Below, piece after piece: positions 1 to 64,000 of a stretch of DNA of 64,000 nucleotides; position 1 is the first letter of the stretch, and the number at the start of each line of letters is the position of its first letter. Source of the DNA: Dicyema japonicum. Taxonomy: Eukaryota > Animalia > Dicyemida. The notes under the pieces are model-generated. The model was given only the letters and a program-made list of their open reading frames with translations. It had not been told where the DNA came from and ran no database searches. A program made the translations under genes and the position numbers. The stretch lies in contig RDEW01000016.1 in the NCBI GenBank assembly GCA_011109175.1, positions 1,113,653-1,177,652 of the forward strand, in the 5' to 3' direction.

Positions 1-875
1 ACGTTTCCAATGGGTAGGGCATTGATCCAAGCCCCGCTCCACTCGCATCTTGCAGTTAAAAGACAGGCTCGTCGGTGTTGGTTAGATATTTTCAAAAGCC
101 TCTCGTATTTATCCTCGCAAACAGACTCATAAAGGTCTCTCTGCCCGAGTTGTTTGACTTTAGGGTGTACCAAATCTTCGATCTTTGACGACTCTGATGG
201 GAGCTGGAGAATCATCATGATCAAATTCTGATTGGAGTCCAATGAGGATTGATATGCCGGGTGTGCTAAATCAGATGGTGAGAGAATTCCGAGTCCACCA
301 AAGCGAACGGGCAAGGTTGCTTGTTCCCATCCTTGTTCGTCGAATTCGACATTAGTAATACGTTCGGTCGTAGACCGGAATAGGGAGTCAATCGCCCCGA
401 GTTGTTGCATTTTCAGGTAACATGGAGCTCCTCGAAGGACGTAATTTAATTTCTGCGTGGATAAAGCGTTTTTCATGAGAAAAAGAGAGGTATGTGCATC
501 CAGCATCCCAAGGCGTAAAAAAGTTTTTCTTAGTTGCTGTTCTTTAGCCAACAGAGTGTCGTTAATTCCAGTTTCAGCCAGAGGGCATCCAAGTATTTCC
601 AAATGATCCGGCTCGATTTCCGATATTTTAGGAATAATCCCCCGAAACATTAATAGGATCCGATTCCATTCATATTGGGAGAATCCATAATTAACAATTT
701 CGCATTTGGATGCGTTTAGCTTTAAACCAAGCGTATCCAATTGGGTTAGTAATCTCTGTAGACAGTCATATACATTGTTAGGATGACCTCCCAGGGTGCA
801 ATCATCCAAATACCACACGTTCAGCGGAGTAGTAAGAATATGTTAGGAAATACAGTCATCGAGGCGTTTGTTTTT
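1..875 (-). mobile_element. CRE-clade non-LTR retrotransposon RT fragment (decayed, runs off window start)
   Basis: Minus-strand translation gives VWYLDDCTLGG, LGLKLNASKCE and RACLLTARCEWSGAWINALP, typical CRE-like RT and downstream motifs; contains frameshifts/stops. Confidence 0.8.
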
Positions 876-879
876 TCCT

Positions 880-1313
880 CTTGGAGACGCGCAACTGATA
901 TATCATATGTTTAGGTCATTAAAGAGTTGAAATGTCTTGGCAGTTGTACTTATACCTCTGACATTGAATGTCAAGCTATTCTAACTTTGAGAGGTTAATT
1001 AAATTACTCAATATTGAATATCAATTTTGATATTTGACGTTGTCACATGTTTTAGAATTCGATTTTTCACGAATATTCAAGACAGTAATTAATGATCCTT
1101 TTGTTCTACTCAAGGCAGATCTCCTCTGTTCTAATCCTTCTAGGTTTGGGTCGAACGTGACTTGAATTCGGAACATTCAATACCCAAACATTTTTTTGGT
1201 TTAGCAAACTTGTACATCGATATCTTTGAGTTTATCAATCAGTCACAATAATGGGGACCAAAGGCTACGCCCATCACAGAGTAATACAAACACTGCGTCA
1301 AGTCACCACCTCA
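880..1313 (-). mobile_element. RTE-like LINE 5' fragment (start of APE domain)
   Basis: SLTFNVRGIST and DISVARLQEEK on minus strand; carries TGAGGTGGTGAC terminal motif at 1302-1313. Confidence 0.6.
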
Positions 1314-1405
1314 ACTTTTCGCCCTGTTAAAAACCTAATTTTAGTCAATACCCACGAGTAAATAAAAATTTGACATAAATTTATTTTAGTTAATGATAAT
1401 TTATG

Positions 1406-2886
1406 TTAATCTTGAATTGTATCCCCGATTATCGTTTTCCAATAAAGTTTTTTCCCGTAACAACAGAAAGTCAAATTTATTCTACAATAAAACAGCCGTT
1501 AACCTTATTGCTGGCCACGAAGATTTCAAATGAAGGAAAAACTGAACAGAAACTACTAAAATGAGCATTAAAAGTATTCCCCCAGGGATTGATAGCATCA
1601 AGTATAATTTGAACTGCGAGCTAATTCTAATAATCTCCTTCTTGTCGGAAACGTAAAGACAAAATTCTTTTGAGATTGATTCCATCTTCAATTCACATTC
1701 CAGCACAAAGCAGTTAGTTTGGTTGAAATTATGGTTTTTAGTGATAATGTACGTTCGGTTATTCAGTGGAGTCAAATGCAGGAACCCCTCTGGGCTGACG
1801 TTACACACAAAAAGTTGAAATGATTCAATGGTCGCATATCCAACAAATTTGCCTCTGTTTGTATTTTCAGAAATATTCAAAATAATGTTTTGATGACTTT
1901 GGGGGTTCTCAAACTCAACAAAAATCGTGCAGTAATCGCAGAAAATATCGCAGCACACACTTGCATTTAGTCTGACTGACTTTGTTGATACCTGCTTAAT
2001 ATTTCTAATAAACGGATAAATTGTTCCACTATTCTGATTTATGCCGAATAATCTATTCTCATTTAGTCCGTACATATAAATCTGCCAATTGGCTCACCTC
2101 TCGTATTTATTATGGGTGAAAGTTTCGCTAAAAATATTTCGTTTGAAATCGTTTGATTGGATTTCGCAATCCTAAGAGTTTTATATTTAAACCTCGGGGA
2201 TAGCAGGACTTATGGAAGGATATGTTTACCAAAAGTTCTCCAATAAGTGGTGGACGTCCTCGATCAGCACATAATATTTTTAAAAGATCACTTGTACGTT
2301 GAAACACACTTTCCGTAACATTAAACTTGAGAATGTATTTATCGGAATTTGTCTTTTCGATCTCGGCACTTCCCCAAATTGGCTGTTTTTCCACATAACA
2401 TTTATCGACTCCATTTTGAGGACTGTCGTAGTCATACGGAGTTGGAAGTTGAACCAAATTTTCACCATTTTTTATAAATTTGAATGAAATATAGTTCGGA
2501 TAAAACGTCGGTGGGTTGTTATTCACGTCGAGGATGTTTATTTTGACATTGTGAACTCTGAATTGGGTCTTGGAAGTCGAGCCAACGACGAATTGGATAG
2601 TACAGTTTTGTTTACTTCGACAACGTGACAAGCTTTCTCGGTAAATAGCACGAACTGTGTGAATGATCCCTGTTTTTGGATGAACTGCAAAGTAATCGTT
2701 CTCAATGCTGTCCTCAAGTTTAAAAAACATTTCAATATGGTCGTCTGAGTTGTTAAGACTTCCAACAATCGTCCCCTTTGACTCTTCAAAAATTTCAAAA
2801 CTGTGGTGACTCACCGAATGGACAATAATCAGTAATATAAACATCCTTGTGACTATAAAATTGAATAAATTAGCAATTGAATTCAT
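1406..2886 (-). CDS. Protocadherin-like cadherin-repeat transmembrane protein
   Basis: Signal peptide, EC1 with RESLSRC..C and INILDVNNNPPTF, EC2 with PYDYD and ADRGRPPL, further cadherin-like segment (LFGINQNSGTIY), TM helix, 22-nt intron then short tail CCYGKK..QD*. The frame junction at ~2075-2200 could not be resolved. Confidence 0.75.
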
Positions 2887-3529
2887 TTAAAGCCCACTTG
2901 AGGTAATCTCCTGACAACACAAATATTGACATTCGTTGTTTTAATTAAAAACTCAATTAAAACACCGTTTTTGTATGATTAATGCTCACATATGTTACAT
3001 CCTCTTTATATGTCTCTTCATTTCGATTACTTAAGTTTTCTACTTAAAGTTATCTAGAGAATTAAAATCGATGGTTTTCCGACGGAGCGGTGACTAAATT
3101 TTTCCTACTTTTGTATTAAAGACAAATCAAGCAAATTTCTCAGCATCTCTAACTTGGAAAAACTGGTAAATGGAAAACAAAAGTAGCCATACACCTCTAG
3201 TCAAACTTAGTGTCGAACAGACTCTACGTTTTTAGTTGTACACTAAAGCAGATCGAGTAGTATAGAGGCTAATATTTATCGGAGATTATGAACATTCGCA
3301 TTTTACGAATTGACCGGAAGGTTAAAGTCATCACGTACTTCTAATGCATAAAATGTCAATCTCCACATTATGTGACTTTTTGATCCTTTTTTTGCAAATG
3401 GACGAAATAATGGACTAAAGATGCCGAATGTGCAGTTTCGGAAGCGTCAGATACACTATGCTCTGGGTTAGAATCTCGTCTTGCATAAGATTAGAGGAAC
3501 TTGTCTGTATTAAGAAGGAAAAAAAATTA

Positions 3530-3890
3530 AATAACTACATAGCCGTCGGGTGATTCCGGCCGCCTCGAGTAGCCATCTCATTCTTGCCCGGTGTTTTTCC
3601 CGGGTTCCAACGCATTTCCAGATTGAGCGGGGGTTTCTAACTTTATTTGAGGGTAGTAAGGCTTTCCTCACTAATTCCGGTTTTCCTCACTAATTCCTCA
3701 AAAGGTGTAGGGTTTAGAAGTGTCCAAGAAAACCTTTGCAAAGCCTTACTGGCCATTTTTTGGAAGGTATTGATTTTTTCTATATTCCTGTTTGATAGGT
3801 TGGTTCCCCATGCAACACACCCGTAAGTTAGAGACGGTTAGATATACTGCACGTAGAGAGAGTCCAAATTTGAGTTGAAACACCCATTAT
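3530..3890 (-). mobile_element. Ingi/Vingi-like LINE C-terminal fragment
   Basis: Degenerate post-RT region (KLETPAQSGNALEP), GC-richer than flanks. Confidence 0.45.
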
Positions 3891-4039
3891 ATTGTCCAAG
3901 GAGTGTTTTAACAAAATTTAGCTTTTGTTGTGCCAAAAAAATGACGTTGTCATTGTATATATTAAAACATAATATAATTTTGTTTTAATTTAAATTAAGA
4001 AATTAAAAATAAATATGCGTTTGGTTGTGTTGTGCTTAT

Positions 4040-5100
4040 TTTCTAGTTTGGACGTGGAAACGTTTTTTCTGCAAGCAGATTTCGTGGTAAATCAAGACTT
4101 CTTTGGCCAATTTATCTGTTCTCGGCTATTCCTGCTACACTGATTATTTACAATGGATCACTTCCCTTGCTTCATCAAATTTTGATTCCCGATAAGTTCA
4201 CATTGTATGATGATCTCTAATTCAATTAATAAGTTATATTTTCTTTATTTTTCTAATGATAACAGTCTGTGTAAAAACTGTTGGGTCACTAAAATTTGTC
4301 CACGTGTTTTTTTCTAAATAGCGTTATTTCTATGATGTTGTTAGCTTCATGCTTCAAAGCTTCAACTAGATGGAATGGCTAAAAAATATACAGACTTATT
4401 GTGGTGTCAGCAATCGTCTGCCTATATAGGAGTATCACTATTTCCAATATTTCCTTATAAACAACCTTAATGTACACGTGTTGTCGGTCTTTGGAGATTA
4501 ATTGTTTCACGGTGGGGTGAATATACATAATTGTTTGTACATCTTTGTGCGATGGCTAACTAGATTTTCACACTCGATAGTCATGTTTTCGATGTGCTGA
4601 CAATAGTGCATGTTGACGGTGATTCCGGGAAATTTTTTTGTCTTATAAATGGGATTTCGGTCTGGAATAGGTTGAACAATAAAGGGAATATGGGTAATCA
4701 CTGAAGACGCCATTTTAATAGCCAATCTGAAATCTCCAAAACAAACTGACCGGTAGAAAGTTTAAGGTTTCTAGGGATTTCCGATTGTAATATTTTGCAA
4801 CTTAGATTTCTCTTAGGAACAGAGTACAGTCCGATCTCACTTTTGAACACCAAGCGTTCCAAAAACCGAAATTTTGACTTAAAAATTATAAATAATTTTA
4901 TAAAATAATAATCTATATGAAAACTTAACAAATTTTATTGTGGCGTGAATTAAAAATTGTCATCCAAACATTCTTGGATTTTGAGTACACAATGTTGTGA
5001 TATTCTGGACTAAAGATTTTAAAACATCTGGGATTTCTAAATTTCCAATTAATAGTGGAGCCAATGTTCTCCAACATAATTAAGCAAAAGAGAACATAAA
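4040..5100 (-). CDS. Possible micro-intron-containing gene of unknown function
   Basis: Several 30-70 aa open stretches separated by intron-like GT..AG segments (e.g. gtcagtttgttttggagatttcag, 24 nt); no consistent spliced model or recognisable domain obtained. Confidence 0.25.
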
Positions 5101-5679
5101 TTTGTTCTTTGTTATGCCTATAGGTGAATTATCGCTTCCTTGGAGAAATGATTTTTCTGAGTTTTCTTTAAAAAAAGGCAAGTTTAATCGAAGTTAAAAA
5201 TATTTTCCTTTTCATATTGGATGATTTTTTCATTAAAGGGTGACACAAAGCAGTCAATTCCATCCCTTAAACATGGATCTTTGTAAGCCATTTGAACTTA
5301 AACTCGTCTCTTTTTTTAAAGTTTACTAACCACCATTTGATGCTTTAAAAGTATTAAAACGTAATCTACGTGGGTCAATAAGAAGATTACCATTTTTTAA
5401 TGAGTGGGCCACTAACTGGAATATTTTGCTGTCTCAAATGCTGAAATACATCGAGAACCTTTAATCCAACAATTTAAAAGTATTTTCATTCTCCTCACGA
5501 GCTTAGTCTTTAACAGGCCACAAGAGGGGTTATATCTTTTTTATTTGAGCTATAGCTCCAATTCTCATTCCGAAGTTTTGTCCTACAAATCTGTGAGAAT
5601 AGATTTTTTGATAAAAGCGCTATTATTATTTTCATTTATCGCTATGTCATAGGACTTGACAAAGCATGTGCAACACAAG

Positions 5680-5900
5680 TTATCAAATCACTAGTTAATT
5701 TCATACACTTTCTCCTATTCGAACCTGCAGTGCGTAACCAGTCAAGATCCTCTCCAGTTCCAAGATGCCGTCCCATTTCTTTGAGGTCTTCGTCAAGAAC
5801 GACTGGCAGTGTCGTCTTTGGGCGACCACGGAAACAGAGACTTCCAACATGAAGTAATCCTCCATGGCTACGTTCGCGGGGGCATATAGGTCCAGTCGCA
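5680..5900 (-). mobile_element. RTE 3' end fragment
   Basis: RGRPKTTLPVVLDEDLKEM..EDLDWLR..NRRK is the typical RTE C-terminus. Confidence 0.8.
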
Positions 5901-6249
5901 GAATATGGCCGAAAGGCCTCCATCGTGTATCCAGAATTTAATTTGAAATTTCAAAGGTCCTGGTTTTTATAGAGAAGATTAGATGACATCTCGTATCATT
6001 TCTTTCAAACATCATGTGTCGTAGTTGGTCTCTATGAAACGCATTAAGCTTCTTCAGTTCATTTCTTTAGCAGGCCCAGGTACCAGCGTTACACATTAAT
6101 ATGGGTTTCACTAGCGAGTTGTATAATCGAGTTTTTGTTATAATGTCAAGGCCCTTTTTGTGGAGTCAGGTGTTCTTCAGTCTGGAGAGGGCAGTTTGTG
6201 CTAAGGTTTTCCTTCAAATTTTTCTTGATATTTTAGGCTCAATTTAATT

Positions 6250-6335
6250 TATTTATTAACCCCGAGATCACCGAGAAAGAAAGACAAAAATAATGTCAAC
6301 TAGCTAGGTGATCGAAGTTCCCGCAACCAAGGCTC
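6250..6335 (-). repeat. Short LINE 3' end remnant (homologous to 50487-50556)
   Basis: Shared aacccc(a/t)gatcaccgagaaag..gttcccgcaa with the 50.5 kb copy; AAT-type tail. Confidence 0.65.
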
Positions 6336-6610
6336 ATTTCAATAACATCACAAGGATATTAAGTCTGAGAAATTTTCTTTAAAATAAAAAATAAAGTAAA
6401 CCATAAATAAGTTATAATTAATTAATTTTGTTCCACATCGAGGTTTTATTTTGGTGAGGTGGTGACGTGCCTCGTTTCTTTTCTGTACAACGGATAAGAA
6501 AAATGTCTAGAAGGCAGAAGATACAAAAGAATATGCTTGCCCTAAAGTTTCTTACATTCAATGCTAGAGGAATATCTAAGCCTCAGTCAAGAAATACTCT
6601 CTGTGATGAC

Positions 6611-8305
6611 TAGGGCAATTTAAGTGCTAAAATGCTATTTTTATTTTTTATACTTTTTTAAATATACAATTGAATTTGGAATAATTATTTTTTAATTTTG
6701 TTAAAAAAACATACATTATAAATGCTATAAGTGCTATTTTTAATTTTAAATGCTAAATTTTGTTTAAATGCTAATTTAAATTGCAGTTAATAATGTGTTT
6801 ACGGATTCCGAAACCTGCAAGTCCAATCGAAAATTTCAAACCGATCGTGTTTTTTACCACTTTGCGAAAAACATTGTCGATTACAACATTAAATTGAATA
6901 TCAAATTCAGTTGACCAATAATTGGCACCAAGTCAAAGCGGATTCAGACCAGGAAAATCAACTGCTGATATAGTATGGAGTCATCGGTAGCTTACGTCAA
7001 TATGTAAGAAGTACAGAAAAACAATGTATACTCTGGGAGTCGGCTAATCAAAAGCATTCGACTGTGTCTGCCGAGATAAACTATTGCAAGTTCTCAAGGA
7101 CATAATTGATGAGGACTGTTTGATGATTGTGCGTTTTTTGCTGGCTGACACGAGCCTCATAGTGAAAGTGGGGAAGGGCTATTCGGAAAAAATCACGACC
7201 GGCATTGGTATTCTGCAAGGGGACTCGCTTTCGCCAGTTCTCCTTGCAATCTATTTGGAAGCTGCGTTGAGGGACGTTAGGAAAGAATTAGGTCACTTAA
7301 ATAATCATTTTGTTGAATTAATGTATGCTGATGACATCAATTTTGTGTCTGAGGATGTGGTGGTACTAAGAACTGTAATAGATAAAGCCACAACAGTTCT
7401 GGAGAGGTGGTCTTTGAAGATCAATTCAGAAAAACGGAGTTAACTTCGATTCAGCGGTTCGATGAGAAATGAAAGTTTACTAAAAGGCTCGGCTCGTTTT
7501 TGGGTGATGCTGAGGTCATTGCTCGCAGAAAGATGTTGGTATCGTGTGCACTGAAAAGATGTGGAGTATTTGGACTCGCAGAAAACTTATCTCCTTAAAT
7601 CTTCGGATGCGCTTATATAGCGCGTTCATACAACCAGTACCTATTATACAACTCGGGAAATGGAGAACATCAAAAACGGACCGTGACACATTTCATAGAA
7701 ATCAATTGAGAAAAATTGCGGGAATTAAATGGCCACAGATTATCAAAAAGACACTCTCTACAAATTATGTAAATGCAAACCGATAAGCAGAGAAGTAATT
7801 ACCTCACGCTGGCGACTTATCGGACATGTTCTGAGAATGGACGAAGTGATTCCTTGCAATCAAATCATGGAAGATTACTATTATACAAAGACTACATTTT
7901 GATAATGACAAGGCAAATATCAAAAATTATATAAATAAAAGAATGGAGGAAAATGGATTTAAACTTATTATTGAAATGACTGAACCAAAAATTAGCCAAC
8001 AAGATTATTTTTCTCTTTCACGCTGTCAGGCATCCTATGCATCTGTTGAAAGAGCTATTAAAATGCTAAAAAATTTTTAAAAAAGGATAGGAACTTCCAT
8101 CCAGACAATATCAAGCATTAACTTTTATTATATTACAATAAATAAAATTTAAATGTTTTATTTTATTATTTTAAGTTATAGATTTTACAATTTTAAATGC
8201 TAGATTTTATCATTTTAAGTGCTAACTTTTTTAATTATAATTGCTAGATTTATGATTTTTTAGCGCTAAAAAAATTTTTTTAAGTGCTAGAAACAACTTG
8301 CCCTA
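6611..8305 (+). mobile_element. hAT transposon deletion derivative
   Basis: TIRs TAGGGCAA/TTGCCCTA, perfect 8-bp TSD GTGATGAC (6603-6610 and 8306-8313), subterminal TGCTA repeats, remnant dimerisation motif ASVERAIKMLKN..KDRNFHPDNI. Confidence 0.92.
6930..7890 (+). mobile_element. RTE RT fragment nested inside the hAT element
   Basis: QSGFRPGKSTAD, GILQGDSLSP, MYADD, RWRLIGHVLRM. Confidence 0.85.
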
Positions 8306-11300
8306 GTGATGACCTAGAAAAATATAACGTTTCTATTGGCTGTATACAAGAGACGAAAATTACGTACTATCTCGATGAAAACCACGGAAGATATCGTCTA
8401 ATATGTCTACCCAGTGACTCGAAACACTATGGTCTTGGATTCGCCATTCACAGAAAACTATCATCTGACATCAGTCGCATTTGGCGGGTGAATGACAGGA
8501 TCTGCGTAATACAGATCCACCTGAACAATCAATGTTACCCTAGAAATACACTAACGATTATAAATGTATATGCACCACACTATATAAGAGTGGCAAAAAA
8601 CCCGACCGAACTGGATAAATTCTACTCAGCATTATCAAAGACGTATAATGGATATGAGTCGTCCTCACTTATATTCATTGCTGGCGATCTGAATTCTAAA
8701 ATTGGAACAAAAAAGAATTCAGAAGATACCTTCATGGAAGACACGGACGTGGGGAAAGAAACTTGCCTGGACCATACTTGGCCATTTCTGCACGGCAAAC
8801 AAACTGTTCTTGTGCAACACCGCATTCTCTCATCGTGCATGCCACATAACCACTTGGATGGGCGAACGAAGAAACCCAGAAGGAAAATTAGTCCCTATAT
8901 ACAACCAAATTGATTATATTATATGCCGGATCAATGACAAACGCTCTCTTATAAACGCACGCTCATACGAAGGTTCAACAACTGTCAGCGATCACAGAAT
9001 GGTTATTAAATTAAATTAAATTATTAACCCCGGCTTCGCCAGCAAGTGGGAAGCCGGCGACCATCAAAGAGCGTGCAGTCCGGACAGGCCGCTCCCAGAG
9101 ATCCTCGACTTTTGCATCCGGTGGTCCAAGGCAGGGAAAAAGGTCTCGAACTACTCTGCCAGCCAGAAAAGGGTGGTGTCCACACCGTAGGCGAGCCAGT
9201 CCGATTCTGATCTTCCTCGGGAGCGATTGTTCCGTTGGACTGATATCCGGGGGGAAGCGCTCCAAGACTTTGTTATATTGAAGTGTCCTAATGGCCCGTG
9301 TTGAGATAAAATCATGGATTCGGCGGGTCCAAGTTGAGTCTTCTTGAGGGGGGGTGATCTTCGACAAGGCTCTTTGTAGGTCAAAGAGGGTCCTGCGTAT
9401 GTATCTGCGGTTATTGTTACTTAGCAAAGCGTGAACTGGGTGATTCGGGTCGAACGACTGCCGTAGGAATTGTAAATTACGCATTTCCAGGTGGTCATAG
9501 AGCGGGAGGATTTTCGACTCCCAATGTAAATGGTCGGTGGGGGTTGACTTTAAACAGCCAGTTATTATTCTGAGCGCCGAGTTTTGCACTTTCTGCAGTT
9601 CTTGAGAAAGGGACAAGGAGATTGAGGGGGCCCAACTTGGTGAGGCGTAGTTGAGTGTAGTCCTGATGAACTGTTTGTAGAGAAGAGTTAAGTTTTCTTT
9701 TTGCTGACCGTTTGAGTGGCCAGCTACTGCCCGTAATATGTTAAGTTTCCGCTTGGCTTTTGTCATTACTTCCTCCACTTGTCTGTTGAAACAGAGTGAA
9801 GGATCGAAGACAACTCCAAGGATCTTCGGGTATTTATTTAAGGGGAGTGGTTCGTCACCCAACGAGAGTGTGGGGTTTAGGTTGAATTGTCTTCGATCGG
9901 TTGTGAACAGGGTAGCTGATGACTTCGAGGTGGAAACACTCATCCAGTTTAAGTTCATCCAGTCGGATAGCAAGTTCAGGTGGTACTGCACTTTTTCGGT
10001 GGCCAGTCGAACATCGCCACTCCTGGATGCGATTACTAGATCATCGGCATATGTCAATAGTAACGTATTTTGGGTTGTTGGGATGTCTTTGACGTAAAGG
10101 TTGAAAAGTGAGGGTGAAAGGACTGATCCCTGGGGAACACCGTTTGGTAGGAGTCGATATCTTGATAGATTTGAATATAGACACGTATGACCCAGTCTTC
10201 CCGAGAGGAAATTTGTGAGCCATGACTTCCATACAGAGGGAATATTTGAAGAATAGATCTTGTTGCAGAGGACCACACGGGAGATTCTGTCGAAAGCTTT
10301 AGTTAGGTCAATAGAGGCCAAGACAGTTCGTTCCGGGGGTTTGCAGTTGTTGAAACCGTTGGAGATGTATTGGGTTAGTGTCAGTAAGTGCGTGGTGGTC
10401 GAGTGTAAAGGACGGAAACCATGTTGTGAGTCGGAGAGGTCGAGGTAGGGGGTGATTTCGTTAAGAATGATCCTTTCGAGGATTTTTGAGACAACAGATG
10501 TTAAGGAAATTGGCCTGAACGAAGAGGGCAAGGAGGAGGCTTTGTTGTTCTTGAGTATTGGGATAATGTTCGACTTCTTCCATAACATCGGGATGAAACA
10601 CCTGTTGATGGAGAATTCGTAGATATCTTTAAGTGCCAAGAGCCCGTTTGGACCGAGGTGCTTTAGGTGGAATATGCTGATCCGATCGGGTCCCGTGGCT
10701 GGTGAGTTTCTTGAGTTTGTAATGAGGTTTTGAACATGACTTATGATACTTCGAATCGTGCCTTTGTTACCCTTGGGGGTTTAGTAATATGAGGTCGATT
10801 TTCTTTATTCATTGGAATATGACTCATTTTGCAATAGTGAGTCATCAAGTCATTTGCCTGGCAGTGGAAATCTTTCGTTTGGTTGTCCTTTCCAAGTCTA
10901 CCTCCATGGGTTGTGCTCGATTCGGTTTGATTTGATTGTATTTCTCTGATAAATCTCCAGAAACTTTGGGGTTTTGATTTTGGATTCAATCGAGAGACGA
11001 AAGTGGACCACTTCTCCTTTTTGAGCTCCGTAATGAGGTGGGTTATCTTCTTGTTTAGGGAAGAAATTTCATCTTGGAGTTGCTGGTTGGTTGTTCGGGA
11101 ACGTTTTAGGCGTCTTCTCTCACAGATGAGATCCAATATTTCTTTGTTGAAAAATAGTTTGTAATCATGGATGAATCCTTTAGGGACGTGCTTTCTATCC
11201 GCCGAAAGGATGGCTGAGTTGAAATGTGCAATGGCTTTGTCTGGAGAGGTAAAATTATTCACAGAGAAGTTTTCCAGCGACGTTTCGACGTCAACCGTGA

Positions 11301-12050
11301 AGTCGATCCATCTCGCCCTTTTGTAGTTCACATAGGTTCGCCTCGACATAGTTCGTCCGAAATGCAAGAAGATGTCGATCAGAATAGGGTTATGATCTGA
11401 GGGTAAGTCATATCTGACATCCCAGTAGATCGATTTTGCAAGGGGAGCTGAGCATATGGAGAGGTCGGAGACGTGTTAGGATCCCCAGGGCGTGTTCCAC
11501 ATCTCGTGTGTTGGCGGGGGTTATTCAATATCACTAGGTGTTCCAGTTCAGAGATCACTTGTTTCCCTCTGTGGTCCGAATTCTGGTTTCGGAACCATAG
11601 TGGATCTTTAGCGTTTAGATCGCCGCAAATAACTATGTTTTCGTATAGTTGAAGGAATTCTAGGTTTGGTCGGTAACTCTTCTGGCAGCAAGACGAAGGG
11701 GGAATGTAGATATTCAGAATTGTGTAAGGAGTTGACATAATATTGATGGTGATGGATAGCAATTCCATATGTTTATCAGAAGCCGCTGTCAATGTGTGGT
11801 CAGTGGTATCCGTGAATGGGATGGAGTTGTGAATGAGGGTGACCAGGCCACCACCGTGAGATCCATTTGATCGCTCAGAACGGAGCAAAGAGTAGTTTTT
11901 GAATTTTGGTGTTTGGGAGAAGGCAGACAAACGTGACTCCTGTAGAAGGGCAATGTCAATACGGTGTTTAACCAAGTACTCAGCCAATTCGGTATGTTTC
12001 GAGGTGATTCCATTGATGTTAAGTTGTAAGATTCTGATGGGTCTATTCTG

Positions 12051-12077
12051 CGGCCCTGGGTTTAGTTCAATGTCACC
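12051..12077 (-). other. 2A-like ribosomal skipping motif GDIELNPG|P
   Basis: Matches D-V/I-E-x-N-P-G-P consensus, in frame immediately upstream of APE. Confidence 0.85.
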
Positions 12078-12156
12078 GGATGTCAGGAGGGATTCTTGGG
12101 AGCGAAAGCTTCGTGCCCGCTCAATGGTCGCCATCGAGATCTCCTTGAAGAGAGAC

Positions 12157-12245
12157 GATAGGGAAAAGATGTGGTTCTTTTTCATGTGTGCTGTGTAGGG
12201 CACAGGCACAACCAAATGACACCTCTTGGTGAACCACAACGTCAT
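12157..12245 (-). ncRNA. Candidate structured RNA (pseudoknot) at LINE 5' end, copy B
   Basis: P1 ATGAC/GTCAT, P2 TGTGGTTC/GAACCACA, P3 ACC/GGT, P4 hairpin, CATGAAAAA junction, TTTCCCTATC box. Confidence 0.75.
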
Positions 12246-15200
12246 AAAAGCCATGCTTATCCAATAAATGCTTATCAATAACAGAATGGTTATAAAAGCC
12301 ATGCTTATCAATAACAGAATGGTTATTGTCACCTTCAGCCTGGCGAAACATGGTATCAAACATAATAACATTACAAACAATAATAATGAGAATACAAGAA
12401 ATGGATACGCAACGGGAAAACTGATCTCTCATCCAGACACAGTCAAAAATTACCAAAAACACATCTGCTCTCATCTGAAGGACCAAACAGTAGGAATTTC
12501 ATGAATCACACAAAGTATATAATAAACGAAGCAGCAAGCCAGTACCTCGGCACACGGGAGATGGTCAGTAAGGGTCGGACGACACATACAGAACTAGTAA
12601 AGGAATTAGCAAAGGAGTTAAAAGAAATCCATACAAAAAAACTAAACGAAAAAGACTATAACAAGAGAAAAGTCCTTCAGGGGCAGAGGGACCAAATCCG
12701 TAGAAAAATCAAGAGACTGAACAAGACACTCCACCAAGAAGAACTTCTTCGCAAAATCAATGAGGTATCCAAACTAAAGGATAACTCACAAATGTACATG
12801 GCCGTTCGTTTACTACGCAACACAAACCGGAAAGAACGAATAATCATCAAAGATAAAAATTGCAAGACATTAATGAATACTGAAGAGCAAGCGGAGTAAT
12901 TGCAACACATTTGAGAAACTTTTTAATGTGACTACAGCAATCCCCCCATTCAAAGGAAAGCCTAGACTTAAAAGAACCAATTTCAATTTTGGAAGTAAAA
13001 ACAGCATGTCAAAAACTAAAAAATAACAGAAGCCCTGGACCAGATACGATAAACCCAGAATTACTGAAATACGGGCCTGACCCCCATTTTGAAAAAATCG
13101 CTACACTACTAAATGAAATGTTTTCAACTAACTAAACCTTGCCCCTATGAACGGGATTACTAATACCTATACAAAAACCCAATAAACCCAAAGGACCGAT
13201 GAAAACTTACGACTAATTATATTATCAAATTCTCTACGGAAAGTCTTAGCTAACATTGTATTGGAACGAATAAAAGGACCCGCCTATGAATACCTACCCG
13301 AAAGTCTGGAGTCACAGATGGAGATGTGCAACACATCAAAGATATTGCAATGCCATCCACATTCTGGGAATAGATCTATCAAAAGCCTTTGATTCGGTTA
13401 ACCGGAAAAAATTGATGACAGTGCTGGAAGTGTTTATTGACGAATCGAGTCTAAGAATGATTCAAATCCTTCTATCTAAAACAGAACTCATTGTGAGAGT
13501 TGGAAAAACCTACTCAAAAAAATTTGAAACAAACACAGGCACTCCTCAAGGAGACTCCCTCTCCCCTACTATTCACAATATACTTGGAGGCCGCTATGAA
13601 GGAACTGAGACCATTATATCAAGGAAAAATAGAAGTGATTTATGCTGATGATGTCGACCTAATTTCTGAAGACAAAGAACTGGAGCATGTACTAGAAAAA
13701 GCACCAGATATACTTGGGAAATGGTTTCTCACCGTGAACAGGGAAAAAACAGAACGGACAGAGATAAGACGAATGAACAACTCACTCGAAGAAAAATGGA
13801 GACACATAAAGAAACTTGGCTCTCTACTAGGAGATAGCGAAGACATCATATGGAGAAAAACATTAGCAAATGCGGCATTACAAAGGATGAAAAATCTTAA
13901 GCTAAAACGGAAAGGATATAACATAAAACAAAGGATTATGTTATACGACACCTTCATCAAACCAATTCTACTATACAACTCTAGGACCTGGGTTACCTCT
14001 AAAGAGGAATTGGGAGGCTAGACTCATTTCACAGGAATCATCTAAGAAACATAACTGGAATGTCCTGGCCATCCAAGATCTCGCGGAATGGACTGTACAA
14101 TAAGTGTGACTGTATACCATTAAGCCACGAGATCATTAGCTCTCGTTGGAGACTTTTTGGACACGTCCTGAGGTTGGACTCGATACCCCCTCCGAATATC
14201 GCAATGGAAGATTACCTGGTGACGATCTGGACTCACTGAGGGACCTAGCAAAGAACAGAAGAGCTTGGAGCAACCTAACTAATTCTCTTATATTTTTTGC
14301 TGCACATGCGGGGCTATAAATATTATGGCTCTCGTGATAGTGCAAATAATAATAATCGAGGTTTTTAGTCTTGTCCATTTTCATGACAATCCTTCCAAAT
14401 GATCTAAAAACGAGGTGAGGTTATCTCCGAATCGAGGTCGAGCTGTATAACGATTTTGAATATCTATTGGACAGAATACAGTCTCATATGTTGGGGTTTG
14501 TTAGAGAATTTAGTTCGGGTGAAATCTATCAGCGTGGTTAAATGAGCAAAAGTTGAGCGTTCTGTTTTTAACCTGTGCTGAAATACATGTAGTTGATTTC
14601 TTGAATAGGCTCTATATACTGCTATTCTAACAGAGAATGTACTAACAAATCTTTCTTTTAATTTCATTAATGTTCCCTAAATTTATGTTTATTGTAGGGG
14701 ATCATACATAATTTATTCTGAAACTGATATCGATATATGAATGATAGACGAAGGACGTACTGTTGAAGCGTTCTGCTTGTTTATAAGTCATAATTATCAA
14801 ATTGAGTGAGGAAAAAACCCAACTCATTTACTACCAAAAGCCTGAAAGTGTGAGTTTGCCAGGCTCAAAAAAGAGACGAATTGAGACAAATACATGAATT
14901 CACTTTAGTTCATTGAATATTACTATTTCTTTAGTTTTTCAGTCTCAAATTAATGGAACGAAAATTTTTCGTATTGGACATGCTTCATCATGTGACCTAT
15001 GACATTATGACAAATGGCATTTATAGCTACCATTTTTAAGATTGTTAGATGCTATAAATTGCCCTATTGATGACTTATAATCCTGGTTTACACATTATTG
15101 AATTATTTATTCAAATTGGGATAAATCTTAGCTTGTTATCAAAAATGAATAAGTAAAATTAAAATCTTTGAAATAAGCGATTAGTAAAGTTAATGATGGA

Positions 15201-15247
15201 AACTAAGCCCTAAAACATGTTGTAACATTATTTTTACTTGTGATTCT

Positions 15248-17635
15248 TCAAAATGATTTTAAAAAATCTAGACTAGGGAATAAATGACGTTTTCTGTAAA
15301 TTTAGATAAAATGATTAACTTTTTGTAAATGTAAACTCCAACAGCAATTAGTCCAGCCGCTATAACAGCAAAGAATAATCCAACTCCCAGAGCTACGCTA
15401 TTCGACTTTTTAGCTACAAATTAAATAAAATTTAAACAGGCAGAGATGTTACCAGTAGAGGCTAAATTGTTAGGTAAAATAGAAACAGCGTGACAACGTT
15501 TGAGTGGTAGTTGATGGTTGAGTTGTTGTGGTCGTCGTAGCTGTGGAAGTCGAAGTGGTCGTTGAAGATATTTTTGAAGTTGTTGAAGTCATTGTTGGAA
15601 CGTCTAAAACACTCAATTAAAAAACATACAATCTCCGACGCAAATAGCGACCTTTTTATTTTTGCATGAATCAGTAATCCATGTTTTATTGGGAAGTATA
15701 GCAACGCATGAAACTAAAAAGTCGATGATTTTTGGTTCGCCGGGAGCCCAGTTTGGTGTGTTCTATAATAAATAAATAACGAGACAGATGGGGTATTATC
15801 CAACCAAGTTGACTTTGTGCCATTCCACAAAATTCTATAGTCTATGTGAAATGTAGAATTAATAAGATCTTCGAAATATTCAAAAACAATTACAATTGTC
15901 GATTTGGTTAAATGTATAAGAATCTGTCTCTTTTATGAGAGTCTGCCCATAATACGCGCAAAGTCTAGTAGAATCGTGATAGCTAAGAGGACGTCCAAAT
16001 AAGGAATATACAGAAGAACCAAGAGTAAAAGAATATGCTGTTTTAGGTTTTTCTAAACATTATTAAACCACAGACCATAAAAATTAGTTGAACAATTAAT
16101 AGTCGAAGGTTCACCTCTGTAGATTTCACGACAGGCAAAGGTTGAGGGTTTGCAAACATCGTTTTTCCATTTCCCAGAGTCGTATTGAGCATAAACACAT
16201 CCTTTATCACTGTTAGAATTAGGATATCCGGAAGCCCAGTTTGTGTATCTCTAAAATAACTATTATAGTAACATCTTTAAATCCATCCCCTCGAACCAAT
16301 ACTTTTTTAACATAAATTATTCCGTAATTCAAACCAATCGTGAATTCGGAATTTTCTTAAGTAAATATTTTTAATAACCCATCACTGCACAATTTTCTAA
16401 ACTGTTACGGGGAACAAAAAGAACGTCACCACGACGACTGCACAGAGTTTTCGCTTCTTTCTGAGTTTGTATAAAATCAAATATTCTAATAGAATACGTT
16501 TCATATTTAATTATCTGGGCAAAGTAATCTCAAATGATATTAAATGTTTACTGTGTTTTCTTTCATTGGTACAATTAGCAGGAACAGCATCCTTAACCAC
16601 AGTATCTAAGGAATCATACTCTAATGTACCTGTTTCACAGATAATATTATTTTCTGCTGTACAATCTTGTGTGCTGAATTCACCAGTTAGGTGACTCCTA
16701 ATAACACAAAGTTCTTTTTGTGGGTGACCAGGTAACCACGGAAGATATGACTGCTTGTAATTTTAACGTATAACCGCATGATATCCTTTAACAGTAATGT
16801 ACTCATTATTCATGTTTCTAATTCCTGTATAAACAAATCCGTGATTTTCAGCTACAAGTAAATATTAGTTTTAACTATTAATAGCACAGTTTTCTAGTCC
16901 ATCGTTAGGAATGAAAACATATCCATTGTGATCATTTTTGCAGATTCGAGAGATATGCTCGTAATCACGACTGACCTTATAAATGTAATACGAGTGTCCT
17001 CTGAATGTGAGAATATCATCGTATTTGACTGAAAAAATATCACATAGTACTATTTATAATTTTATCCGTCGTAATGTTGATTCCGATTGCTGAGATAGAA
17101 TCTATTATGATATTTTTGATAAATTACCATTCTCGCACATGTACAAGGATCGATACAAGCGGGTTATACCTTTCCATTTTCCATTGACAGCACTTATCAT
17201 GGCGCTAGTGTCCTCATATACAAGTCCTGGTTCAAAATTAGTGTATGTCTACATATCATTGTATATTACGAGTATTTTTTCGGTATGAAGTGAGTAAAAT
17301 TGATCATCACCAGTTTTTCTGCCAATACCGATTATACGATCATTTTTCAGTAAACCTTAAAATTTAAATTTAAAAATAAACTAAAAATAAAATTATTTTC
17401 TTTGCCATCCTGAATGTCCACAGCATAGTGATCATTAAAGCCGCATACATAATCCGCCCATAACGCATGTACATTCATCGGACCCAAAAAATATGAGTGA
17501 TTATTGTAGTTGAAAATTCGCGAGTATGGGGCACCTTAAGATATGACATATGGAATTACCAGAAGTCAAGAAAAAAAATAGGAATCCTAAAATCAATTAA
17601 AATTTTATCAAACCGACTAAAAAGTTGAAAAGCAT
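15248..17635 (-). CDS. Type I membrane protein with four C-type lectin-like domains, Thr/Ser stalk, TM (paralog A, apparently intact, ~19 introns)
   Basis: Manual splicing of 21-39 nt GT-AG introns gives an open frame: signal peptide MLFNFLVGFLFFFLTSG, CTLD motifs (TNWASGYP..CV..GKWKNDVC..FAC; NWAPGEP..C..W...C..C), TTTSTS stalk, TM VALGVGLFFAVIAAGLIAVGVYIY. Confidence 0.88.
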
Positions 17636-17819
17636 TTTGCCAGTTTAATTGTATGCCAATTTATATATTCAAAGAAAGCCAAAAATTTGATTTGCGGTCT
17701 TTTATTATTTTAATTTTATTCGATAATCGTGACAGACGTGATAGGATTTTACCTTGATTGATTTTTGAACAAATAGAAATTAAGAGTCAACAATTAAATG
17801 AATTTATAAGCCTGATTGC

Positions 17820-18450
17820 ATGGCTTTCCCTATCAAAACTCCTCGAATAGCCAGCGGCGCTCGCAAAGATCACCAGAACACGCGGAAATCTGATTCCCAA
17901 ATTGACTCAATTTCTAGCTTAGAGGGTCCAATGGTATCGGAAGTTTACACAGCAAAAAGAGTAAACATCACTATATTTTTGAATTAAAAATTGAATTAAC
18001 GTCATTAACGTTTCTAATTATCGTCGGACACTGTCCTTTCATCAATGACCTCGTTTTGACCTCCAAAAATATTGGATTCTTGTCACTCCTGGTATAATAT
18101 TTCACTAACAGTCAATAAGAAGGCTAGGGATGGAGATGACAGTGAGATGTTAATGGATGAAGGTTTGATGTTCTTGTATGGAAAGCCAGATTGTTGATTA
18201 TGCAGAGACTGTGAAAGTCCTCAATTCGCATCTTCCCCTTTTTTCATATTCTTGTCTTTCAACCACGATGGATGCTTTGCATTAAAGTTACACAGATAAT
18301 CACATCTTTAGTGAGGTGAGAAAATCTGGGAGCACGGGAGGAGCGAGAACTCAAAGACGGGAGATATTCATTGACCAATGTTATTGAAAGTCTGGAAAAT
18401 CGGACTTTAGTAGCCACAAGTTCGAGATTTCACTAGTTGTGGAGCAGACC
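17820..18450 (-). mobile_element. Ingi/Vingi-like LINE remnants (APE fragment joined to 3' end)
   Basis: 18020-18160 clearly homologous to 51770-51900; IGPSKLEIESIWE resembles the family C-terminus. Confidence 0.6.
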
Positions 18451-18559
18451 ATAGACCAGTAATTCTCAAAGTTTTTTTTCGTCGCCCATTTTGAAATTTC
18501 ACCCCCCATGAGAAAATTTAACTTTTTTATAATTTTATTAGATTAATACTCATTTATGT

Positions 18560-20070
18560 ATTAAGTTCGTTAACGAATAGTTTTATTGAAAATGCAATAA
18601 TCATTAACTAATGTGATCCTCTAAACTGATGCTTTAAGCCAACATTTCAGTATCTGTTTTGATTCGACTTAAATAAGTTGAATATCACAACTCTCTATGT
18701 ATTTCTTATTTGATAACCAGTCAACCTAGATAAGTCAATTTTTAACCTCAGTATGAAATAGTATGTACATATCCGCACAATGCAAAATTTCTTAATACAG
18801 GTTTCATTAAGTTTGCTGGACATAATATTGGAAACAAGATTATGCCGATAAAGACATTGTAGACAGATTATTCCAGGACATAATTCTTTAAAAATTATGT
18901 AAAACCTTTGAACTTTCCAACCATCAAAATGGCTCCATCCATCGCTATCGACAGTAGATTTTCTAATGGAATATCAACAAAATAATTCTTCATTAAAGAA
19001 AACATCTCATTTCCAGTTTATCTAACATCAGTTGTTTAACAAACAGTAATTTTTTCTAAAGAATATAATAATCGTCTAACAATCTAATATGTTATATTTT
19101 ATTATTTATACCTGAAAATGCCAAAAAATTGTTGATTGTCACAGATTAGTTGCTTATCTATTTGAAGTAAAAAACTTCGTTTTTCTAATACAGTCGACCC
19201 GGACAAACTGGACAGTCTTTAAATTGGCTTTCTAAGAAAAATCCTATTCTCTATTAATTGGCTAATTTTTAAATTTCCCACAATTTTTCAATTTAATTTT
19301 TAATACAATTTGAAAAATAAAAATTTTAACACATGTCTTCCAATGCTTCTCGTGTACGCTATACTCTACTTATTATAAATGAAAAATTTAAATTGTAAAT
19401 TATAAATAATAAATGATGCTATTTCGTGCCAATAGTTGACTGATAATTAAATTTTATTTTATAAAAACTTAAATACGTTTTTTCTTCATTGTAAGGAATT
19501 TTAAAAATTCTTTGTTCATTGTTCTTCAAAATTATTGATTGTATTTTTTTCAAACTGGCGACAAAATTCTAAGGAATCAAAAATGGCCAATTTGCGAGGG
19601 TCGGCTGTATATGAATTAATTTACATATTTATTCGCATTTCGTCGATTCTTAGACGGATGGAATCATTGCTGAGTAGAATTTTTTCGATGAGACTCACAA
19701 CATCCGATAATATCAATTTCAGTGATGGAACAATCACTGACTCTCCAATCGTATGGGGACAGCCTGTTTTTGACACCAATTCGAATATTTTACGGGGTTT
19801 ACAGTCCTTCTAAAAAATAACTAAAATGCTAGCTATTAGTTTGCAATGTATGCTTTTTGCATTTTTGTTTGATTGTATAAAGTAAAAATAGTTTTCGCTT
19901 AGTTTTTCAAAATATTTGATGTTTGTCAAGTTTAGACGAATGCTTTTCGCAAATACTGCAATATTCTTGATGGCTTCATTTGACAAAGTAATAATGCCAT
20001 GTTATGATTTGTTTCATTAATGGGAATTTGGAATGAACCAAAATGATAAGAATCTGGTTCGGTGATTACG
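18560..20070 (-). mobile_element. hAT (Buster/Charlie, ZBED5/8-like) transposase pseudogene
   Basis: PEYLSF, LSNEA, LVSKTGCPHTIGESVIVP..LSNDSIRLRIDEM, IPLENLLSIAMDGAILMVG; interrupted near 19190-19500. Confidence 0.75.
19191..19500. repeat. MITE-like AT-rich insertion (related to ~38850-38950)
   Basis: Starts TA|CAGTCGACCC (pogo/Tc1-like terminus); shares aaaaatcctatt..attaatt.gc.aatttttaa with 38885-38930. Confidence 0.45.
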
Positions 20071-20459
20071 GACTGAACTCATTATTATTATCGGCAGCGC
20101 TGAGAACACATAAAAACAAAAAGTCAATTAAGGTTCCCTTTTTACCGCCGGACACCCTTGTACCAGTCTCATACAAGGTCCCTTTTTTCGCAAGTCCTCT
20201 TGAATTCATCGATATCGTTTGCGTATCTAATTTTCTGCCGAAGCCTTTTAAGTCCTTCTTTAGCACAGAGTTGTCTGGAACTTTCTAAGAATAATCTTTT
20301 TTGTTTCAAGAAATATTCGCCATCAAACGATTTCTGGTACGTCCAGTCTCAAAATTTTACCGAACTCGATCTCTAGATTTCCTAGATATTGGTTCTTGTT
20401 ACATAATTTATATAATTTTGTGTTATTGATCTTATAGTATATCGTATATTGAGTACCTT

Positions 20460-21590
20460 CCGGAGCATGATGCGGTGAAAGCTGTCAATTAACTCCATAA
20501 CCTTTTTGATAAGTCCCATGTCCCACAATATAAATTAGAATGGGCAAGACAAATCATTTTATATCTTTACTTTTCCACTGAGTTTTCTACCCGAGCGACA
20601 CATTTTTCTAGCTTTCTGAAAGCATTCTGAAGCAAGAATTTTTTAACCGGGTACATCTTTTACATCCCCCAAGAGCGATCTAACCTGAAACCTTGCCAGT
20701 CAGCTTTCAAGTAATTTTTGAACTTTGTAGAACAGCACGGTGAACAAATAGGCCTTCTGAGTTTCAACACAATAAGGTTATGGTCGATTGAGAAACCATA
20801 ACAAACATTCTAAGAAATACATCCAGCCATAGAAGGAGAGCAGAGGGACAGGTCCGGGGATGTTCGACTGCCCCTTCTTCGGGACGGGGTCCTTGTGTGA
20901 GCGTCCCGGTCAGTCAAATCATTAAGTAAGGAAAGGATGTACTCACCGCGACTGTCGGCTGATTGTGTCCGAAGCCAGAGTGGATGTTTGGCATTTAGGT
21001 CTCCACATAGTAGCTGATCCTTTAGTCCACACAGTCTCAATAGGTTGGGGATAGGAAGTAGTAATGACCCCTGAGGTGGGATATAGACATTACACAGTGT
21101 AAACATCTCGTCGAAGAAAAGGGAACTTCAATAGAAATTTGTTCCAGAATAAGAATTCCTTCGCAGAAAGAAGATACAGAAGGGGTGACATCCGTAAATT
21201 TAAGTCCATCCTTAACGATTTTCAATAATCCTCCTCCGAGACTTCTTGTTCGGTCCCTGCGAAGTACACAATATCCAGGAAAACAAGGTGTTGGGGACTT
21301 TATAGAGAGCTTCGATTCTTGAATGAGGGCAATGTCCACTCTCAAATGGGATAAAAAGGATCGTAATTCCAACACTTTATTGCGGATTCCATTTACATTT
21401 AATTGTAGAATAGTCAGCGTGCAGTTGGGTCCCGGTTCTACATCACCAGACAGAAGTAGTAAAGAAAAAACGGGGGAGTTGGTAAGCCACCCTTCTAAAG
21501 ATCACAGAAAGGTAGGGAAAGTCGAACGGTTCTTTCCATGCAAAACTTGCAGTGAGTGCCACCACAACAACATGTGAACCGCATGACGCC
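20460..21590 (-). mobile_element. Ingi/Vingi-like LINE 5' half (APE)
   Basis: LLLLSGDVEPGPNCTLTILQLNVNGIR..VDIALIQESKL..LCGDLNAKH..TSPDLS. Confidence 0.85.
21511..21589 (-). ncRNA. Candidate structured RNA at LINE 5' end, copy D (degenerate)
   Basis: P2 GCGGTTC/GAACCGT, CAC..GTG, GGTGGCAC, CATGGAAA junction, TTTCCCTACC box. Confidence 0.6.
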
Positions 21591-21679
21591 ACGCTAAATC
21601 AAATCTGTTATCGGTATACAAAATGTTAGTTATTGAATTTTATATATGTTATCCGTATACAAAATGTTACTCGAACAGC

Positions 21680-22400
21680 CTTTCAATGGACGATATGCGG
21701 AAAGCTATTCAAAACCAGAAATCGTTTTTCGCAATGGTCCAGATGGAATTCCCTCTATTGTACTTAAGAAAATAGGCCCCTACACCCTCTTGGCCTTGAT
21801 CAGAGTTTACAACCTCTCCTTCAGTAGGAACTCGATTCCTACCCTATGGAAATTATCCCATATTCGGCCCATCTTAAACCCTGGATGGCCGAAGGACTCA
21901 ACAGCTTCGTACTGACCAATATCCCTCCTGTGTGCCACCTCCAAAATCCTAGAAAAATTCATTCTCGATCAGATTAAACTTTTTCCTCCCAGACGTATCC
22001 TTCCAACATGGCTTTAAGAAGGCTCGTTCCACAACTACCCACCTTACTTGCTTGACAAAATTCATCAAGGAATACCTTCAACGAAGACCTCGGCATCAAA
22101 ACACCATTATGTTTTCCATTGACATACAGAAGGCTTTTGACTCAATACCGAAAAAACTGCTCACTAGGAAGATTTATAGCTCTAACATTCCGAACAAGCT
22201 TAAAATTTGGCACGCTAACTTCCTCAACGGACGAAGAGTAATTTCCCATTCCACATCTTTAGTCAATAAATTTCAACCGAACAGGGTCCTGCAAGGATCC
22301 CCTCTTTCTCATTCTTTTCAACTTATTTATGAGCGACATGCCTTCCCCACACCAACCTAAAGAAAATAAATTCTTTCAAGAGACAGTAACAAAGACCCTA
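21680..22400 (+). mobile_element. Ingi/Vingi-like RT fragment
   Basis: GPDGIPSIVLKKIGP, PISLLCATSKILEK, QHGF, DIQKAFD. Confidence 0.8.
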
Positions 22401-22439
22401 CAAAATAATCCTCCTTGATGTTAAAACCAACCCCGTTCG

Positions 22440-22680
22440 ATAAACTCGTGAGGAATACGGGAGCTCTGCCAAAGCCTCTAAACCTCCAAAAAGTCACTCG
22501 TCCACACCGAAAGTGTGTAGGCACTCGGGAGGAACACCGAAAAAAGATGAGGCTCAACTTTCTGGATGAGGATCTCAAGGCAATCAACCGGAGGCTCGTA
22601 AGTGGGAGGATCTGGATGCTATGATAAGTTTTCTGTGTAACAGGGGAGGATGGACGAGATTGATCCGAAAAATTGCTTTA
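22440..22680 (+). mobile_element. RTE 3' end fragment
   Basis: FLDEDLKAINRRL..EDLDAM, RTE C-terminus. Confidence 0.6.
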
Positions 22681-22900
22681 AGTGCCGCACGTGTGAAAAT
22701 ATAACAATTATAAATCTACAATAGTTGCCTATAATAATGATGGCTTGCTAAAACAAAAGGTAACCGCAACTTCGTAAAATGAGAAGGTAGATAAGAAGAT
22801 AGGTTATATATTATTTTGTGGTAAAATACTAAAACATAGCTTGTTAAAAATAGAAAAATGAATAGAATCGAATAAGTATTAGTGAAATGAGATAGTAAAT

Positions 22901-25332
22901 TTAATGGTCAAAACTTCGGGCTAAAAAATTTAAATAATAAAGAAACTTCGGAAGCTACCAAATGACCTCAAAGATAATGGAGCTGAAAATGAATAACCTC
23001 TTCTGTAAATTTAAAGAAAATGATTAACTTTTTGTAAATGTAAACTCCAACAGCAATTAGTCCAGCCGCTATGACAGCAAAGAATAATCCAACTCCCAGA
23101 GCTACGCTATTCGACTTTTTAGCTGCAAATTAAATAAAATTTAAACAGGCAGAGATGCTACCAGTAGAAGCTAAATAGTTAGGTAAAATAGAAACAGCTT
23201 GACGACGTTTGAGTGGTAGTGACAGTCGAGGGTTGAGTTGTTGTGGTCGTCGTAGTTGTGGAAGTCGACGTGGTAGTTGAAGAAATTTTTGAAGTTGTTG
23301 AAGTCATTGTTGGAACGTCTTTATCATTCAAAAAAAAACTATCTCCGACGCAAACAGCGACTTTTGTATTTTTGCATGAATCAGTAATCCATGTTTGATT
23401 GGGAAGTATAGCAACGCATGAAATTAAGAAGTCGTCACTTTTTGGTTCACCGGGAGCCCAGTTTGGTGTGTTCTATAATAAATAAATAACGACACAGATG
23501 GGGTATTATCCAACCAAGTAAACTTTGTGTCATTCCACAAAATTCTATAGTCTATGTGAAAGCTAACATTTATGAGATCTATGGTTAATCAAAACATTTA
23601 CATTTATTGATTTTTTCGAATGTATAAGAGTCTGTATCTTTTATGAGTGTCTGCCCATAATAAGCGCAAAGTCTAGCAGAATCGTGAAAGCCGAGAAGAC
23701 CACCGAATAAGGAATATACAGAAGAACCAAGAGTAAAAGAATATGCGGTTATAGGTTTTTCTAAAAATTATTAAGCCACAAACCATAATAATCAGTTGAA
23801 CAATTTATAGTCGATGGTCTACCTCTGTTGTTTTCACGACATGCAAAGGTTGAGGGTTTGCAAACATCGTTTTTCCACTTCCCAGAGTCGTATTGAGCAT
23901 AAACACATTCTTTATCACTGTTAGAATCAGGATATCCGGAAGCCCAGTTTGTGTATTTCTAAAATAACTATTATAGTAACATTTTTATTTCCATCCTCGA
24001 ACAAATAAATGTTTAACATAAAATACTCCGTAATTCAAACCAATCGTAAATTCGGAATTTTCTTAAAATAAATATTTTAATAACCCATCACTGCACAATT
24101 TTCTAAACTGTTACTGGGAACAAAAAGAACGTCACCACGACGACTGCACAGGGTTTTTGCTTCTGTCTGATTTGCTTCAAAATCAAATATTCTTATAGAA
24201 TATGTTTCATATTGTATTATTTGGGCAAAGTATCCTAAAATGGTATCCTACCGTTACTTTGTTTTCTCTCATAGCTACAATTAGCAGGAACAGCATCCTT
24301 AACCACAGTATCTAGGAATCATACTCTAGTAGACCTGTTTCACAGATAATATGCTTTTTGCTGTACACTCTTGTGTCTTGAATTCTCCATTTATGTGACT
24401 TCGAATTACACAAAGTTCTTTTCGTGGATAACCAGGTAACCACGGAAGATATGACTGCTTGTAATTTTAAAGTATAACCGCTTGATATCCTTTAACAGTC
24501 ATGAATTTTTTTATATTTGTGATTCCAACATAAATAAAACCATGATTTTTGGCTATGAATTACTATTTATTTGAACAATTTATAGCGCAGTTTTCTAATC
24601 CGTCGTTTGGGATGAAAATATATCCGTTGTGGTCATTTTTACAGATTTGAAGGATATTTTCGTAATCCCGATATACCTTATAAATGTAATACGAGTGTCC
24701 TCTGAATGTGAGCAAATCATCGTATTTGACTATAAATTATGTCACATAGTACTATTAATAAATTTATCCCCTGTAACGTTGACTCCGTTTGATGAGATAG
24801 AATCTATTATGACATTTTTGATAACCATCTCGCATATGTATAAGTATGGATACCATCGGGATACACCAGTCCATTTTCCATTAACCTCATTTATTAGCGC
24901 TCTAGTGTTGTAATATCCAGGTTTTGAACCAAAATTATTGTATGACTACATATTATTGTATAATACGAGTTTTTTGTCAGTATGGAGAGTGGAATATTCA
25001 TTATCCCCATAATATTTCCCAATGCCGATTAAACGATCATTTCTCAGAACACCTTAAAATTAATATTATAATCTATACTGAAAATAACTTTATTTTCTTC
25101 GCTATCTTGAATATCCACAGAATAGTGTTTATCATAGCCGCAGACTTCATCTAACCAGTATCCATATGCTGTTCTTGAAGAAAAGTAATATGAGTGATTA
25201 TTGTAGTTGAAAATTTGGGAGTATGAGGCACCTTAATGTAAGACTTATGAGATTACCAGAAGTCAAGAAACATAGTAGGAATCCTAAAATCAATTTAAAT
25301 TATATCAAACCGACTAAAAAGTTGAAAATCAT
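22901..25332 (-). pseudogene. Four-CTLD membrane receptor paralog B (frameshifted)
   Basis: Nearly identical to paralog C over ~2.57 kb but with -1 (~24830), -1 (~24359) and -2 (~23995) indels relative to A and C. Confidence 0.75.
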
Positions 25333-25659
25333 TTGTCAGTTTAATTGTATGCCAATTTATATATTCAAAGAAAGCCAAAAATTTGATTGTGGTCTAAATT
25401 GCAAAACATTTGCTTTTGTTTTGATTCAGCTAAAATTAAGAAAACTGTTTAATATATTTAAAAAAATACTATTTTTGTATTTTCTGATATTGTAAGCAAT
25501 TTCACAAACTGTCTTTCTGTTGGAAATTTTCAAAGAAAATCTTGAGTCTCAAGATATGAACATTTTCTACGAAACCAAAGTAAAAGATTTTAGTATATTT
25601 AATAGTTATGCGACACAACCAGTTGTAGGTAATCATGTTTTAGCCTCCAGCAGTTTGTC

Positions 25660-26375
25660 AGTTGTCATTCAGTAAGTTAGTAAATAAGTTAGTAAGTAAT
25701 AAAGAAAAAGCACTGTAGATTAAGTGATGGGGGAAGTAATATGAAACGGTAGGGCATGCCAACCGACTTCTACCCCGACAGTCTCTTTCAAAAAGATCCG
25801 TAAACACAGGGTCATCTCTGAATATATGTGCCAGATACTTTATTGCGATTTTTGAAACCTCGAATAAGATTTTCGATAGTTCCGCCAACCTTGCACATTT
25901 ATCCTTCCAACCATAGGGGAATTGGCATACGAGGACTTATCCCGTAAGCAAGCTTTAGAGCAAAATTTCGCGTTTTCTCAAATTTCTTGAGGATAGAGTC
26001 TATCTTTTCGAATCGTACCATCTTTCTAAACCGTATAGCATTGCAGGTAGTGTGTGGTGAAGACATAAACAAAGGTTTCCGGCTCGAGCTTTAATTTTCT
26101 AACGCAGTAAAGAGCGTTCGTAGCTTTTTTCTTTCGTATTTTAGCATGTTCCATAAAATTACCTCCCTCGTCAATTAGGAGGCCAAGGTATTTCATAGTC
26201 TTCTTCCGAGGTATGTCTTGTAACAAGCTCTTTAGGTTAGCCATCCTCCTGCTTCCAGTTATCCTCAATATACCAGACTTCTCATGTGCCACCGAAAGGA
26301 AGTTTTCATTGCACCACTCTTCAATCTGTTCCATGTACGTTTTCAAACGATTCTCAGATACCAAAGGGTTTAAAG
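25660..26375 (-). mobile_element. LINE RT C-terminal fragment
   Basis: IEEWCNENFLSVAHEKSGIL..MKYLGLLID. Confidence 0.75.
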
Positions 26376-27135
26376 CAGCGCTTCTCGATTCGTTTTGAGT
26401 TTGCACCCCAAAAATTTAAAAAACCAACCTCGCACCCCCAAGTTTTAAATCTAAGAAAATTCGAATTTTATTCAAAAAATTAGTCAGGTTCATTGAGACT
26501 TTTCCTGTCTTTTAGTTTTAATTAATTTTTCGAAGCGTGGTTTTTTGTTTGCTAACGCAATTCTGAGATCGTTTTCAGGGATTAGAGAGTTTCGGTACTT
26601 ATTTTTTATATATAGTAGAGATGAAAATCCAGATTCACATAGCCAAGTTGTTGCAAATAGAACCAGAACTTCCAGTGCTTCCTTTGCAAGGGTCGGAAAA
26701 CCAAATTGCAAACCGCACCGAAAAATTTGAGTCGTACAACATTTTCAGTGATGGAATGATTGCATTTCAATCAAATTGTCTTTAATATCCTTTTCTATCC
26801 TCCATTTTTTCATTTTGAAAGCAAATTTATTCCTGAAGGCACGTAGATTGTCAGAAGCATTTATAATGCTCATCCCTTTCCCTTGAAATATTCAACTGGT
26901 TAAGATGATTAAATTGTCAGCAAAATATGCCACAAAAATCACAAAATTTGGAGATTTGAAGCAATCAAATAGTTCAGAGTTTTTTTCAAATAAAAATTGT
27001 TCGATTTCACGCTGAGAATAAAAAATCTTGTTAAAACACGGCCTCTTGACAGCCATCTAACATCAGTATGATGCAAGAGAACAGTGGCGTCAGCATCATA
27101 ATCAGTACATAATGCTTTGAACAATCTATGATTCA
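26376..27135 (-). mobile_element. hAT (Charlie/Buster-like) 3' half
   Basis: TIR CAGCGCTTCTC at 26376 with GTTTAAAG flank (central TA); LFKALC..HTDVRWLSRG; FATTWLCESGFSSL..KNKYRNSL. Confidence 0.85.
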
Positions 27136-28050
27136 AAGCCCTTCCTCGAATAAAATCAGAGTTGACAACATGCCCAAAGAACGCCAATCTGTGTTTTACG
27201 ATTCTTCCTTCTAGCAAAATATCCGTCTCCACCCGTTTGAGTACATCGATGTTTGTTATTTTGGAAGTCCAAGGAATCCTTAGTAACCTCCTCCAGCACC
27301 ACAGTTCAAAAGCATCAATTTTTCGTCTATCCGCCTTTTTCAGTATCCATGATTCTGCGCCGTATAGAAAAACCGGGGACACGATTGCATTAACCAGTCT
27401 GCATTTGGTCCTTAAGGAAATATCTTTTCTTTTCCAAATTCTATGCATTCTCTGGAAGGTGTCTCGTCCCATGGCAATTCGCCTCTTGATTTCCAAGCCT
27501 CCGTCACCATTCCGATTAATTAGACATCCAGAAAGACAACATTATCGCAACTCTATTTTCTCATTCCCAATTTTTAGTTCCATTATTCCACTATTAGCAG
27601 TCGTCATAATTTTGGTCTTCTTGATATTTACCAAAGACGCCCTGAGGCCATCCTCTGTTTCAGCCAGTAAGGTTGTATCGTCAGCATAGCGCAAATTATT
27701 GATGTTCCTGCCTCCAATTTTAATTCCGTTATTTGATACAGTATCCAATTTAGTCATGATTATTTCGGCATAAATATTGAATAGGAGATAATAAGGATCC
27801 TTGTCTTACTCCTTTACCAATTTTGAACCAATCGGTATCTCCATGCACTGTTCTAACAGTAGCTTCTTGATCCTTATAAAGAGATTTGATAAGCAACATC
27901 AGATGGGCATCGAATCCAAATTCTTTTAAAGCGGTATAACGGAATCAAAAGCTTTCCGATAGTCAATGAAACACATGTATTCTTTTGGGATTCATGAGCT
28001 TTCTCCATAATCCACCGGACATTTGCTATATGGTTATAAACTGTAAATAC
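27135..28050 (-). mobile_element. RTE (BovB-like) RT fragment
   Basis: NNLRYADDTTLLAE, EIKRRIAMGR, LYGAESW, AFELWCWRRLLRIPW. Confidence 0.88.
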
Positions 28051-28149
28051 TAGCAACCGTAAAACTTACTTATGTTGGCAAGTTTAAGCTATGTATATGT
28101 AGGTACTTTGTTTCTGCAATATTCCAAGTTTGGTGACTTTAATGTTGGT

Positions 28150-28700
28150 ATCAAAGTGTAGTTCTTTGCCTTCCGCGGAATCCGGCTCTTGTGTGTTCGA
28201 AGTAGTTGTCCATTGCGACATTTGCGGGGAACTGGTCATTTAGACGTAACACTTGGCCAAAGAAGCTCCATATTGATTTGATAATATCATCTGACATCAC
28301 GCCGGATTTGCATTTATTATTAAGGTTTGCATTAGAGATTTTCATAGGCCAGTTGATCTTGATTACCGATTTGAGCTGAGATCTGTGGAAAGAGTCATGA
28401 CGGTCCATTTCCCGTTTAGAGATTCCCAAAGTCCCATAGTTGTAGGTAAATACCGGGTTGACAAAAGCTTTGTATATTCTGAGCCTGGTAAGGGTACATA
28501 TGCCAATTTTGACAGAAAGATGAGTGTTCCGCATGAGAAGGCGTATTATTTTAACATCGTCAGGTTGAAGAAAACTCATCAAAACTTCCATGAGTTTTTT
28601 CCAGTGTACCGAATCGAATTCACGGGACATATCAATACCAAGTATTTCAATAGATTTTTTAATACTTTTGACATAGACCACAATACCATCTGTGTCCCCA
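28150..28700 (-). mobile_element. RTE RT/C-terminal fragment
   Basis: LGIDMSREFDSV, RIYKAFVNPVFTYN, FFGQVLRL, RGRQRTTL. Confidence 0.8.
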
Positions 28701-29495
28701 CACTCATCGACTGTAGACCTGTCTGTCAAAATCCACTTTGGCCGTGGGATAGGAAAACTCAAATACAATAAAAATAAAAAAGGTTCCTTGGTTCTCCCTT
28801 TCTACAATTAGTTGTCAAAGTGTTCTTTAATAAAGTTTGTGTCCTGTCTGTATAGTTAATATGGTTTTCGAAAAAAGTGCGGTCTTTTATTATGTCGCGT
28901 CCCGCACGGGCTACCCATCCAGTGCTGGTTACATTTCATTTGTCAATCGACATGTCACCTGTCGTTTCTAATCAAAAATCAAAGAATTTACGACATGTCA
29001 TTAAATCAACATTAATTGGTCTCTAATCAAAAATCAAGAATTTTCTTTAAAGTCTATATTTTTTTACTCGATTCATGTTGAGTATTTTCAATTCTCCTGA
29101 TCCTGCCTTAATCTGTGATAAAAAATTAAATAAACTTCTATTCGGTTGTTTGACAAAATTTGAGTAATTTTACTTAGCTCTTAATTTGGAGATTTAAATC
29201 TGCTCAAGCTTAGCGATGGATTTGTCCCATAATCCTTTAAAACTCGTATCTAAATTTATTCATCAAAAATACCTCATTTCCAATAAAAAATCATACTTTG
29301 TTTGATGAACTGAAGAACAGCGGCCGAAGGCCGCATAGGGATTTAGTGTCTATCAGGTTTTCAAATTTTCCGTCTTTGTGGTATTATGTCACATGGGGCC
29401 AAGCGTTACCTATGGGCAGCCTGTTACATTAACCTTGAACCAAGATTAACTTCAATTAATTATATAAATGATTTATTAACCACAAAAAATTAAAT

Positions 29496-30768
29496 TTAAG
29501 TAACTTTTTTTAGTCTACTCATTAATACAGTCGATATTTCTCCTTTCGAATTTTTTATCTATCAAATTAAACTATTTAAAACTACCTCCACGCGATTATT
29601 CGATAAAATATTAATTATTTCTGCAACTGGATAATACTGAGACTCAAACTTATCCAGTCGCAATGAGGGATTTGTTTCAAAGTCCTTTTTAGCCCTAACC
29701 TATTTATTAATGTTTTTGATTCATACTTTATCTCCCATGTTAAAAGTATATTTACTATTATGAACATTCATTTTCCTGTTCATAGCTTTGTAATAATTCA
29801 AATTTTCTTCAATCGATTTAATTTCGAAATTGAATCTCTTCGCATTCGGACACAAATTATCTGACTGGGAATTATCTAGATATAAATTTTTTAAATCAAA
29901 CTACGTGAATTTTCAATAGATTCTGGAGTCGAACAATTAACCAAATCGTCAATTTGTTCTGGAATCGCACACTCATCACTTAAATTATCTAAGTCATAAT
30001 GTGATATAAGTATAACCATTAATTATTGAATTTATTCCCTTAATTCCTCGATATCTTTCGAAAGGACTTTCGTTAGAAAATGAATGGACCGATATGTTGT
30101 AACTGTAGACAGCACTTTCTAATTCATCAAGCCACTTTTTTTCACTGTTATCCAGCATTTTTGACAACTTCCTCGTGATCGTCTGATTCTTTCGACAATT
30201 CCTTGTGCTCGTGGATTGTTAGGCCTTCCGTGAATTTGCTTAATGTTAAAATCTCCGCAAAGTTTTGTTATTTCTTGATTTTTAAATTCAGAACCATTGT
30301 CCGACTGAAGAAATTTACATGGCCCATTCAGGCGGAACAAAGATCTTAAGTTTTCACATACTTCTTTACCAGCGAAAATTTGCAGACTTCACAATTTCGA
30401 ATGACTTTTCTGATAATCTCATTCTTTACAGTGAAGTATCTGTGTCGACATTCATACTCAATTTTATTGACTCCTCCGTGTGAAAACTTGTGCAACGATT
30501 TCGCAACATGCTCCATTTCGGTTTCATTATCCAGGGATATGACTAACTTGGGATCAGTTGATTTAAGATAGTCTAAAATTATTGAAAATTTACAATACCT
30601 GTCATTGATAATAGAAAAATTCTCTATCTTCTTTACAAGCCTATATTTTCGGTGTCTCGGAAGATTTTCGGGAAATTTATCATGCAAAGCATCTTTTAAA
30701 GTTTGATATTCAACGCAATCTTTCACAAAACCCTTGTAAGAAGCCATTGCAACAAAATAATCTTCCAT
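29496..30768 (-). pseudogene. Ginger integrase gene with micro-introns (internal deletion, frameshifts)
   Basis: H2C2 zinc finger (HKFSHGG..CEVC), LQSDNGSEF, GRPNNPRAQGIVER, C-terminal FNMGDKV..SRLKK; 26-29 nt GT-AG introns. Confidence 0.85.
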
Positions 30769-30910
30769 GCTATAAATCACGCTAGAAATCTAGGTTTACC
30801 GCTATAAAAAATAAAATCTTTATAATCATAACATTTATGAATAAAAAACTAATTTAACAGAATTAAATCACGATATAAATCGGATATATAAAATTAAATG
30901 TCGGATAATC

Positions 30911-31017
30911 TAATGAGAGACTCATCCTCACCTTTGTCGGTCTGGGATCACTTAGTTAGATGAGAATTTTTATTTCTTTCTTTTTGACCCAGTGATCCTG
31001 GGGGTAATAATAATAAT
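30911..31017 (+). mobile_element. 5'-truncated LINE 3' end inserted in the Ginger element
   Basis: 14-bp TSD AATGTCGGATAATC (30897-30910, 31018-31031), (AAT)n tail, near-identical (reverse complement) to 50690-50785. Confidence 0.9.
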
Positions 31018-32178
31018 AATGTCGGATAATCAAAAGACCTTTTCATGGTCGAAAAAATGTAACAGGCTGCCCATGCGTTACGCGCCGCCCATGTGGACAT
31101 ATTATCAACCATCAATGACAATAAGTTTCTCAAATTTTTTAATTAATTTGTATTTCTTTTGTCTTGAAAATGTCTGTACAGGATCACCATTTAAAATGTT
31201 CACTATGGATTGATATTTTATAATATTTTTGACAAAGCCTATTATTATCATATAAAGAGATAAACATTTTATAGAGCACATGTTGAATATTTATGAATAA
31301 CGGTAAAAGATATTTATATATGTCCGACACGATTAAAAATGATCAAAGCCACATTAAGTATGACATCTGGCATGTGTTTGACAGTGGTAGGACGCGTCAT
31401 CACCACGGGACGCGACATAATATTTTACATTTTCTGGTAGTAAATCTCTACCTTTAGTTAACATTTAGTGAAGAATTGAAAATGACTTGACTTCACAGGA
31501 TGTTGCCTGTTATTCCATTAACAGTGAGTGATCAAACGGAGAAATTATTATTTCAATTGATTCCATAATTGCTGAAATGTCCTTTATATATGATAGTAAT
31601 TTATCCACCTCGGATAGTGAAATTTAACCCGGAAAGCACAAATGTTTAACAAAAAATTCTTATACAACTGTTTCAATATTTTTCCTGTTGAAAACATAAG
31701 GAATAAATATAAATTCTTTTTTTCAAATAACTTTGCTAATACTAACAACAATAACTTGGCATATAATTGTGGAATTAGCGGATAAATCAGTCGGAATACA
31801 ATCAGTTAATTTTTGGGGGATTCCTTAATGTTCCATCAAAACGATTAACATTTTTATCTACTTCGTCAGTTTCGCAGATTATTAAATAATGTTCTCATTT
31901 GAAAATATTTCAATAATTTTTCAAACCGTTCGTTAAGTGAGAAACTTTACAATATCACGGGATTTAGTCTTCGAAAGAACAGAAGAACCATATTTGTCGA
32001 ATTTTTAGCAATATATTTGCAAATAAAATTGCGTCAGCAAGATCATTAGTAAAACAAATGTATTGTTAGTATTGGAATTTTTGCACTATGTTTTTTGAGT
32101 TTGCTGTGTTGTTTGGTAAACCATTGCCTTTTAGAAGTTATAAATTGCATAAGAATTTTGATATTTATTGTTTTCGAT

Positions 32179-32620
32179 TGAGGTGGTGACTCTCTATTGC
32201 ACTGTCTTATTCGTATTCCTTACCGACTTCTCCGTTCACTCTGGGATCTTTCAATTGCAGAGGACTTAAACAATATTACAAAAAACACCAACTGGTATGC
32301 GATCTAACCAAATATGACGTCTCTGTCTGCTGTCTACAAGAGACAAAAACGACCGTACAATGTACAGAATTGTTAGGAAAATTCTACTTTTTTATCCTCC
32401 ATCGGCCTGCCGACATTATGGTCTCGGATTTGCAATCCATCAGGACCTGATTCACTACGTTACAAGAGTGTGGACAGCATCTGATATTATAATGGAAATG
32501 GCAGACGACCTGGACTACCTAAGAGAACTAGTGCGAAACAGAAGATCATGGTCGAAGCTGACGGAGAGGATGATTCGGAATACGACACAAGGGAAACTTA
32601 ACTAATTTTATGTTTTTTCG
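32179..32620 (+). mobile_element. Internally deleted RTE (5' APE start fused to 3' end)
   Basis: TGAGGTGGTGAC start, DLTKYDVSVCCLQETK, HYGLGFAIH, then directly DDLDYLRELVRNRRSWSKL. Confidence 0.7.
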
Positions 32621-32699
32621 GGAGTTCTTTTTAACAATAATAATTGTTTTCGGCATTGCGACAACAATAAAAATATAAATTATTATTACATTTATTGAA

Positions 32700-33480
32700 A
32701 TCACATTAATATTCAATTATTACAGACAAATTTGCAGACTTTAGCAAAGAAAGCATCTTTAAAGAAATTAAACGACTCCCGAACTGGAGAGCTACCGGAT
32801 GTGATGGGGTTGTACAACTTTTAAAAATTAACATCAATTCATGACCACCTCTGTGAATTCACAGATGTTGATCACAAAATGGAAAATTAAGTTGGTTTAA
32901 TTACAGAAATTGGGGAAATCAAAAAGAAAGTTAGTGTAGGGTGATTCTTTGTTGTGGCAGATATTTTTTGCTTTTAATGGACATTCTGAGCAGGATACTA
33001 AATCCAAAATGCCCCAAAGTCGTTATTGACAACAACGACCCAGGATGCCATAGTTATGCAACAAATCACCTGTTGTTTACGGACGACCTAAAAATATTAT
33101 CTCGATAAGAAAACACAACGATTATGATGAAAGTTGTTTATTCTTTCTTTGAAGCCCCTGGACTTGAAAGAAATGTGGGAAAATCTGTTACTAATGTGTT
33201 CACCCTGGATCTGAGGCTAACTTGCTCGACGGAATATGGATATAGATACCTTGGTGTGTTAGAGGATAGAAAAACGTCTTGAAAAACGAAGTGTTGAAGT
33301 TAATATTTTATGGGGTTAAAAAAGGATTAATAGTCTGGCAAAAATAAGATTAAACTCGGGCAACATGATCAGACTGTCAATTAGCATTCATTAATTACTA
33401 CATTGGAGTCATTAATATAGAACATCCGACTCTATCTGCCAAGAGATAAGCTTGGAAGAAGATTGATATCCATTACAACT
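32700..33480 (+). mobile_element. R4/Dong-like non-LTR RT fragment
   Basis: NHLLFTDDLK, YRYLGVLE, LNSGNMI. Confidence 0.65.
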
Positions 33481-33619
33481 TGAATTTTCTTTTATCATAA
33501 ACCGGCCTCTGACATCAATCTTTGATCTAATCCTATTAATCGGCTTTAACCTTGAATTGCGAACAACGATAGAGATATATTGCGAACAACTCGACAGAAA
33601 AAAAAAAACTAAAAGATGA

Positions 33620-35256
33620 TAGCAAAGAAAACGATTACGTTGCGAATTGTTTTTAAAGAAGAAAATTCAAATAATAAATGAATCGAACCAAACACCTAAG
33701 CCGACACAAAATTTCTCAGCAAGAAGCATGGAGTTGGATGCAGCACTGTATCAGACATACTTAAAAAAGCTGATATTTATTTGGAATTATTCAACAACAA
33801 CGCAAATTTTGCTAAAAAACGTTTTGACAACAACTGCAAATTTGAATAAAATCACTTTGAGTGGTTCCAGATAGCACGTTCCAAAAACTTTTGTTTGTCA
33901 GAACCAATTATTATCGCAAAAGCCTCAGAGTTTGCTAAAGCACTGTGCGAAAATGATTTTAAAGCTTCCACTGGCTGGTTATGCAGGTGGAAGTCCGTTA
34001 CTCAATCCAGTCGTACTGTATCAGTGGTGAAAAAGCAAATGTTGACAGTGATGTTGTTTCTGACTGAATGAAACGTGTACCTTTTCTAATTGAGGGATAT
34101 CGACCAGAAGATATATTTAACTGCGACGAAACCGGACTATTCTATCGTGCCCTTCCTGATAAAACACTATAAGTAATAGGTAATCATCACAGTGGATCAA
34201 AGAAGTCGGAGGAACGTCTTACTGTAATGCTTGCATGCAGTTCGACAGGAGAAAAGCTAAAGCCAATTGTAATTGGCAAGTCTCGAAAACCCGATGTTTA
34301 AAGATATTAATCTGAGTGAGTTACCTGTTATTTACTGCTCCAACGTTACAGCCTGGATGACATCGAAATTGTTTTCAAAATGGTTGCAAGATGTGAACAT
34401 GCAGATGATGCGCCAGAAACGAAAAATTATTATGTTTTTGGATAATGCAGCATCACATTCACCAAACGTAAAATATTCCAACGTGAAACTCAAATTTCTT
34501 CCAGCTAACACAACGAGTGTCATACAACCTCTGGATCAAGGAATTATTCGGTCATTTAAAGAAAGATACAGAAGACTACTAATGACTCAACTTCTTGCCA
34601 AAATGGACACAGAAACCAATGCGACACCACTTGCAAAAAAATTCTCTCTTGATGCTATCCGGTGGATTAGCACAGCTTGGATGGACGTGAAATCAAACAC
34701 AATCTCCCTCTGCTTTAATAAGTGCGGCATTCCAGTCAAATATATGATATAAACGACAATCCTGAAAACAATTTATGTTCATACCCTCATGAATAGACTA
34801 GTCGATAATCCAATGACAGAAGATGAATTTGTCAACTTAGACTTGGAACTACCCACTGAAAATCCCAAAGATTGGAATCATCCCTAGTTGAGCAATACCA
34901 AACAGTCTCAGCTTCTAAAGATGATGACAGTGACTCAGATTCTGATAAGCAAACAGAGCCAAAACATATAGAGAAATTAACACGCACAAATGTTCAACAA
35001 ATGTTAGACCAAACTTTGCTTGCATTCAAGACCTGCATTACTCGATCCCGTCAACAGACTGATCTATCTAAACAATAAAGCGATTGCTGAATCAAAGCTA
35101 AATACGAGGCAATCCTTATTGACAGATTTCTATTAATTTTACTGTTTCGTTTTTTCGTTATAAGTAAATTGAATGGCTTGTTCAATATACCGGCTTCCCT
35201 CTATACCGGACAATTCTGTCGGTTCCGAGAGGAATCGGTTTAGAGGGGTTTGACTG
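33620..35256 (+). mobile_element. pogo/Tigger transposon (transposase pseudogene plus 3' TIR)
   Basis: FKASTGWL, IFNCDETGLFYRALP, ERLTVMLAC, FLDNAASH, FLPANTTSVIQPLDQGII; terminus ..AGAGGGGTTTGACTG|TA; 5' TIR not found. Confidence 0.88.
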
Positions 35257-35329
35257 TAATCACAAATATAGGCTAATTAGCACGAAACAAACACATATTA
35301 ACTTCAATGATAGTCATTCTGCATTCACT

Positions 35330-35800
35330 GTCAGAAAAAGAGAATCTGATCAAAATCAATTTTTTAGTATTGTTCGTCCAATTTTATCGAAAGAATTTTA
35401 TTTCGTGTGCAGGTTGATCTGATAGACTTGAGATCATTATCATACGGCCATTATAATTGGATTGTAGTCTATCAAGATCATATGACCAAATTTTGTATCC
35501 CTTCGCGCTTTAAAAAAATATTGAGAAGTTGATTTTCAACTCAATATTTTGTAATGTTTGGAGCACCGCAAATATTGCAGTGGTAATGGAATGGAGTTTA
35601 CAGCTGAAATAATAACTACACTATCTGAATTGTGGAATGGAATTACCGTTGTTCATAATATTTTTCAATCCCCATATTCTTCTCTGTTTGGTGAAGATGT
35701 GAAAGTTGGACTAAGATCAACGAATCTACCCGGAGATTTTCTTAAAAGAATAAAAAAATGAAGATGATTTAAGTGAAAATTGGAATATTTAATAATCGTC
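35330..35800 (+). mobile_element. Second Ginger/KRBA2-type integrase fragment
   Basis: QVDLIDLR, YQDHMTKF, GMEFTAEIITTLSELW. Confidence 0.75.
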
Positions 35801-35930
35801 GTAAAACATAAGAAAATCGGGCAAGGTTACGGTGATGTAATTGCAAAGGATCTGAAGCATGAAAAACAATATGTAAATGAATTTATATTGACAAAAATAG
35901 ATGAAAATGTTTTAAAAATAATTCTAATAT

Positions 35931-36053
35931 ATGTACAGCCAGTGGTCGTCGAGACGAGCGGAGTCTTTGGCCCCAAGACGGTCTCTTTCCTTAGAGCACT
36001 TGGGTGTCTATTGACCAAAGCCTCGAGGGAGCGTCGGGAAACCGAGTGGCTTT
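35931..36053 (+). mobile_element. 123-bp CRE endonuclease fragment identical to 51481-51603
   Basis: Base-for-base identity by eye; VQPVVVETSGVFGPKTVSFLRALG. Confidence 0.85.
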
Positions 36054-37085
36054 CAGCACTACGGCATGGGATTTGCCCTACACGTGGATTACCTCAAAAA
36101 ATTACATTGCTATTGGAGAGTCAACGACCGAATATGTGTCCTACAAGTCAAACTAAATGAACTATGCCCCTCCAAGAGTCTATTAACCGTCATAAATGTC
36201 TATGCACCACACTGTGGACGAGTAATCAAGAACCCCGGTAAGTTCGAGGAATTCTACTCAGAACTATCAAGCACATACTCTAACAATGCTTCCTCGTCCC
36301 TTGTTTTTGTTGCGGGAGATATGAATGCAAAGGCCGGAATGCGAATGGGGCCTGAAGAATCCTCTATTGGAAGACACGGGCGCGGAAGGAGAAATGGATC
36401 TGGAGCCTCTCTGGTAAAACTTCTGCGAGGCAAATAGCCTTTTCCTGTGCAACACGGCCTTCACGCACTCAGCTTGCCACAAGACGACGTGGCACGGACA
36501 AAGAAAAAACTCTGTCGGAGAGACCGTGAATATATATAATCAAATCGACTACATTATCTGCCGAAAGTCTGATAAACACCTTGATAAATGATGCCCTTCC
36601 TACCAGGGAACAACAACCGACAGCGAACAGGATCGTCATTGCAAAACTTTGTGTAAAAAAGCACCTGACTTGGGAAAAAATACATTGAAAACGCGAAGAA
36701 GGCGAGACAAGGCCCAATATATACTTTCAGACAGAAAAATTGTGGTTAGAGTCCACTTGTAGAGCTAAATATCACGAACAAATCGAGACTCTATGGAGAA
36801 AACCGCACCGGAATTATCAGTACGAACTCTGTGGGATGAACAAAAAGGCAATCTCCAAGTCGGCCAAAATATGCCTTGGAGTCCGAATCATCACGCCCTA
36901 AAATTGGATCACCACCCTAACGTGCCAGATATGGCAAAGAATTGCAGAGAGCTACGGCTAAAAGCGGCAAACACGTCAGACGAGAGTAAAAAAAAGCTTA
37001 ATATCCAACAAAGGGAACTAAAGTGGAAAATCAAAAAGATGAACAGAAAACACTTACGGGAAAATTATTACATCCCTATTAAAAG
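36054..37085 (+). mobile_element. RTE APE/linker fragment
   Basis: HYGMGFALH, TVINVYAPH, VAGDMNAK, NQIDYI. Confidence 0.85.
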
Positions 37086-37990
37086 ATGGGTATGGTAAGG
37101 TGGTAGCGTTTTGCTTAGACTCAGGTTCTTCCTGCCAATGTAGTATTTCTTCAAGGAGAACTTGCCAATAACCATTTTATGGTCACTATTTATCATCGAC
37201 CCTCCATAAGAACGGGCATCATTCAGTAGGTGTTTGTCCTTGGTCCGACAAATGATGTAATCAATTTGATTATAAATAATGACACTTTTGTTTTCCGAGT
37301 TCGTTCTATGGCCAGTCCATGTGCTCCTGTGGCGAGCTGGGTGCATAAAGACAGTGTTTCCTATGAAAAGATCATTCGCTTGACAGAAATTGGCCAGTAG
37401 TGTTCCCGGGGTGTTTCTCCACCCCCGTCCATGCCTGCCGATGAACGATTCCTCTCCACTGCGTCGCATCCCAACTTTAGCGTTAAAGTCCCCGGCAATA
37501 AATATCAACGACGAAGATTCGTATTCGAGTACGTCCTCAATAGTTGACAGTAGAAGTCATCCAGTTCCTCAGGATTTTTCAAAAACCTGCCACAATGTGG
37601 AGAATACACGTTAATGACTGTCATGTAGCTTTTGGAAGGGCACATGTCATTCATCCTAATTTGCAGAACACTAATCCTGTCGTTGACTTTCCAAATTGAT
37701 GTATCCGTGGTACAAGATGTTCATGGACTGCGAAACCTTGTCCGTAATGTTTAGACTCACTAGGGAAGAGAATAAGTTTATAGGTTCCATAGTGTTCACA
37801 GCATCCATCAGAGACCTTCGTTTCTTGCAGACATCCGATAGAGACGCGGTACTTGTCTAAATCATCGCACAGTGTTTCCTCATCCATGTCTTCGAGATCC
37901 CCCTGCCATTAAACGAGAGTAGGTTTGAGGCCATCCCATTGAATCTTGTATTTTTCAGACTGCATTTAAAGAAGCCACGTCACTAACTCA
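37068..37990 (-). mobile_element. RTE 5' portion (APE), converging on the previous fragment
   Basis: LSFNGRGISK, LCDDLDKYRVSIGCLQETK, IAGDFNAK, NQIDYIICR, SDHKMVI; TGAGTTAGTGAC terminal motif. Confidence 0.85.
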
Positions 37991-38647
37991 ACCAAAAATA
38001 TATGTGAAAACAAAGTAACTTCTGTTTTATCAATAATTCTAGATTTAATATCTCATCAGCTGTTGATTTTCTTGTGACCTAACCATGGTGGTAAAACATA
38101 ATATCTAAATAATTTATATAGATTTTTCAGATCAATAGCGTCACTAAATTTTTGAAAAGTAAAAACAAGTTTTTTTTTAATTTTCTCTTTTCAGCACCTC
38201 CTCTAGACACATATAGTTTTTCCATGTGCTGAATAAATTCTCAATTGAGAAATGGCGAGTAAAGGGTAATGGAACACGGAGATTGTCCATAAAATGATAA
38301 ATAAAGGAATTATCAAAGATATCGGGTCTTCAATTCCCTCTTCATAACACAGATTTTTTAAGGATTCCAGAAAAATTAGTCATTTAAGAAAATTCTGGTT
38401 CTGATAGCCCCTACAGGAATATAGGTAGAAGATTATGAAACAACTCTTCCTCGTCTTGGTCTTTAGGATACTGAAACTCCTGCTCGAAAATGTAAAAATA
38501 ATGGCAAAATACCAGGGAGTATAAAAATTGGTTCAAATTTTTGTGATATTATAATTGTATGATCTTATAATTCATATTTAATAATAATTGAATTTGAATA
38601 ATTCAAAAATGTAATTTTAAACTAATTCATTAATAATTAAAAAATGC

Positions 38648-38815
38648 CACGGGAGGGACTCTGGTTGAGGCAGAGGCTCGAAATGGCGATTATCAGAGGT
38701 AACGCCTTCGCTATTCTGTCGTCCTAATTATTGCCTAATTTTCATTATTAAAAATAATTGTATTCATTATAAATACTATAATTTGTTTAACCACAATCAA
38801 TAAAACGTGTTTTAT
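38648..38815 (+). mobile_element. CRE 3' end fragment (second family)
   Basis: REGLWLRQRLEMAIIRGNAFAILSS* parallels WLFQRISLAVVRGNSHSII of the 51.5 kb copy. Confidence 0.7.
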
Positions 38816-39657
38816 TTAGAGTCACATCAAATCAAAATACACTTGACCCTCTCAAATTGGCCTCATTTTGAAAACTTTTCTTTGAAAAAATCCTATTCCC
38901 CTTATTAATTTGCCAATTTTTAATTTAATTTTTAATAAAATTGTAAAAAAATGACCATTTACTCACTTCTTTCATAAATAAAAAAGTATTATTCAACAAT
39001 TTCCCCTTTTGACCGGATTGGGTATACAGCCAATTTTAATAAAATTTTCTGTTTTTATGCTCGAAATTTATTAGATTGATTTCGTAGATAAAACCAACTT
39101 TTCCAACTCTATAATAAATGCATTTAAAAAACTCAAAATAGCTTCGGTCAAGTTACTTTTGCATAAATTTTCTACACTTTTCATAGAAGTAAAACGATGT
39201 CCTATACCATCAAAGCAAGTTTTGTAAAATTTACTGTTCAACTTATGCAAGGAAAAAACATATTCGACTAAACATCAGTGACCTCTTTGATCCTAGAGTC
39301 GGTGAATGGAATGAGAAAATCAGATTTTTTACAGTAGCACCTGTGAAATACTAATAAAAATGATAAACCTGCTAGTTTGAAATATTTCGTATACAAAAAA
39401 TTCAATAAAAAGATGTTAGAAAATTCGTGAGTTGTAAGAAAATTCACCAGACGTTTTCTAATAACATTCTTAAGCTTTTCAATGACCCTCCTTATTTGAT
39501 TGCGGCATAACAGTTGATGGACACGTATTTTATTCAAAATCTCTAAAAATTAATAAATTAAAAATCAATAAAAATTTTGACTTTTTTTGACTTCATAACT
39601 TTTGATTTATATAAAATTTTGGATTAAAAATCACATTTTTATTAGTTTTTGAATTTC

Positions 39658-39730
39658 ATGCCGTGTGACTCGCCTATATGGTGGCATCGCTCACTTGAAG
39701 TGTTGGAAAAGAGTCGCAAACTTCCTATCC
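39658..39730 (+). ncRNA. Candidate structured RNA (pseudoknot) at LINE 5' end, copy E
   Basis: P1 ATGCC/GGCAT, P2 TGTGACTC/GAGTCGCA, P3 GCC/GGT, P4 CACT/AGTG, TTGGAAAA junction, CTTCCTATCC box. Confidence 0.75.
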
Positions 39731-39737
39731 CACAACC

Positions 39738-39803
39738 ATGGACGCGGGATGGTGTCGACTCCTACTTCTTTCCTTTGGAGATGTCGAAGAAAATCCTGGA
39801 CCA
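39738..39803 (+). other. N-terminal 2A-like peptide MDAGWCRLLLLSFGDVEENPG|P
   Basis: ATG in strong context (ACCATGG), full DVExNPGP consensus, in frame with APE start. Confidence 0.85.
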
Positions 39804-42239
39804 GATCTAGTCATATTACTAATTAACATCAATGGTATCCGAACAAAAATTGCCGAACTACAACGCTTTCTCATAAAACACTAAGTGGATATAGTCACTC
39901 TTTTAAGAGACGGAACTTAACCCACGGCGACCAACTCCGAACCTTCCGGAATACTCTGTTTTAGACAAGACAGAGGTCATGGAAAGGGAGGAGGCCTTAT
40001 TTCTCTACTCAGGAAGCATATAATGGTCGGAAATATCTCGGACGACATCCCGGACCCATCCCGCCAGGACGACACACTGGAACATCTAACTCTAAGAATA
40101 TGTCTACCCTCTATCCGATTGACAGTTATCAATATGTACATACTCCCTCCACCGTCATGCCCCAGCGGCTACAGCCCCGAACTCAAGCGATTCACCAGGT
40201 TAGAAAACACGCTAATTGGCGGTGACCTAAATGCGAAGAGTTCTCAATGGTATGCTGACCAACAACTGGACCAACGGGGAGCCCTCATATCCGACAGTTT
40301 TGACGACTTGATCATTCTCAATAATCCAAGCAAACACACAAGGTCCCCTTCCCGTCGAGGCGACTCCTCTACTTCACCAGACATTTCTTTTGCTGCCCCT
40401 TTTTTTGCGGCTGTTATTTCATGGGATGTTATATACGATACCGACCATAACCCGATCTTCATGAGGATCCAACAAAAACATAAGTTAATGAACACTCCAA
40501 GAACCAATGTGAACTTCACAAAGGCAATGTGCCTTCACACATTTTACCGAACTACACCTCCAGACCTTCCGGATAGAGAACTTAGGATCTATCGACGCTG
40601 CTGTCAAAACCTCAACGAGATTATACTCCGAGCTCGCAAAAGATACATTCCGATGAGTCGTCCTCAACGTCCATCACACCCAATTGATGCTGAAACGCGT
40701 GATCTAATCCAAACGAGAAATAAGCTGAAGAATTTCGAAAGACAATCAGTGGACGTAACTGAAAGAATATCAAAACTGAACAAAGAAATCACGCGGAACA
40801 TCACAAAACACAACAAAGAACGTTGGGAAGCCTTGCTCAGAAAAGCTACGAATAATGCTTCCCCCACTGTATTATTGAAGTTGATAAAGAGGCTCAAGAG
40901 TACTCTCCAGATATAATTGACATCAAGAGCTATATCCAAATCCCAATGACATCATGAAGTACTATGTGAATATTAGTCATAAACCATATTCAATGACCTG
41001 GATGTTCGTTCTGGCAATGGTCGAAGGAATAAATGTCCCAACATGACTTTCTTCGACCCTTCAACGGTGCACTCAGTAATCAGCAAAATGAATAACTCGT
41101 CGTCCCGCGGTTCAGATGACATCTCTATTCTCGAACTAAAACACCTGGGTCCTTTTCGCGACGGCCGCAATAACAAAAATTTTCGACCTCTCAATAAACG
41201 AGAACAAGATTCCGTAAATATGAAAGAAATCTCTGATACACCCATCCTGAAGAAAAACAAACTGCCCGTCCTCCTACCGCCCGGTATCCATCATCTGCGC
41301 CTTATCACGAGTGTTAGAAAAACTGGTCCTTCTCAAGATCCGTCATTTCATAACTTTACCATCTTTTCAACACGGATTCCGCGAAGGACACTCAACAACA
41401 ACTCATCTAACAAAACTGGTTCAATTCATTTCGGACGGCCTGAATACCCAAAATTTACACGAGAAAACCGTGCTAGTCTTAGTGGATGTGGAGAAGGCTT
41501 TTCACTCAGTATCTCGGAAGATCCTTACACAAAAATTTTTACGACGTCGATCCACCCTAAATTCAAGTCATGGTTGGCTAACTTCATCGGCAGTCGAATG
41601 GGGCAAACAACCAAAAATCAAAACCGCGATACCTTCCAAATGGAGTTCCACAAGGATCACCGTTGTCTCCAATGCTTTTCAACATGTTCATCACCGACCT
41701 ACCATCCTTAACCACCAAAAACACAATTCTTCTATTGCATGCGGTTGATATCGTGGTCGCAGTGAAACATCGAAGAATCGAGGAGGCGACACGATCCGTG
41801 CAACACTTACTAAACCAGATGGGTCTTTGGTTCCTGAGAACCGTTTGAATATATCACCAGGAAAGTCACATGTAATGACGTTTACCTCAGCACGATAAGA
41901 TCTATGGGCAACACCACGAATAAAATTGTATGATTCTCCGCTTTCCATTAAGAAGACCCTTTCAATCCTTGTAGTCATCCTGGATTTCCTACTCACATTT
42001 ACCCATCAAGTGGACCTAGTAGCCCCGAGGATCCAAAAGAAAATTGGAATTCTCAAGGCTTTCACTCACTCTCCAGTATCTTCCCGCCCATCGTTAGAGC
42101 TTCTATACAAACAATTTGTTCTACCTAGTATCGAGTACGCCTGTGCTGCATGGATTGCCCCCTTATCAATATTGGCACAGAGCAAGCTGAAGGTTTTACA
42201 AAATCTATTTCTCAGGATTCTATTGAGATCGTCTTAAAA

Positions 42240-43480
42240 GGGAGTGCGGAAAAAAAGTAAAGTCGTCTTTTTTAGTTTATATCGTATTTTTATAGCATTA
42301 ATAGCATCTTTTAATTTTTAATATTTTTTTCAACACTTGACTTTTTTTCCATTTGACTTTTTTCCAATTATCTTAAATTTTCGCTTATAAATTTTCGAAA
42401 TTTAGCGCAAATCGGAAAAAAAAGTCAAGTCTGTGATATCGTTAGCGGACTAGACTTTTTTTCCCGTTTGGTATAATCGCTTTGACTAAATCAATTTAAG
42501 AATTTCAAGGTAATAATAAAATTGACTTGACTTTGGTTCGCTTTGGTTTAATCTTTTTGACTTGATATACGGATTCAAGGTTATAATTATGCTTGCCGCA
42601 AAAATAAGAGACAAAATGGAGATAATATCAACTAAAAAAGAGGAAAGAAAATTTGTTTTAAGCGTTGTATGTATACAAAGCGCTCGGTGACAAAAAACTA
42701 CATAATTTTTAAATGGGTGAAAAATCTTCACAAGGATGCAGAGGACACATAAGAATAGATCATAATTTTGGATTTCCCAAAGAAGGAATCTCTCACAATC
42801 ACGAATTTAACGAAAGTCAAATAAAACTGATGAAATTGTGCAGCAAGGCAAAACTTATTGCTAAAACGAGTCAAGAAATCCCTTACAAATCTATTCAAAA
42901 GTTGTGTCTCAATGTGAAACAACAACCAGAATTATCTCCTTCTGCAGATTCTTTTAAGTGAACACTAAGGAATCAACGCTTGTCTCTACATATTCCAAAA
43001 AATATTTTCGATCTCGGAGATATTCCATCGTCTTTATCTTTAATCCTTGGTCCAGATTCAGAAATTTTTTTAATTTATGATAATCATAGAAGAACCGATA
43101 GAATATTAATATTCAGCACCAAAACTAATTTAACGTTATTGGCGAATTCAAAATCATGGTATATGGATGAAAATTTCTCTATGGCACATTTTATCAGGAT
43201 TCAGTTCAATGCCAGTGCAATTACAGTTGTTTATGGAATATTACCTTCTAAATCACGATAGATTTACGAAGAATTTTTTGAGGCTATTCAAATGCAATTC
43301 ATAATTTGAATTTGGAATTTTGTCTTGAAACTATTATGGCAGACTTTGAAGATTCGGTATTTCGAGCTGTCCTTGCAGTATTTGGGAGACGAATACATAT
43401 TAGGGGATGTTATTATCATCTAAGACAGTCAACTTGGAGAAAAATTCAAGAATTGCATCTAGTAAAACAAATCTAGTAAA
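42240..43480 (+). mobile_element. MULE transposon fragment
   Basis: Terminus GGGAGTGCGGAAAAAAAGT with AAAAAAGTCAA/TTGACTTTTTT subterminal repeats; ILIFSTKTNL..SWYMD, DFEDSVFRAV..GCYYHLRQSTWRKIQ. Confidence 0.75.
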
Positions 43481-43519
43481 CAATCAAGGCCTCACGTGGA
43501 TGTTAAAAATATGATTTTT

Positions 43520-44250
43520 TCAATAATAATAATTATTATTAACCCAAGAACACCAATAGTTAATTTAATTACTAAATTAATTGTCCTTGAAGGCCTCAAT
43601 CAAATTCCTCATCCTCTCATTGTGCGCCTTCTGGGATCCAACGCAAATTCTCTGTGGGCGGGATGATTTGGGGAATAGAAATTAGATAGGGGTGGTGTAT
43701 ACCCTTCTCATAAAACACGTTTTGGTTGTGTACTGCTGGGTGTTGCACTGCCTGCACAGGATAGAAATACCTTTCTATTTTGTCGAATAAGGTCTTCAAG
43801 TAATGAGGGAATTAGTTTTTCTAGTTTCCCGAGATTACTAATAGTAGTGGTTGTCAAGGCCTGAAAGTCCCGGATTCTTTGTTTGTCCTTCTAGGACAAA
43901 TTGATTCTCCATGACGTGACAGATGGCTCAATGAATTGTTTGTACAACAATTTCAAAGCTAGAAAGTTGTTTTAATGCTACCGAAAATAGTTTTGATTAT
44001 CCCTAGCTTTTTTGAGCAGCTTCCAAAGATGCCGTCGACATGAAATGAAAAGTACATTTGTGTGTCGATTTTCAGTTTTTTTTGTGAAATGTATTTTGTC
44101 TGGTTGATAAATATATCCACTGTCATTTGTCCAAGTCGTTTGTCTGAGGTAAATAAGGAATAAGATTTTTCAGTAGATATATCAAGTCGGTTATAGTTTA
44201 GCCAAATTTGAATCTTGTGAAGGTATTCTTGTAGTCATTCTGATGCCTTT
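43520..44250 (-). mobile_element. LINE 3' fragment
   Basis: LLYKQFIEP-like motif, ends gggttaataataatt. Confidence 0.6.
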
Positions 44251-44259
44251 AAGAGATCT

Positions 44260-46350
44260 TGATCGTTGGATCCGATTAATAGGTCATCAGCATACGATAG
44301 GAGGAAATCCTCAGCTTATTTAAGAGAAAAGCACTTTACTGCTCTCCAGGTAAACATAAATAAAATTAAAGGAAAAATCAGGGAACTTCGCTCACTCATG
44401 GCTTGTCAGAAGATCAACGTGGAGATGATTCAAGAGAATAAACTCACTTTTAATGACCCTACCCCTACATTCCCAGAATACAAGGCTATCAGAATGGACC
44501 GTAAAGGTAGAAGAGGTGGAGGTCTACGCACTCCATTCAAAAGAACTTGAAATGCAGAGACATTTCCTCGGAAGTGAGAAAACTTGTTGGGGATGATGAT
44601 GTTGCCGAAATAATTGGAATTTCGCTCGGGACAACAAAAGGAAGACTATGCCTTTGAATATCTACGTTCTGCCTCCTGGGTTTCATGCCCGAAAAGTATG
44701 TTGTGCCAAACCTATCAAGACTGTCTTCTATCGATGAGATCATCTTTTGGGGGAATTGAATGCAAAGCATCCCTTGTGGCTGTCAACTCAACTATCTGAC
44801 ATGAGAAGGTAACTATTGTTATCCCAAACGGATTCCCTAACGACATCGAGCGATCCATCGAGAAATACAAGGACACCACTGAGAGAGACAGATAAATTTA
44901 CCTCACTGGACGTAACACTCTCTCATCGTCGCTTTCATCAAAAACTGATTGGTCTGTCCTCTACGAAACAAGAAACGACCATAATCCAATTTTGGTGAAG
45001 ATCAAAAGAGAGGCCAACGTGAGGAGAATTATCAAACTACATGCTGCCTCATCACTAAACAACATTATAAGCAGTTCTCTTTGTTCATTCAGGAAGCTAG
45101 AAAATTATTTATTCCAATGGGAAGACAACAAACAGGCGATTCAATTCAACAGCAAACATTTAGTCAAGAAAGAAAATATTTAAAGAAAAAAACATACCGT
45201 AGAAGGAGGATACAATAAGAATTCTTACACTTAACAAACAGATTAACAAATATATCAGTAAAACAAACGATAAACATGGACAGAACTATCAAAAGTCCTA
45301 ACAGAAAACCCGTCAGTACAGAAGGTCTGGAACAAAATCAAGTCTACCAAAAGGTCTTTGAACTGCAAAATGGGATATCATTACAACCAAACATTTTAAT
45401 GAAATACTATGCTTCCATAACACATAAAACTACTCCAAAAAACACTAAGTACTCTTAAACAGAATAAAACCGAAATACATGTGGACCATATTTACGGCGA
45501 AGGACGTCCAGTGGGCAATATAAAGGCCTGAAACTCAAAAGCCCGAGGTCCAGACAATATTTATACAACAGAACTAAAGCATATATGACCACTTGCTTTA
45601 GATTTGTTTGTTTACATATTCACAATATCAATAAATATGAAAATTATTCCGGATGTCTGGAAGAGAACATACATCAAACCGATGTTGAAGCCAGGGAAAT
45701 CCGAAAATGACTCCTCTTCCTACAGACCAATCTCGATCATATGTTCATATTCCCGAATACTCGAAAAATTAGTTTTTGAAAGTATCAAAGACTACATCCT
45801 TTGCAACGTGGATTCGGAGCTAAACACTCCACAGCAACATACCTAACGTCCCTGTGCCGATTCATTGCGGAGGGAATCAATTCCATTAAACCACACCAAC
45901 GAACAGTCTTGGTCACTGTTGATATAACAAAGGACACAGTCTCAAGAAAACTCCTTACTGATAAAATTTACGAGTTTGTCAAGCCGACGTTGCTGTATCC
46001 AAGTGAGGCTTGGTCTTTGTTTCAAGAACATCGACCATCAAATATTCAAAAGGCCGCAAGGACTATTATCGGCCCAACATTCTTCCCTATATCTACAGAA
46101 GATCTTTTCATCCAAAAACAAAGAATTCTCATCAGAGAAGCAAGGATACCAGATCATCCTCTGCAAGAGCTACTCATCTCATAAATCCATGACAAGCAAG
46201 AGATATGAGGCGAAGCCCTGACCTTTTAGAAGGGCAATTCTGGACGCTCGTTCCCGGAGGACCCAGGTGTCGGTTTGGGATAACTTAGTTAGTTAAGAAC
46301 ATTCTTTATTCTTTTAACCCGATGATCCTGGGACAATAATAATAATTTTA
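44260..46350 (+). mobile_element. Ingi/Vingi-like LINE, heavily decayed with internal deletions
   Basis: ALQVNINKIKGK, MIQENKL, WKRTYIKPMLKPGK..SYRPISI; 3' end gatgatcctgggacaataataataat. Confidence 0.75.
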
Positions 46351-46785
46351 TGGCACACTCTTCTTCTAAAAGAAGAATAGGGATTACCATCAATCTGGAT
46401 TAAAATCCACTTAATTAGTTGATTTACTCGTTAATTTTCAATCATAAGATAAATTTAATTTAACTCATTAATAAAATGACCCTTCAATTAAAATGGCATT
46501 TTATAGAAAAAATTGTTATAATTTTGAATCATAAATTTGTTTCTTGGTTTAACTTTATTAATATTTGATTAGTTTTTGGGTTTGATGGCAAATAAAATTC
46601 TCTGTTTGGTTCACTAATGTATCATTGATGGCTTTTAAAGCAGAAGGTTAGCCACTTCGTAAAATGAGAAGGTAGATAAGAAAATAGTTTATATATTATT
46701 TTGTGGTAAAATACTAAAACATAGCTTGTTAAAGATAGAAAAATGAATAGAATCGAATAAGTATTAGTGAAATGAGATAGTAAAT

Positions 46786-49225
46786 TTAATGGTCAAAACT
46801 TCGGGCTAAAAAATTTAAATAATAAAGAAACTTCGGAAGCTACCAAATGACCTCAAAGATAATGGAGCTGAAAATGAATAACCTCTTCTGTAAATTTAAA
46901 GAAAATGATTAACTTTTTGTAAATGTAAACTCCAACAGCAATTAGTCCAGCCGCTATGACAGCAAAGAATAATACAACTCCCAGAGCTACGCTATTCGAC
47001 TTTTTAGCTGCAAATTAAATAAAATTTAAACAGGCAGAGATGCTACCAGTAGAAGCTAAATAGTTAGGTAAAATAGAAACAGCTTGACGACGTTTGGATG
47101 GTAGTGACAGTCGAGGGTTGAGTTGTTGTGGTCGTCGTAGTTGTGGAAGTCGACGTGGTAGTTGAAGATATTTTTGAAGTTGTTGAAGTCATTGTTGGAA
47201 CGTCTTTATCATTCAAAAAAAAACTATCTCCGACGCAAACAGCGACTTTTGTATTTTTGCATGAATCAGTAATCCATGTTTGATTGGGAAGTATAGCAAC
47301 GCATGAAATTAAAAAGTCGTCACTTTTTGGTTCACCGGGAGCCCAGTTTGGTGTGTTCTATAATAAATAAATAACGACACAGATGGGGTATTATCCAACC
47401 AAGTAAACTTTGTGTCATTCCACAAAATTCTATAGTCTATGTGAAAGCTAACATTTATGAGATCTATGGTTAATCAAAACATTTACATTTATTGATTTTT
47501 TCGAATGTATAAGAGTCTGTATCTTTTATGAGTGTCAGGCCATAATAAGCGCAAAGTCTAGCAGAATCGTGAAAGCCGAGAAGACCACCGAATAAGGAAT
47601 ATACAGAAGAACCAAGAGTAAAAGAATATGCGGTTATAGGTTTCTCTAAAAATTATTAAGCCACAAACCATAATAATCAGTTGAACAATTTATAGTCGAT
47701 GGTCTACCTCTGTTGTTTTCACGACATGCAAAGGTTGAGGGTTTGCAAACATCGTTTTTCCACTTCCCAGAGTCGTATTGAGCATAAACACATTCTTTAT
47801 CACTGTTAGAATCAGGATATCCGGAAGCCCAGTTTGTGTATTTCTAAAATAACTATTATAGTAACATCTTTAAATCCATCACCTCGAACCAATAAATGTT
47901 TAACATAAAATACTCCGTAATTCAAACCAATCGTAAATTCGGAATTTTCTTAAAATAAATATTCTAATAACCCATCACTGCACAATTTTCTAAACTGTTA
48001 CGGGGAACAAATAGAACGTCACCACGACGACTGCACAGGGTTTTTGCTTCTGTCTGATTTGCTTCAAAATCAAATATTCTTATAGAATATGTTTCATATT
48101 GTATTATTTGGGCAAAGTATCCTAAAATGATATCCTACCGTTACTTTGTTTTCTCTCATAGCTACAATTAGCAGGAACAGCATCCTTAACCACAGTATCT
48201 AGGAATCATACTCTAGTAGACCTGTTTCACAGATAATATGCTTTTTCGCTGTACACTCTTGTGTCTTGAATTCTCCATGTATGTGACTTCGAATTACACA
48301 AAGTTCTTTTTGTGGTTGACCTGGTAACCACGGAAGATATGACTGCCTGTAATTTTAAAGTATAACCGCTTGATATCCTTTAACAGTCATGAATGTTTGT
48401 TTTATATTTGTGATTCCAACATAAATAAAACCATGATTTTTGGCTATGAATTACTATTTATTTGAACAATTTATAGCGCAGTTTTCTAATCCGTCGTTTG
48501 GGATGAAAATATATCCGTTGTGGTCATTTTTACAGATTTGAAGGATATTTTCGTAATCCCGATATACCTTATAAATGTAATACGAGTGTCCTCTGAATGT
48601 GAGCAAATCATCGTATTTGACTATAAATTATGTCACATAGTACTATTAATAAATTTATCCCCTGTAACGTTGACTCCGTTTGATGAGATAGAATCTATTA
48701 TGACATTTTTGATAACCATCTTCGCATATGTATAAGTATTGATACCATTGGGATACACCAGTCCATTTTCCATTAACCTCATTTATCAGTGCTCTAGTGT
48801 TGTAATATCCAGGTTTTGAACCAAAATTATTGTATGACTACATATTATTGTATAATACGAGTTTTTTGTCAGTATGGAGAGTGGAATATTCATTATACCC
48901 ATAATACTTCCCAATGCCGATTAAACGATTATTTCTGAGAAAACCTTAAAATTTAATATTATAATCTATACTGAAAATTACTTTATTCTCCTCGCTATCT
49001 TGAATATCCACAGAATAGTGTTTATCATAGCCGCAGACATTATCTAACCAGTATCCATTTGTTGTTCTTGAAGAAAAGTAATATGAGTGATTATTGTAGT
49101 TGAAAATTTGGGAGTATGAGGCACCTTAATGTAAGACTTATGAGATTACCAGAAATCAAGAAACATAGTAGGAATCCTAAAATCAATTTAAATTATATCA
49201 AACCGACTAAAAAGTTGAAAATCAT
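46786..49225 (-). CDS. Four-CTLD membrane receptor paralog C (apparently intact)
   Basis: Manual splicing of the same micro-intron set gives an uninterrupted frame from MIFNFLVGFLLCFLISG to the TM and tail RRGYSFSAPLSLRSF. Confidence 0.88.
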
Positions 49226-50419
49226 TTTTGTCAAATTACCGATAATTAATTTATATGGACAAAAAAGATAATATTTAATTTGCGGTTCATAATGAAATAG
49301 CATTTCCCTTTGTTCTATTAACTTCGTATTCATTAAAAAAACCCATAAATTGATGAATTGATAATTGTTTTCCTTTGTTGGGTTAAATAATTTCATTTCT
49401 TTATTACTCACGATCCCTTAAATGATGGAAACGGACGATTAATCTCAGTATTCTTGAATCTAAACCAAAGGCGCGGTTTTGCAGGGAAGCTCCCAGCAGA
49501 CTAGGACAAGAGAAAAGGCGATCATCTTTTATCGCTAATCATACTGAATAGCGCAGTCACACATCTGATTGCCCGATGCTTTTTCATAAGTAATGCAAGA
49601 TGATTTTCACGTTAAAATACAATTCTGTTTTGGCTATTTTTGACTTTAACATTTATTTTATCTCAAATTTATCTCGAATGTGACTGCTAATTTTTGTCAT
49701 TCATTTGAATATTGAGTAGCTTATTATTATTTTTCGACACGTGATAGGCTATTTTTATATTCTCATTAAAATTCGCCCACACCTAAATCCACCTAGTTTT
49801 GTCTATTGTGCTTAAATAATTTTCATAGACCAGAAAATGTACCACCCGCTTGATATTATGGTTTAGTAATAACTACAAACACAAGAGAAGAGGTTTGCTC
49901 TACTCAATCCAAAATGAAGTAAACATTTAATGATGTTATTGGAAGTTATGTAATTTCTCTTTAAATATGATTTATCTTGTAAAATTTTAGAAATTTTTCT
50001 CTGTCATTTTGCTTTAAGACTTGTCATTACCCCCTCATAATACAGATGTTCCTGACTTATCCACAACGTCCACCCTCACAAAAGGAAAGACAAGATTTTT
50101 CATCCTTCATGAAGCTAAGTGAAGATTTCGTGCATTAAAAATACGTCACCACCCAAACCATTAGAATGATTAACTGGACTTGAAACCCATCTACTTTATG
50201 GTCCTCAGAAATAAGCCTATGAGTGGTTGTTTCCATAGATACGCGTGGGTAATTTGAATATTGTTAAAAAGTCATTTCTTTTGTCAAACAAAATTAATTT
50301 ATACTGCGGTTTCGGATACAATCACTCTCTCCTTATGGAATGGAAATTTAAAAAATATATTAAAGGCCTTGTGAAACCTTATTTGAATTTATGACAAAAA
50401 TTTGAAGATTTTGAATATT

Positions 50420-50800
50420 ATTTATTGCCCCCAGGATTACTGGGTTAAAAGAGATAGAATGTTCTCAGCTAAGTGATTCTAATATTAGAACCCCGTGATC
50501 ACCGAGAAAGACAGAAAAACGTCAGACAGTTAAGTAATCCCAGTTCCCGCAATCAAACGAGCCACCAACCGTCTGTGGTCTCCCATTGTTGCCGTAACTT
50601 ATTCTAGTTGTGAGAACCTTGGATTCTGAGTATCCAGCATTTCTTATTTGACCCAAGTAGCTGTTTGAGAATCCCTAGCAGCTATGATATTATTATTATT
50701 CCCAGGATCACTGGGTCAAAGAGAAAGAAATAAAAGTTCTCATCTAACTAAGTGATCCCAGACCGACAAAGGTGAGGACGAGTCCGGCGGGGTCGAGAAT
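50420..50800 (-). repeat. Cluster of at least three LINE 3' ends
   Basis: Tail-bearing ends at ~50427, ~50487 and ~50695, homologous to 30911-31017, 46280-46350 and 6250-6335. Confidence 0.7.
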
Positions 50801-52050
50801 CCTGAACAGCTCTTCTCATTGGATATGGCATCGGCTTAAAATTTCTGTATGATTGTAGATAATTCGATAGTATTTGGAATAGAGAAAGCGTTTCGGTTCA
50901 ATCTTTTTCAGGAATACTTGGTGTTCTTTTGAAAACTTCCTGTAGGATATAGATGTGTAATATTTTATCAGAGTGTCTGGTTTTATGTAGACTTCGACTT
51001 TTCTCTCTGGGGAGGGTCTTTTGATGTTTTTGATCCACTTCCACACTCTTTGCATTGGGGGGTTTTTGTAGAGAGCTTTCGACAGTCTCGTCCATCTATT
51101 TGCATTTTCTGTTTTTATGTTGTTGTCGATCTCTCTGTTCAATTCTCGTATTTTCCTGATGTTCTTTTCTGTTAGCGACTTTACCATCTTTAGATTATTT
51201 CGTTCTCCGATCAGATGTTTCGTCGTTGTGTTGAAACGTTTTGATGACGTTGGTTGTCTCCCCATAGGAATGTACTTCTTTTTCGCATCGTTTATAATGG
51301 AGTTGAACCATTTCACTAATTGTTCGACGGAGGGAAAAGTGGGGAAATTTAATAGTCCAATACAATTATCGACGCTTTTCCAGTCGAAACTTTTGAGGTC
51401 GGCAATGAAAGCGGGAGAGGCCGCCCGTTTATATGAAAACTCAAAAATAAAGAAATACAGCAGCCTCCTAAACCGTTTCCATGTACAGCCAGTGGTCGTC
51501 GAGACGAGCGGAGTCTTTGGCCCCAAGACGGTCTCTTTCCTTAGAGCACTTGGGTGTCTATTGACCAAAGCCTCGAGGGAGCGTCGGGAAACCGAGTGGC
51601 TTTTCCAAAGGATATCCCTGGCAGTAGTCAGAGGTAACAGCCACTCGATCATATCCGCTGGACTTTAGAACGATTTTATTGTTATAAATAAATATGTCTT
51701 TTCCAAAAAAAAATTATCGACGTATTCCTTGAATTTTTTCCAATTCGCAAGGCTGTAGTTAGTTATCGTTGGGCATTGTCCTTTTATCCGTGACCTTGTT
51801 TTGACCTCTAAAAATATTGGGTTGTGGTCACTCCTGGTGTCATACTTCACTGACCAGTCAATAAGTGGGGCCAAGGACGGTGATGACAATGAGATGTCGA
51901 TAGAAGAAGGTTCATCATTAGGTCGAGTAGGTGTTCTTGTATGAGATGCAGGATCGTTGAGTATACATAGCTATGATAAGGATAGCAGAATAAAGTTTTC
52001 GTTAGTAGGTTGTGGCTAACATAGTTGAATATTTGTTGGTTGAATTCCTT
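50690..52050 (-). mobile_element. Ingi/Vingi-like LINE (APE end/linker fused to 3' end) hosting a CRE insertion
   Basis: YDTRSDHNPI, NYSLANWKKFKEYVDN|CIGLLNF rejoins after removing the insert. Confidence 0.8.
51375..51711 (+). mobile_element. 5'-truncated CRE retrotransposon (RLE C-terminus)
   Basis: 11-bp TSD AATTATCGACG (51364-51374, 51712-51722), A-tail, AGEAARLYENSKIKKY..VVETSG..QRISLAVVRGN. Confidence 0.9.
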
Positions 52051-52409
52051 ATTGTTTATTCATTTTATTTATTTACCCCCTTAAAGAAATCAGTGCCTAA
52101 CAAGAACGTCACAGTCAAGGACGGTATAAGAGATACGACAGGGCATTTGAGGCAGACCCGGAGAAGAGAAAGCCGAATTTACTAAACCACAAAGATGATG
52201 TTAAAACATATATTGCGATACTGATGTTCCTCTGAGTAGACATGAAAAACTCCAACCTCTTTCCTGTAACTGCGATGCTTTAAAGTATACACTGCGAACC
52301 CCACCTGAGTATTTGCTGGACTCTCCAAATTGTTCGGTAGTGGGAAAACTTAATAATTCTAGCTGATTGCAGAGTTATTGAAAAATAAAATGTAGCCACT
52401 TTCAATAGT

Positions 52410-53600
52410 TATTATTATCTAACCCAGAAATGGGAAGACAACTAAAGAAGGAGCTAAACCATCAAATTAAGTGATCTCAGTGGACCTCAACAGGATCGAG
52501 AGCTTTTTGCTGTGCTCTTCCATAATACCCACAGCTTTTCTGAATCCACCAAGTTTCTATTTCATGAGAATTTGGAGAGACGTGGACTTTTTTTCCAATT
52601 TACCAGTGGCTTTTATCGCTATTGGTAGAAGCAGAGTGAAGCCGGAACGATTATTCAGGATTGCCGCGTTATCGAATAATGGGGGAATAATTGAGCAGAA
52701 GAAATTGGTTATGCAGACCATTTTTGCTCTTAGGGTATTTATCTTGTGGAAGTCTGGAATTGAAATTCTGTAAGCCCAGGAGGCACAGGCATACTCCACC
52801 TTCGGCATTAAGAACTTGTAGTATAAGACGGAACCGCATTCCTGGGTCCTGGAGTTTAGAAATTTTTTGATGATGTTGAGTTTCCGAAGGTCCCTTGCCA
52901 GAACTTCCTTCACATGTTGAGGGAAATGGTCACTCGCAGTATTTTTGGACGTGTTTTCATTGGAATAATATCACCATGAAGACTGATTTCTAGCGTATCC
53001 TTTTGTCTTTGTTATAAAAATGGTATATGAAGATTTTTCCGTTGATACGGAAAGTCGGTTAGAAAACAGCTAAATCCCGAGGTCGTTAAATGTGAATGAA
53101 GTTCTTATATCTACGTATTAGTTTCTGCTCGCAATCATTTTATCGCCAGCATATGTTAGAGGTACTGAATCAAGACCTCCTGAGTAGAATAAGTCGTTTA
53201 AGAATAAGTTAAAAAGTGCTGGAGAAATGGCGATCCCTGGGGGACACCATTTAGAAGGAGACAGGATCTCGATCTGAATGGCCTGTACACACACGTCCCC
53301 TTCGTCCGGTAAGAAAATTGGTTATCTATCGTTTTAAAGTCGGATGGGTGTTGGAGACCTTTTTCGCTATTAGGATTCTCGAGACTAAATCAAACACCTT
53401 TTGGAAGTCTAATAAGACTAATAATGTCCGTAGATGCCGCTTGGGTTCGTTGAAGTCTTCCAAGATAAATTGTGTCAAGGAAGTTATGTGTGTTGTTGTA
53501 GAATGTTCCATCTGAATCTGTGTTGGTAGTGACATAAGGGAAAATGAAGTTTAAATTTTCCAAGCACGAGTTTTTCCATAGCGCACACATCAAGGGTATC
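52410..53600 (-). mobile_element. LINE RT to 3' end fragment
   Basis: HSTTTHITSL..LDFQKVFD, GVPRDRH, YYKFLMPKVEYACASW. Confidence 0.75.
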
Positions 53601-53619
53601 CTGCGGTAAGATGAAGGTG

Positions 53620-55728
53620 AGGCTTTGATAAAGAAGAGAGCGAGAGATTGTGAAAAAACAACATCCACAGTTATCCAAAATTGTTTAAGCACATACCCTA
53701 TTGATGCTGCTTGTGCGGTACCCAAAAAGAAACCCTTGCACGTACTGTTCGACGACAGCGTACAGATCAAATACAAAACGGTAATGTTCTAACTGATGAA
53801 CTTAAAAGTACTCTCAGAAAAGATGATTTTGTGCCACATGATAGTGATGGATTGCTTATATTAACAACATCAAGAAACCTTGATCTTATGTCTATGAAAG
53901 AACATTGGTTATGTGATGGTACTTTGATTCAGCTCCATTAGGTTTTCAGTTATACACATGTTACATCAGAGCTTTTCAAAAATAATTCTCGCGGCACACT
54001 AATCGTAAAAAAAAATAATCCACGGCACACATTAAAAAATAAAAAAATTAAATTTTTAAGATGTGTAAAACTAAGTACAAAAATTGGTAATTTAATGCCC
54101 AAATTTTTATTAATAAAAAATGAATTCTTAATTATTATTGTTTTTGCATATATCATCAATATCAGGTCGAATGGTTGACAAAGGCACTCGCATTTCTGCA
54201 CAAATCCGACGAGAAACAGTATTATCTGACAAAGGTATCTTCATTATTTTTTGTTCATATTTATGACCAAACATAGTCCGAGCAATAATACGACAAGCAG
54301 GGATCATCAAGTTTTCGCCAATAATGTGAGGTTTTAGTTGTTTTGCTATCACTTCTGTGAGATCAGGTATGAACATTTCAATGATTCCTTTGTGTTTAAA
54401 AAAGTTTCACTGAACATCAGATCTACGATTCATAGTAAAAACTAATAATACTTAAGTTGTTTTTTTTAAATGGATAAAATAATCCAAAGATTTTTCGGAA
54501 TAGTCCGGATGCTTGGAAGTAAAATGTCTCTTTAGTTTGCTAGGAACCATAGCATCACTTGCCAAAACTTCCATGCAAATTAGAAATTGAGGTAGTTTAT
54601 TTTTATCTTTGCATATACATCCAAATGACAAATAAGAATCTTTATAAGAACGACGAACTGATTTACCCATAAGCACGTTGATGTGCGCACGTTATTAAAA
54701 AATTAATAAATAATGGTTAACCAATGTAAATGTCATTTAATGTATAATAAAAATAATTATTTTAATTTTAGTAATTATTTTAATTCGTTTATCTTTTTAA
54801 ATTAATTAGGTCAAAAATGTATATAAATTTATTCAAATTTGTATTTGGCAGGCGGCACACCGTTTGACAACCTCTGTGTTAACATTATAGGAAACATGTA
54901 CGGTTCCATTAGTGTATTGCTCGAGAAAAATCTCAACAAATGTATGAACAAATATTTTCAACACTGAAAGAGAAAAAGTCCACAATGAATCCACTATCAT
55001 TACCATAGATTATGAGCGATCAATCTATCGACAGAATTTTTCAAAAATGAAAATGTGTATGGCTTCTACTTTCACTTTGGGCAGTGTTATGCCGAAAAAT
55101 ACAAAATCTATGACTGCAGGCATGGTATAATGACCAAGCAAATGCAAACTTTATTAAAAGTATTCAAGCACTGGCAATTTGTTCCTGTACTCAAGTCATT
55201 GAGAGTTTCCGAGCGTTCCTTCAAACTATGGATTACGAGACTGATGACGTGTTGGGAGATTTTCTGACCTATTTTGAGACAACGGAGCCTTGCAAAGTGG
55301 AAGAAGACCATTGTTTTAGTTTGGGAATATGGAATGTACACGACAGACAGGCAGAAGGCCTCCCAAAAACTACGAATTCACTTGAAGGATGGCACAGATC
55401 TTTTTCACAAAGAGTGTCTATAAAACATCCAACGTTTGTCGCTTGTTGCAAAATACGAAAAGAACAGTCGGAGTGGGAGCTCACAGTATAACAAGTGATG
55501 ACCGGAAATAACAATGACAAGTAAAGAAGTACCAGGATGTGAACAAAGGATAAACAGTATTATTGAAAAATATGATGATTACACTCCAGTAGAATTTTTG
55601 ACTGCGCTTTCTCATAACCTTAAGTAAATGTTTTTATCTTGAATTTTATCTCAATTTTTAAAACCAGAATTTCCTGTCGGCCTAATATCTATCAGCCAAT
55701 GTCCTGTCGGCCTAATATCTGGACACCC
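53620..55728 (+). mobile_element. MULE transposon (transposase pseudogene, right TIR)
   Basis: HWLCDGT, GFYFHFGQ, KTTNSLEGWHRSF; right end with duplicated cctgtcggcctaatatct and GGACACCC terminus. Confidence 0.8.
53967..54876 (-). mobile_element. hAT (Buster/Charlie) deletion derivative inside the MULE
   Basis: TIRs CAGAGCTTTTCAAA / TTTGACAACCTCTG, near-TSD TGTTACAT / TGTTAACAT; YKDSYLSFG, PSKLKRH, KPHIIGENL, PLSDNTVSRRI. Confidence 0.85.
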
Positions 55729-55749
55729 CAGTGGATTAAGTCAGGGAGA

Positions 55750-55826
55750 AAGGTAGGAAGATCCCTTTCAACAACTGTCTCGTGCCAGAAGGACTAGTGG
55801 CCTCACGGGTGGGATCTATTTGGCCA
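55750..55826 (-). ncRNA. Candidate structured RNA, copy F (orphan LINE 5' end)
   Basis: P1 TGGCC/GGCCA, P2 AGATCCC/GGGATCT, CAC..GTG, P4 CTAG/CTGG, TTGAAA junction, TCCTACCTTTCT box. Confidence 0.55.
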
Positions 55827-55992
55827 AAATTGACTTTCGCTGAAAGTCCATCTACCTGATTCGATTTTTTTATTTTTTATTTTATTAACCCCGGAATCAC
55901 GATAGAGAAGATTCAAATTTTAGATAAATAAGAATAAAATTAATTATTGTGGGAAATAATTTTTAAAAAAAATTTTAATTTAAAATATATCT

Positions 55993-58900
55993 ATGAATTT
56001 CCTGGGAGATGATTTTGTAGTAAATAAATCATAATGAAAACATCAAAGAAATCAATGACTGTTTATGTAATTTGAAAAAGATCTATCAAAATCCAACGGA
56101 CTTGGAAATCAGTCTTGCCAGGTTTGAAGGTATTTAATTCACTAATTCAAGCGATCCTCAACAAATATCAAGAAGATCCCATCCTTTTTCATCCGTACTT
56201 GGGTTGATTGACTTTGAAACTTTAGGAAATATTGTTGCACGTATAATTCAGTATCTAACTGACCCTTCCTCTGACGTTCTTCTAAAGCACTCGTCCTTCA
56301 AATACTTATTCGCTATAATCAAAATATTCAGTGACAAAACTGTGGTTAGGTTACTTCCCCATTCTGTCGACAATTTACTCCCCGTTTTGAGCTTCCTTGA
56401 AGAAATTGACTTCATGGATTTTTCTGTAAGCGGGATGTTTTATCTAGCTCGCCAATTCCCAACATTGTCTGCTCCTCTGGCTTTCCATAATCGTGAAAAT
56501 CCCATTTCACTTCAGCCTCTTTGACGGAAACCTTTCCGAAGGAGACACTCCTCTTTCCCAGCGAATTGTTTTTATGGCTAAAGTGGGGGCAAACGTTATT
56601 ACCTTAGAAATATCTTCTCTCTCGTATGACGAACAGCAGACCGGCGTCTACCTTGCTTGTCCAGTTTCTAACCCGTTCGGATTGTGGCCAGTTTTTGAGG
56701 GAGTTTATGTCCTCCACTATGGAAGTCGTTCAGACTGGTTGGATCTTTTATTTAAGCTAGTTTCGAATACCACGAACACGTGGGAACTTTTGGCTATACT
56801 GAGTGCTCTTTGTGGGATTTTTAAGCAGACAAAAAGGGAGGATCTGCTTACTTACGGTTTCTTTATTATTTACTTTTAGCTGAACAATATTTTGCCATTT
56901 TAAGTACCCCCACGTGTTCTCTGTGTAAACACGAAAACGGGACAGTGAAGAAAATGGCGGTAAAACTTGCTAGCAGGGTTGGGCTTGTATTTTTGAAGCC
57001 ACGTGTTGCTAAGTGGAGGTATATATATGGTAATTCTAGATATCGTCAAAATGTGTTTAAATGGTCTTCAAACGGAGAGTCTGAGTATCTGGAAGAGGAT
57101 TACGACATTAGAGAGGAAATACAGGATATTATCGGTTTTAAGCTTTTATACTATTTAGTCCTTCTTTTGGGTTTTCTAAGTGATTCCTTGCGAATTGTCC
57201 GTTGGTCAGCTGCTAAGGGGTACCTTCAGGTCTCATTGACAGAATTGGCCGAGTTTGCGAGAGACTGCCATTCGAATTGGCTGATGACGTCATTTCCGAG
57301 ATATTTGAGGCGCTTGAGCAAAATCCAATGTATCAAATGTGGCATGGGGGATGTTTGGCTCTGGCGGAAATTGGGAGACGAGGATTGATAATCCCCAAAC
57401 GCTTGGAGACGGCTATTGGGCTTATGGCTAAGGCTTTGGTCTTCGAGGAACGGATGGGGACGTATTCCTTAGGAAATGATGTCCGTGACTCTGCCTGTTA
57501 TGTGATCTGGTCTTTTGTGAGGATATACGACACGACCGCTTTGTCCCCTTATATTAGAGACATGCTGGGGTACGTCTCATTGATTATTGTAGTCTTCTCA
57601 GTGTTGTTTTTCTTTTCGATCGGGAGGTGGTCGTTCGTCGAGCTGCTGCCTCGGCCTTTCAGGAGTTGGTTGGGCGTGAGGTTTTTATAGGGATTCACTC
57701 ATAGGGAGCCTCTTCACCTGTGGATATTGATATCCTGACCACGTGCGATTATTTTGCGGTTAATAACAGTCTCCATTGTTTTTCCGAACTATGGTTGATT
57801 TTTTTGCTTATTTATCAGTCATTTTGTCGGGAAGTACTCGTATTACAGGAGTTTCATGATCGACCACCTTTTCTCCCACAAACTATTCCACTGGGACTCG
57901 ACTATAAGGGAGATGTCGGTCAAGGCACTGAGAATGTTACTGGAGTATGACTGTGATGTCATTATTTCTCGTAATCTTCATTTTCAATATAGGATTGAGG
58001 GAGATTGTCTTGAATCAACATTCCTGTTTGTCCCCTAGCGTTTCTGTGAGACACGGCTCTATCTTGGCTATGGCCGAACTGACAGAGGGTGTTTGGGAGA
58101 ACTTTGGGGGGTTTAGTGAGAATGAAGACGATTTGCTGAAATATGGACAAAATTTGTTAAATAATGTATGACTGGTTATATTTGTAGTTGTTTGATGAAA
58201 ATATTGTGTTTGAAAGGTATGAACTGAACACAGATTCTGCAGGTTGGTCATGTTATTCAAATAGTATGCCTGTTTGTTGGAAAATATGCAAAATTGAAGC
58301 TATTTGGCTTGGAGATGCTTCCACGTGTTTTTGAGTTCCTCCATACTATCTTAAGACACGACAATAAAAAGCTCATAGTTTTCCGATTCCTATATTAAGA
58401 CTTTGTCCGCTGAGACGCTTTCTGTTGTTTATTCTGCTTACTACAGTGATTGGGAGACGGTTCCCGTCGTATCAGGACTTCCAACTCCTGATGAGTTGGT
58501 TGACGGTTATATAACCAACGTCGTGGATACGGTTTGTTCTATTAGAAGGTATTTGGGGGTAATCTCAGGATTGCTGGAATTTTCGGAATCAGGTCGCTTT
58601 CTATGTTGTTGGTGGACCATTTCTTCCACAAACTGATTACTGCCCTGAACTATTCCACAGTTATTACGGAGGAATCGCTCTATCTTGCGGAATGTAGGAG
58701 AGAGGGACTTTGGGGACTTCGAGAGTTTGTTTAATAACTGTATTGGTAGTATTCTGATGCTTGATGTGGCAAAACAACATGTTGATAGGTCCACGTGGGT
58801 CACTGTTGTCGACCACATGCGGGCTTCTTTTGAAGACTATACATATAACATTCACGGTAATATAGGAAATGGGTATTTGTGAGTTAATTTGTAGGCCACG

Positions 58901-60436
58901 AGAGACAGCCATTGAAGTTTTGGGGGCAATCATTGTTCGTTTTAGTGAGTTGGTGAGTGAGGAGTTGTTATATGAATTTATTGGACTTTTGTGCTGGCAA
59001 TGTGTGGAACAACATTTCAATATTACTATGATAGCTTTCAAACATTTAATTGCAATCCTAAATCACATAAGGTTAAGAGTTCTCTCACTCTAGGACGTCC
59101 AACCATGAGTTATGGATGGATATTACCTCAAAGGTTTCCCTGGAATTAGAGGATACTGATAGTTTGGAGGAGATTTTCTGCTTTGTTTTCAAATTTTTGA
59201 CCATCTCTCAAGTTCGGAGTTATATTCTGTTTGGATCTGTTCAGAGTGTAGGGTATCCTGTTGGACTTTTGGTTTCTGGTGTTCTAATTTAGACAACGAG
59301 TGCAAGGAGGGGGATTACAAGTTATTTGGAGGACCACAAAGAATATGCTGAACCAATTTTTGAAGAATATTTGAAAATTGGCGCCAAATATGAGAAAAAT
59401 AGCAAGTTTGGAGGAATTTTATTGTAGAATTGTCCTCCCGTTGTATTATACCCTTCATTTTCTGTTAACTGAGGAAATAAATTATTTCGCTAACCTAGAC
59501 AACTGGTGTTATTTGATATATATGGTAATTAGGGAGGATATTTGCGATAGAACATTCAAGCTTCTCAGACGTGGCATGATTGGCTGTTGTAATACGACAA
59601 AACTTATTCTAATTGCGAAAATGTTATTTTTATTTATTATCAGATTTTGCGCCCTTTTATTGGCCAAACCAGGCGACGTGCACAGTGGAATATTGAGGAG
59701 TTTGTTGATATTACTTGGGAGCAAATATTTAGTGGTTGATGACTGTCCTTAGTTCATAGGTAAGGTCAGAGACTTCTGAAATGTTTCTTGAAGTGGTGTC
59801 CTCGAGTGAACGATTTGTGGATTTTCAGGAGAAAATTTTCGACATTTTTTGCAGTACTAATTGGTTGAGGATATTATTATGTTTAAGGCAATGTGATGAT
59901 ATCAAGGTGGTCAGAGTTGCCTGCAATGAGCTGGCCAATATAGTCGGGGTTGAGACACCATTCAAGAAAGTTTGATCGTTTTTGTGTTTAGCGATAAAAT
60001 TGCGTTTTTATGAGTTATTTTTGTTACTAAAAATTTCAGTCCCTTAATTATTTGAAATGAAAGGGGGAATGAGAGACCGTTTATTCATCAACAATGTCAA
60101 GACCAACTAGTTAGTGACTCTGCATTCCAGCAGAACAGTTGGGACAAATTCCCTGAGTTGCTTGGAGGTTTCCATGGTTTTCTTGTACAACAGTATTGAT
60201 CTTTTGGAAGAGAGGTTGTTTATTCGACTGGGATGGCATGTGCAACACGAAAAAACTATGAACAGTCTCTTGTATTTATCAGTGCTGGGTCATTTCTCGT
60301 TGGGACTCTGACAAGAAAAGTGAATCTTGACATCCATGAAGCTAGTGGGTCGACGGTGAAGGACTGTCAAAGAAAGCTAATTGAATATTGCTTAGTGATA
60401 AAACGAGTAGCAATATTTTTACTAATTAACTGTTAA
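55993..60436 (+). CDS. TBCD: Tubulin-specific chaperone D (micro-intron-rich; exact start and end uncertain)
   Basis: ILNKYQEDP, LLLWLSIIVKIPF, VGLVFLKPRVAKWRY, IVRWSAAKG, WHGGCLALAEIGRRGLI, DVRDSACYVIWSF; 22-23 nt introns e.g. 56130-56151, 56203-56225, 56426-56447. Confidence 0.92.
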
Positions 60437-63400
60437 GATTACGACGGTTAATATCTTTTGATTTTGAATGGGGCCTTAGTTATAGAAAAATCCCCATTTT
60501 TAGCTTCTCTGATTATGTCCTCTACGACATTATTCATAACCTTTTCCAGCATCAGAACTAATCCATTATTCGAATATAATTTTTTGACATTCTACATAAC
60601 ACTTGATATTACTTTCTGATCATTTGAACTATCCTCCATAGCCAATTGCTGAAAAGTTGTAATTGGCTCGTTTTGAATATCGGAGATTAGCTGAAAGAAG
60701 TTGCTTTCACTCATAATACATCTTTCCCCTAATCCTTTGACTCTACCTTATCACAGCAGAAAGAATCGGCAAAATCGTATCCTTTGCTGAAGTCGTCCAC
60801 TCAATGTCTCTTTTCTTTACATCCAAAACTGAACTGAATTTGTTAGTATAACACTCACTTGAAGTAAAGCCACGAATTTATTTTGTGAGGAAATCTTCTC
60901 TCATATTCGATAATCCCCATCGTTCGGTGGGTTAATCTTACGTTTATTTTCCGCACGTCGGGAGGACTGGGTTTTTCGAAATTGGGGAGAATCGGCTTTT
61001 CTTTGAGTTTCATTCTCGATTTTTTCTGGTAATCAATTATAAGGGAAACCATAAAGTTTTTGTCGATTCTTTCGTTTTCGTGGACTCCAATGGATACGTT
61101 CTATTTGAAATAAAGCGGTTACCCTCCCTCCAATAACAGACTCACCTTGGATTATAAATTCCTCCTGATTTCGTTTAACGTTCATTTCGTATTTTTTTAA
61201 ATCCTTACAGTACTTGAGGTACTCTATTCTGTCAGTAATATTGAGGGTGAGGTTAATTTCGTTCAAAATTGCGATATTCTTTGATTTAATTTCAACCATA
61301 AAGACTAGCTTTCCCTTAGGCTTTAGTTTCCCCTCCGACGGAGTTATTTTTAGGACCTCGAGTAACGGAAAAGACTACATTTTGGTCGAAATTCCATAAA
61401 AACATAATTCTGTTTGTATCAGAATTATTTTCAAGAAAAACCAATCTCCTCACCACAGAGTTCACTGGGACGATTCCCACACGAATGTGTTCCGGAGATA
61501 AGCAAACATCCTACAATATAAAAGCTACGAAACCTGATTCGTTGAATTTAAAGGGAATAGACTGGGTACTCCAAAATCTCCGTTTTCGCATGAAATTGCC
61601 ACCGTGTTGTTCATTATTCGTTCGTCGTACCCCACACCAATAAGCCGTGTCACATAATCAGAAGAATCGTTAACGCAAATTGAAATATTGGTCTGCTGCT
61701 TAGAAACCTAATACTGTGTATTTCCTTGCTTCCAAGGGGGAAAAGACCCACCTTAGCATGCAGCTTGAGAATGGAGGAATAGCTCCTTCGGGATTCAAAC
61801 ATTTGAAAACCGGATAATCAAAATACTCCTACAATTATTTGTAAATTACATTTTCGAGTTCTTTAATTATTTCACTGTTAACTTGATAATAGCACGAGTG
61901 AGATCCCCCGTTGAGAATTTCCATGAGTTGTACTGTGGAATCAATTGACCCGATCGGGATTGGAACAAACTGGAAGGATTTCGGAATGCAAGGTAAAGCC
62001 ACGTGTTCTGCAGGGAAGGTTGTCCCAAAAAGATCGATCTATTGTAAAAATTTTCACAAACAAAAAGTTCCCTTCCTTTGTCAATTTTGAGCATCAACGG
62101 AATTTTATGGAAACCCAACGAAAGGTGGTTAAAGTTAAATGTGATTGTCTTGCATTCGTTTGGCAAAAGAATCCCCGACTTTGGTGATACTGTGAGTAAT
62201 CCATTTTCCACGTCGGTAATCTGACATTATACCAGGCAAAACCAGTTTAAGTTCTTGTTGTGTAAAATTGTAAGTATCCGCCCAAAGTTCTGGTTCTATT
62301 TTAAGATCTCTTGGAAAGTAAAGGGACCTTGGATGATGCAAAAGTCAACCATTGGCAATCGAGAACTCCCGGATTGTGAATATCTAGTTGTACCACGGAT
62401 GGATCACCATTTATGGTATTTCCTAGAATATCGAATACAATTCGAGAAGAATCATTAAACTCCACTGTGGGGAAACAGCTGCTTTTATGAAGGATTGAAG
62501 ACTTGTACTCACTTTCCTCGGGACTGATTCTGAGCTGCTCGTTAAAACTTGGATTATTTGACCAGACAAACTCGTGGATCGAAAAAATCATCCATAAAGA
62601 TTTTTTTGTCACATTTGGGAGCAAACTGAGTCCTCGAATATCGGAGACTTGCATGAATGGGTAAGAAACTGATGACTCAAAGTTACATAGAAAATGGAGT
62701 TGGTCATCTTGAGCCAATCCATAAAGATTCTTAAATTTGTAGTATAATTCGAATTTGTAACTCCCAAATGATTTTGCCGCGAATTTTACTTTCAAGAGTT
62801 GACTGCTATGGGGGGTTATACAATTGTCGTAGAAACTCAAACTCACAACTAAAATTTTAATTGGAAACAACAGTAATCTTCATCCTTCAATTTCTTTATC
62901 ATCAATTCATATCCAAATTCACAGTCTCCGTTATTTTCCAGGAGTACGTCACACGTGGTAGATTCATTCATGGAGACTGCTGGAAGTTTATACAAATCCC
63001 GATTACTCTAGAATGTGCATTAAACATTGTACAGTCAATTCTGAGTCACATCCTTCCCCCATCAAGTGAATCTTTTTGACGTACTTTGAGTCGGGGATTA
63101 CAGTATTGTCTTTGGAAATGCAGTAGAATTTGATGTATTTTTCAATTTTTGAGGATCCGGGGATTCGGGGGGTAAAATAAGATTCAAGTGGGATTGTTTG
63201 GTGAGGGAGAATAAATCCAGTAGAAGGGGAAAATTTAAAGTTAGTGCTTTCGAAATTGTCATAATCAATCACAAATCTGTTGACTTATAAGATTACTTTA
63301 ATGTTGATGACGTCACATTCTGGATTTCCAATGTTTTTGAGTTTATTCCCATTCTGAATGTTGGTGGGAAGACAATGGTGTTTGATTTTAGCACAACGTT

Positions 63401-64000
63401 GGGTTTTTCATTCAAACCGGCTATTTCTACAATCTAAATTCGTCAAATTTCCATAAACATGCTTTTCTTGCTCGTTATAGTTAAACACGCAAATTATGTC
63501 ATCTTTGTGAATCCCCCATCCACGTGGGTTATAACAAACATTCACCAACCCAGTTTCATTCGGTAAAATATGTCCAGTATAACTGTCCAGGGAAAAATTG
63601 CTGCAATTTTACTTCAAAATCAACTTTCCGTCAATAAAAGACAATGAGTAGTTCAATGGCGTGGGGGCGTCATTTCTAATTGAGACAACATCACACGTGG
63701 TTGCTTTGGTAATTTTGAGGGATTTTGGAGATATGCAGTACTTAGGGATGAATGTCTCACTTTTGAAGGGAAATGTATGTCCTCGTACTCCAAGAGAGTA
63801 GTGAGAACACCACGTGGGTTGACGTTCTCGATTATCATCAGTTTGGATATCTGACAGTTTCAAGAAGGCCTCAAACACGTGATTGTATAGTTTGCTCGCA
63901 AAACTCTAAAATCTGATGGTTATTGTACTGGATTGAAGTATATCTGGAAGGAGTGCCGTTTCAGGGGGTAAATGGTCGCATTTTCTGGTTGGATCTCAAA
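60426..64000 (-). CDS. CFAP65: Cilia- and flagella-associated protein 65, 3' part (5' end beyond window)
   Basis: SYPFMQVSDI..KKSLWMIFS, FPRDLKIEPELWAD, RMQDNH, TVSPKSGILLP..FNHLSLGFHKIPLMLKIDKGRE, C-terminal VEDIIREAKNGDFSITRP match my recollection of CFAP65/CCDC108. Confidence 0.85.

Follow-up and report, generated by a model that had tools for sequence, protein, structure and literature searches.

The mannose receptor family (MRC1, PLA2R1, LY75/DEC-205 and MRC2/Endo180) consists of type I membrane proteins in which N-terminal ricin-type (cysteine-rich) and FN2 domains precede 8–10 tandem CTLDs; the majority of these CTLDs lack sugar-binding residues, and the cytoplasmic tail is short. Vertebrate NK-cell CTLD receptors (Ly49/KLRA and NKG2/KLRC), each a type II protein carrying one CTLD, are encoded in multigene clusters that evolve rapidly by birth and death: pseudogenes arise, paralogs exchange sequence by gene conversion, and the ligand-binding CTLD is variable. 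Positive selection is documented at their contact residues. Snake-venom C-type lectin-like proteins (bitiscetin, flavocetin, EMS16 and factor X-binding protein) are secreted as loop-swapped heterodimers of single-CTLD chains, whose CTLDs bind proteins and no longer sugar. The predicted proteins of the dicyemid family described here are likewise type I, with tandem CTLDs, mostly without sugar-binding residues, and a short tail; they differ from mannose receptors in having four CTLDs, in lacking both N-terminal domains and in an added mucin-like stalk. Multigene turnover, pseudogenes, paralog exchange and a variable CTLD are shared with Ly49 and NKG2; unlike those receptors, the dicyemid family consists of type I, four-CTLD proteins and is not demonstrated to be under selection above neutrality. 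The beta chains of the snake-venom proteins were the best matches in the PDB to a profile of the N-terminal exon of the second domain (exon 7), a weak similarity (E 0.002 over 29 residues), and the dicyemid domains are tandem and membrane-anchored.

The window, a stretch of 64,000 nucleotides from Dicyema japonicum, which is indeed a parasite as had been supposed from the letters alone, contains three paralogs on its minus strand, with blastn extents of 15279–17700 (A), 22738–25395 (B) and 46626–49228 (C). B and C were 97.8% identical over 2605 nt, and A was about 86% identical to each of them. Every copy comprises 20 exons separated by 19 introns of 21–27 nt; each intron is GT..AG, and all 19 are kept in 3/3 copies. 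Outside the stalk, the indels that distinguish A from B and C all lie within predicted introns. The manual model of A was reproduced independently by a spliced aligner guided by C, with 0 frameshifts and 0 stops, and the ORFs of both A and C run unbroken through the 20 exons. The earlier note had placed A exactly (ATG 17635, stop ending 15248), as it had the starts of B (25332) and C (49225), and all of the peptide strings that it quoted were found in the spliced models; the modelled stop of C, at 46815, falls 29 nt before the end it gave (46786). Splicing of the micro-introns and expression of the copies are predicted from sequence conservation only. Coordinates are collected in Table 1.

Table 1. 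Features of the paralogs and their surroundings, in window coordinates
Feature	Position	Strand	Description	Basis
Copy A	15248..17635	(-)	intact, 20 exons and 19 introns, 642 aa	manual model
A, D1	17132..17532	(-)	aa 18-135, exons 3-5	hhalign to D2 profiles
A, D2	16634..17051	(-)	aa 154-269, exons 7-9	
A, D3	16125..16573	(-)	aa 282-408, exons 10-13; six Cys	
A, D4	15637..16094	(-)	aa 419-547, exons 13-16	
A, stalk, TM helix and tail	15248..15636	(-)		translation, hydropathy, composition
Copy B	22930..25332	(-)	pseudogene in present assembly	three-way alignment and translation, spliced aligner
B, upstream	25333..25395	(-)	~65 nt 5' of B start codon	blastn extents
Copy C	46815..49225	(-)	intact, 653 aa, 20 exons as in A	
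C, D1	48721-49122	(-)		
LINE-type retrotransposon ORFs (reverse transcriptase and endonuclease)	9011..12380	(-)		Pfam, ORFs
Second LINE-type element	40023-41711	(+)		Pfam, ORFs

Copy B is unable to encode the protein because of frameshifting deletions near 24831 (1 nt, exon 5), 24360 (1 nt, exon 9) and 23996 (2 nt, exon 12); three frameshifts were also reported by the spliced aligner. An additional in-frame deletion of 3 nt lies near 24511, and 19/19 splice-site pairs are retained. The sequence immediately upstream of B is near-identical to that upstream of A (17636–17700) and unlike that of C, with A agreeing with B at 23 of the 28 sites in the 5' flank at which B and C differ. This A-like flank indicates that the duplicated unit shared by B and C starts at the ATG. 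The copies had been described as dispersed, which holds at the scale of the genome; within the window they form a loose same-strand cluster that LINE fragments interrupt, with gaps of 5 kb and 21 kb between copies. The LINE-type elements matched RVT_1 (E 7e-32), Exo_endo_phos (E 9e-10) and Exo_endo_phos_2 (E 1.5e-7). By eye, ORF fragments resembling reverse transcriptase were also seen between and beside the copies, at 19.5–22.4 kb and 45.8–46.2 kb. The proposed TE-rich compartment is not a distinctive feature of the locus, as 49% of the whole D. japonicum genome is reported to be repeats (Lu et al. 2019).

Both A and C encode a signal peptide, four CTLDs (D1–D4; three had been counted previously), a Thr/Ser-rich stalk, a TM helix and a short tail. 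In A, the stalk is 62% Ser+Thr and the TM helix spans about aa 599–623 (15337–15411). The claim that the TM segment is identical among copies applies to A and B, from both of which C differs at one residue. Each domain is built of three exons of ~150, 80 and 120–175 nt, in a recurring 1, 0 pattern of intron phases. With its micro-introns read through, D2 of C (48223–48555) scored 28.1 bits on Pfam Lectin_C (PF00059), for which the curated cut-off is 22.6 bits, and domains of paralogs scored 26–27 bits. Taken exon by exon, D3 and D4 stayed below this threshold at 16–19.5 bits, exon 13 (D3) at E 0.02 over profile positions 68–100 and exon 16 (D4) at E 0.002–0.003 over positions 70–106. No direct match of D1 to Pfam was found; its assignment as a CTLD would follow from profile similarity to D2 (hhalign probability 96.9%, E 2.4e-10, full length) and from the common exon pattern. 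The corresponding probabilities were 97.1% for D2–D3 and 90.9% for D3–D4. Between C and the other paralogs no exon is better conserved than exon 7, and 5/5 of its near-full-exon matches put through Pfam, from a library of 1.84 billion representative proteins, carry Lectin_C; the exon-level profile search of that library returned nothing closer than 43 bits. Each of D2–D4 is predicted to have five or six cysteines in the expected positions and a core of IG or WIGL-like type, and D1 of A has the outer pair alone (C47 and C134). The Pfam match together with this cysteine framework and WIGL-type core, in D1 the outer pair only, argues for membership of the CTLD superfamily, and the earlier view of a multi-CTLD type I protein family, probably at the cell surface, is supported.

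The sugar- and calcium-binding motifs EPN, QPD and WND are missing from their canonical positions in A and C, as had been noted. The equivalents of EPN/QPD are EPG (D1), HPQ or QPQ (D2), YPN or YPD (D3) and EPK (D4), and those of WND are WKG (D1), F-S/K-T (D2), WKN (D3) and WIT (D4); a WND string at aa 492 of C belongs to a different strand of the domain. Neither A nor C thus has the primary Ca2+ site motifs of Ca2+-dependent carbohydrate-binding C-type lectins. Since the four domains lack these residues, their ligands at the parasite surface are more likely to be proteins or other non-canonical partners.

The family was followed through the genome (67,542,437 bp in 377 contigs; published as 67.5 Mb in 377 scaffolds, Lu et al. 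2019) with exons 7 and 13, which located at least 23 loci on 14 contigs. Four CTLDs were present in every modelled paralog. Lectin_C matches split by micro-introns of the same kind number at least 51 genome-wide, and the layout of four CTLDs, stalk and TM helix is common only to the loci found with the two exons. Loci L031 and L034 carry 7–10 frameshifts each, L021 and L023 carry 5–10 frameshifts or stops, varying with the guide, and in most of the others one or more apparent frameshifts fall inside D1–D4; part of these could be assembly errors. Beside a 3-kb N gap, contig C361 ends in a stretch that matches the 5' end of C at 97% and looks like a haplotig.

In Table S3 of Lu et al. 2019, a cluster of 15 copies named 'macrophage mannose receptor' (OG_10592) stands among endocytosis-linked families, and the four-CTLD family is probably this cluster. 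On one reading, the proteins would be endocytic receptors of the mannose-receptor type through which the peripheral cells draw nutrients out of the urine of the host, with D1 variability incidental. The multi-CTLD type I architecture agrees with this in outline. Against it, the identity with OG_10592 is presumed, the signal peptide of exons 1–2 runs directly into CTLD1 with no ricin-type or FN2 domain between them, there are four CTLDs in place of 8–10, and no domain has an EPN or WND sugar site. A genome search with PF00040 (FN2) gave no match, but control genomes were equally silent. By eye, none of the endocytosis motifs YxxPhi, NPxY or [DE]xxxL[LI] (di-leucine) was seen in the 16-aa tail of A or in that of C, which is about 25 aa long in an uncertain model that may contain one further micro-intron. 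We consider this account rather unlikely.

Amino acid identity between A and C is 51% in D1, 78% in D2, 87% in D3 and 81% in D4, so that the heavy divergence of the first domain noted earlier is borne out, and D1 is also the most divergent domain in 3/3 subfamilies genome-wide. Across the family, non-synonymous substitutions per column amount to 7.25 in D1 and 3.4–3.5 in D2–D4, whereas synonymous substitutions are similar (2.5 and 2.4–2.9, respectively), and 38 columns of D1 have at least 10 non-synonymous changes, compared with 0–5 in the other domains. Tree-based counts gave an omega of 0.65–0.80 for D1, significantly below 1, and of 0.24–0.46 for D2–D4 (purifying selection, p down to 1e-24); ML pairwise omegas agree with this contrast. 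Taken overall, dN/dS comes to 0.55–0.8 in D1 and 0.2–0.46 in D2–D4. Within D1, variation is concentrated in four segments (aa 33–52, 80–96, 102–117 and 122–131 of A) with omega of about 1 (0.80–1.07), set in a conserved scaffold at 0.13–0.53.

Such a pattern could be read as diversifying selection on a ligand-binding tip, D1 serving a host-attachment or immune-interaction repertoire whose variants are spread by cassette exchange between paralogs. The position of segments V3 and V4 at the usual CTLD ligand-binding long loop is consistent with this, as are several young pairs with D1 omega above 1 (1.1–1.7 by ML, up to 1.9 pairwise) and D2–D4 at 0.1–0.55. One of the seven clades tested, the young clade g2b, reached 1.48 in D1 at a nominal p of 0.04, which is lost on correction for seven clades, and this clade includes frameshifted copies. 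In the window copies, D1 dN/dS was 0.55–0.57 for A–C and 0.30–0.37 for B–C, and the ratio of non-synonymous to synonymous changes did not differ significantly between D1 and D2–D4 (p=0.07). The per-domain dN/dS check on which the earlier note had staked its claim thus came out essentially against it in the window. Of the 37 exonic substitutions between B and C, 16 fall in D1, which holds 18% of codons (7 synonymous and 9 non-synonymous). The amino-acid-changing ones do cluster there, as claimed (odds ratio 2.9, p=0.025), but the synonymous ones cluster at least as strongly (5.5, p=0.003), and in the youngest pairs the two kinds cluster together. Cross-validated omega for the most variable D1 sites in the held-out class was 0.88–1.23, not significantly above 1 (p at least 0.15). 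Counting methods have limited power, and parsimony counts miss multiple hits at fast sites and may understate omega in the D1 loops. No recurrent sites of the binding domain therefore show dN/dS significantly above 1, which lowers the claim; diversifying selection on D1, possible though it is, is not demonstrated, and the reading as a whole is unlikely. The combination of a conserved scaffold with an average omega near 1 hints that some D1 sites exceed 1.

The paralogs are mosaics. L029 and L030, which lie on different contigs, are 96–100% identical over ~450 nt of D1 including introns and 74–90% identical outside this block, so that D1 has moved as a unit between them, a point also in favor of cassette exchange. 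In the youngest clade, 86 substitutions fall in D1 and 7–12 in each other domain, with synonymous changes at 18.5 and 1–5, respectively. Synonymous divergence between A and C is about 0.5 in D1–D2 and 0.05–0.24 further 3' (p=4e-6), and part of the uneven divergence is due to this mosaic history. The A-like 5' flank of B is a further sign of it.

That the copies are mostly pseudogenes or mis-assembled, and D1 variability the product of neutral decay or of a collapsed or chimeric assembly, is very improbable: the frameshifts in B and the other loci, the haplotig-like contig end and the 1.24% heterozygosity of the published assembly (Lu et al. 2019) all point that way, but A and C are intact, D2–D4 are under clear purifying selection in the same genes and branches (omega 0.24–0.46), the D1 scaffold is conserved, splice sites are kept even in B, and synonymous counts are equal across domains family-wide.

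Relaxed constraint on D1 combined with gene conversion probably offers the best fit. A, B and C would be local copies of a lineage-specific dicyemid gene family, A and C functional-looking and B dead, whose product is a putative type I membrane glycoprotein with signal peptide, four CTLDs, mucin-like Thr/Ser stalk, TM helix and short tail. The family would turn over by birth and death, through gene-sized DNA duplications that keep all 19 micro-introns; copies would be set apart by LINE insertions, often be lost through frameshifts and exchange sequence blocks with paralogs by gene conversion. D1 appears to have lost the inner disulfide and conserved its scaffold, leaving four near-neutral loop segments (omega about 0.8–1.1) that make it twice as changeable in amino acid sequence as D2–D4 at the same synonymous rate. 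Gene anatomy, the family itself, the rate asymmetry and the mosaicism are shown by the sequences, and surface location, ligand type and biological role are inferred. The receptors could serve in adhesion to the host renal epithelium or, following the proposal of Lu et al. for the 'mannose receptor' cluster, in uptake from the urine of the host.

A more speculative version, which we regard as quite doubtful, is that D1 is a swappable recognition cassette, a conserved CTLD scaffold bearing four hypervariable loops, with selection at a minority of sites and with gene conversion shuffling the block among the 20-plus paralogs. If so, a parasite of ~30 cells would possess a variant receptor repertoire, and this could be the basis of host specificity or of evasion within the kidney of the cephalopod.

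The lectin-like copies in the window (A, B and C) were modelled by reading the minus strand by hand with the three copies aligned. When the window was compared with itself by blastn, B and C were 97.8% identical over 2605 nt, and A was ~86% identical to B or C. The window is eukaryotic in character, with ~35% GC, LINE ORFs and an absence of long ORFs at the lectin loci. The resulting model contains 20 exons and 19 introns of 21–27 nt, with GT..AG at every intron in A, B and C; for intron 8, only a 24-nt version ending in GCAG worked across all three copies. Wherever A and B/C differ in length outside the Thr-rich stalk, the difference falls within a predicted intron, which gives strong internal support for the gene model. 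A custom spliced aligner, combining codon matches, GT..AG introns in three phases and frameshift states, reproduced the A model without manual input when guided by the C protein. The start and stop codons of this spliced model lie exactly at the ends of the interval 15248–17635 that the earlier note had assigned to A. The D. japonicum genome (67.5 Mb, 377 scaffolds, 36.7% GC, 49% repeats) is known to have very short introns (Lu et al. 2019, PMC6736024), and among animals introns this short occur only in myxobolid myxozoans (parasitic cnidarians) and D. japonicum (2026 paper).

Positions of lectin copies and retrotransposon-related features in the window
Feature	Position	Strand	Evidence
Copy A	15279–17700	minus	blastn, window against itself
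Copy B	22738–25395	minus	blastn, window against itself
Copy C	46626–49228	minus	blastn, window against itself
LINE-type retrotransposon ORFs	9011–12380; 40023–41711	minus; plus	RVT_1 E 7e-32; Exo_endo_phos; Exo_endo_phos_2
RT-like ORF fragments, between or beside lectin copies	19.5–22.4 kb; 45.8–46.2 kb		by eye

At 1482–2886 on the minus strand, one ORF was weakly cadherin-like (Cadherin_FAT4_N, E 2.7e-5, sub-threshold) and the adjacent ORF gave no match; both could be exons belonging to a cadherin-like gene at the window edge.

The predicted proteins of A (642 aa) and C (653 aa) each comprise a signal peptide, four repeats of about 116–129 aa, a stalk with 62–66% Ser+Thr, a hydrophobic helix followed by KK(K/R), and a short tail. 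The repeats (D1–D4, D1 being membrane-distal) number four in the spliced models and not three, as had been counted earlier. A tail ending of the 'PSL..LKSF / SLRSF' type is common to A, C and other subfamilies. B and C each contain a tandem pair of a 29-nt unit (83% match), at 22985–23044 in B and 46870–46929 in C, spanning the exon 19/intron 19/exon 20 junction, where the tail model is least certain.

Each repeat is encoded by three exons (about 150, 77–86 and 121–175 nt), the introns being in phase 1 and then phase 0. Profile–profile comparison of the family alignments linked D1 to D2 over their full length (96.9%, E 2.4e-10), D2 to D3 (97.1%) and D3 to D4 (90.9%). Read through its micro-introns, D2 of C matched Pfam Lectin_C at 28.1 bits against a threshold of 22.6, and the final exon of each of D3 and D4 gave sub-threshold Lectin_C matches at the correct profile positions. 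An exon-by-exon Pfam scan gave no match for the D1 and D2 exons, a poor yield that is explained by micro-exons too short for the model. Against the PDB, an exon 7 profile matched C-type lectin-like chains from snake venom, at their N-terminal strand and helix. Against 1.84 billion representative proteins only ten of its matches reached E 0.001 or better, none of them a close relative or a dicyemid protein; the top-scoring ones were short stretches only, and the one of these that was scanned with Pfam was a WD40 protein, but Lectin_C was present in all five of the Pfam-scanned matches that aligned over most of exon 7. Only the outer pair of cysteines is retained in D1, and none of the four domains has EPN, QPD or WND at the canonical positions, in agreement with the earlier note. 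A genome search for FN2 gave no match, with uninformative controls.

All three paralogs are real and had been located with remarkable accuracy, but copy B is a pseudogene in this assembly. Compared with A and C alike, it has lost 1 nt in each of exons 5 (near 24831) and 9 (near 24360), 2 nt in exon 12 (near 23996) and, in frame, 3 nt near 24511; its splice sites are undamaged. In the ~65 nt upstream of the ATG, B (25333–25395) is near-identical to A (17636–17700) and unlike C, indicating that the duplicated B/C unit starts at the ATG; its 3′ end lies ~190 nt beyond the stop, without poly(A). Retroposition or LINE 3′ transduction was rejected as the mode of duplication, as the homology ends on the 3′ side without poly(A) and every intron is kept. 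The near-identity of the A and B upstream regions, seen despite a coding dS of 0.15–0.5, reflects conservation of a promoter-proximal element or else local conversion between the two neighbours, which lie 5 kb apart.

A genome search with either the exon 7 or the exon 13 peptides gave 23 places on 14 contigs, with local clusters on contigs C68 (three copies), C112 (six), C345 (three) and C334 (two). Twenty-two loci were extracted and modelled, and 19 of these share the four-CTLD, transmembrane layout and the intron positions; these 19 and the copies A, B and C fall into three subfamilies. The three loci left out were a truncated pseudogene, a more distant gene of different layout, and a fragment on contig C361. 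Second-pass models built on paralog guides carried guide errors, and statistics were taken from the first-pass codon alignment. Two loci (L031 and L034) contain 7–10 frameshifts, two more (L021 and L023) contain 5–10 lesions (frameshifts or stops), the number varying with the guide, and most of the remainder have one to three frameshifts within D1–D4. Such widespread lesions point to a birth-and-death family, though some could be assembly errors. Locus L035 (G000:C321:150600-155600), which matched peptides of exons 3 and 13 but aligned poorly to the four-domain guide, is a more distant relative and may have a different domain arrangement. At least 51 Lectin_C matches were seen across many contigs, mostly broken by in-frame stops from micro-introns, and for a genome reported at ~5,000 genes there are unusually many CTLD genes, of several architectures.

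Mean identity within the three subfamilies was 0.43, 0.53 and 0.59 for D1 and 0.63–0.81 for D2–D4. Changes were counted by codon parsimony on domain-specific FastTree trees, with opportunities weighted by kappa and base frequency. Non-synonymous changes reached 7.25 per column in D1 versus 3.4–3.5 in D2–D4, and synonymous changes were equal (2.5 versus 2.4–2.9). The variability lies in four segments of D1 (V1–V4; A residues 33–52, 80–96, 102–117 and 122–131) with conserved scaffold between them. Domain 1 is therefore hypervariable in amino acids, as first proposed. The B/C differences clustered there had been taken as amino-acid-changing, but synonymous differences are concentrated in D1 as well (7/14, p = 0.003); most of the B–C differences in D1 are derived in C.

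Blocks of sequence also move between paralogs. Between A and C, dS was ~0.5 in D1–D2, 0.18 in D3, 0.24 in D4, 0.14 in the stalk and 0.05 in the transmembrane segment (p = 4e-6). In the youngest clade, 86 substitutions fell in D1 versus 7–12 in each other domain, with synonymous changes also raised in D1 (18.5 versus 1–5). Loci L029 (G000:C1:2268321-2273321) and L030 (G000:C345:730371-735371) are 96–100% identical over ~450 nt of D1 exons and introns and 74–90% identical over the remaining gene, with unrelated flanks, which makes this a clean inter-paralog conversion tract. This tract and the uneven divergence imply that, unless the alignment is partitioned for recombination, divergence by region is no guide to selection. 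A donor for the C-specific D1 changes was sought in the assembly, and nothing nearer was found than B and the C361 fragment, which equals C at the sites covered, in the 5′ part of D1. The last 1.2 kb of that locus (L036; G000:C361:131005-136005) is 97% identical to the opening 291 nt of C and ~890 nt of its upstream flank. This contig-end copy adjoins a gap of 3,079 N and is probably an uncollapsed haplotype (haplotig) or a truncated extra copy.

For D1, omega (dN/dS) between A and C was 0.57 (NG86) or 0.55 (ML), versus 0.23–0.42 for D2–D4, and between B and C it was 0.30–0.37; among the window copies the N:S ratio of D1 versus the other domains gave p = 0.07. Family-wide, omega was 0.65–0.80 in D1, significantly below 1, and 0.24–0.46 in D2–D4. 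When the top 30% of D1 sites by variability were defined in two subfamilies and measured in the third, omega for this held-out class was 0.96, 1.23 and 0.88, none significant. The V segments gave 0.80–1.07 and the D1 scaffold 0.13–0.53. Young clades had D1 values of 0.7–1.0, except for one at 1.48 (p = 0.04, uncorrected), a clade with frameshifted copies. Micro-intron divergence was also tried as a neutral yardstick (flat JC distances of 0.21–0.31 from D1 to D4 and 0.07 in stalk/TM, below dS in D1–D2) and was dropped, as the trimmed introns of 11–17 nt are probably constrained. The diversifying selection proposed for D1 is thus not borne out by the family-wide and held-out values. A minority of D1 sites may nevertheless be positively selected, since counting methods are conservative at fast sites; ML values of 1.1–1.7 for D1 in several young pairs are in line with this. 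Overall, the D1 pattern is better explained by relaxed constraint on loops combined with gene conversion than by diversifying selection.

Table S3 of Lu et al. (PMC6736024) contains a 15-copy 'macrophage mannose receptor' cluster tied to endocytosis, which is probably the present four-CTLD family; if so, its expansion was already noted in the genome paper. That table was the only relevant item in paper searches on Dicyema or dicyemids and lectins, which yielded nothing on the four-CTLD family; nor do lectins come up in the other dicyemid genome paper.

The earlier interpretation was therefore half right: the genes are a parasite's surface multi-CTLD family whose distal domain evolves fast, and diversifying selection is the less favoured reading. 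The analysis gives the gene structure behind 19 micro-introns, the four-domain architecture, the distinction of live from dead copies, the location of the variability and the movement of D1 between paralogs. Dicyemids are extremely reduced, highly host-specific parasites with a reported gene number of only ~5,000. With more than 20 surface lectin-like receptors, the family is among the few expanded ones in the D. japonicum genome, making it a concrete candidate for attachment, feeding and host recognition in the cephalopod kidney.

Follow-up and report, generated by a model that had tools for sequence, protein, structure and literature searches.

An HDV-like pseudoknot, probably a drifted ribozyme, at the 5' head of 2A-bearing Ingi/Vingi-like LINEs of an octopus lineage

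The window analyzed here, a 64,000-nt stretch of contig RDEW01000016.1 (assembly GCA_011109175.1), contains LINE A on the forward and LINE B on the reverse strand, whose ORFs are broken by stops, marking both as dead copies (Table 1). Their domain order is a 2A peptide, the motif ILxxNINGI, Exo_endo_phos and then RVT_1, the reverse transcriptase being seen in B; an RNase H domain was not found in the element. The 2A peptide thus lies directly ahead of the AP endonuclease, the reverse transcriptase follows, and there is no ORF1. A 2A peptide ahead of the endonuclease without ORF1 is the organization of L1Tc, Ingi and the mollusc element Ingi-1_AC (PMC3708506), and the LINEs are best read as Ingi/Vingi-like with a single ORF, an assignment made by organization. 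LINE B measures ~3.2 kb, ends in an (AATTT)n-like tail and is bounded by a clean target-site duplication of 14 nt, AATAACCATTCTGT, at 12327-12314 and again at 9007-8994; its 2A peptide is DIELNPGP (12074-12051, -). The nearest protein, 'uncharacterized protein LOC115229065 [Octopus sinensis]', lies on a contig of GCA_006345805.1. An AT-rich, very high-copy repeat with a TTGACTTTTTT motif occurs on both sides of LINE A (39523-39645 and 42330-42560), its contig word depth exceeding that of LINE A itself, and a repeat of 2.4-2.6 kb is present three times at 85-98% identity (15279-17700, 22738-25334 and 46626-49227).

Table 1. Features of the LINE heads in the window and of related folds in environmental contigs
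Feature	Position	Strand	Evidence or remark
Candidate target-site duplication GAATTTC	39651-39657	+	Abuts P1 of copy A
P1 5' strand, ATGCC	39658-39662	+	Direct reading; an HDV-type cut would fall 5' of 39658
P2 5' strand, TGTGACTC	39664-39671	+	Direct reading, covariation
P3 (GCC/GGT) and L3 (TATAT)	39672-39682	+	Direct reading
P1 3' strand, GGCAT	39683-39687	+	Direct reading, covariation
J1/4 (CG) and short P4 hairpin	39688-39702	+	CACT (39692-95) pairs with AGTG (39699-702)
J4/2, TTGGAAAA, 8 nt, no cytosine	39703-39710	+	Direct reading
P2 3' strand, GAGTCGCA	39711-39718	+	Direct reading, covariation
Pyrimidine-rich tail motif, AACTTCCTATCC	39719-39730	+	Common to B, C, L005 and L017
2A 'stop-go' peptide DVEENPGP, start of LINE ORF	39780-39803	+	ORF reading
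Decayed body of LINE A	39804-42499	+	Endonuclease remnant 40023-40916; stops soon after 2A; AT-rich 3' tail
LINE B	8994-12327	-	Three ORF pieces hold the 2A, endonuclease and reverse transcriptase
Copy B, fold and tail motif	12245-12156	-	Helices 12245-12170; direct reading, model match
Copy C	21589-21505	-	P2 intact; single mismatch in P1; 2A downstream decayed
Copy D, as claimed	55826-55747	-	P2 and tail motif only; unsupported
Strong HDV-order folds in environmental contigs	L009:191-262, L039:121-200, L007:39-137, L017:48-117, L002:386-440		2A and endonuclease, often a PHD finger

The 73-base stretch at 39658-39730 is the front end of LINE A, and a fold of the HDV family can be drawn on it by direct reading. 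The helices described in the original prediction were reproduced exactly at 39658-39718 (+), and the fold does begin where the AT-rich flank stops, at 39657. A single G separates the 5' strand of P1 from P2, a helix of 8 bp (TGTGACTC/GAGTCGCA) that includes one G-U pair. Copy A was compared with related contigs that are contig-type runs of one sample with DNA-like behavior. Nearly all of these carry TACGT in L3 in place of TATAT (39677 T>C, 39678 A>G). The L3 of copy A is unable to form P1.1, whereas the majority TACGT could pair 2 bp with the CG of J1/4; in other copies P1.1 amounts to weak, non-conserved pairs at most. Contig depth is higher over 39646-39727 than over 39728-39768.

Copy B has the same helices with different letters: P1 is ATGAC/GTCAT, P2 is TGTGGTTC/GAACCACA and P3 is ACC/GGT, with a P4 longer than in A and C-AUGAAAAA as J4/2. 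The compensatory changes between A and B that had been noted in P1, P2 and P3 are real on direct reading. Two further copies had been claimed, at 21.5 and 55.8 kb, and only the former stands, with a broken P1. This copy C belongs to the same family as L001, a copy from O. sinensis whose P1 is intact (GCGTC/GGCGC); the P1 of C (GCGTC/GGCAC) contains one A-C mismatch, a CpG-to-CpA change relative to L001, and there is a 3-nt insert after P3. The two have TTTAGCG(C/T)G-GCGTC-A-TG(T/C)GGTTCAC in common. Copy D was rejected, scoring 3.4 bits with the covariance model and requiring P1 and P3 to use the same GG. Two other matches to covariance models, both without P1, were treated as chance: 62390-62468 (+), at E=0.1 falling to E=2.8 with a second model, and 61061-61132 (+), which stays at E=0.18-0.6.

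Just upstream of P1 in copy A, the T-run at 39654-39657 is complementary over 4 bp to the A-run of J4/2 (39706-39709). The same complementarity spans 4-5 bp in B (12250-12246/12182-12178, -) and 7 bp in L001 (1986-1992/2049-2055), and is not conserved in C. The match may reflect an alternative pairing, or may have arisen by chance in DNA this rich in A and T.

Ribozymes of the HDV family have a P1 of ~6-7 bp (PMC3774820), a J4/2 that opens with the catalytic cytosine (C-N-R-A) and a P1.1 of 1-2 bp between L3 and J1/4. The nested double pseudoknot with the order P1, P2, P3, P3', P1', P4, P2' is present in A, B, L001 and C, and the same strand order in six related loci described below (L007, L009, L017, L039, L002 and L025). 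P1 adjoins P3/L3 as in the HDV-like fold, and is 5 bp long in A, B and L001. J4/2 in the octopus heads is 6-9 nt long and reads (C/U)(A/U)UG(R)AAA, or C-UAAAAA in L001, an excess of 3-5 nt over HDV, CPEB3 and the relatives with C-A-A. A catalytic cytosine within C-N-R-A is lacking from the octopus copies: B and L001 have a J4/2 C at 6-9 nt from P2; one can be drawn in copy C, but in the best P4 drawing it pairs within P4, leaving UGGAAA; and A and D have U at this position and no C. In R2 ribozymes the catalytic C is invariant, as are four further positions, and P1 is usually 6-7 bp; that of the active jewel wasp R2 ribozyme is 4 bp (PMC3774820). This precedent would cover the short P1 of the octopus heads, though not their missing or displaced C. 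Comparison with Rfam, suggested along with the original prediction, gave no match at the gathering threshold, none at E<=10 across the surrounding 400 nt, and none at E<=1 on 20 related loci. Since the near-canonical relatives fail likewise, the models are too narrow and the lack of a match says little.

An HMMER search with the N-terminal region of B gave 4030 matches, and NPGP is carried by 75 of the 151 proteins examined (the 150 best of the 4030 matches and P0001). The analysis covered contigs for several of these proteins and 80 metagenome loci. For the 16 related loci with a 2A peptide and at least 150 nt upstream, the best HDV-order fold within 330 nt of the 2A was set against 200 shuffles. 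The fold was reached by none of the shuffles in L007, L009, L017 and L025, by one in L002 and by 13 in L039; for the window's own heads the counts were 8/200 (A) and 3/200 (B). By the same criteria no acceptable fold was found in L003, L006, L011, L014, L020, L023 and L026, some of which may lack 5' ends; L005 has the tail motif and likewise no acceptable fold. The folds of the six relatives have a P1 of 6-8 bp and a P2 of 6-7 bp, and in five of them (L007, L009, L017, L039 and L002) J4/2 is CAA(A/U)N directly after P4. L009 and L039 have P2 (TGTTGCC) and J4/2 (CAAAU) in common, yet their P1 helices are wholly different while still paired (GGTACG/CGTACC and GCTCCC/GGGAGT).

Two elements connect these loci to the octopus heads: P3 ACC/GGT is common to B, L001, L009 and L017, and the tail ACTTCC to A, B, C, L005 and L017. 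In longer form, ACTTCC(C/T)TAYC lies directly 3' of P2 at 39719-39730, 12169-12156 (-) and L017:118-127, and the motif also occurs at L005:268-279. From the geometry, the P3 sequence and the tail motif, the octopus heads and the metagenomic folds appear to be of one origin. Four elements of the original prediction stand, namely the HDV order of helices, the association with LINE 5' ends, the shortness of P1 and the departure of J4/2 from the canonical form. The proposal of a new ribozyme class does not: related 2A-LINEs have the same geometry with a longer P1 and a C-A-A J4/2.

Topology alone is near chance. A scan of both strands of the window (HDV order, P1 of at least 5 bp, P2 of at least 6 bp and P3 of 3 bp) returned 127 folds at the score of A or better, against ~100 in composition-matched shuffles, and nested minimum-free-energy folds are weakly better than shuffles (z -0.9 to -2.8). 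What makes the fold real is its position ahead of the 2A peptide, endonuclease and reverse transcriptase, the compensatory changes, and the recovery of held-out copies by covariance models. With the 5' halves of A, B, L001 and C aligned by MAFFT, pairing is seen in 94% of P1 and P3 cells and drops to 21-76% when the partners are slid. Three of the five P1 pairs have changed on both sides, and the covariation score of P1 and P3 in these four copies was reached by 13/500 shuffles. For P2 and P3, 94% of cells are paired against 33-51% when slid, with the score reached by 3/500 shuffles, in a model alignment that follows the structure by construction and has a doubtful row among its sequences. A covariance model built from A and L001 finds the held-out C at E=1e-5, and one built from A, L001 and C finds the held-out B at E=0.016, the best non-training match in 128 kb. 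Covariation lies above the slid and shuffled controls. The octopus group in these comparisons comprises three or four independent sequences, and there are few LINE ORFs in protein collections. Full-length heads of B and of the metagenomic families were misaligned by MAFFT, and cross-family covariation was tabulated by hand. The leader peptides across the fold are MPCDSPIWWH in A and MTLWFTKRCH in B; that these differ while the pairing is kept points to conservation at the RNA level.

The claim that the fold defines the 5' end of the element fits A and L007 and fails in B, L001 and C, and the evidence for P1 as the RNA 5' end is mixed. In LINE A, a second GAATTTC follows the AATTTAA-type tail at 42500-42506; with only 7 nt this candidate duplication is weak evidence. 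One contig of a related copy starts at 39659 and another diverges from the window upstream of 39654. L007 starts at P1, right after a (TA)n flank. The duplication abutting P1 in A and the start of L007 would fit an RNA beginning at P1, as cleavage would give. LINE B has a complex 5' junction (12246-12327, -): P1 is separated from the 5' duplication by 68 nt, which hold a second copy of the AATAACCATTCTGT duplication and two copies of TATTGATAAGCAT. L001 and C have TTTAGCG(C/T)G in common upstream of P1 (9-10 nt). Bases kept upstream of the predicted cut suggest that the template RNAs of B, L001 and C were not cut there.

The folds of A and B sit ~120-170 nt ahead of the 2A peptide, and in B, L001, L009, L007, L002 and L025 the 2A-bearing ORF runs uninterrupted, without a change of frame, across the fold. 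This ORF has an ATG at P1 nt 1 in copy B, matching the frame of the 2A, and one at J1/2 in L001. An AUG also occurs within J4/2 in B, C, L007, L009, L017 and L039; since B and L009 are the only loci where it shares the frame of the 2A, a role as universal start codon was rejected. Any short peptide encoded by the head would be set free by the 2A.

LINE 5' ends with HDV-like ribozymes have been on record since 2009-2011 for the R1, R2, R4, RTE, LOA and Ingi (L1Tc) clades, those of the non-LTR retrotransposons R2, R4, RTE and LOA reportedly from the work of Ruminski et al. in 2011 (as cited in PMC5786205). With this group the octopus heads share the helix order, the position at the LINE 5' end, a variable P4 and, in some copies, an ORF that is open through the ribozyme without an obvious start codon; the 4-bp jewel wasp helix shows that a short P1 is naturally tolerated in R2. 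R2 ribozymes keep the C, the LINE clade is another, and the elements here carry a 2A peptide. The resemblance to HDV, CPEB3 and the HDV-like families of Rfam lies in the nested double pseudoknot P1-P2-P3-P1'-P4-P2', the 3-bp P3 and the A-rich J4/2 beside P2, whereas P1 is 5 and not 7 bp, J4/2 is not C-N-R-A, and no Rfam model matches.

A parallel is drawn with L1TcRz (Pr77), an HDV-like ribozyme formed by the first 77 nt of Trypanosoma cruzi L1Tc and ingi-clade elements (PMC3185411, PMC4035085, PMC3383444). Both are HDV-type folds of ~75 nt at the very front of a single-ORF APE LINE whose ORF starts with 2A, and the weak P1.1 of 1-2 bp in L1TcRz would have a counterpart in octopus heads with the majority L3; the L1TcRz head is shared with non-autonomous derivatives, and one of the LINE protein relatives found here is named 'Tcoingi protein-like'. 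L1TcRz cleaves in vitro, whereas the octopus motif is known here from its sequence. Compared by description, the octopus heads further differ in the 5-bp P1, the J4/2 of 6-9 nt and a C that is not conserved; unlike L1Tc, the element has a cephalopod host, is Vingi-sized at ~3.2 kb and shows no RNase H domain. A further likeness, by description and length, is to the head of Vingi-2_Gav, nt 2-74 of which recur in the body of SINE2-1_AMi, as described from sequence similarity (PMC5786205). Vingi heads are discrete modules of ~74 nt at the extreme 5' end that move into non-autonomous elements, and the 73-nt motif matches them in length. The literature searched included no report pairing HDV-like ribozymes with octopus and no description of a metazoan group of 2A-bearing Ingi/Vingi-like LINEs with an HDV-type head.

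In the reading favored here, the octopus heads probably descend, with drift, from a LINE ribozyme of the HDV-like kind. Self-cleavage would have weakened or disappeared in the octopus lineage, the fold would persist as a 5' module of structural or translational use, and copy A would be a relic. The presence of stronger HDV-type folds at the same place in related 2A-LINEs points to a drifted, ordinary LINE ribozyme and not to a new class. The stretch would then be the 5' head of a dead Ingi/Vingi-like LINE that encoded 2A, AP endonuclease and reverse transcriptase in one ORF, its RNA folding as an HDV-like nested double pseudoknot by descent from such a ribozyme. Related LINEs have a near-canonical fold, which would free the element RNA from read-through transcripts by a cut at P1 nt 1. 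Among the octopus lineages, compensatory change would have held the helices while the core drifted (P1 of 5 bp, J4/2 of 6-9 nt, a variable C). With its shortened stem and altered catalytic loop, the octopus version probably cuts poorly or not at all. The retained head may protect the RNA 5' end, be recognized by the element's own protein, or place the translation start of a short leader that is later separated from the enzyme by the 2A. Copy A itself is an inactive relic: its J4/2 lacks C, its L3 has decayed and its ORF is broken.

Other explanations account for part of these observations. Pairing by chance, or as a by-product of a conserved leader peptide, is highly improbable. Such topologies do occur in the window at close to chance frequency, their minimum-free-energy z-scores are weak, and the fold region lies within the ORF in B and L001; but chance would not give independent families the fold at a matching position before the 2A (empirical P <0.005 to 0.04 per locus) or allow models to recover held-out copies, and a by-product of the peptide would not conserve helices where the peptides are not conserved. 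A further suggestion is that the conserved block works chiefly as DNA, in the manner of Pr77, being an internal promoter or initiator for which the pairing is secondary. In L1Tc, the initial 77 nt serve as promoter and as ribozyme (PMC3383444), SINEs reuse the opening ~74 nt of Vingi LINEs as a module (PMC5786205), and the pyrimidine-rich tail after P2 is conserved. Double compensatory changes in P1 and P2, and a P1 that is wholly different yet paired in L009 and L039, are left unexplained by a promoter, which makes this very unlikely as the main function.

It is possible, although on balance somewhat unlikely, that the heads belong to a still-active HDV-like ribozyme with an unusual core, whose master copies cut at P1 and so define the 5' end of the LINE RNA, the copies seen here having decayed. 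The candidate duplication abutting P1 of A, the related contig beginning at 39659 and the start of L007 would all be expected from such cutting. The J4/2 C of B and L001, drawable in C, and the 2-bp P1.1 open to the family-majority L3 would supply parts of a catalytic core, and the R2 ribozyme with a 4-bp P1 is active (PMC3774820). Against cleavage in the octopus lineage are the 68 nt between duplication and P1 in B, the upstream bases common to L001 and C, the U that A and D carry where others have C, with no J4/2 C in A, and a J4/2 that is 3-5 nt longer than in HDV, CPEB3 and the C-A-A relatives. An unlikely variant is that the octopus heads are a functional, non-canonical HDV offshoot, either a ribozyme without the standard J4/2 cytosine or a non-cutting fold serving as a cap-independent translation start or protein handle; take-over of a non-cutting fold in the latter way would explain its upkeep by covariation in LINEs.

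With descent from an HDV-like LINE ribozyme as the preferred reading, the locus adds a metazoan group of 2A-bearing Ingi/Vingi-like LINEs with an HDV-type head, and within it an octopus sub-lineage in which the helices are maintained and the catalytic loop has drifted. A third addition is the placement of the fold within a reading frame that the 2A peptide closes off. Should the drifted form prove functional, nature would here have turned a ribozyme fold to structural or translational use, and this could also account for the reuse of Vingi-type 5' heads in SINEs.
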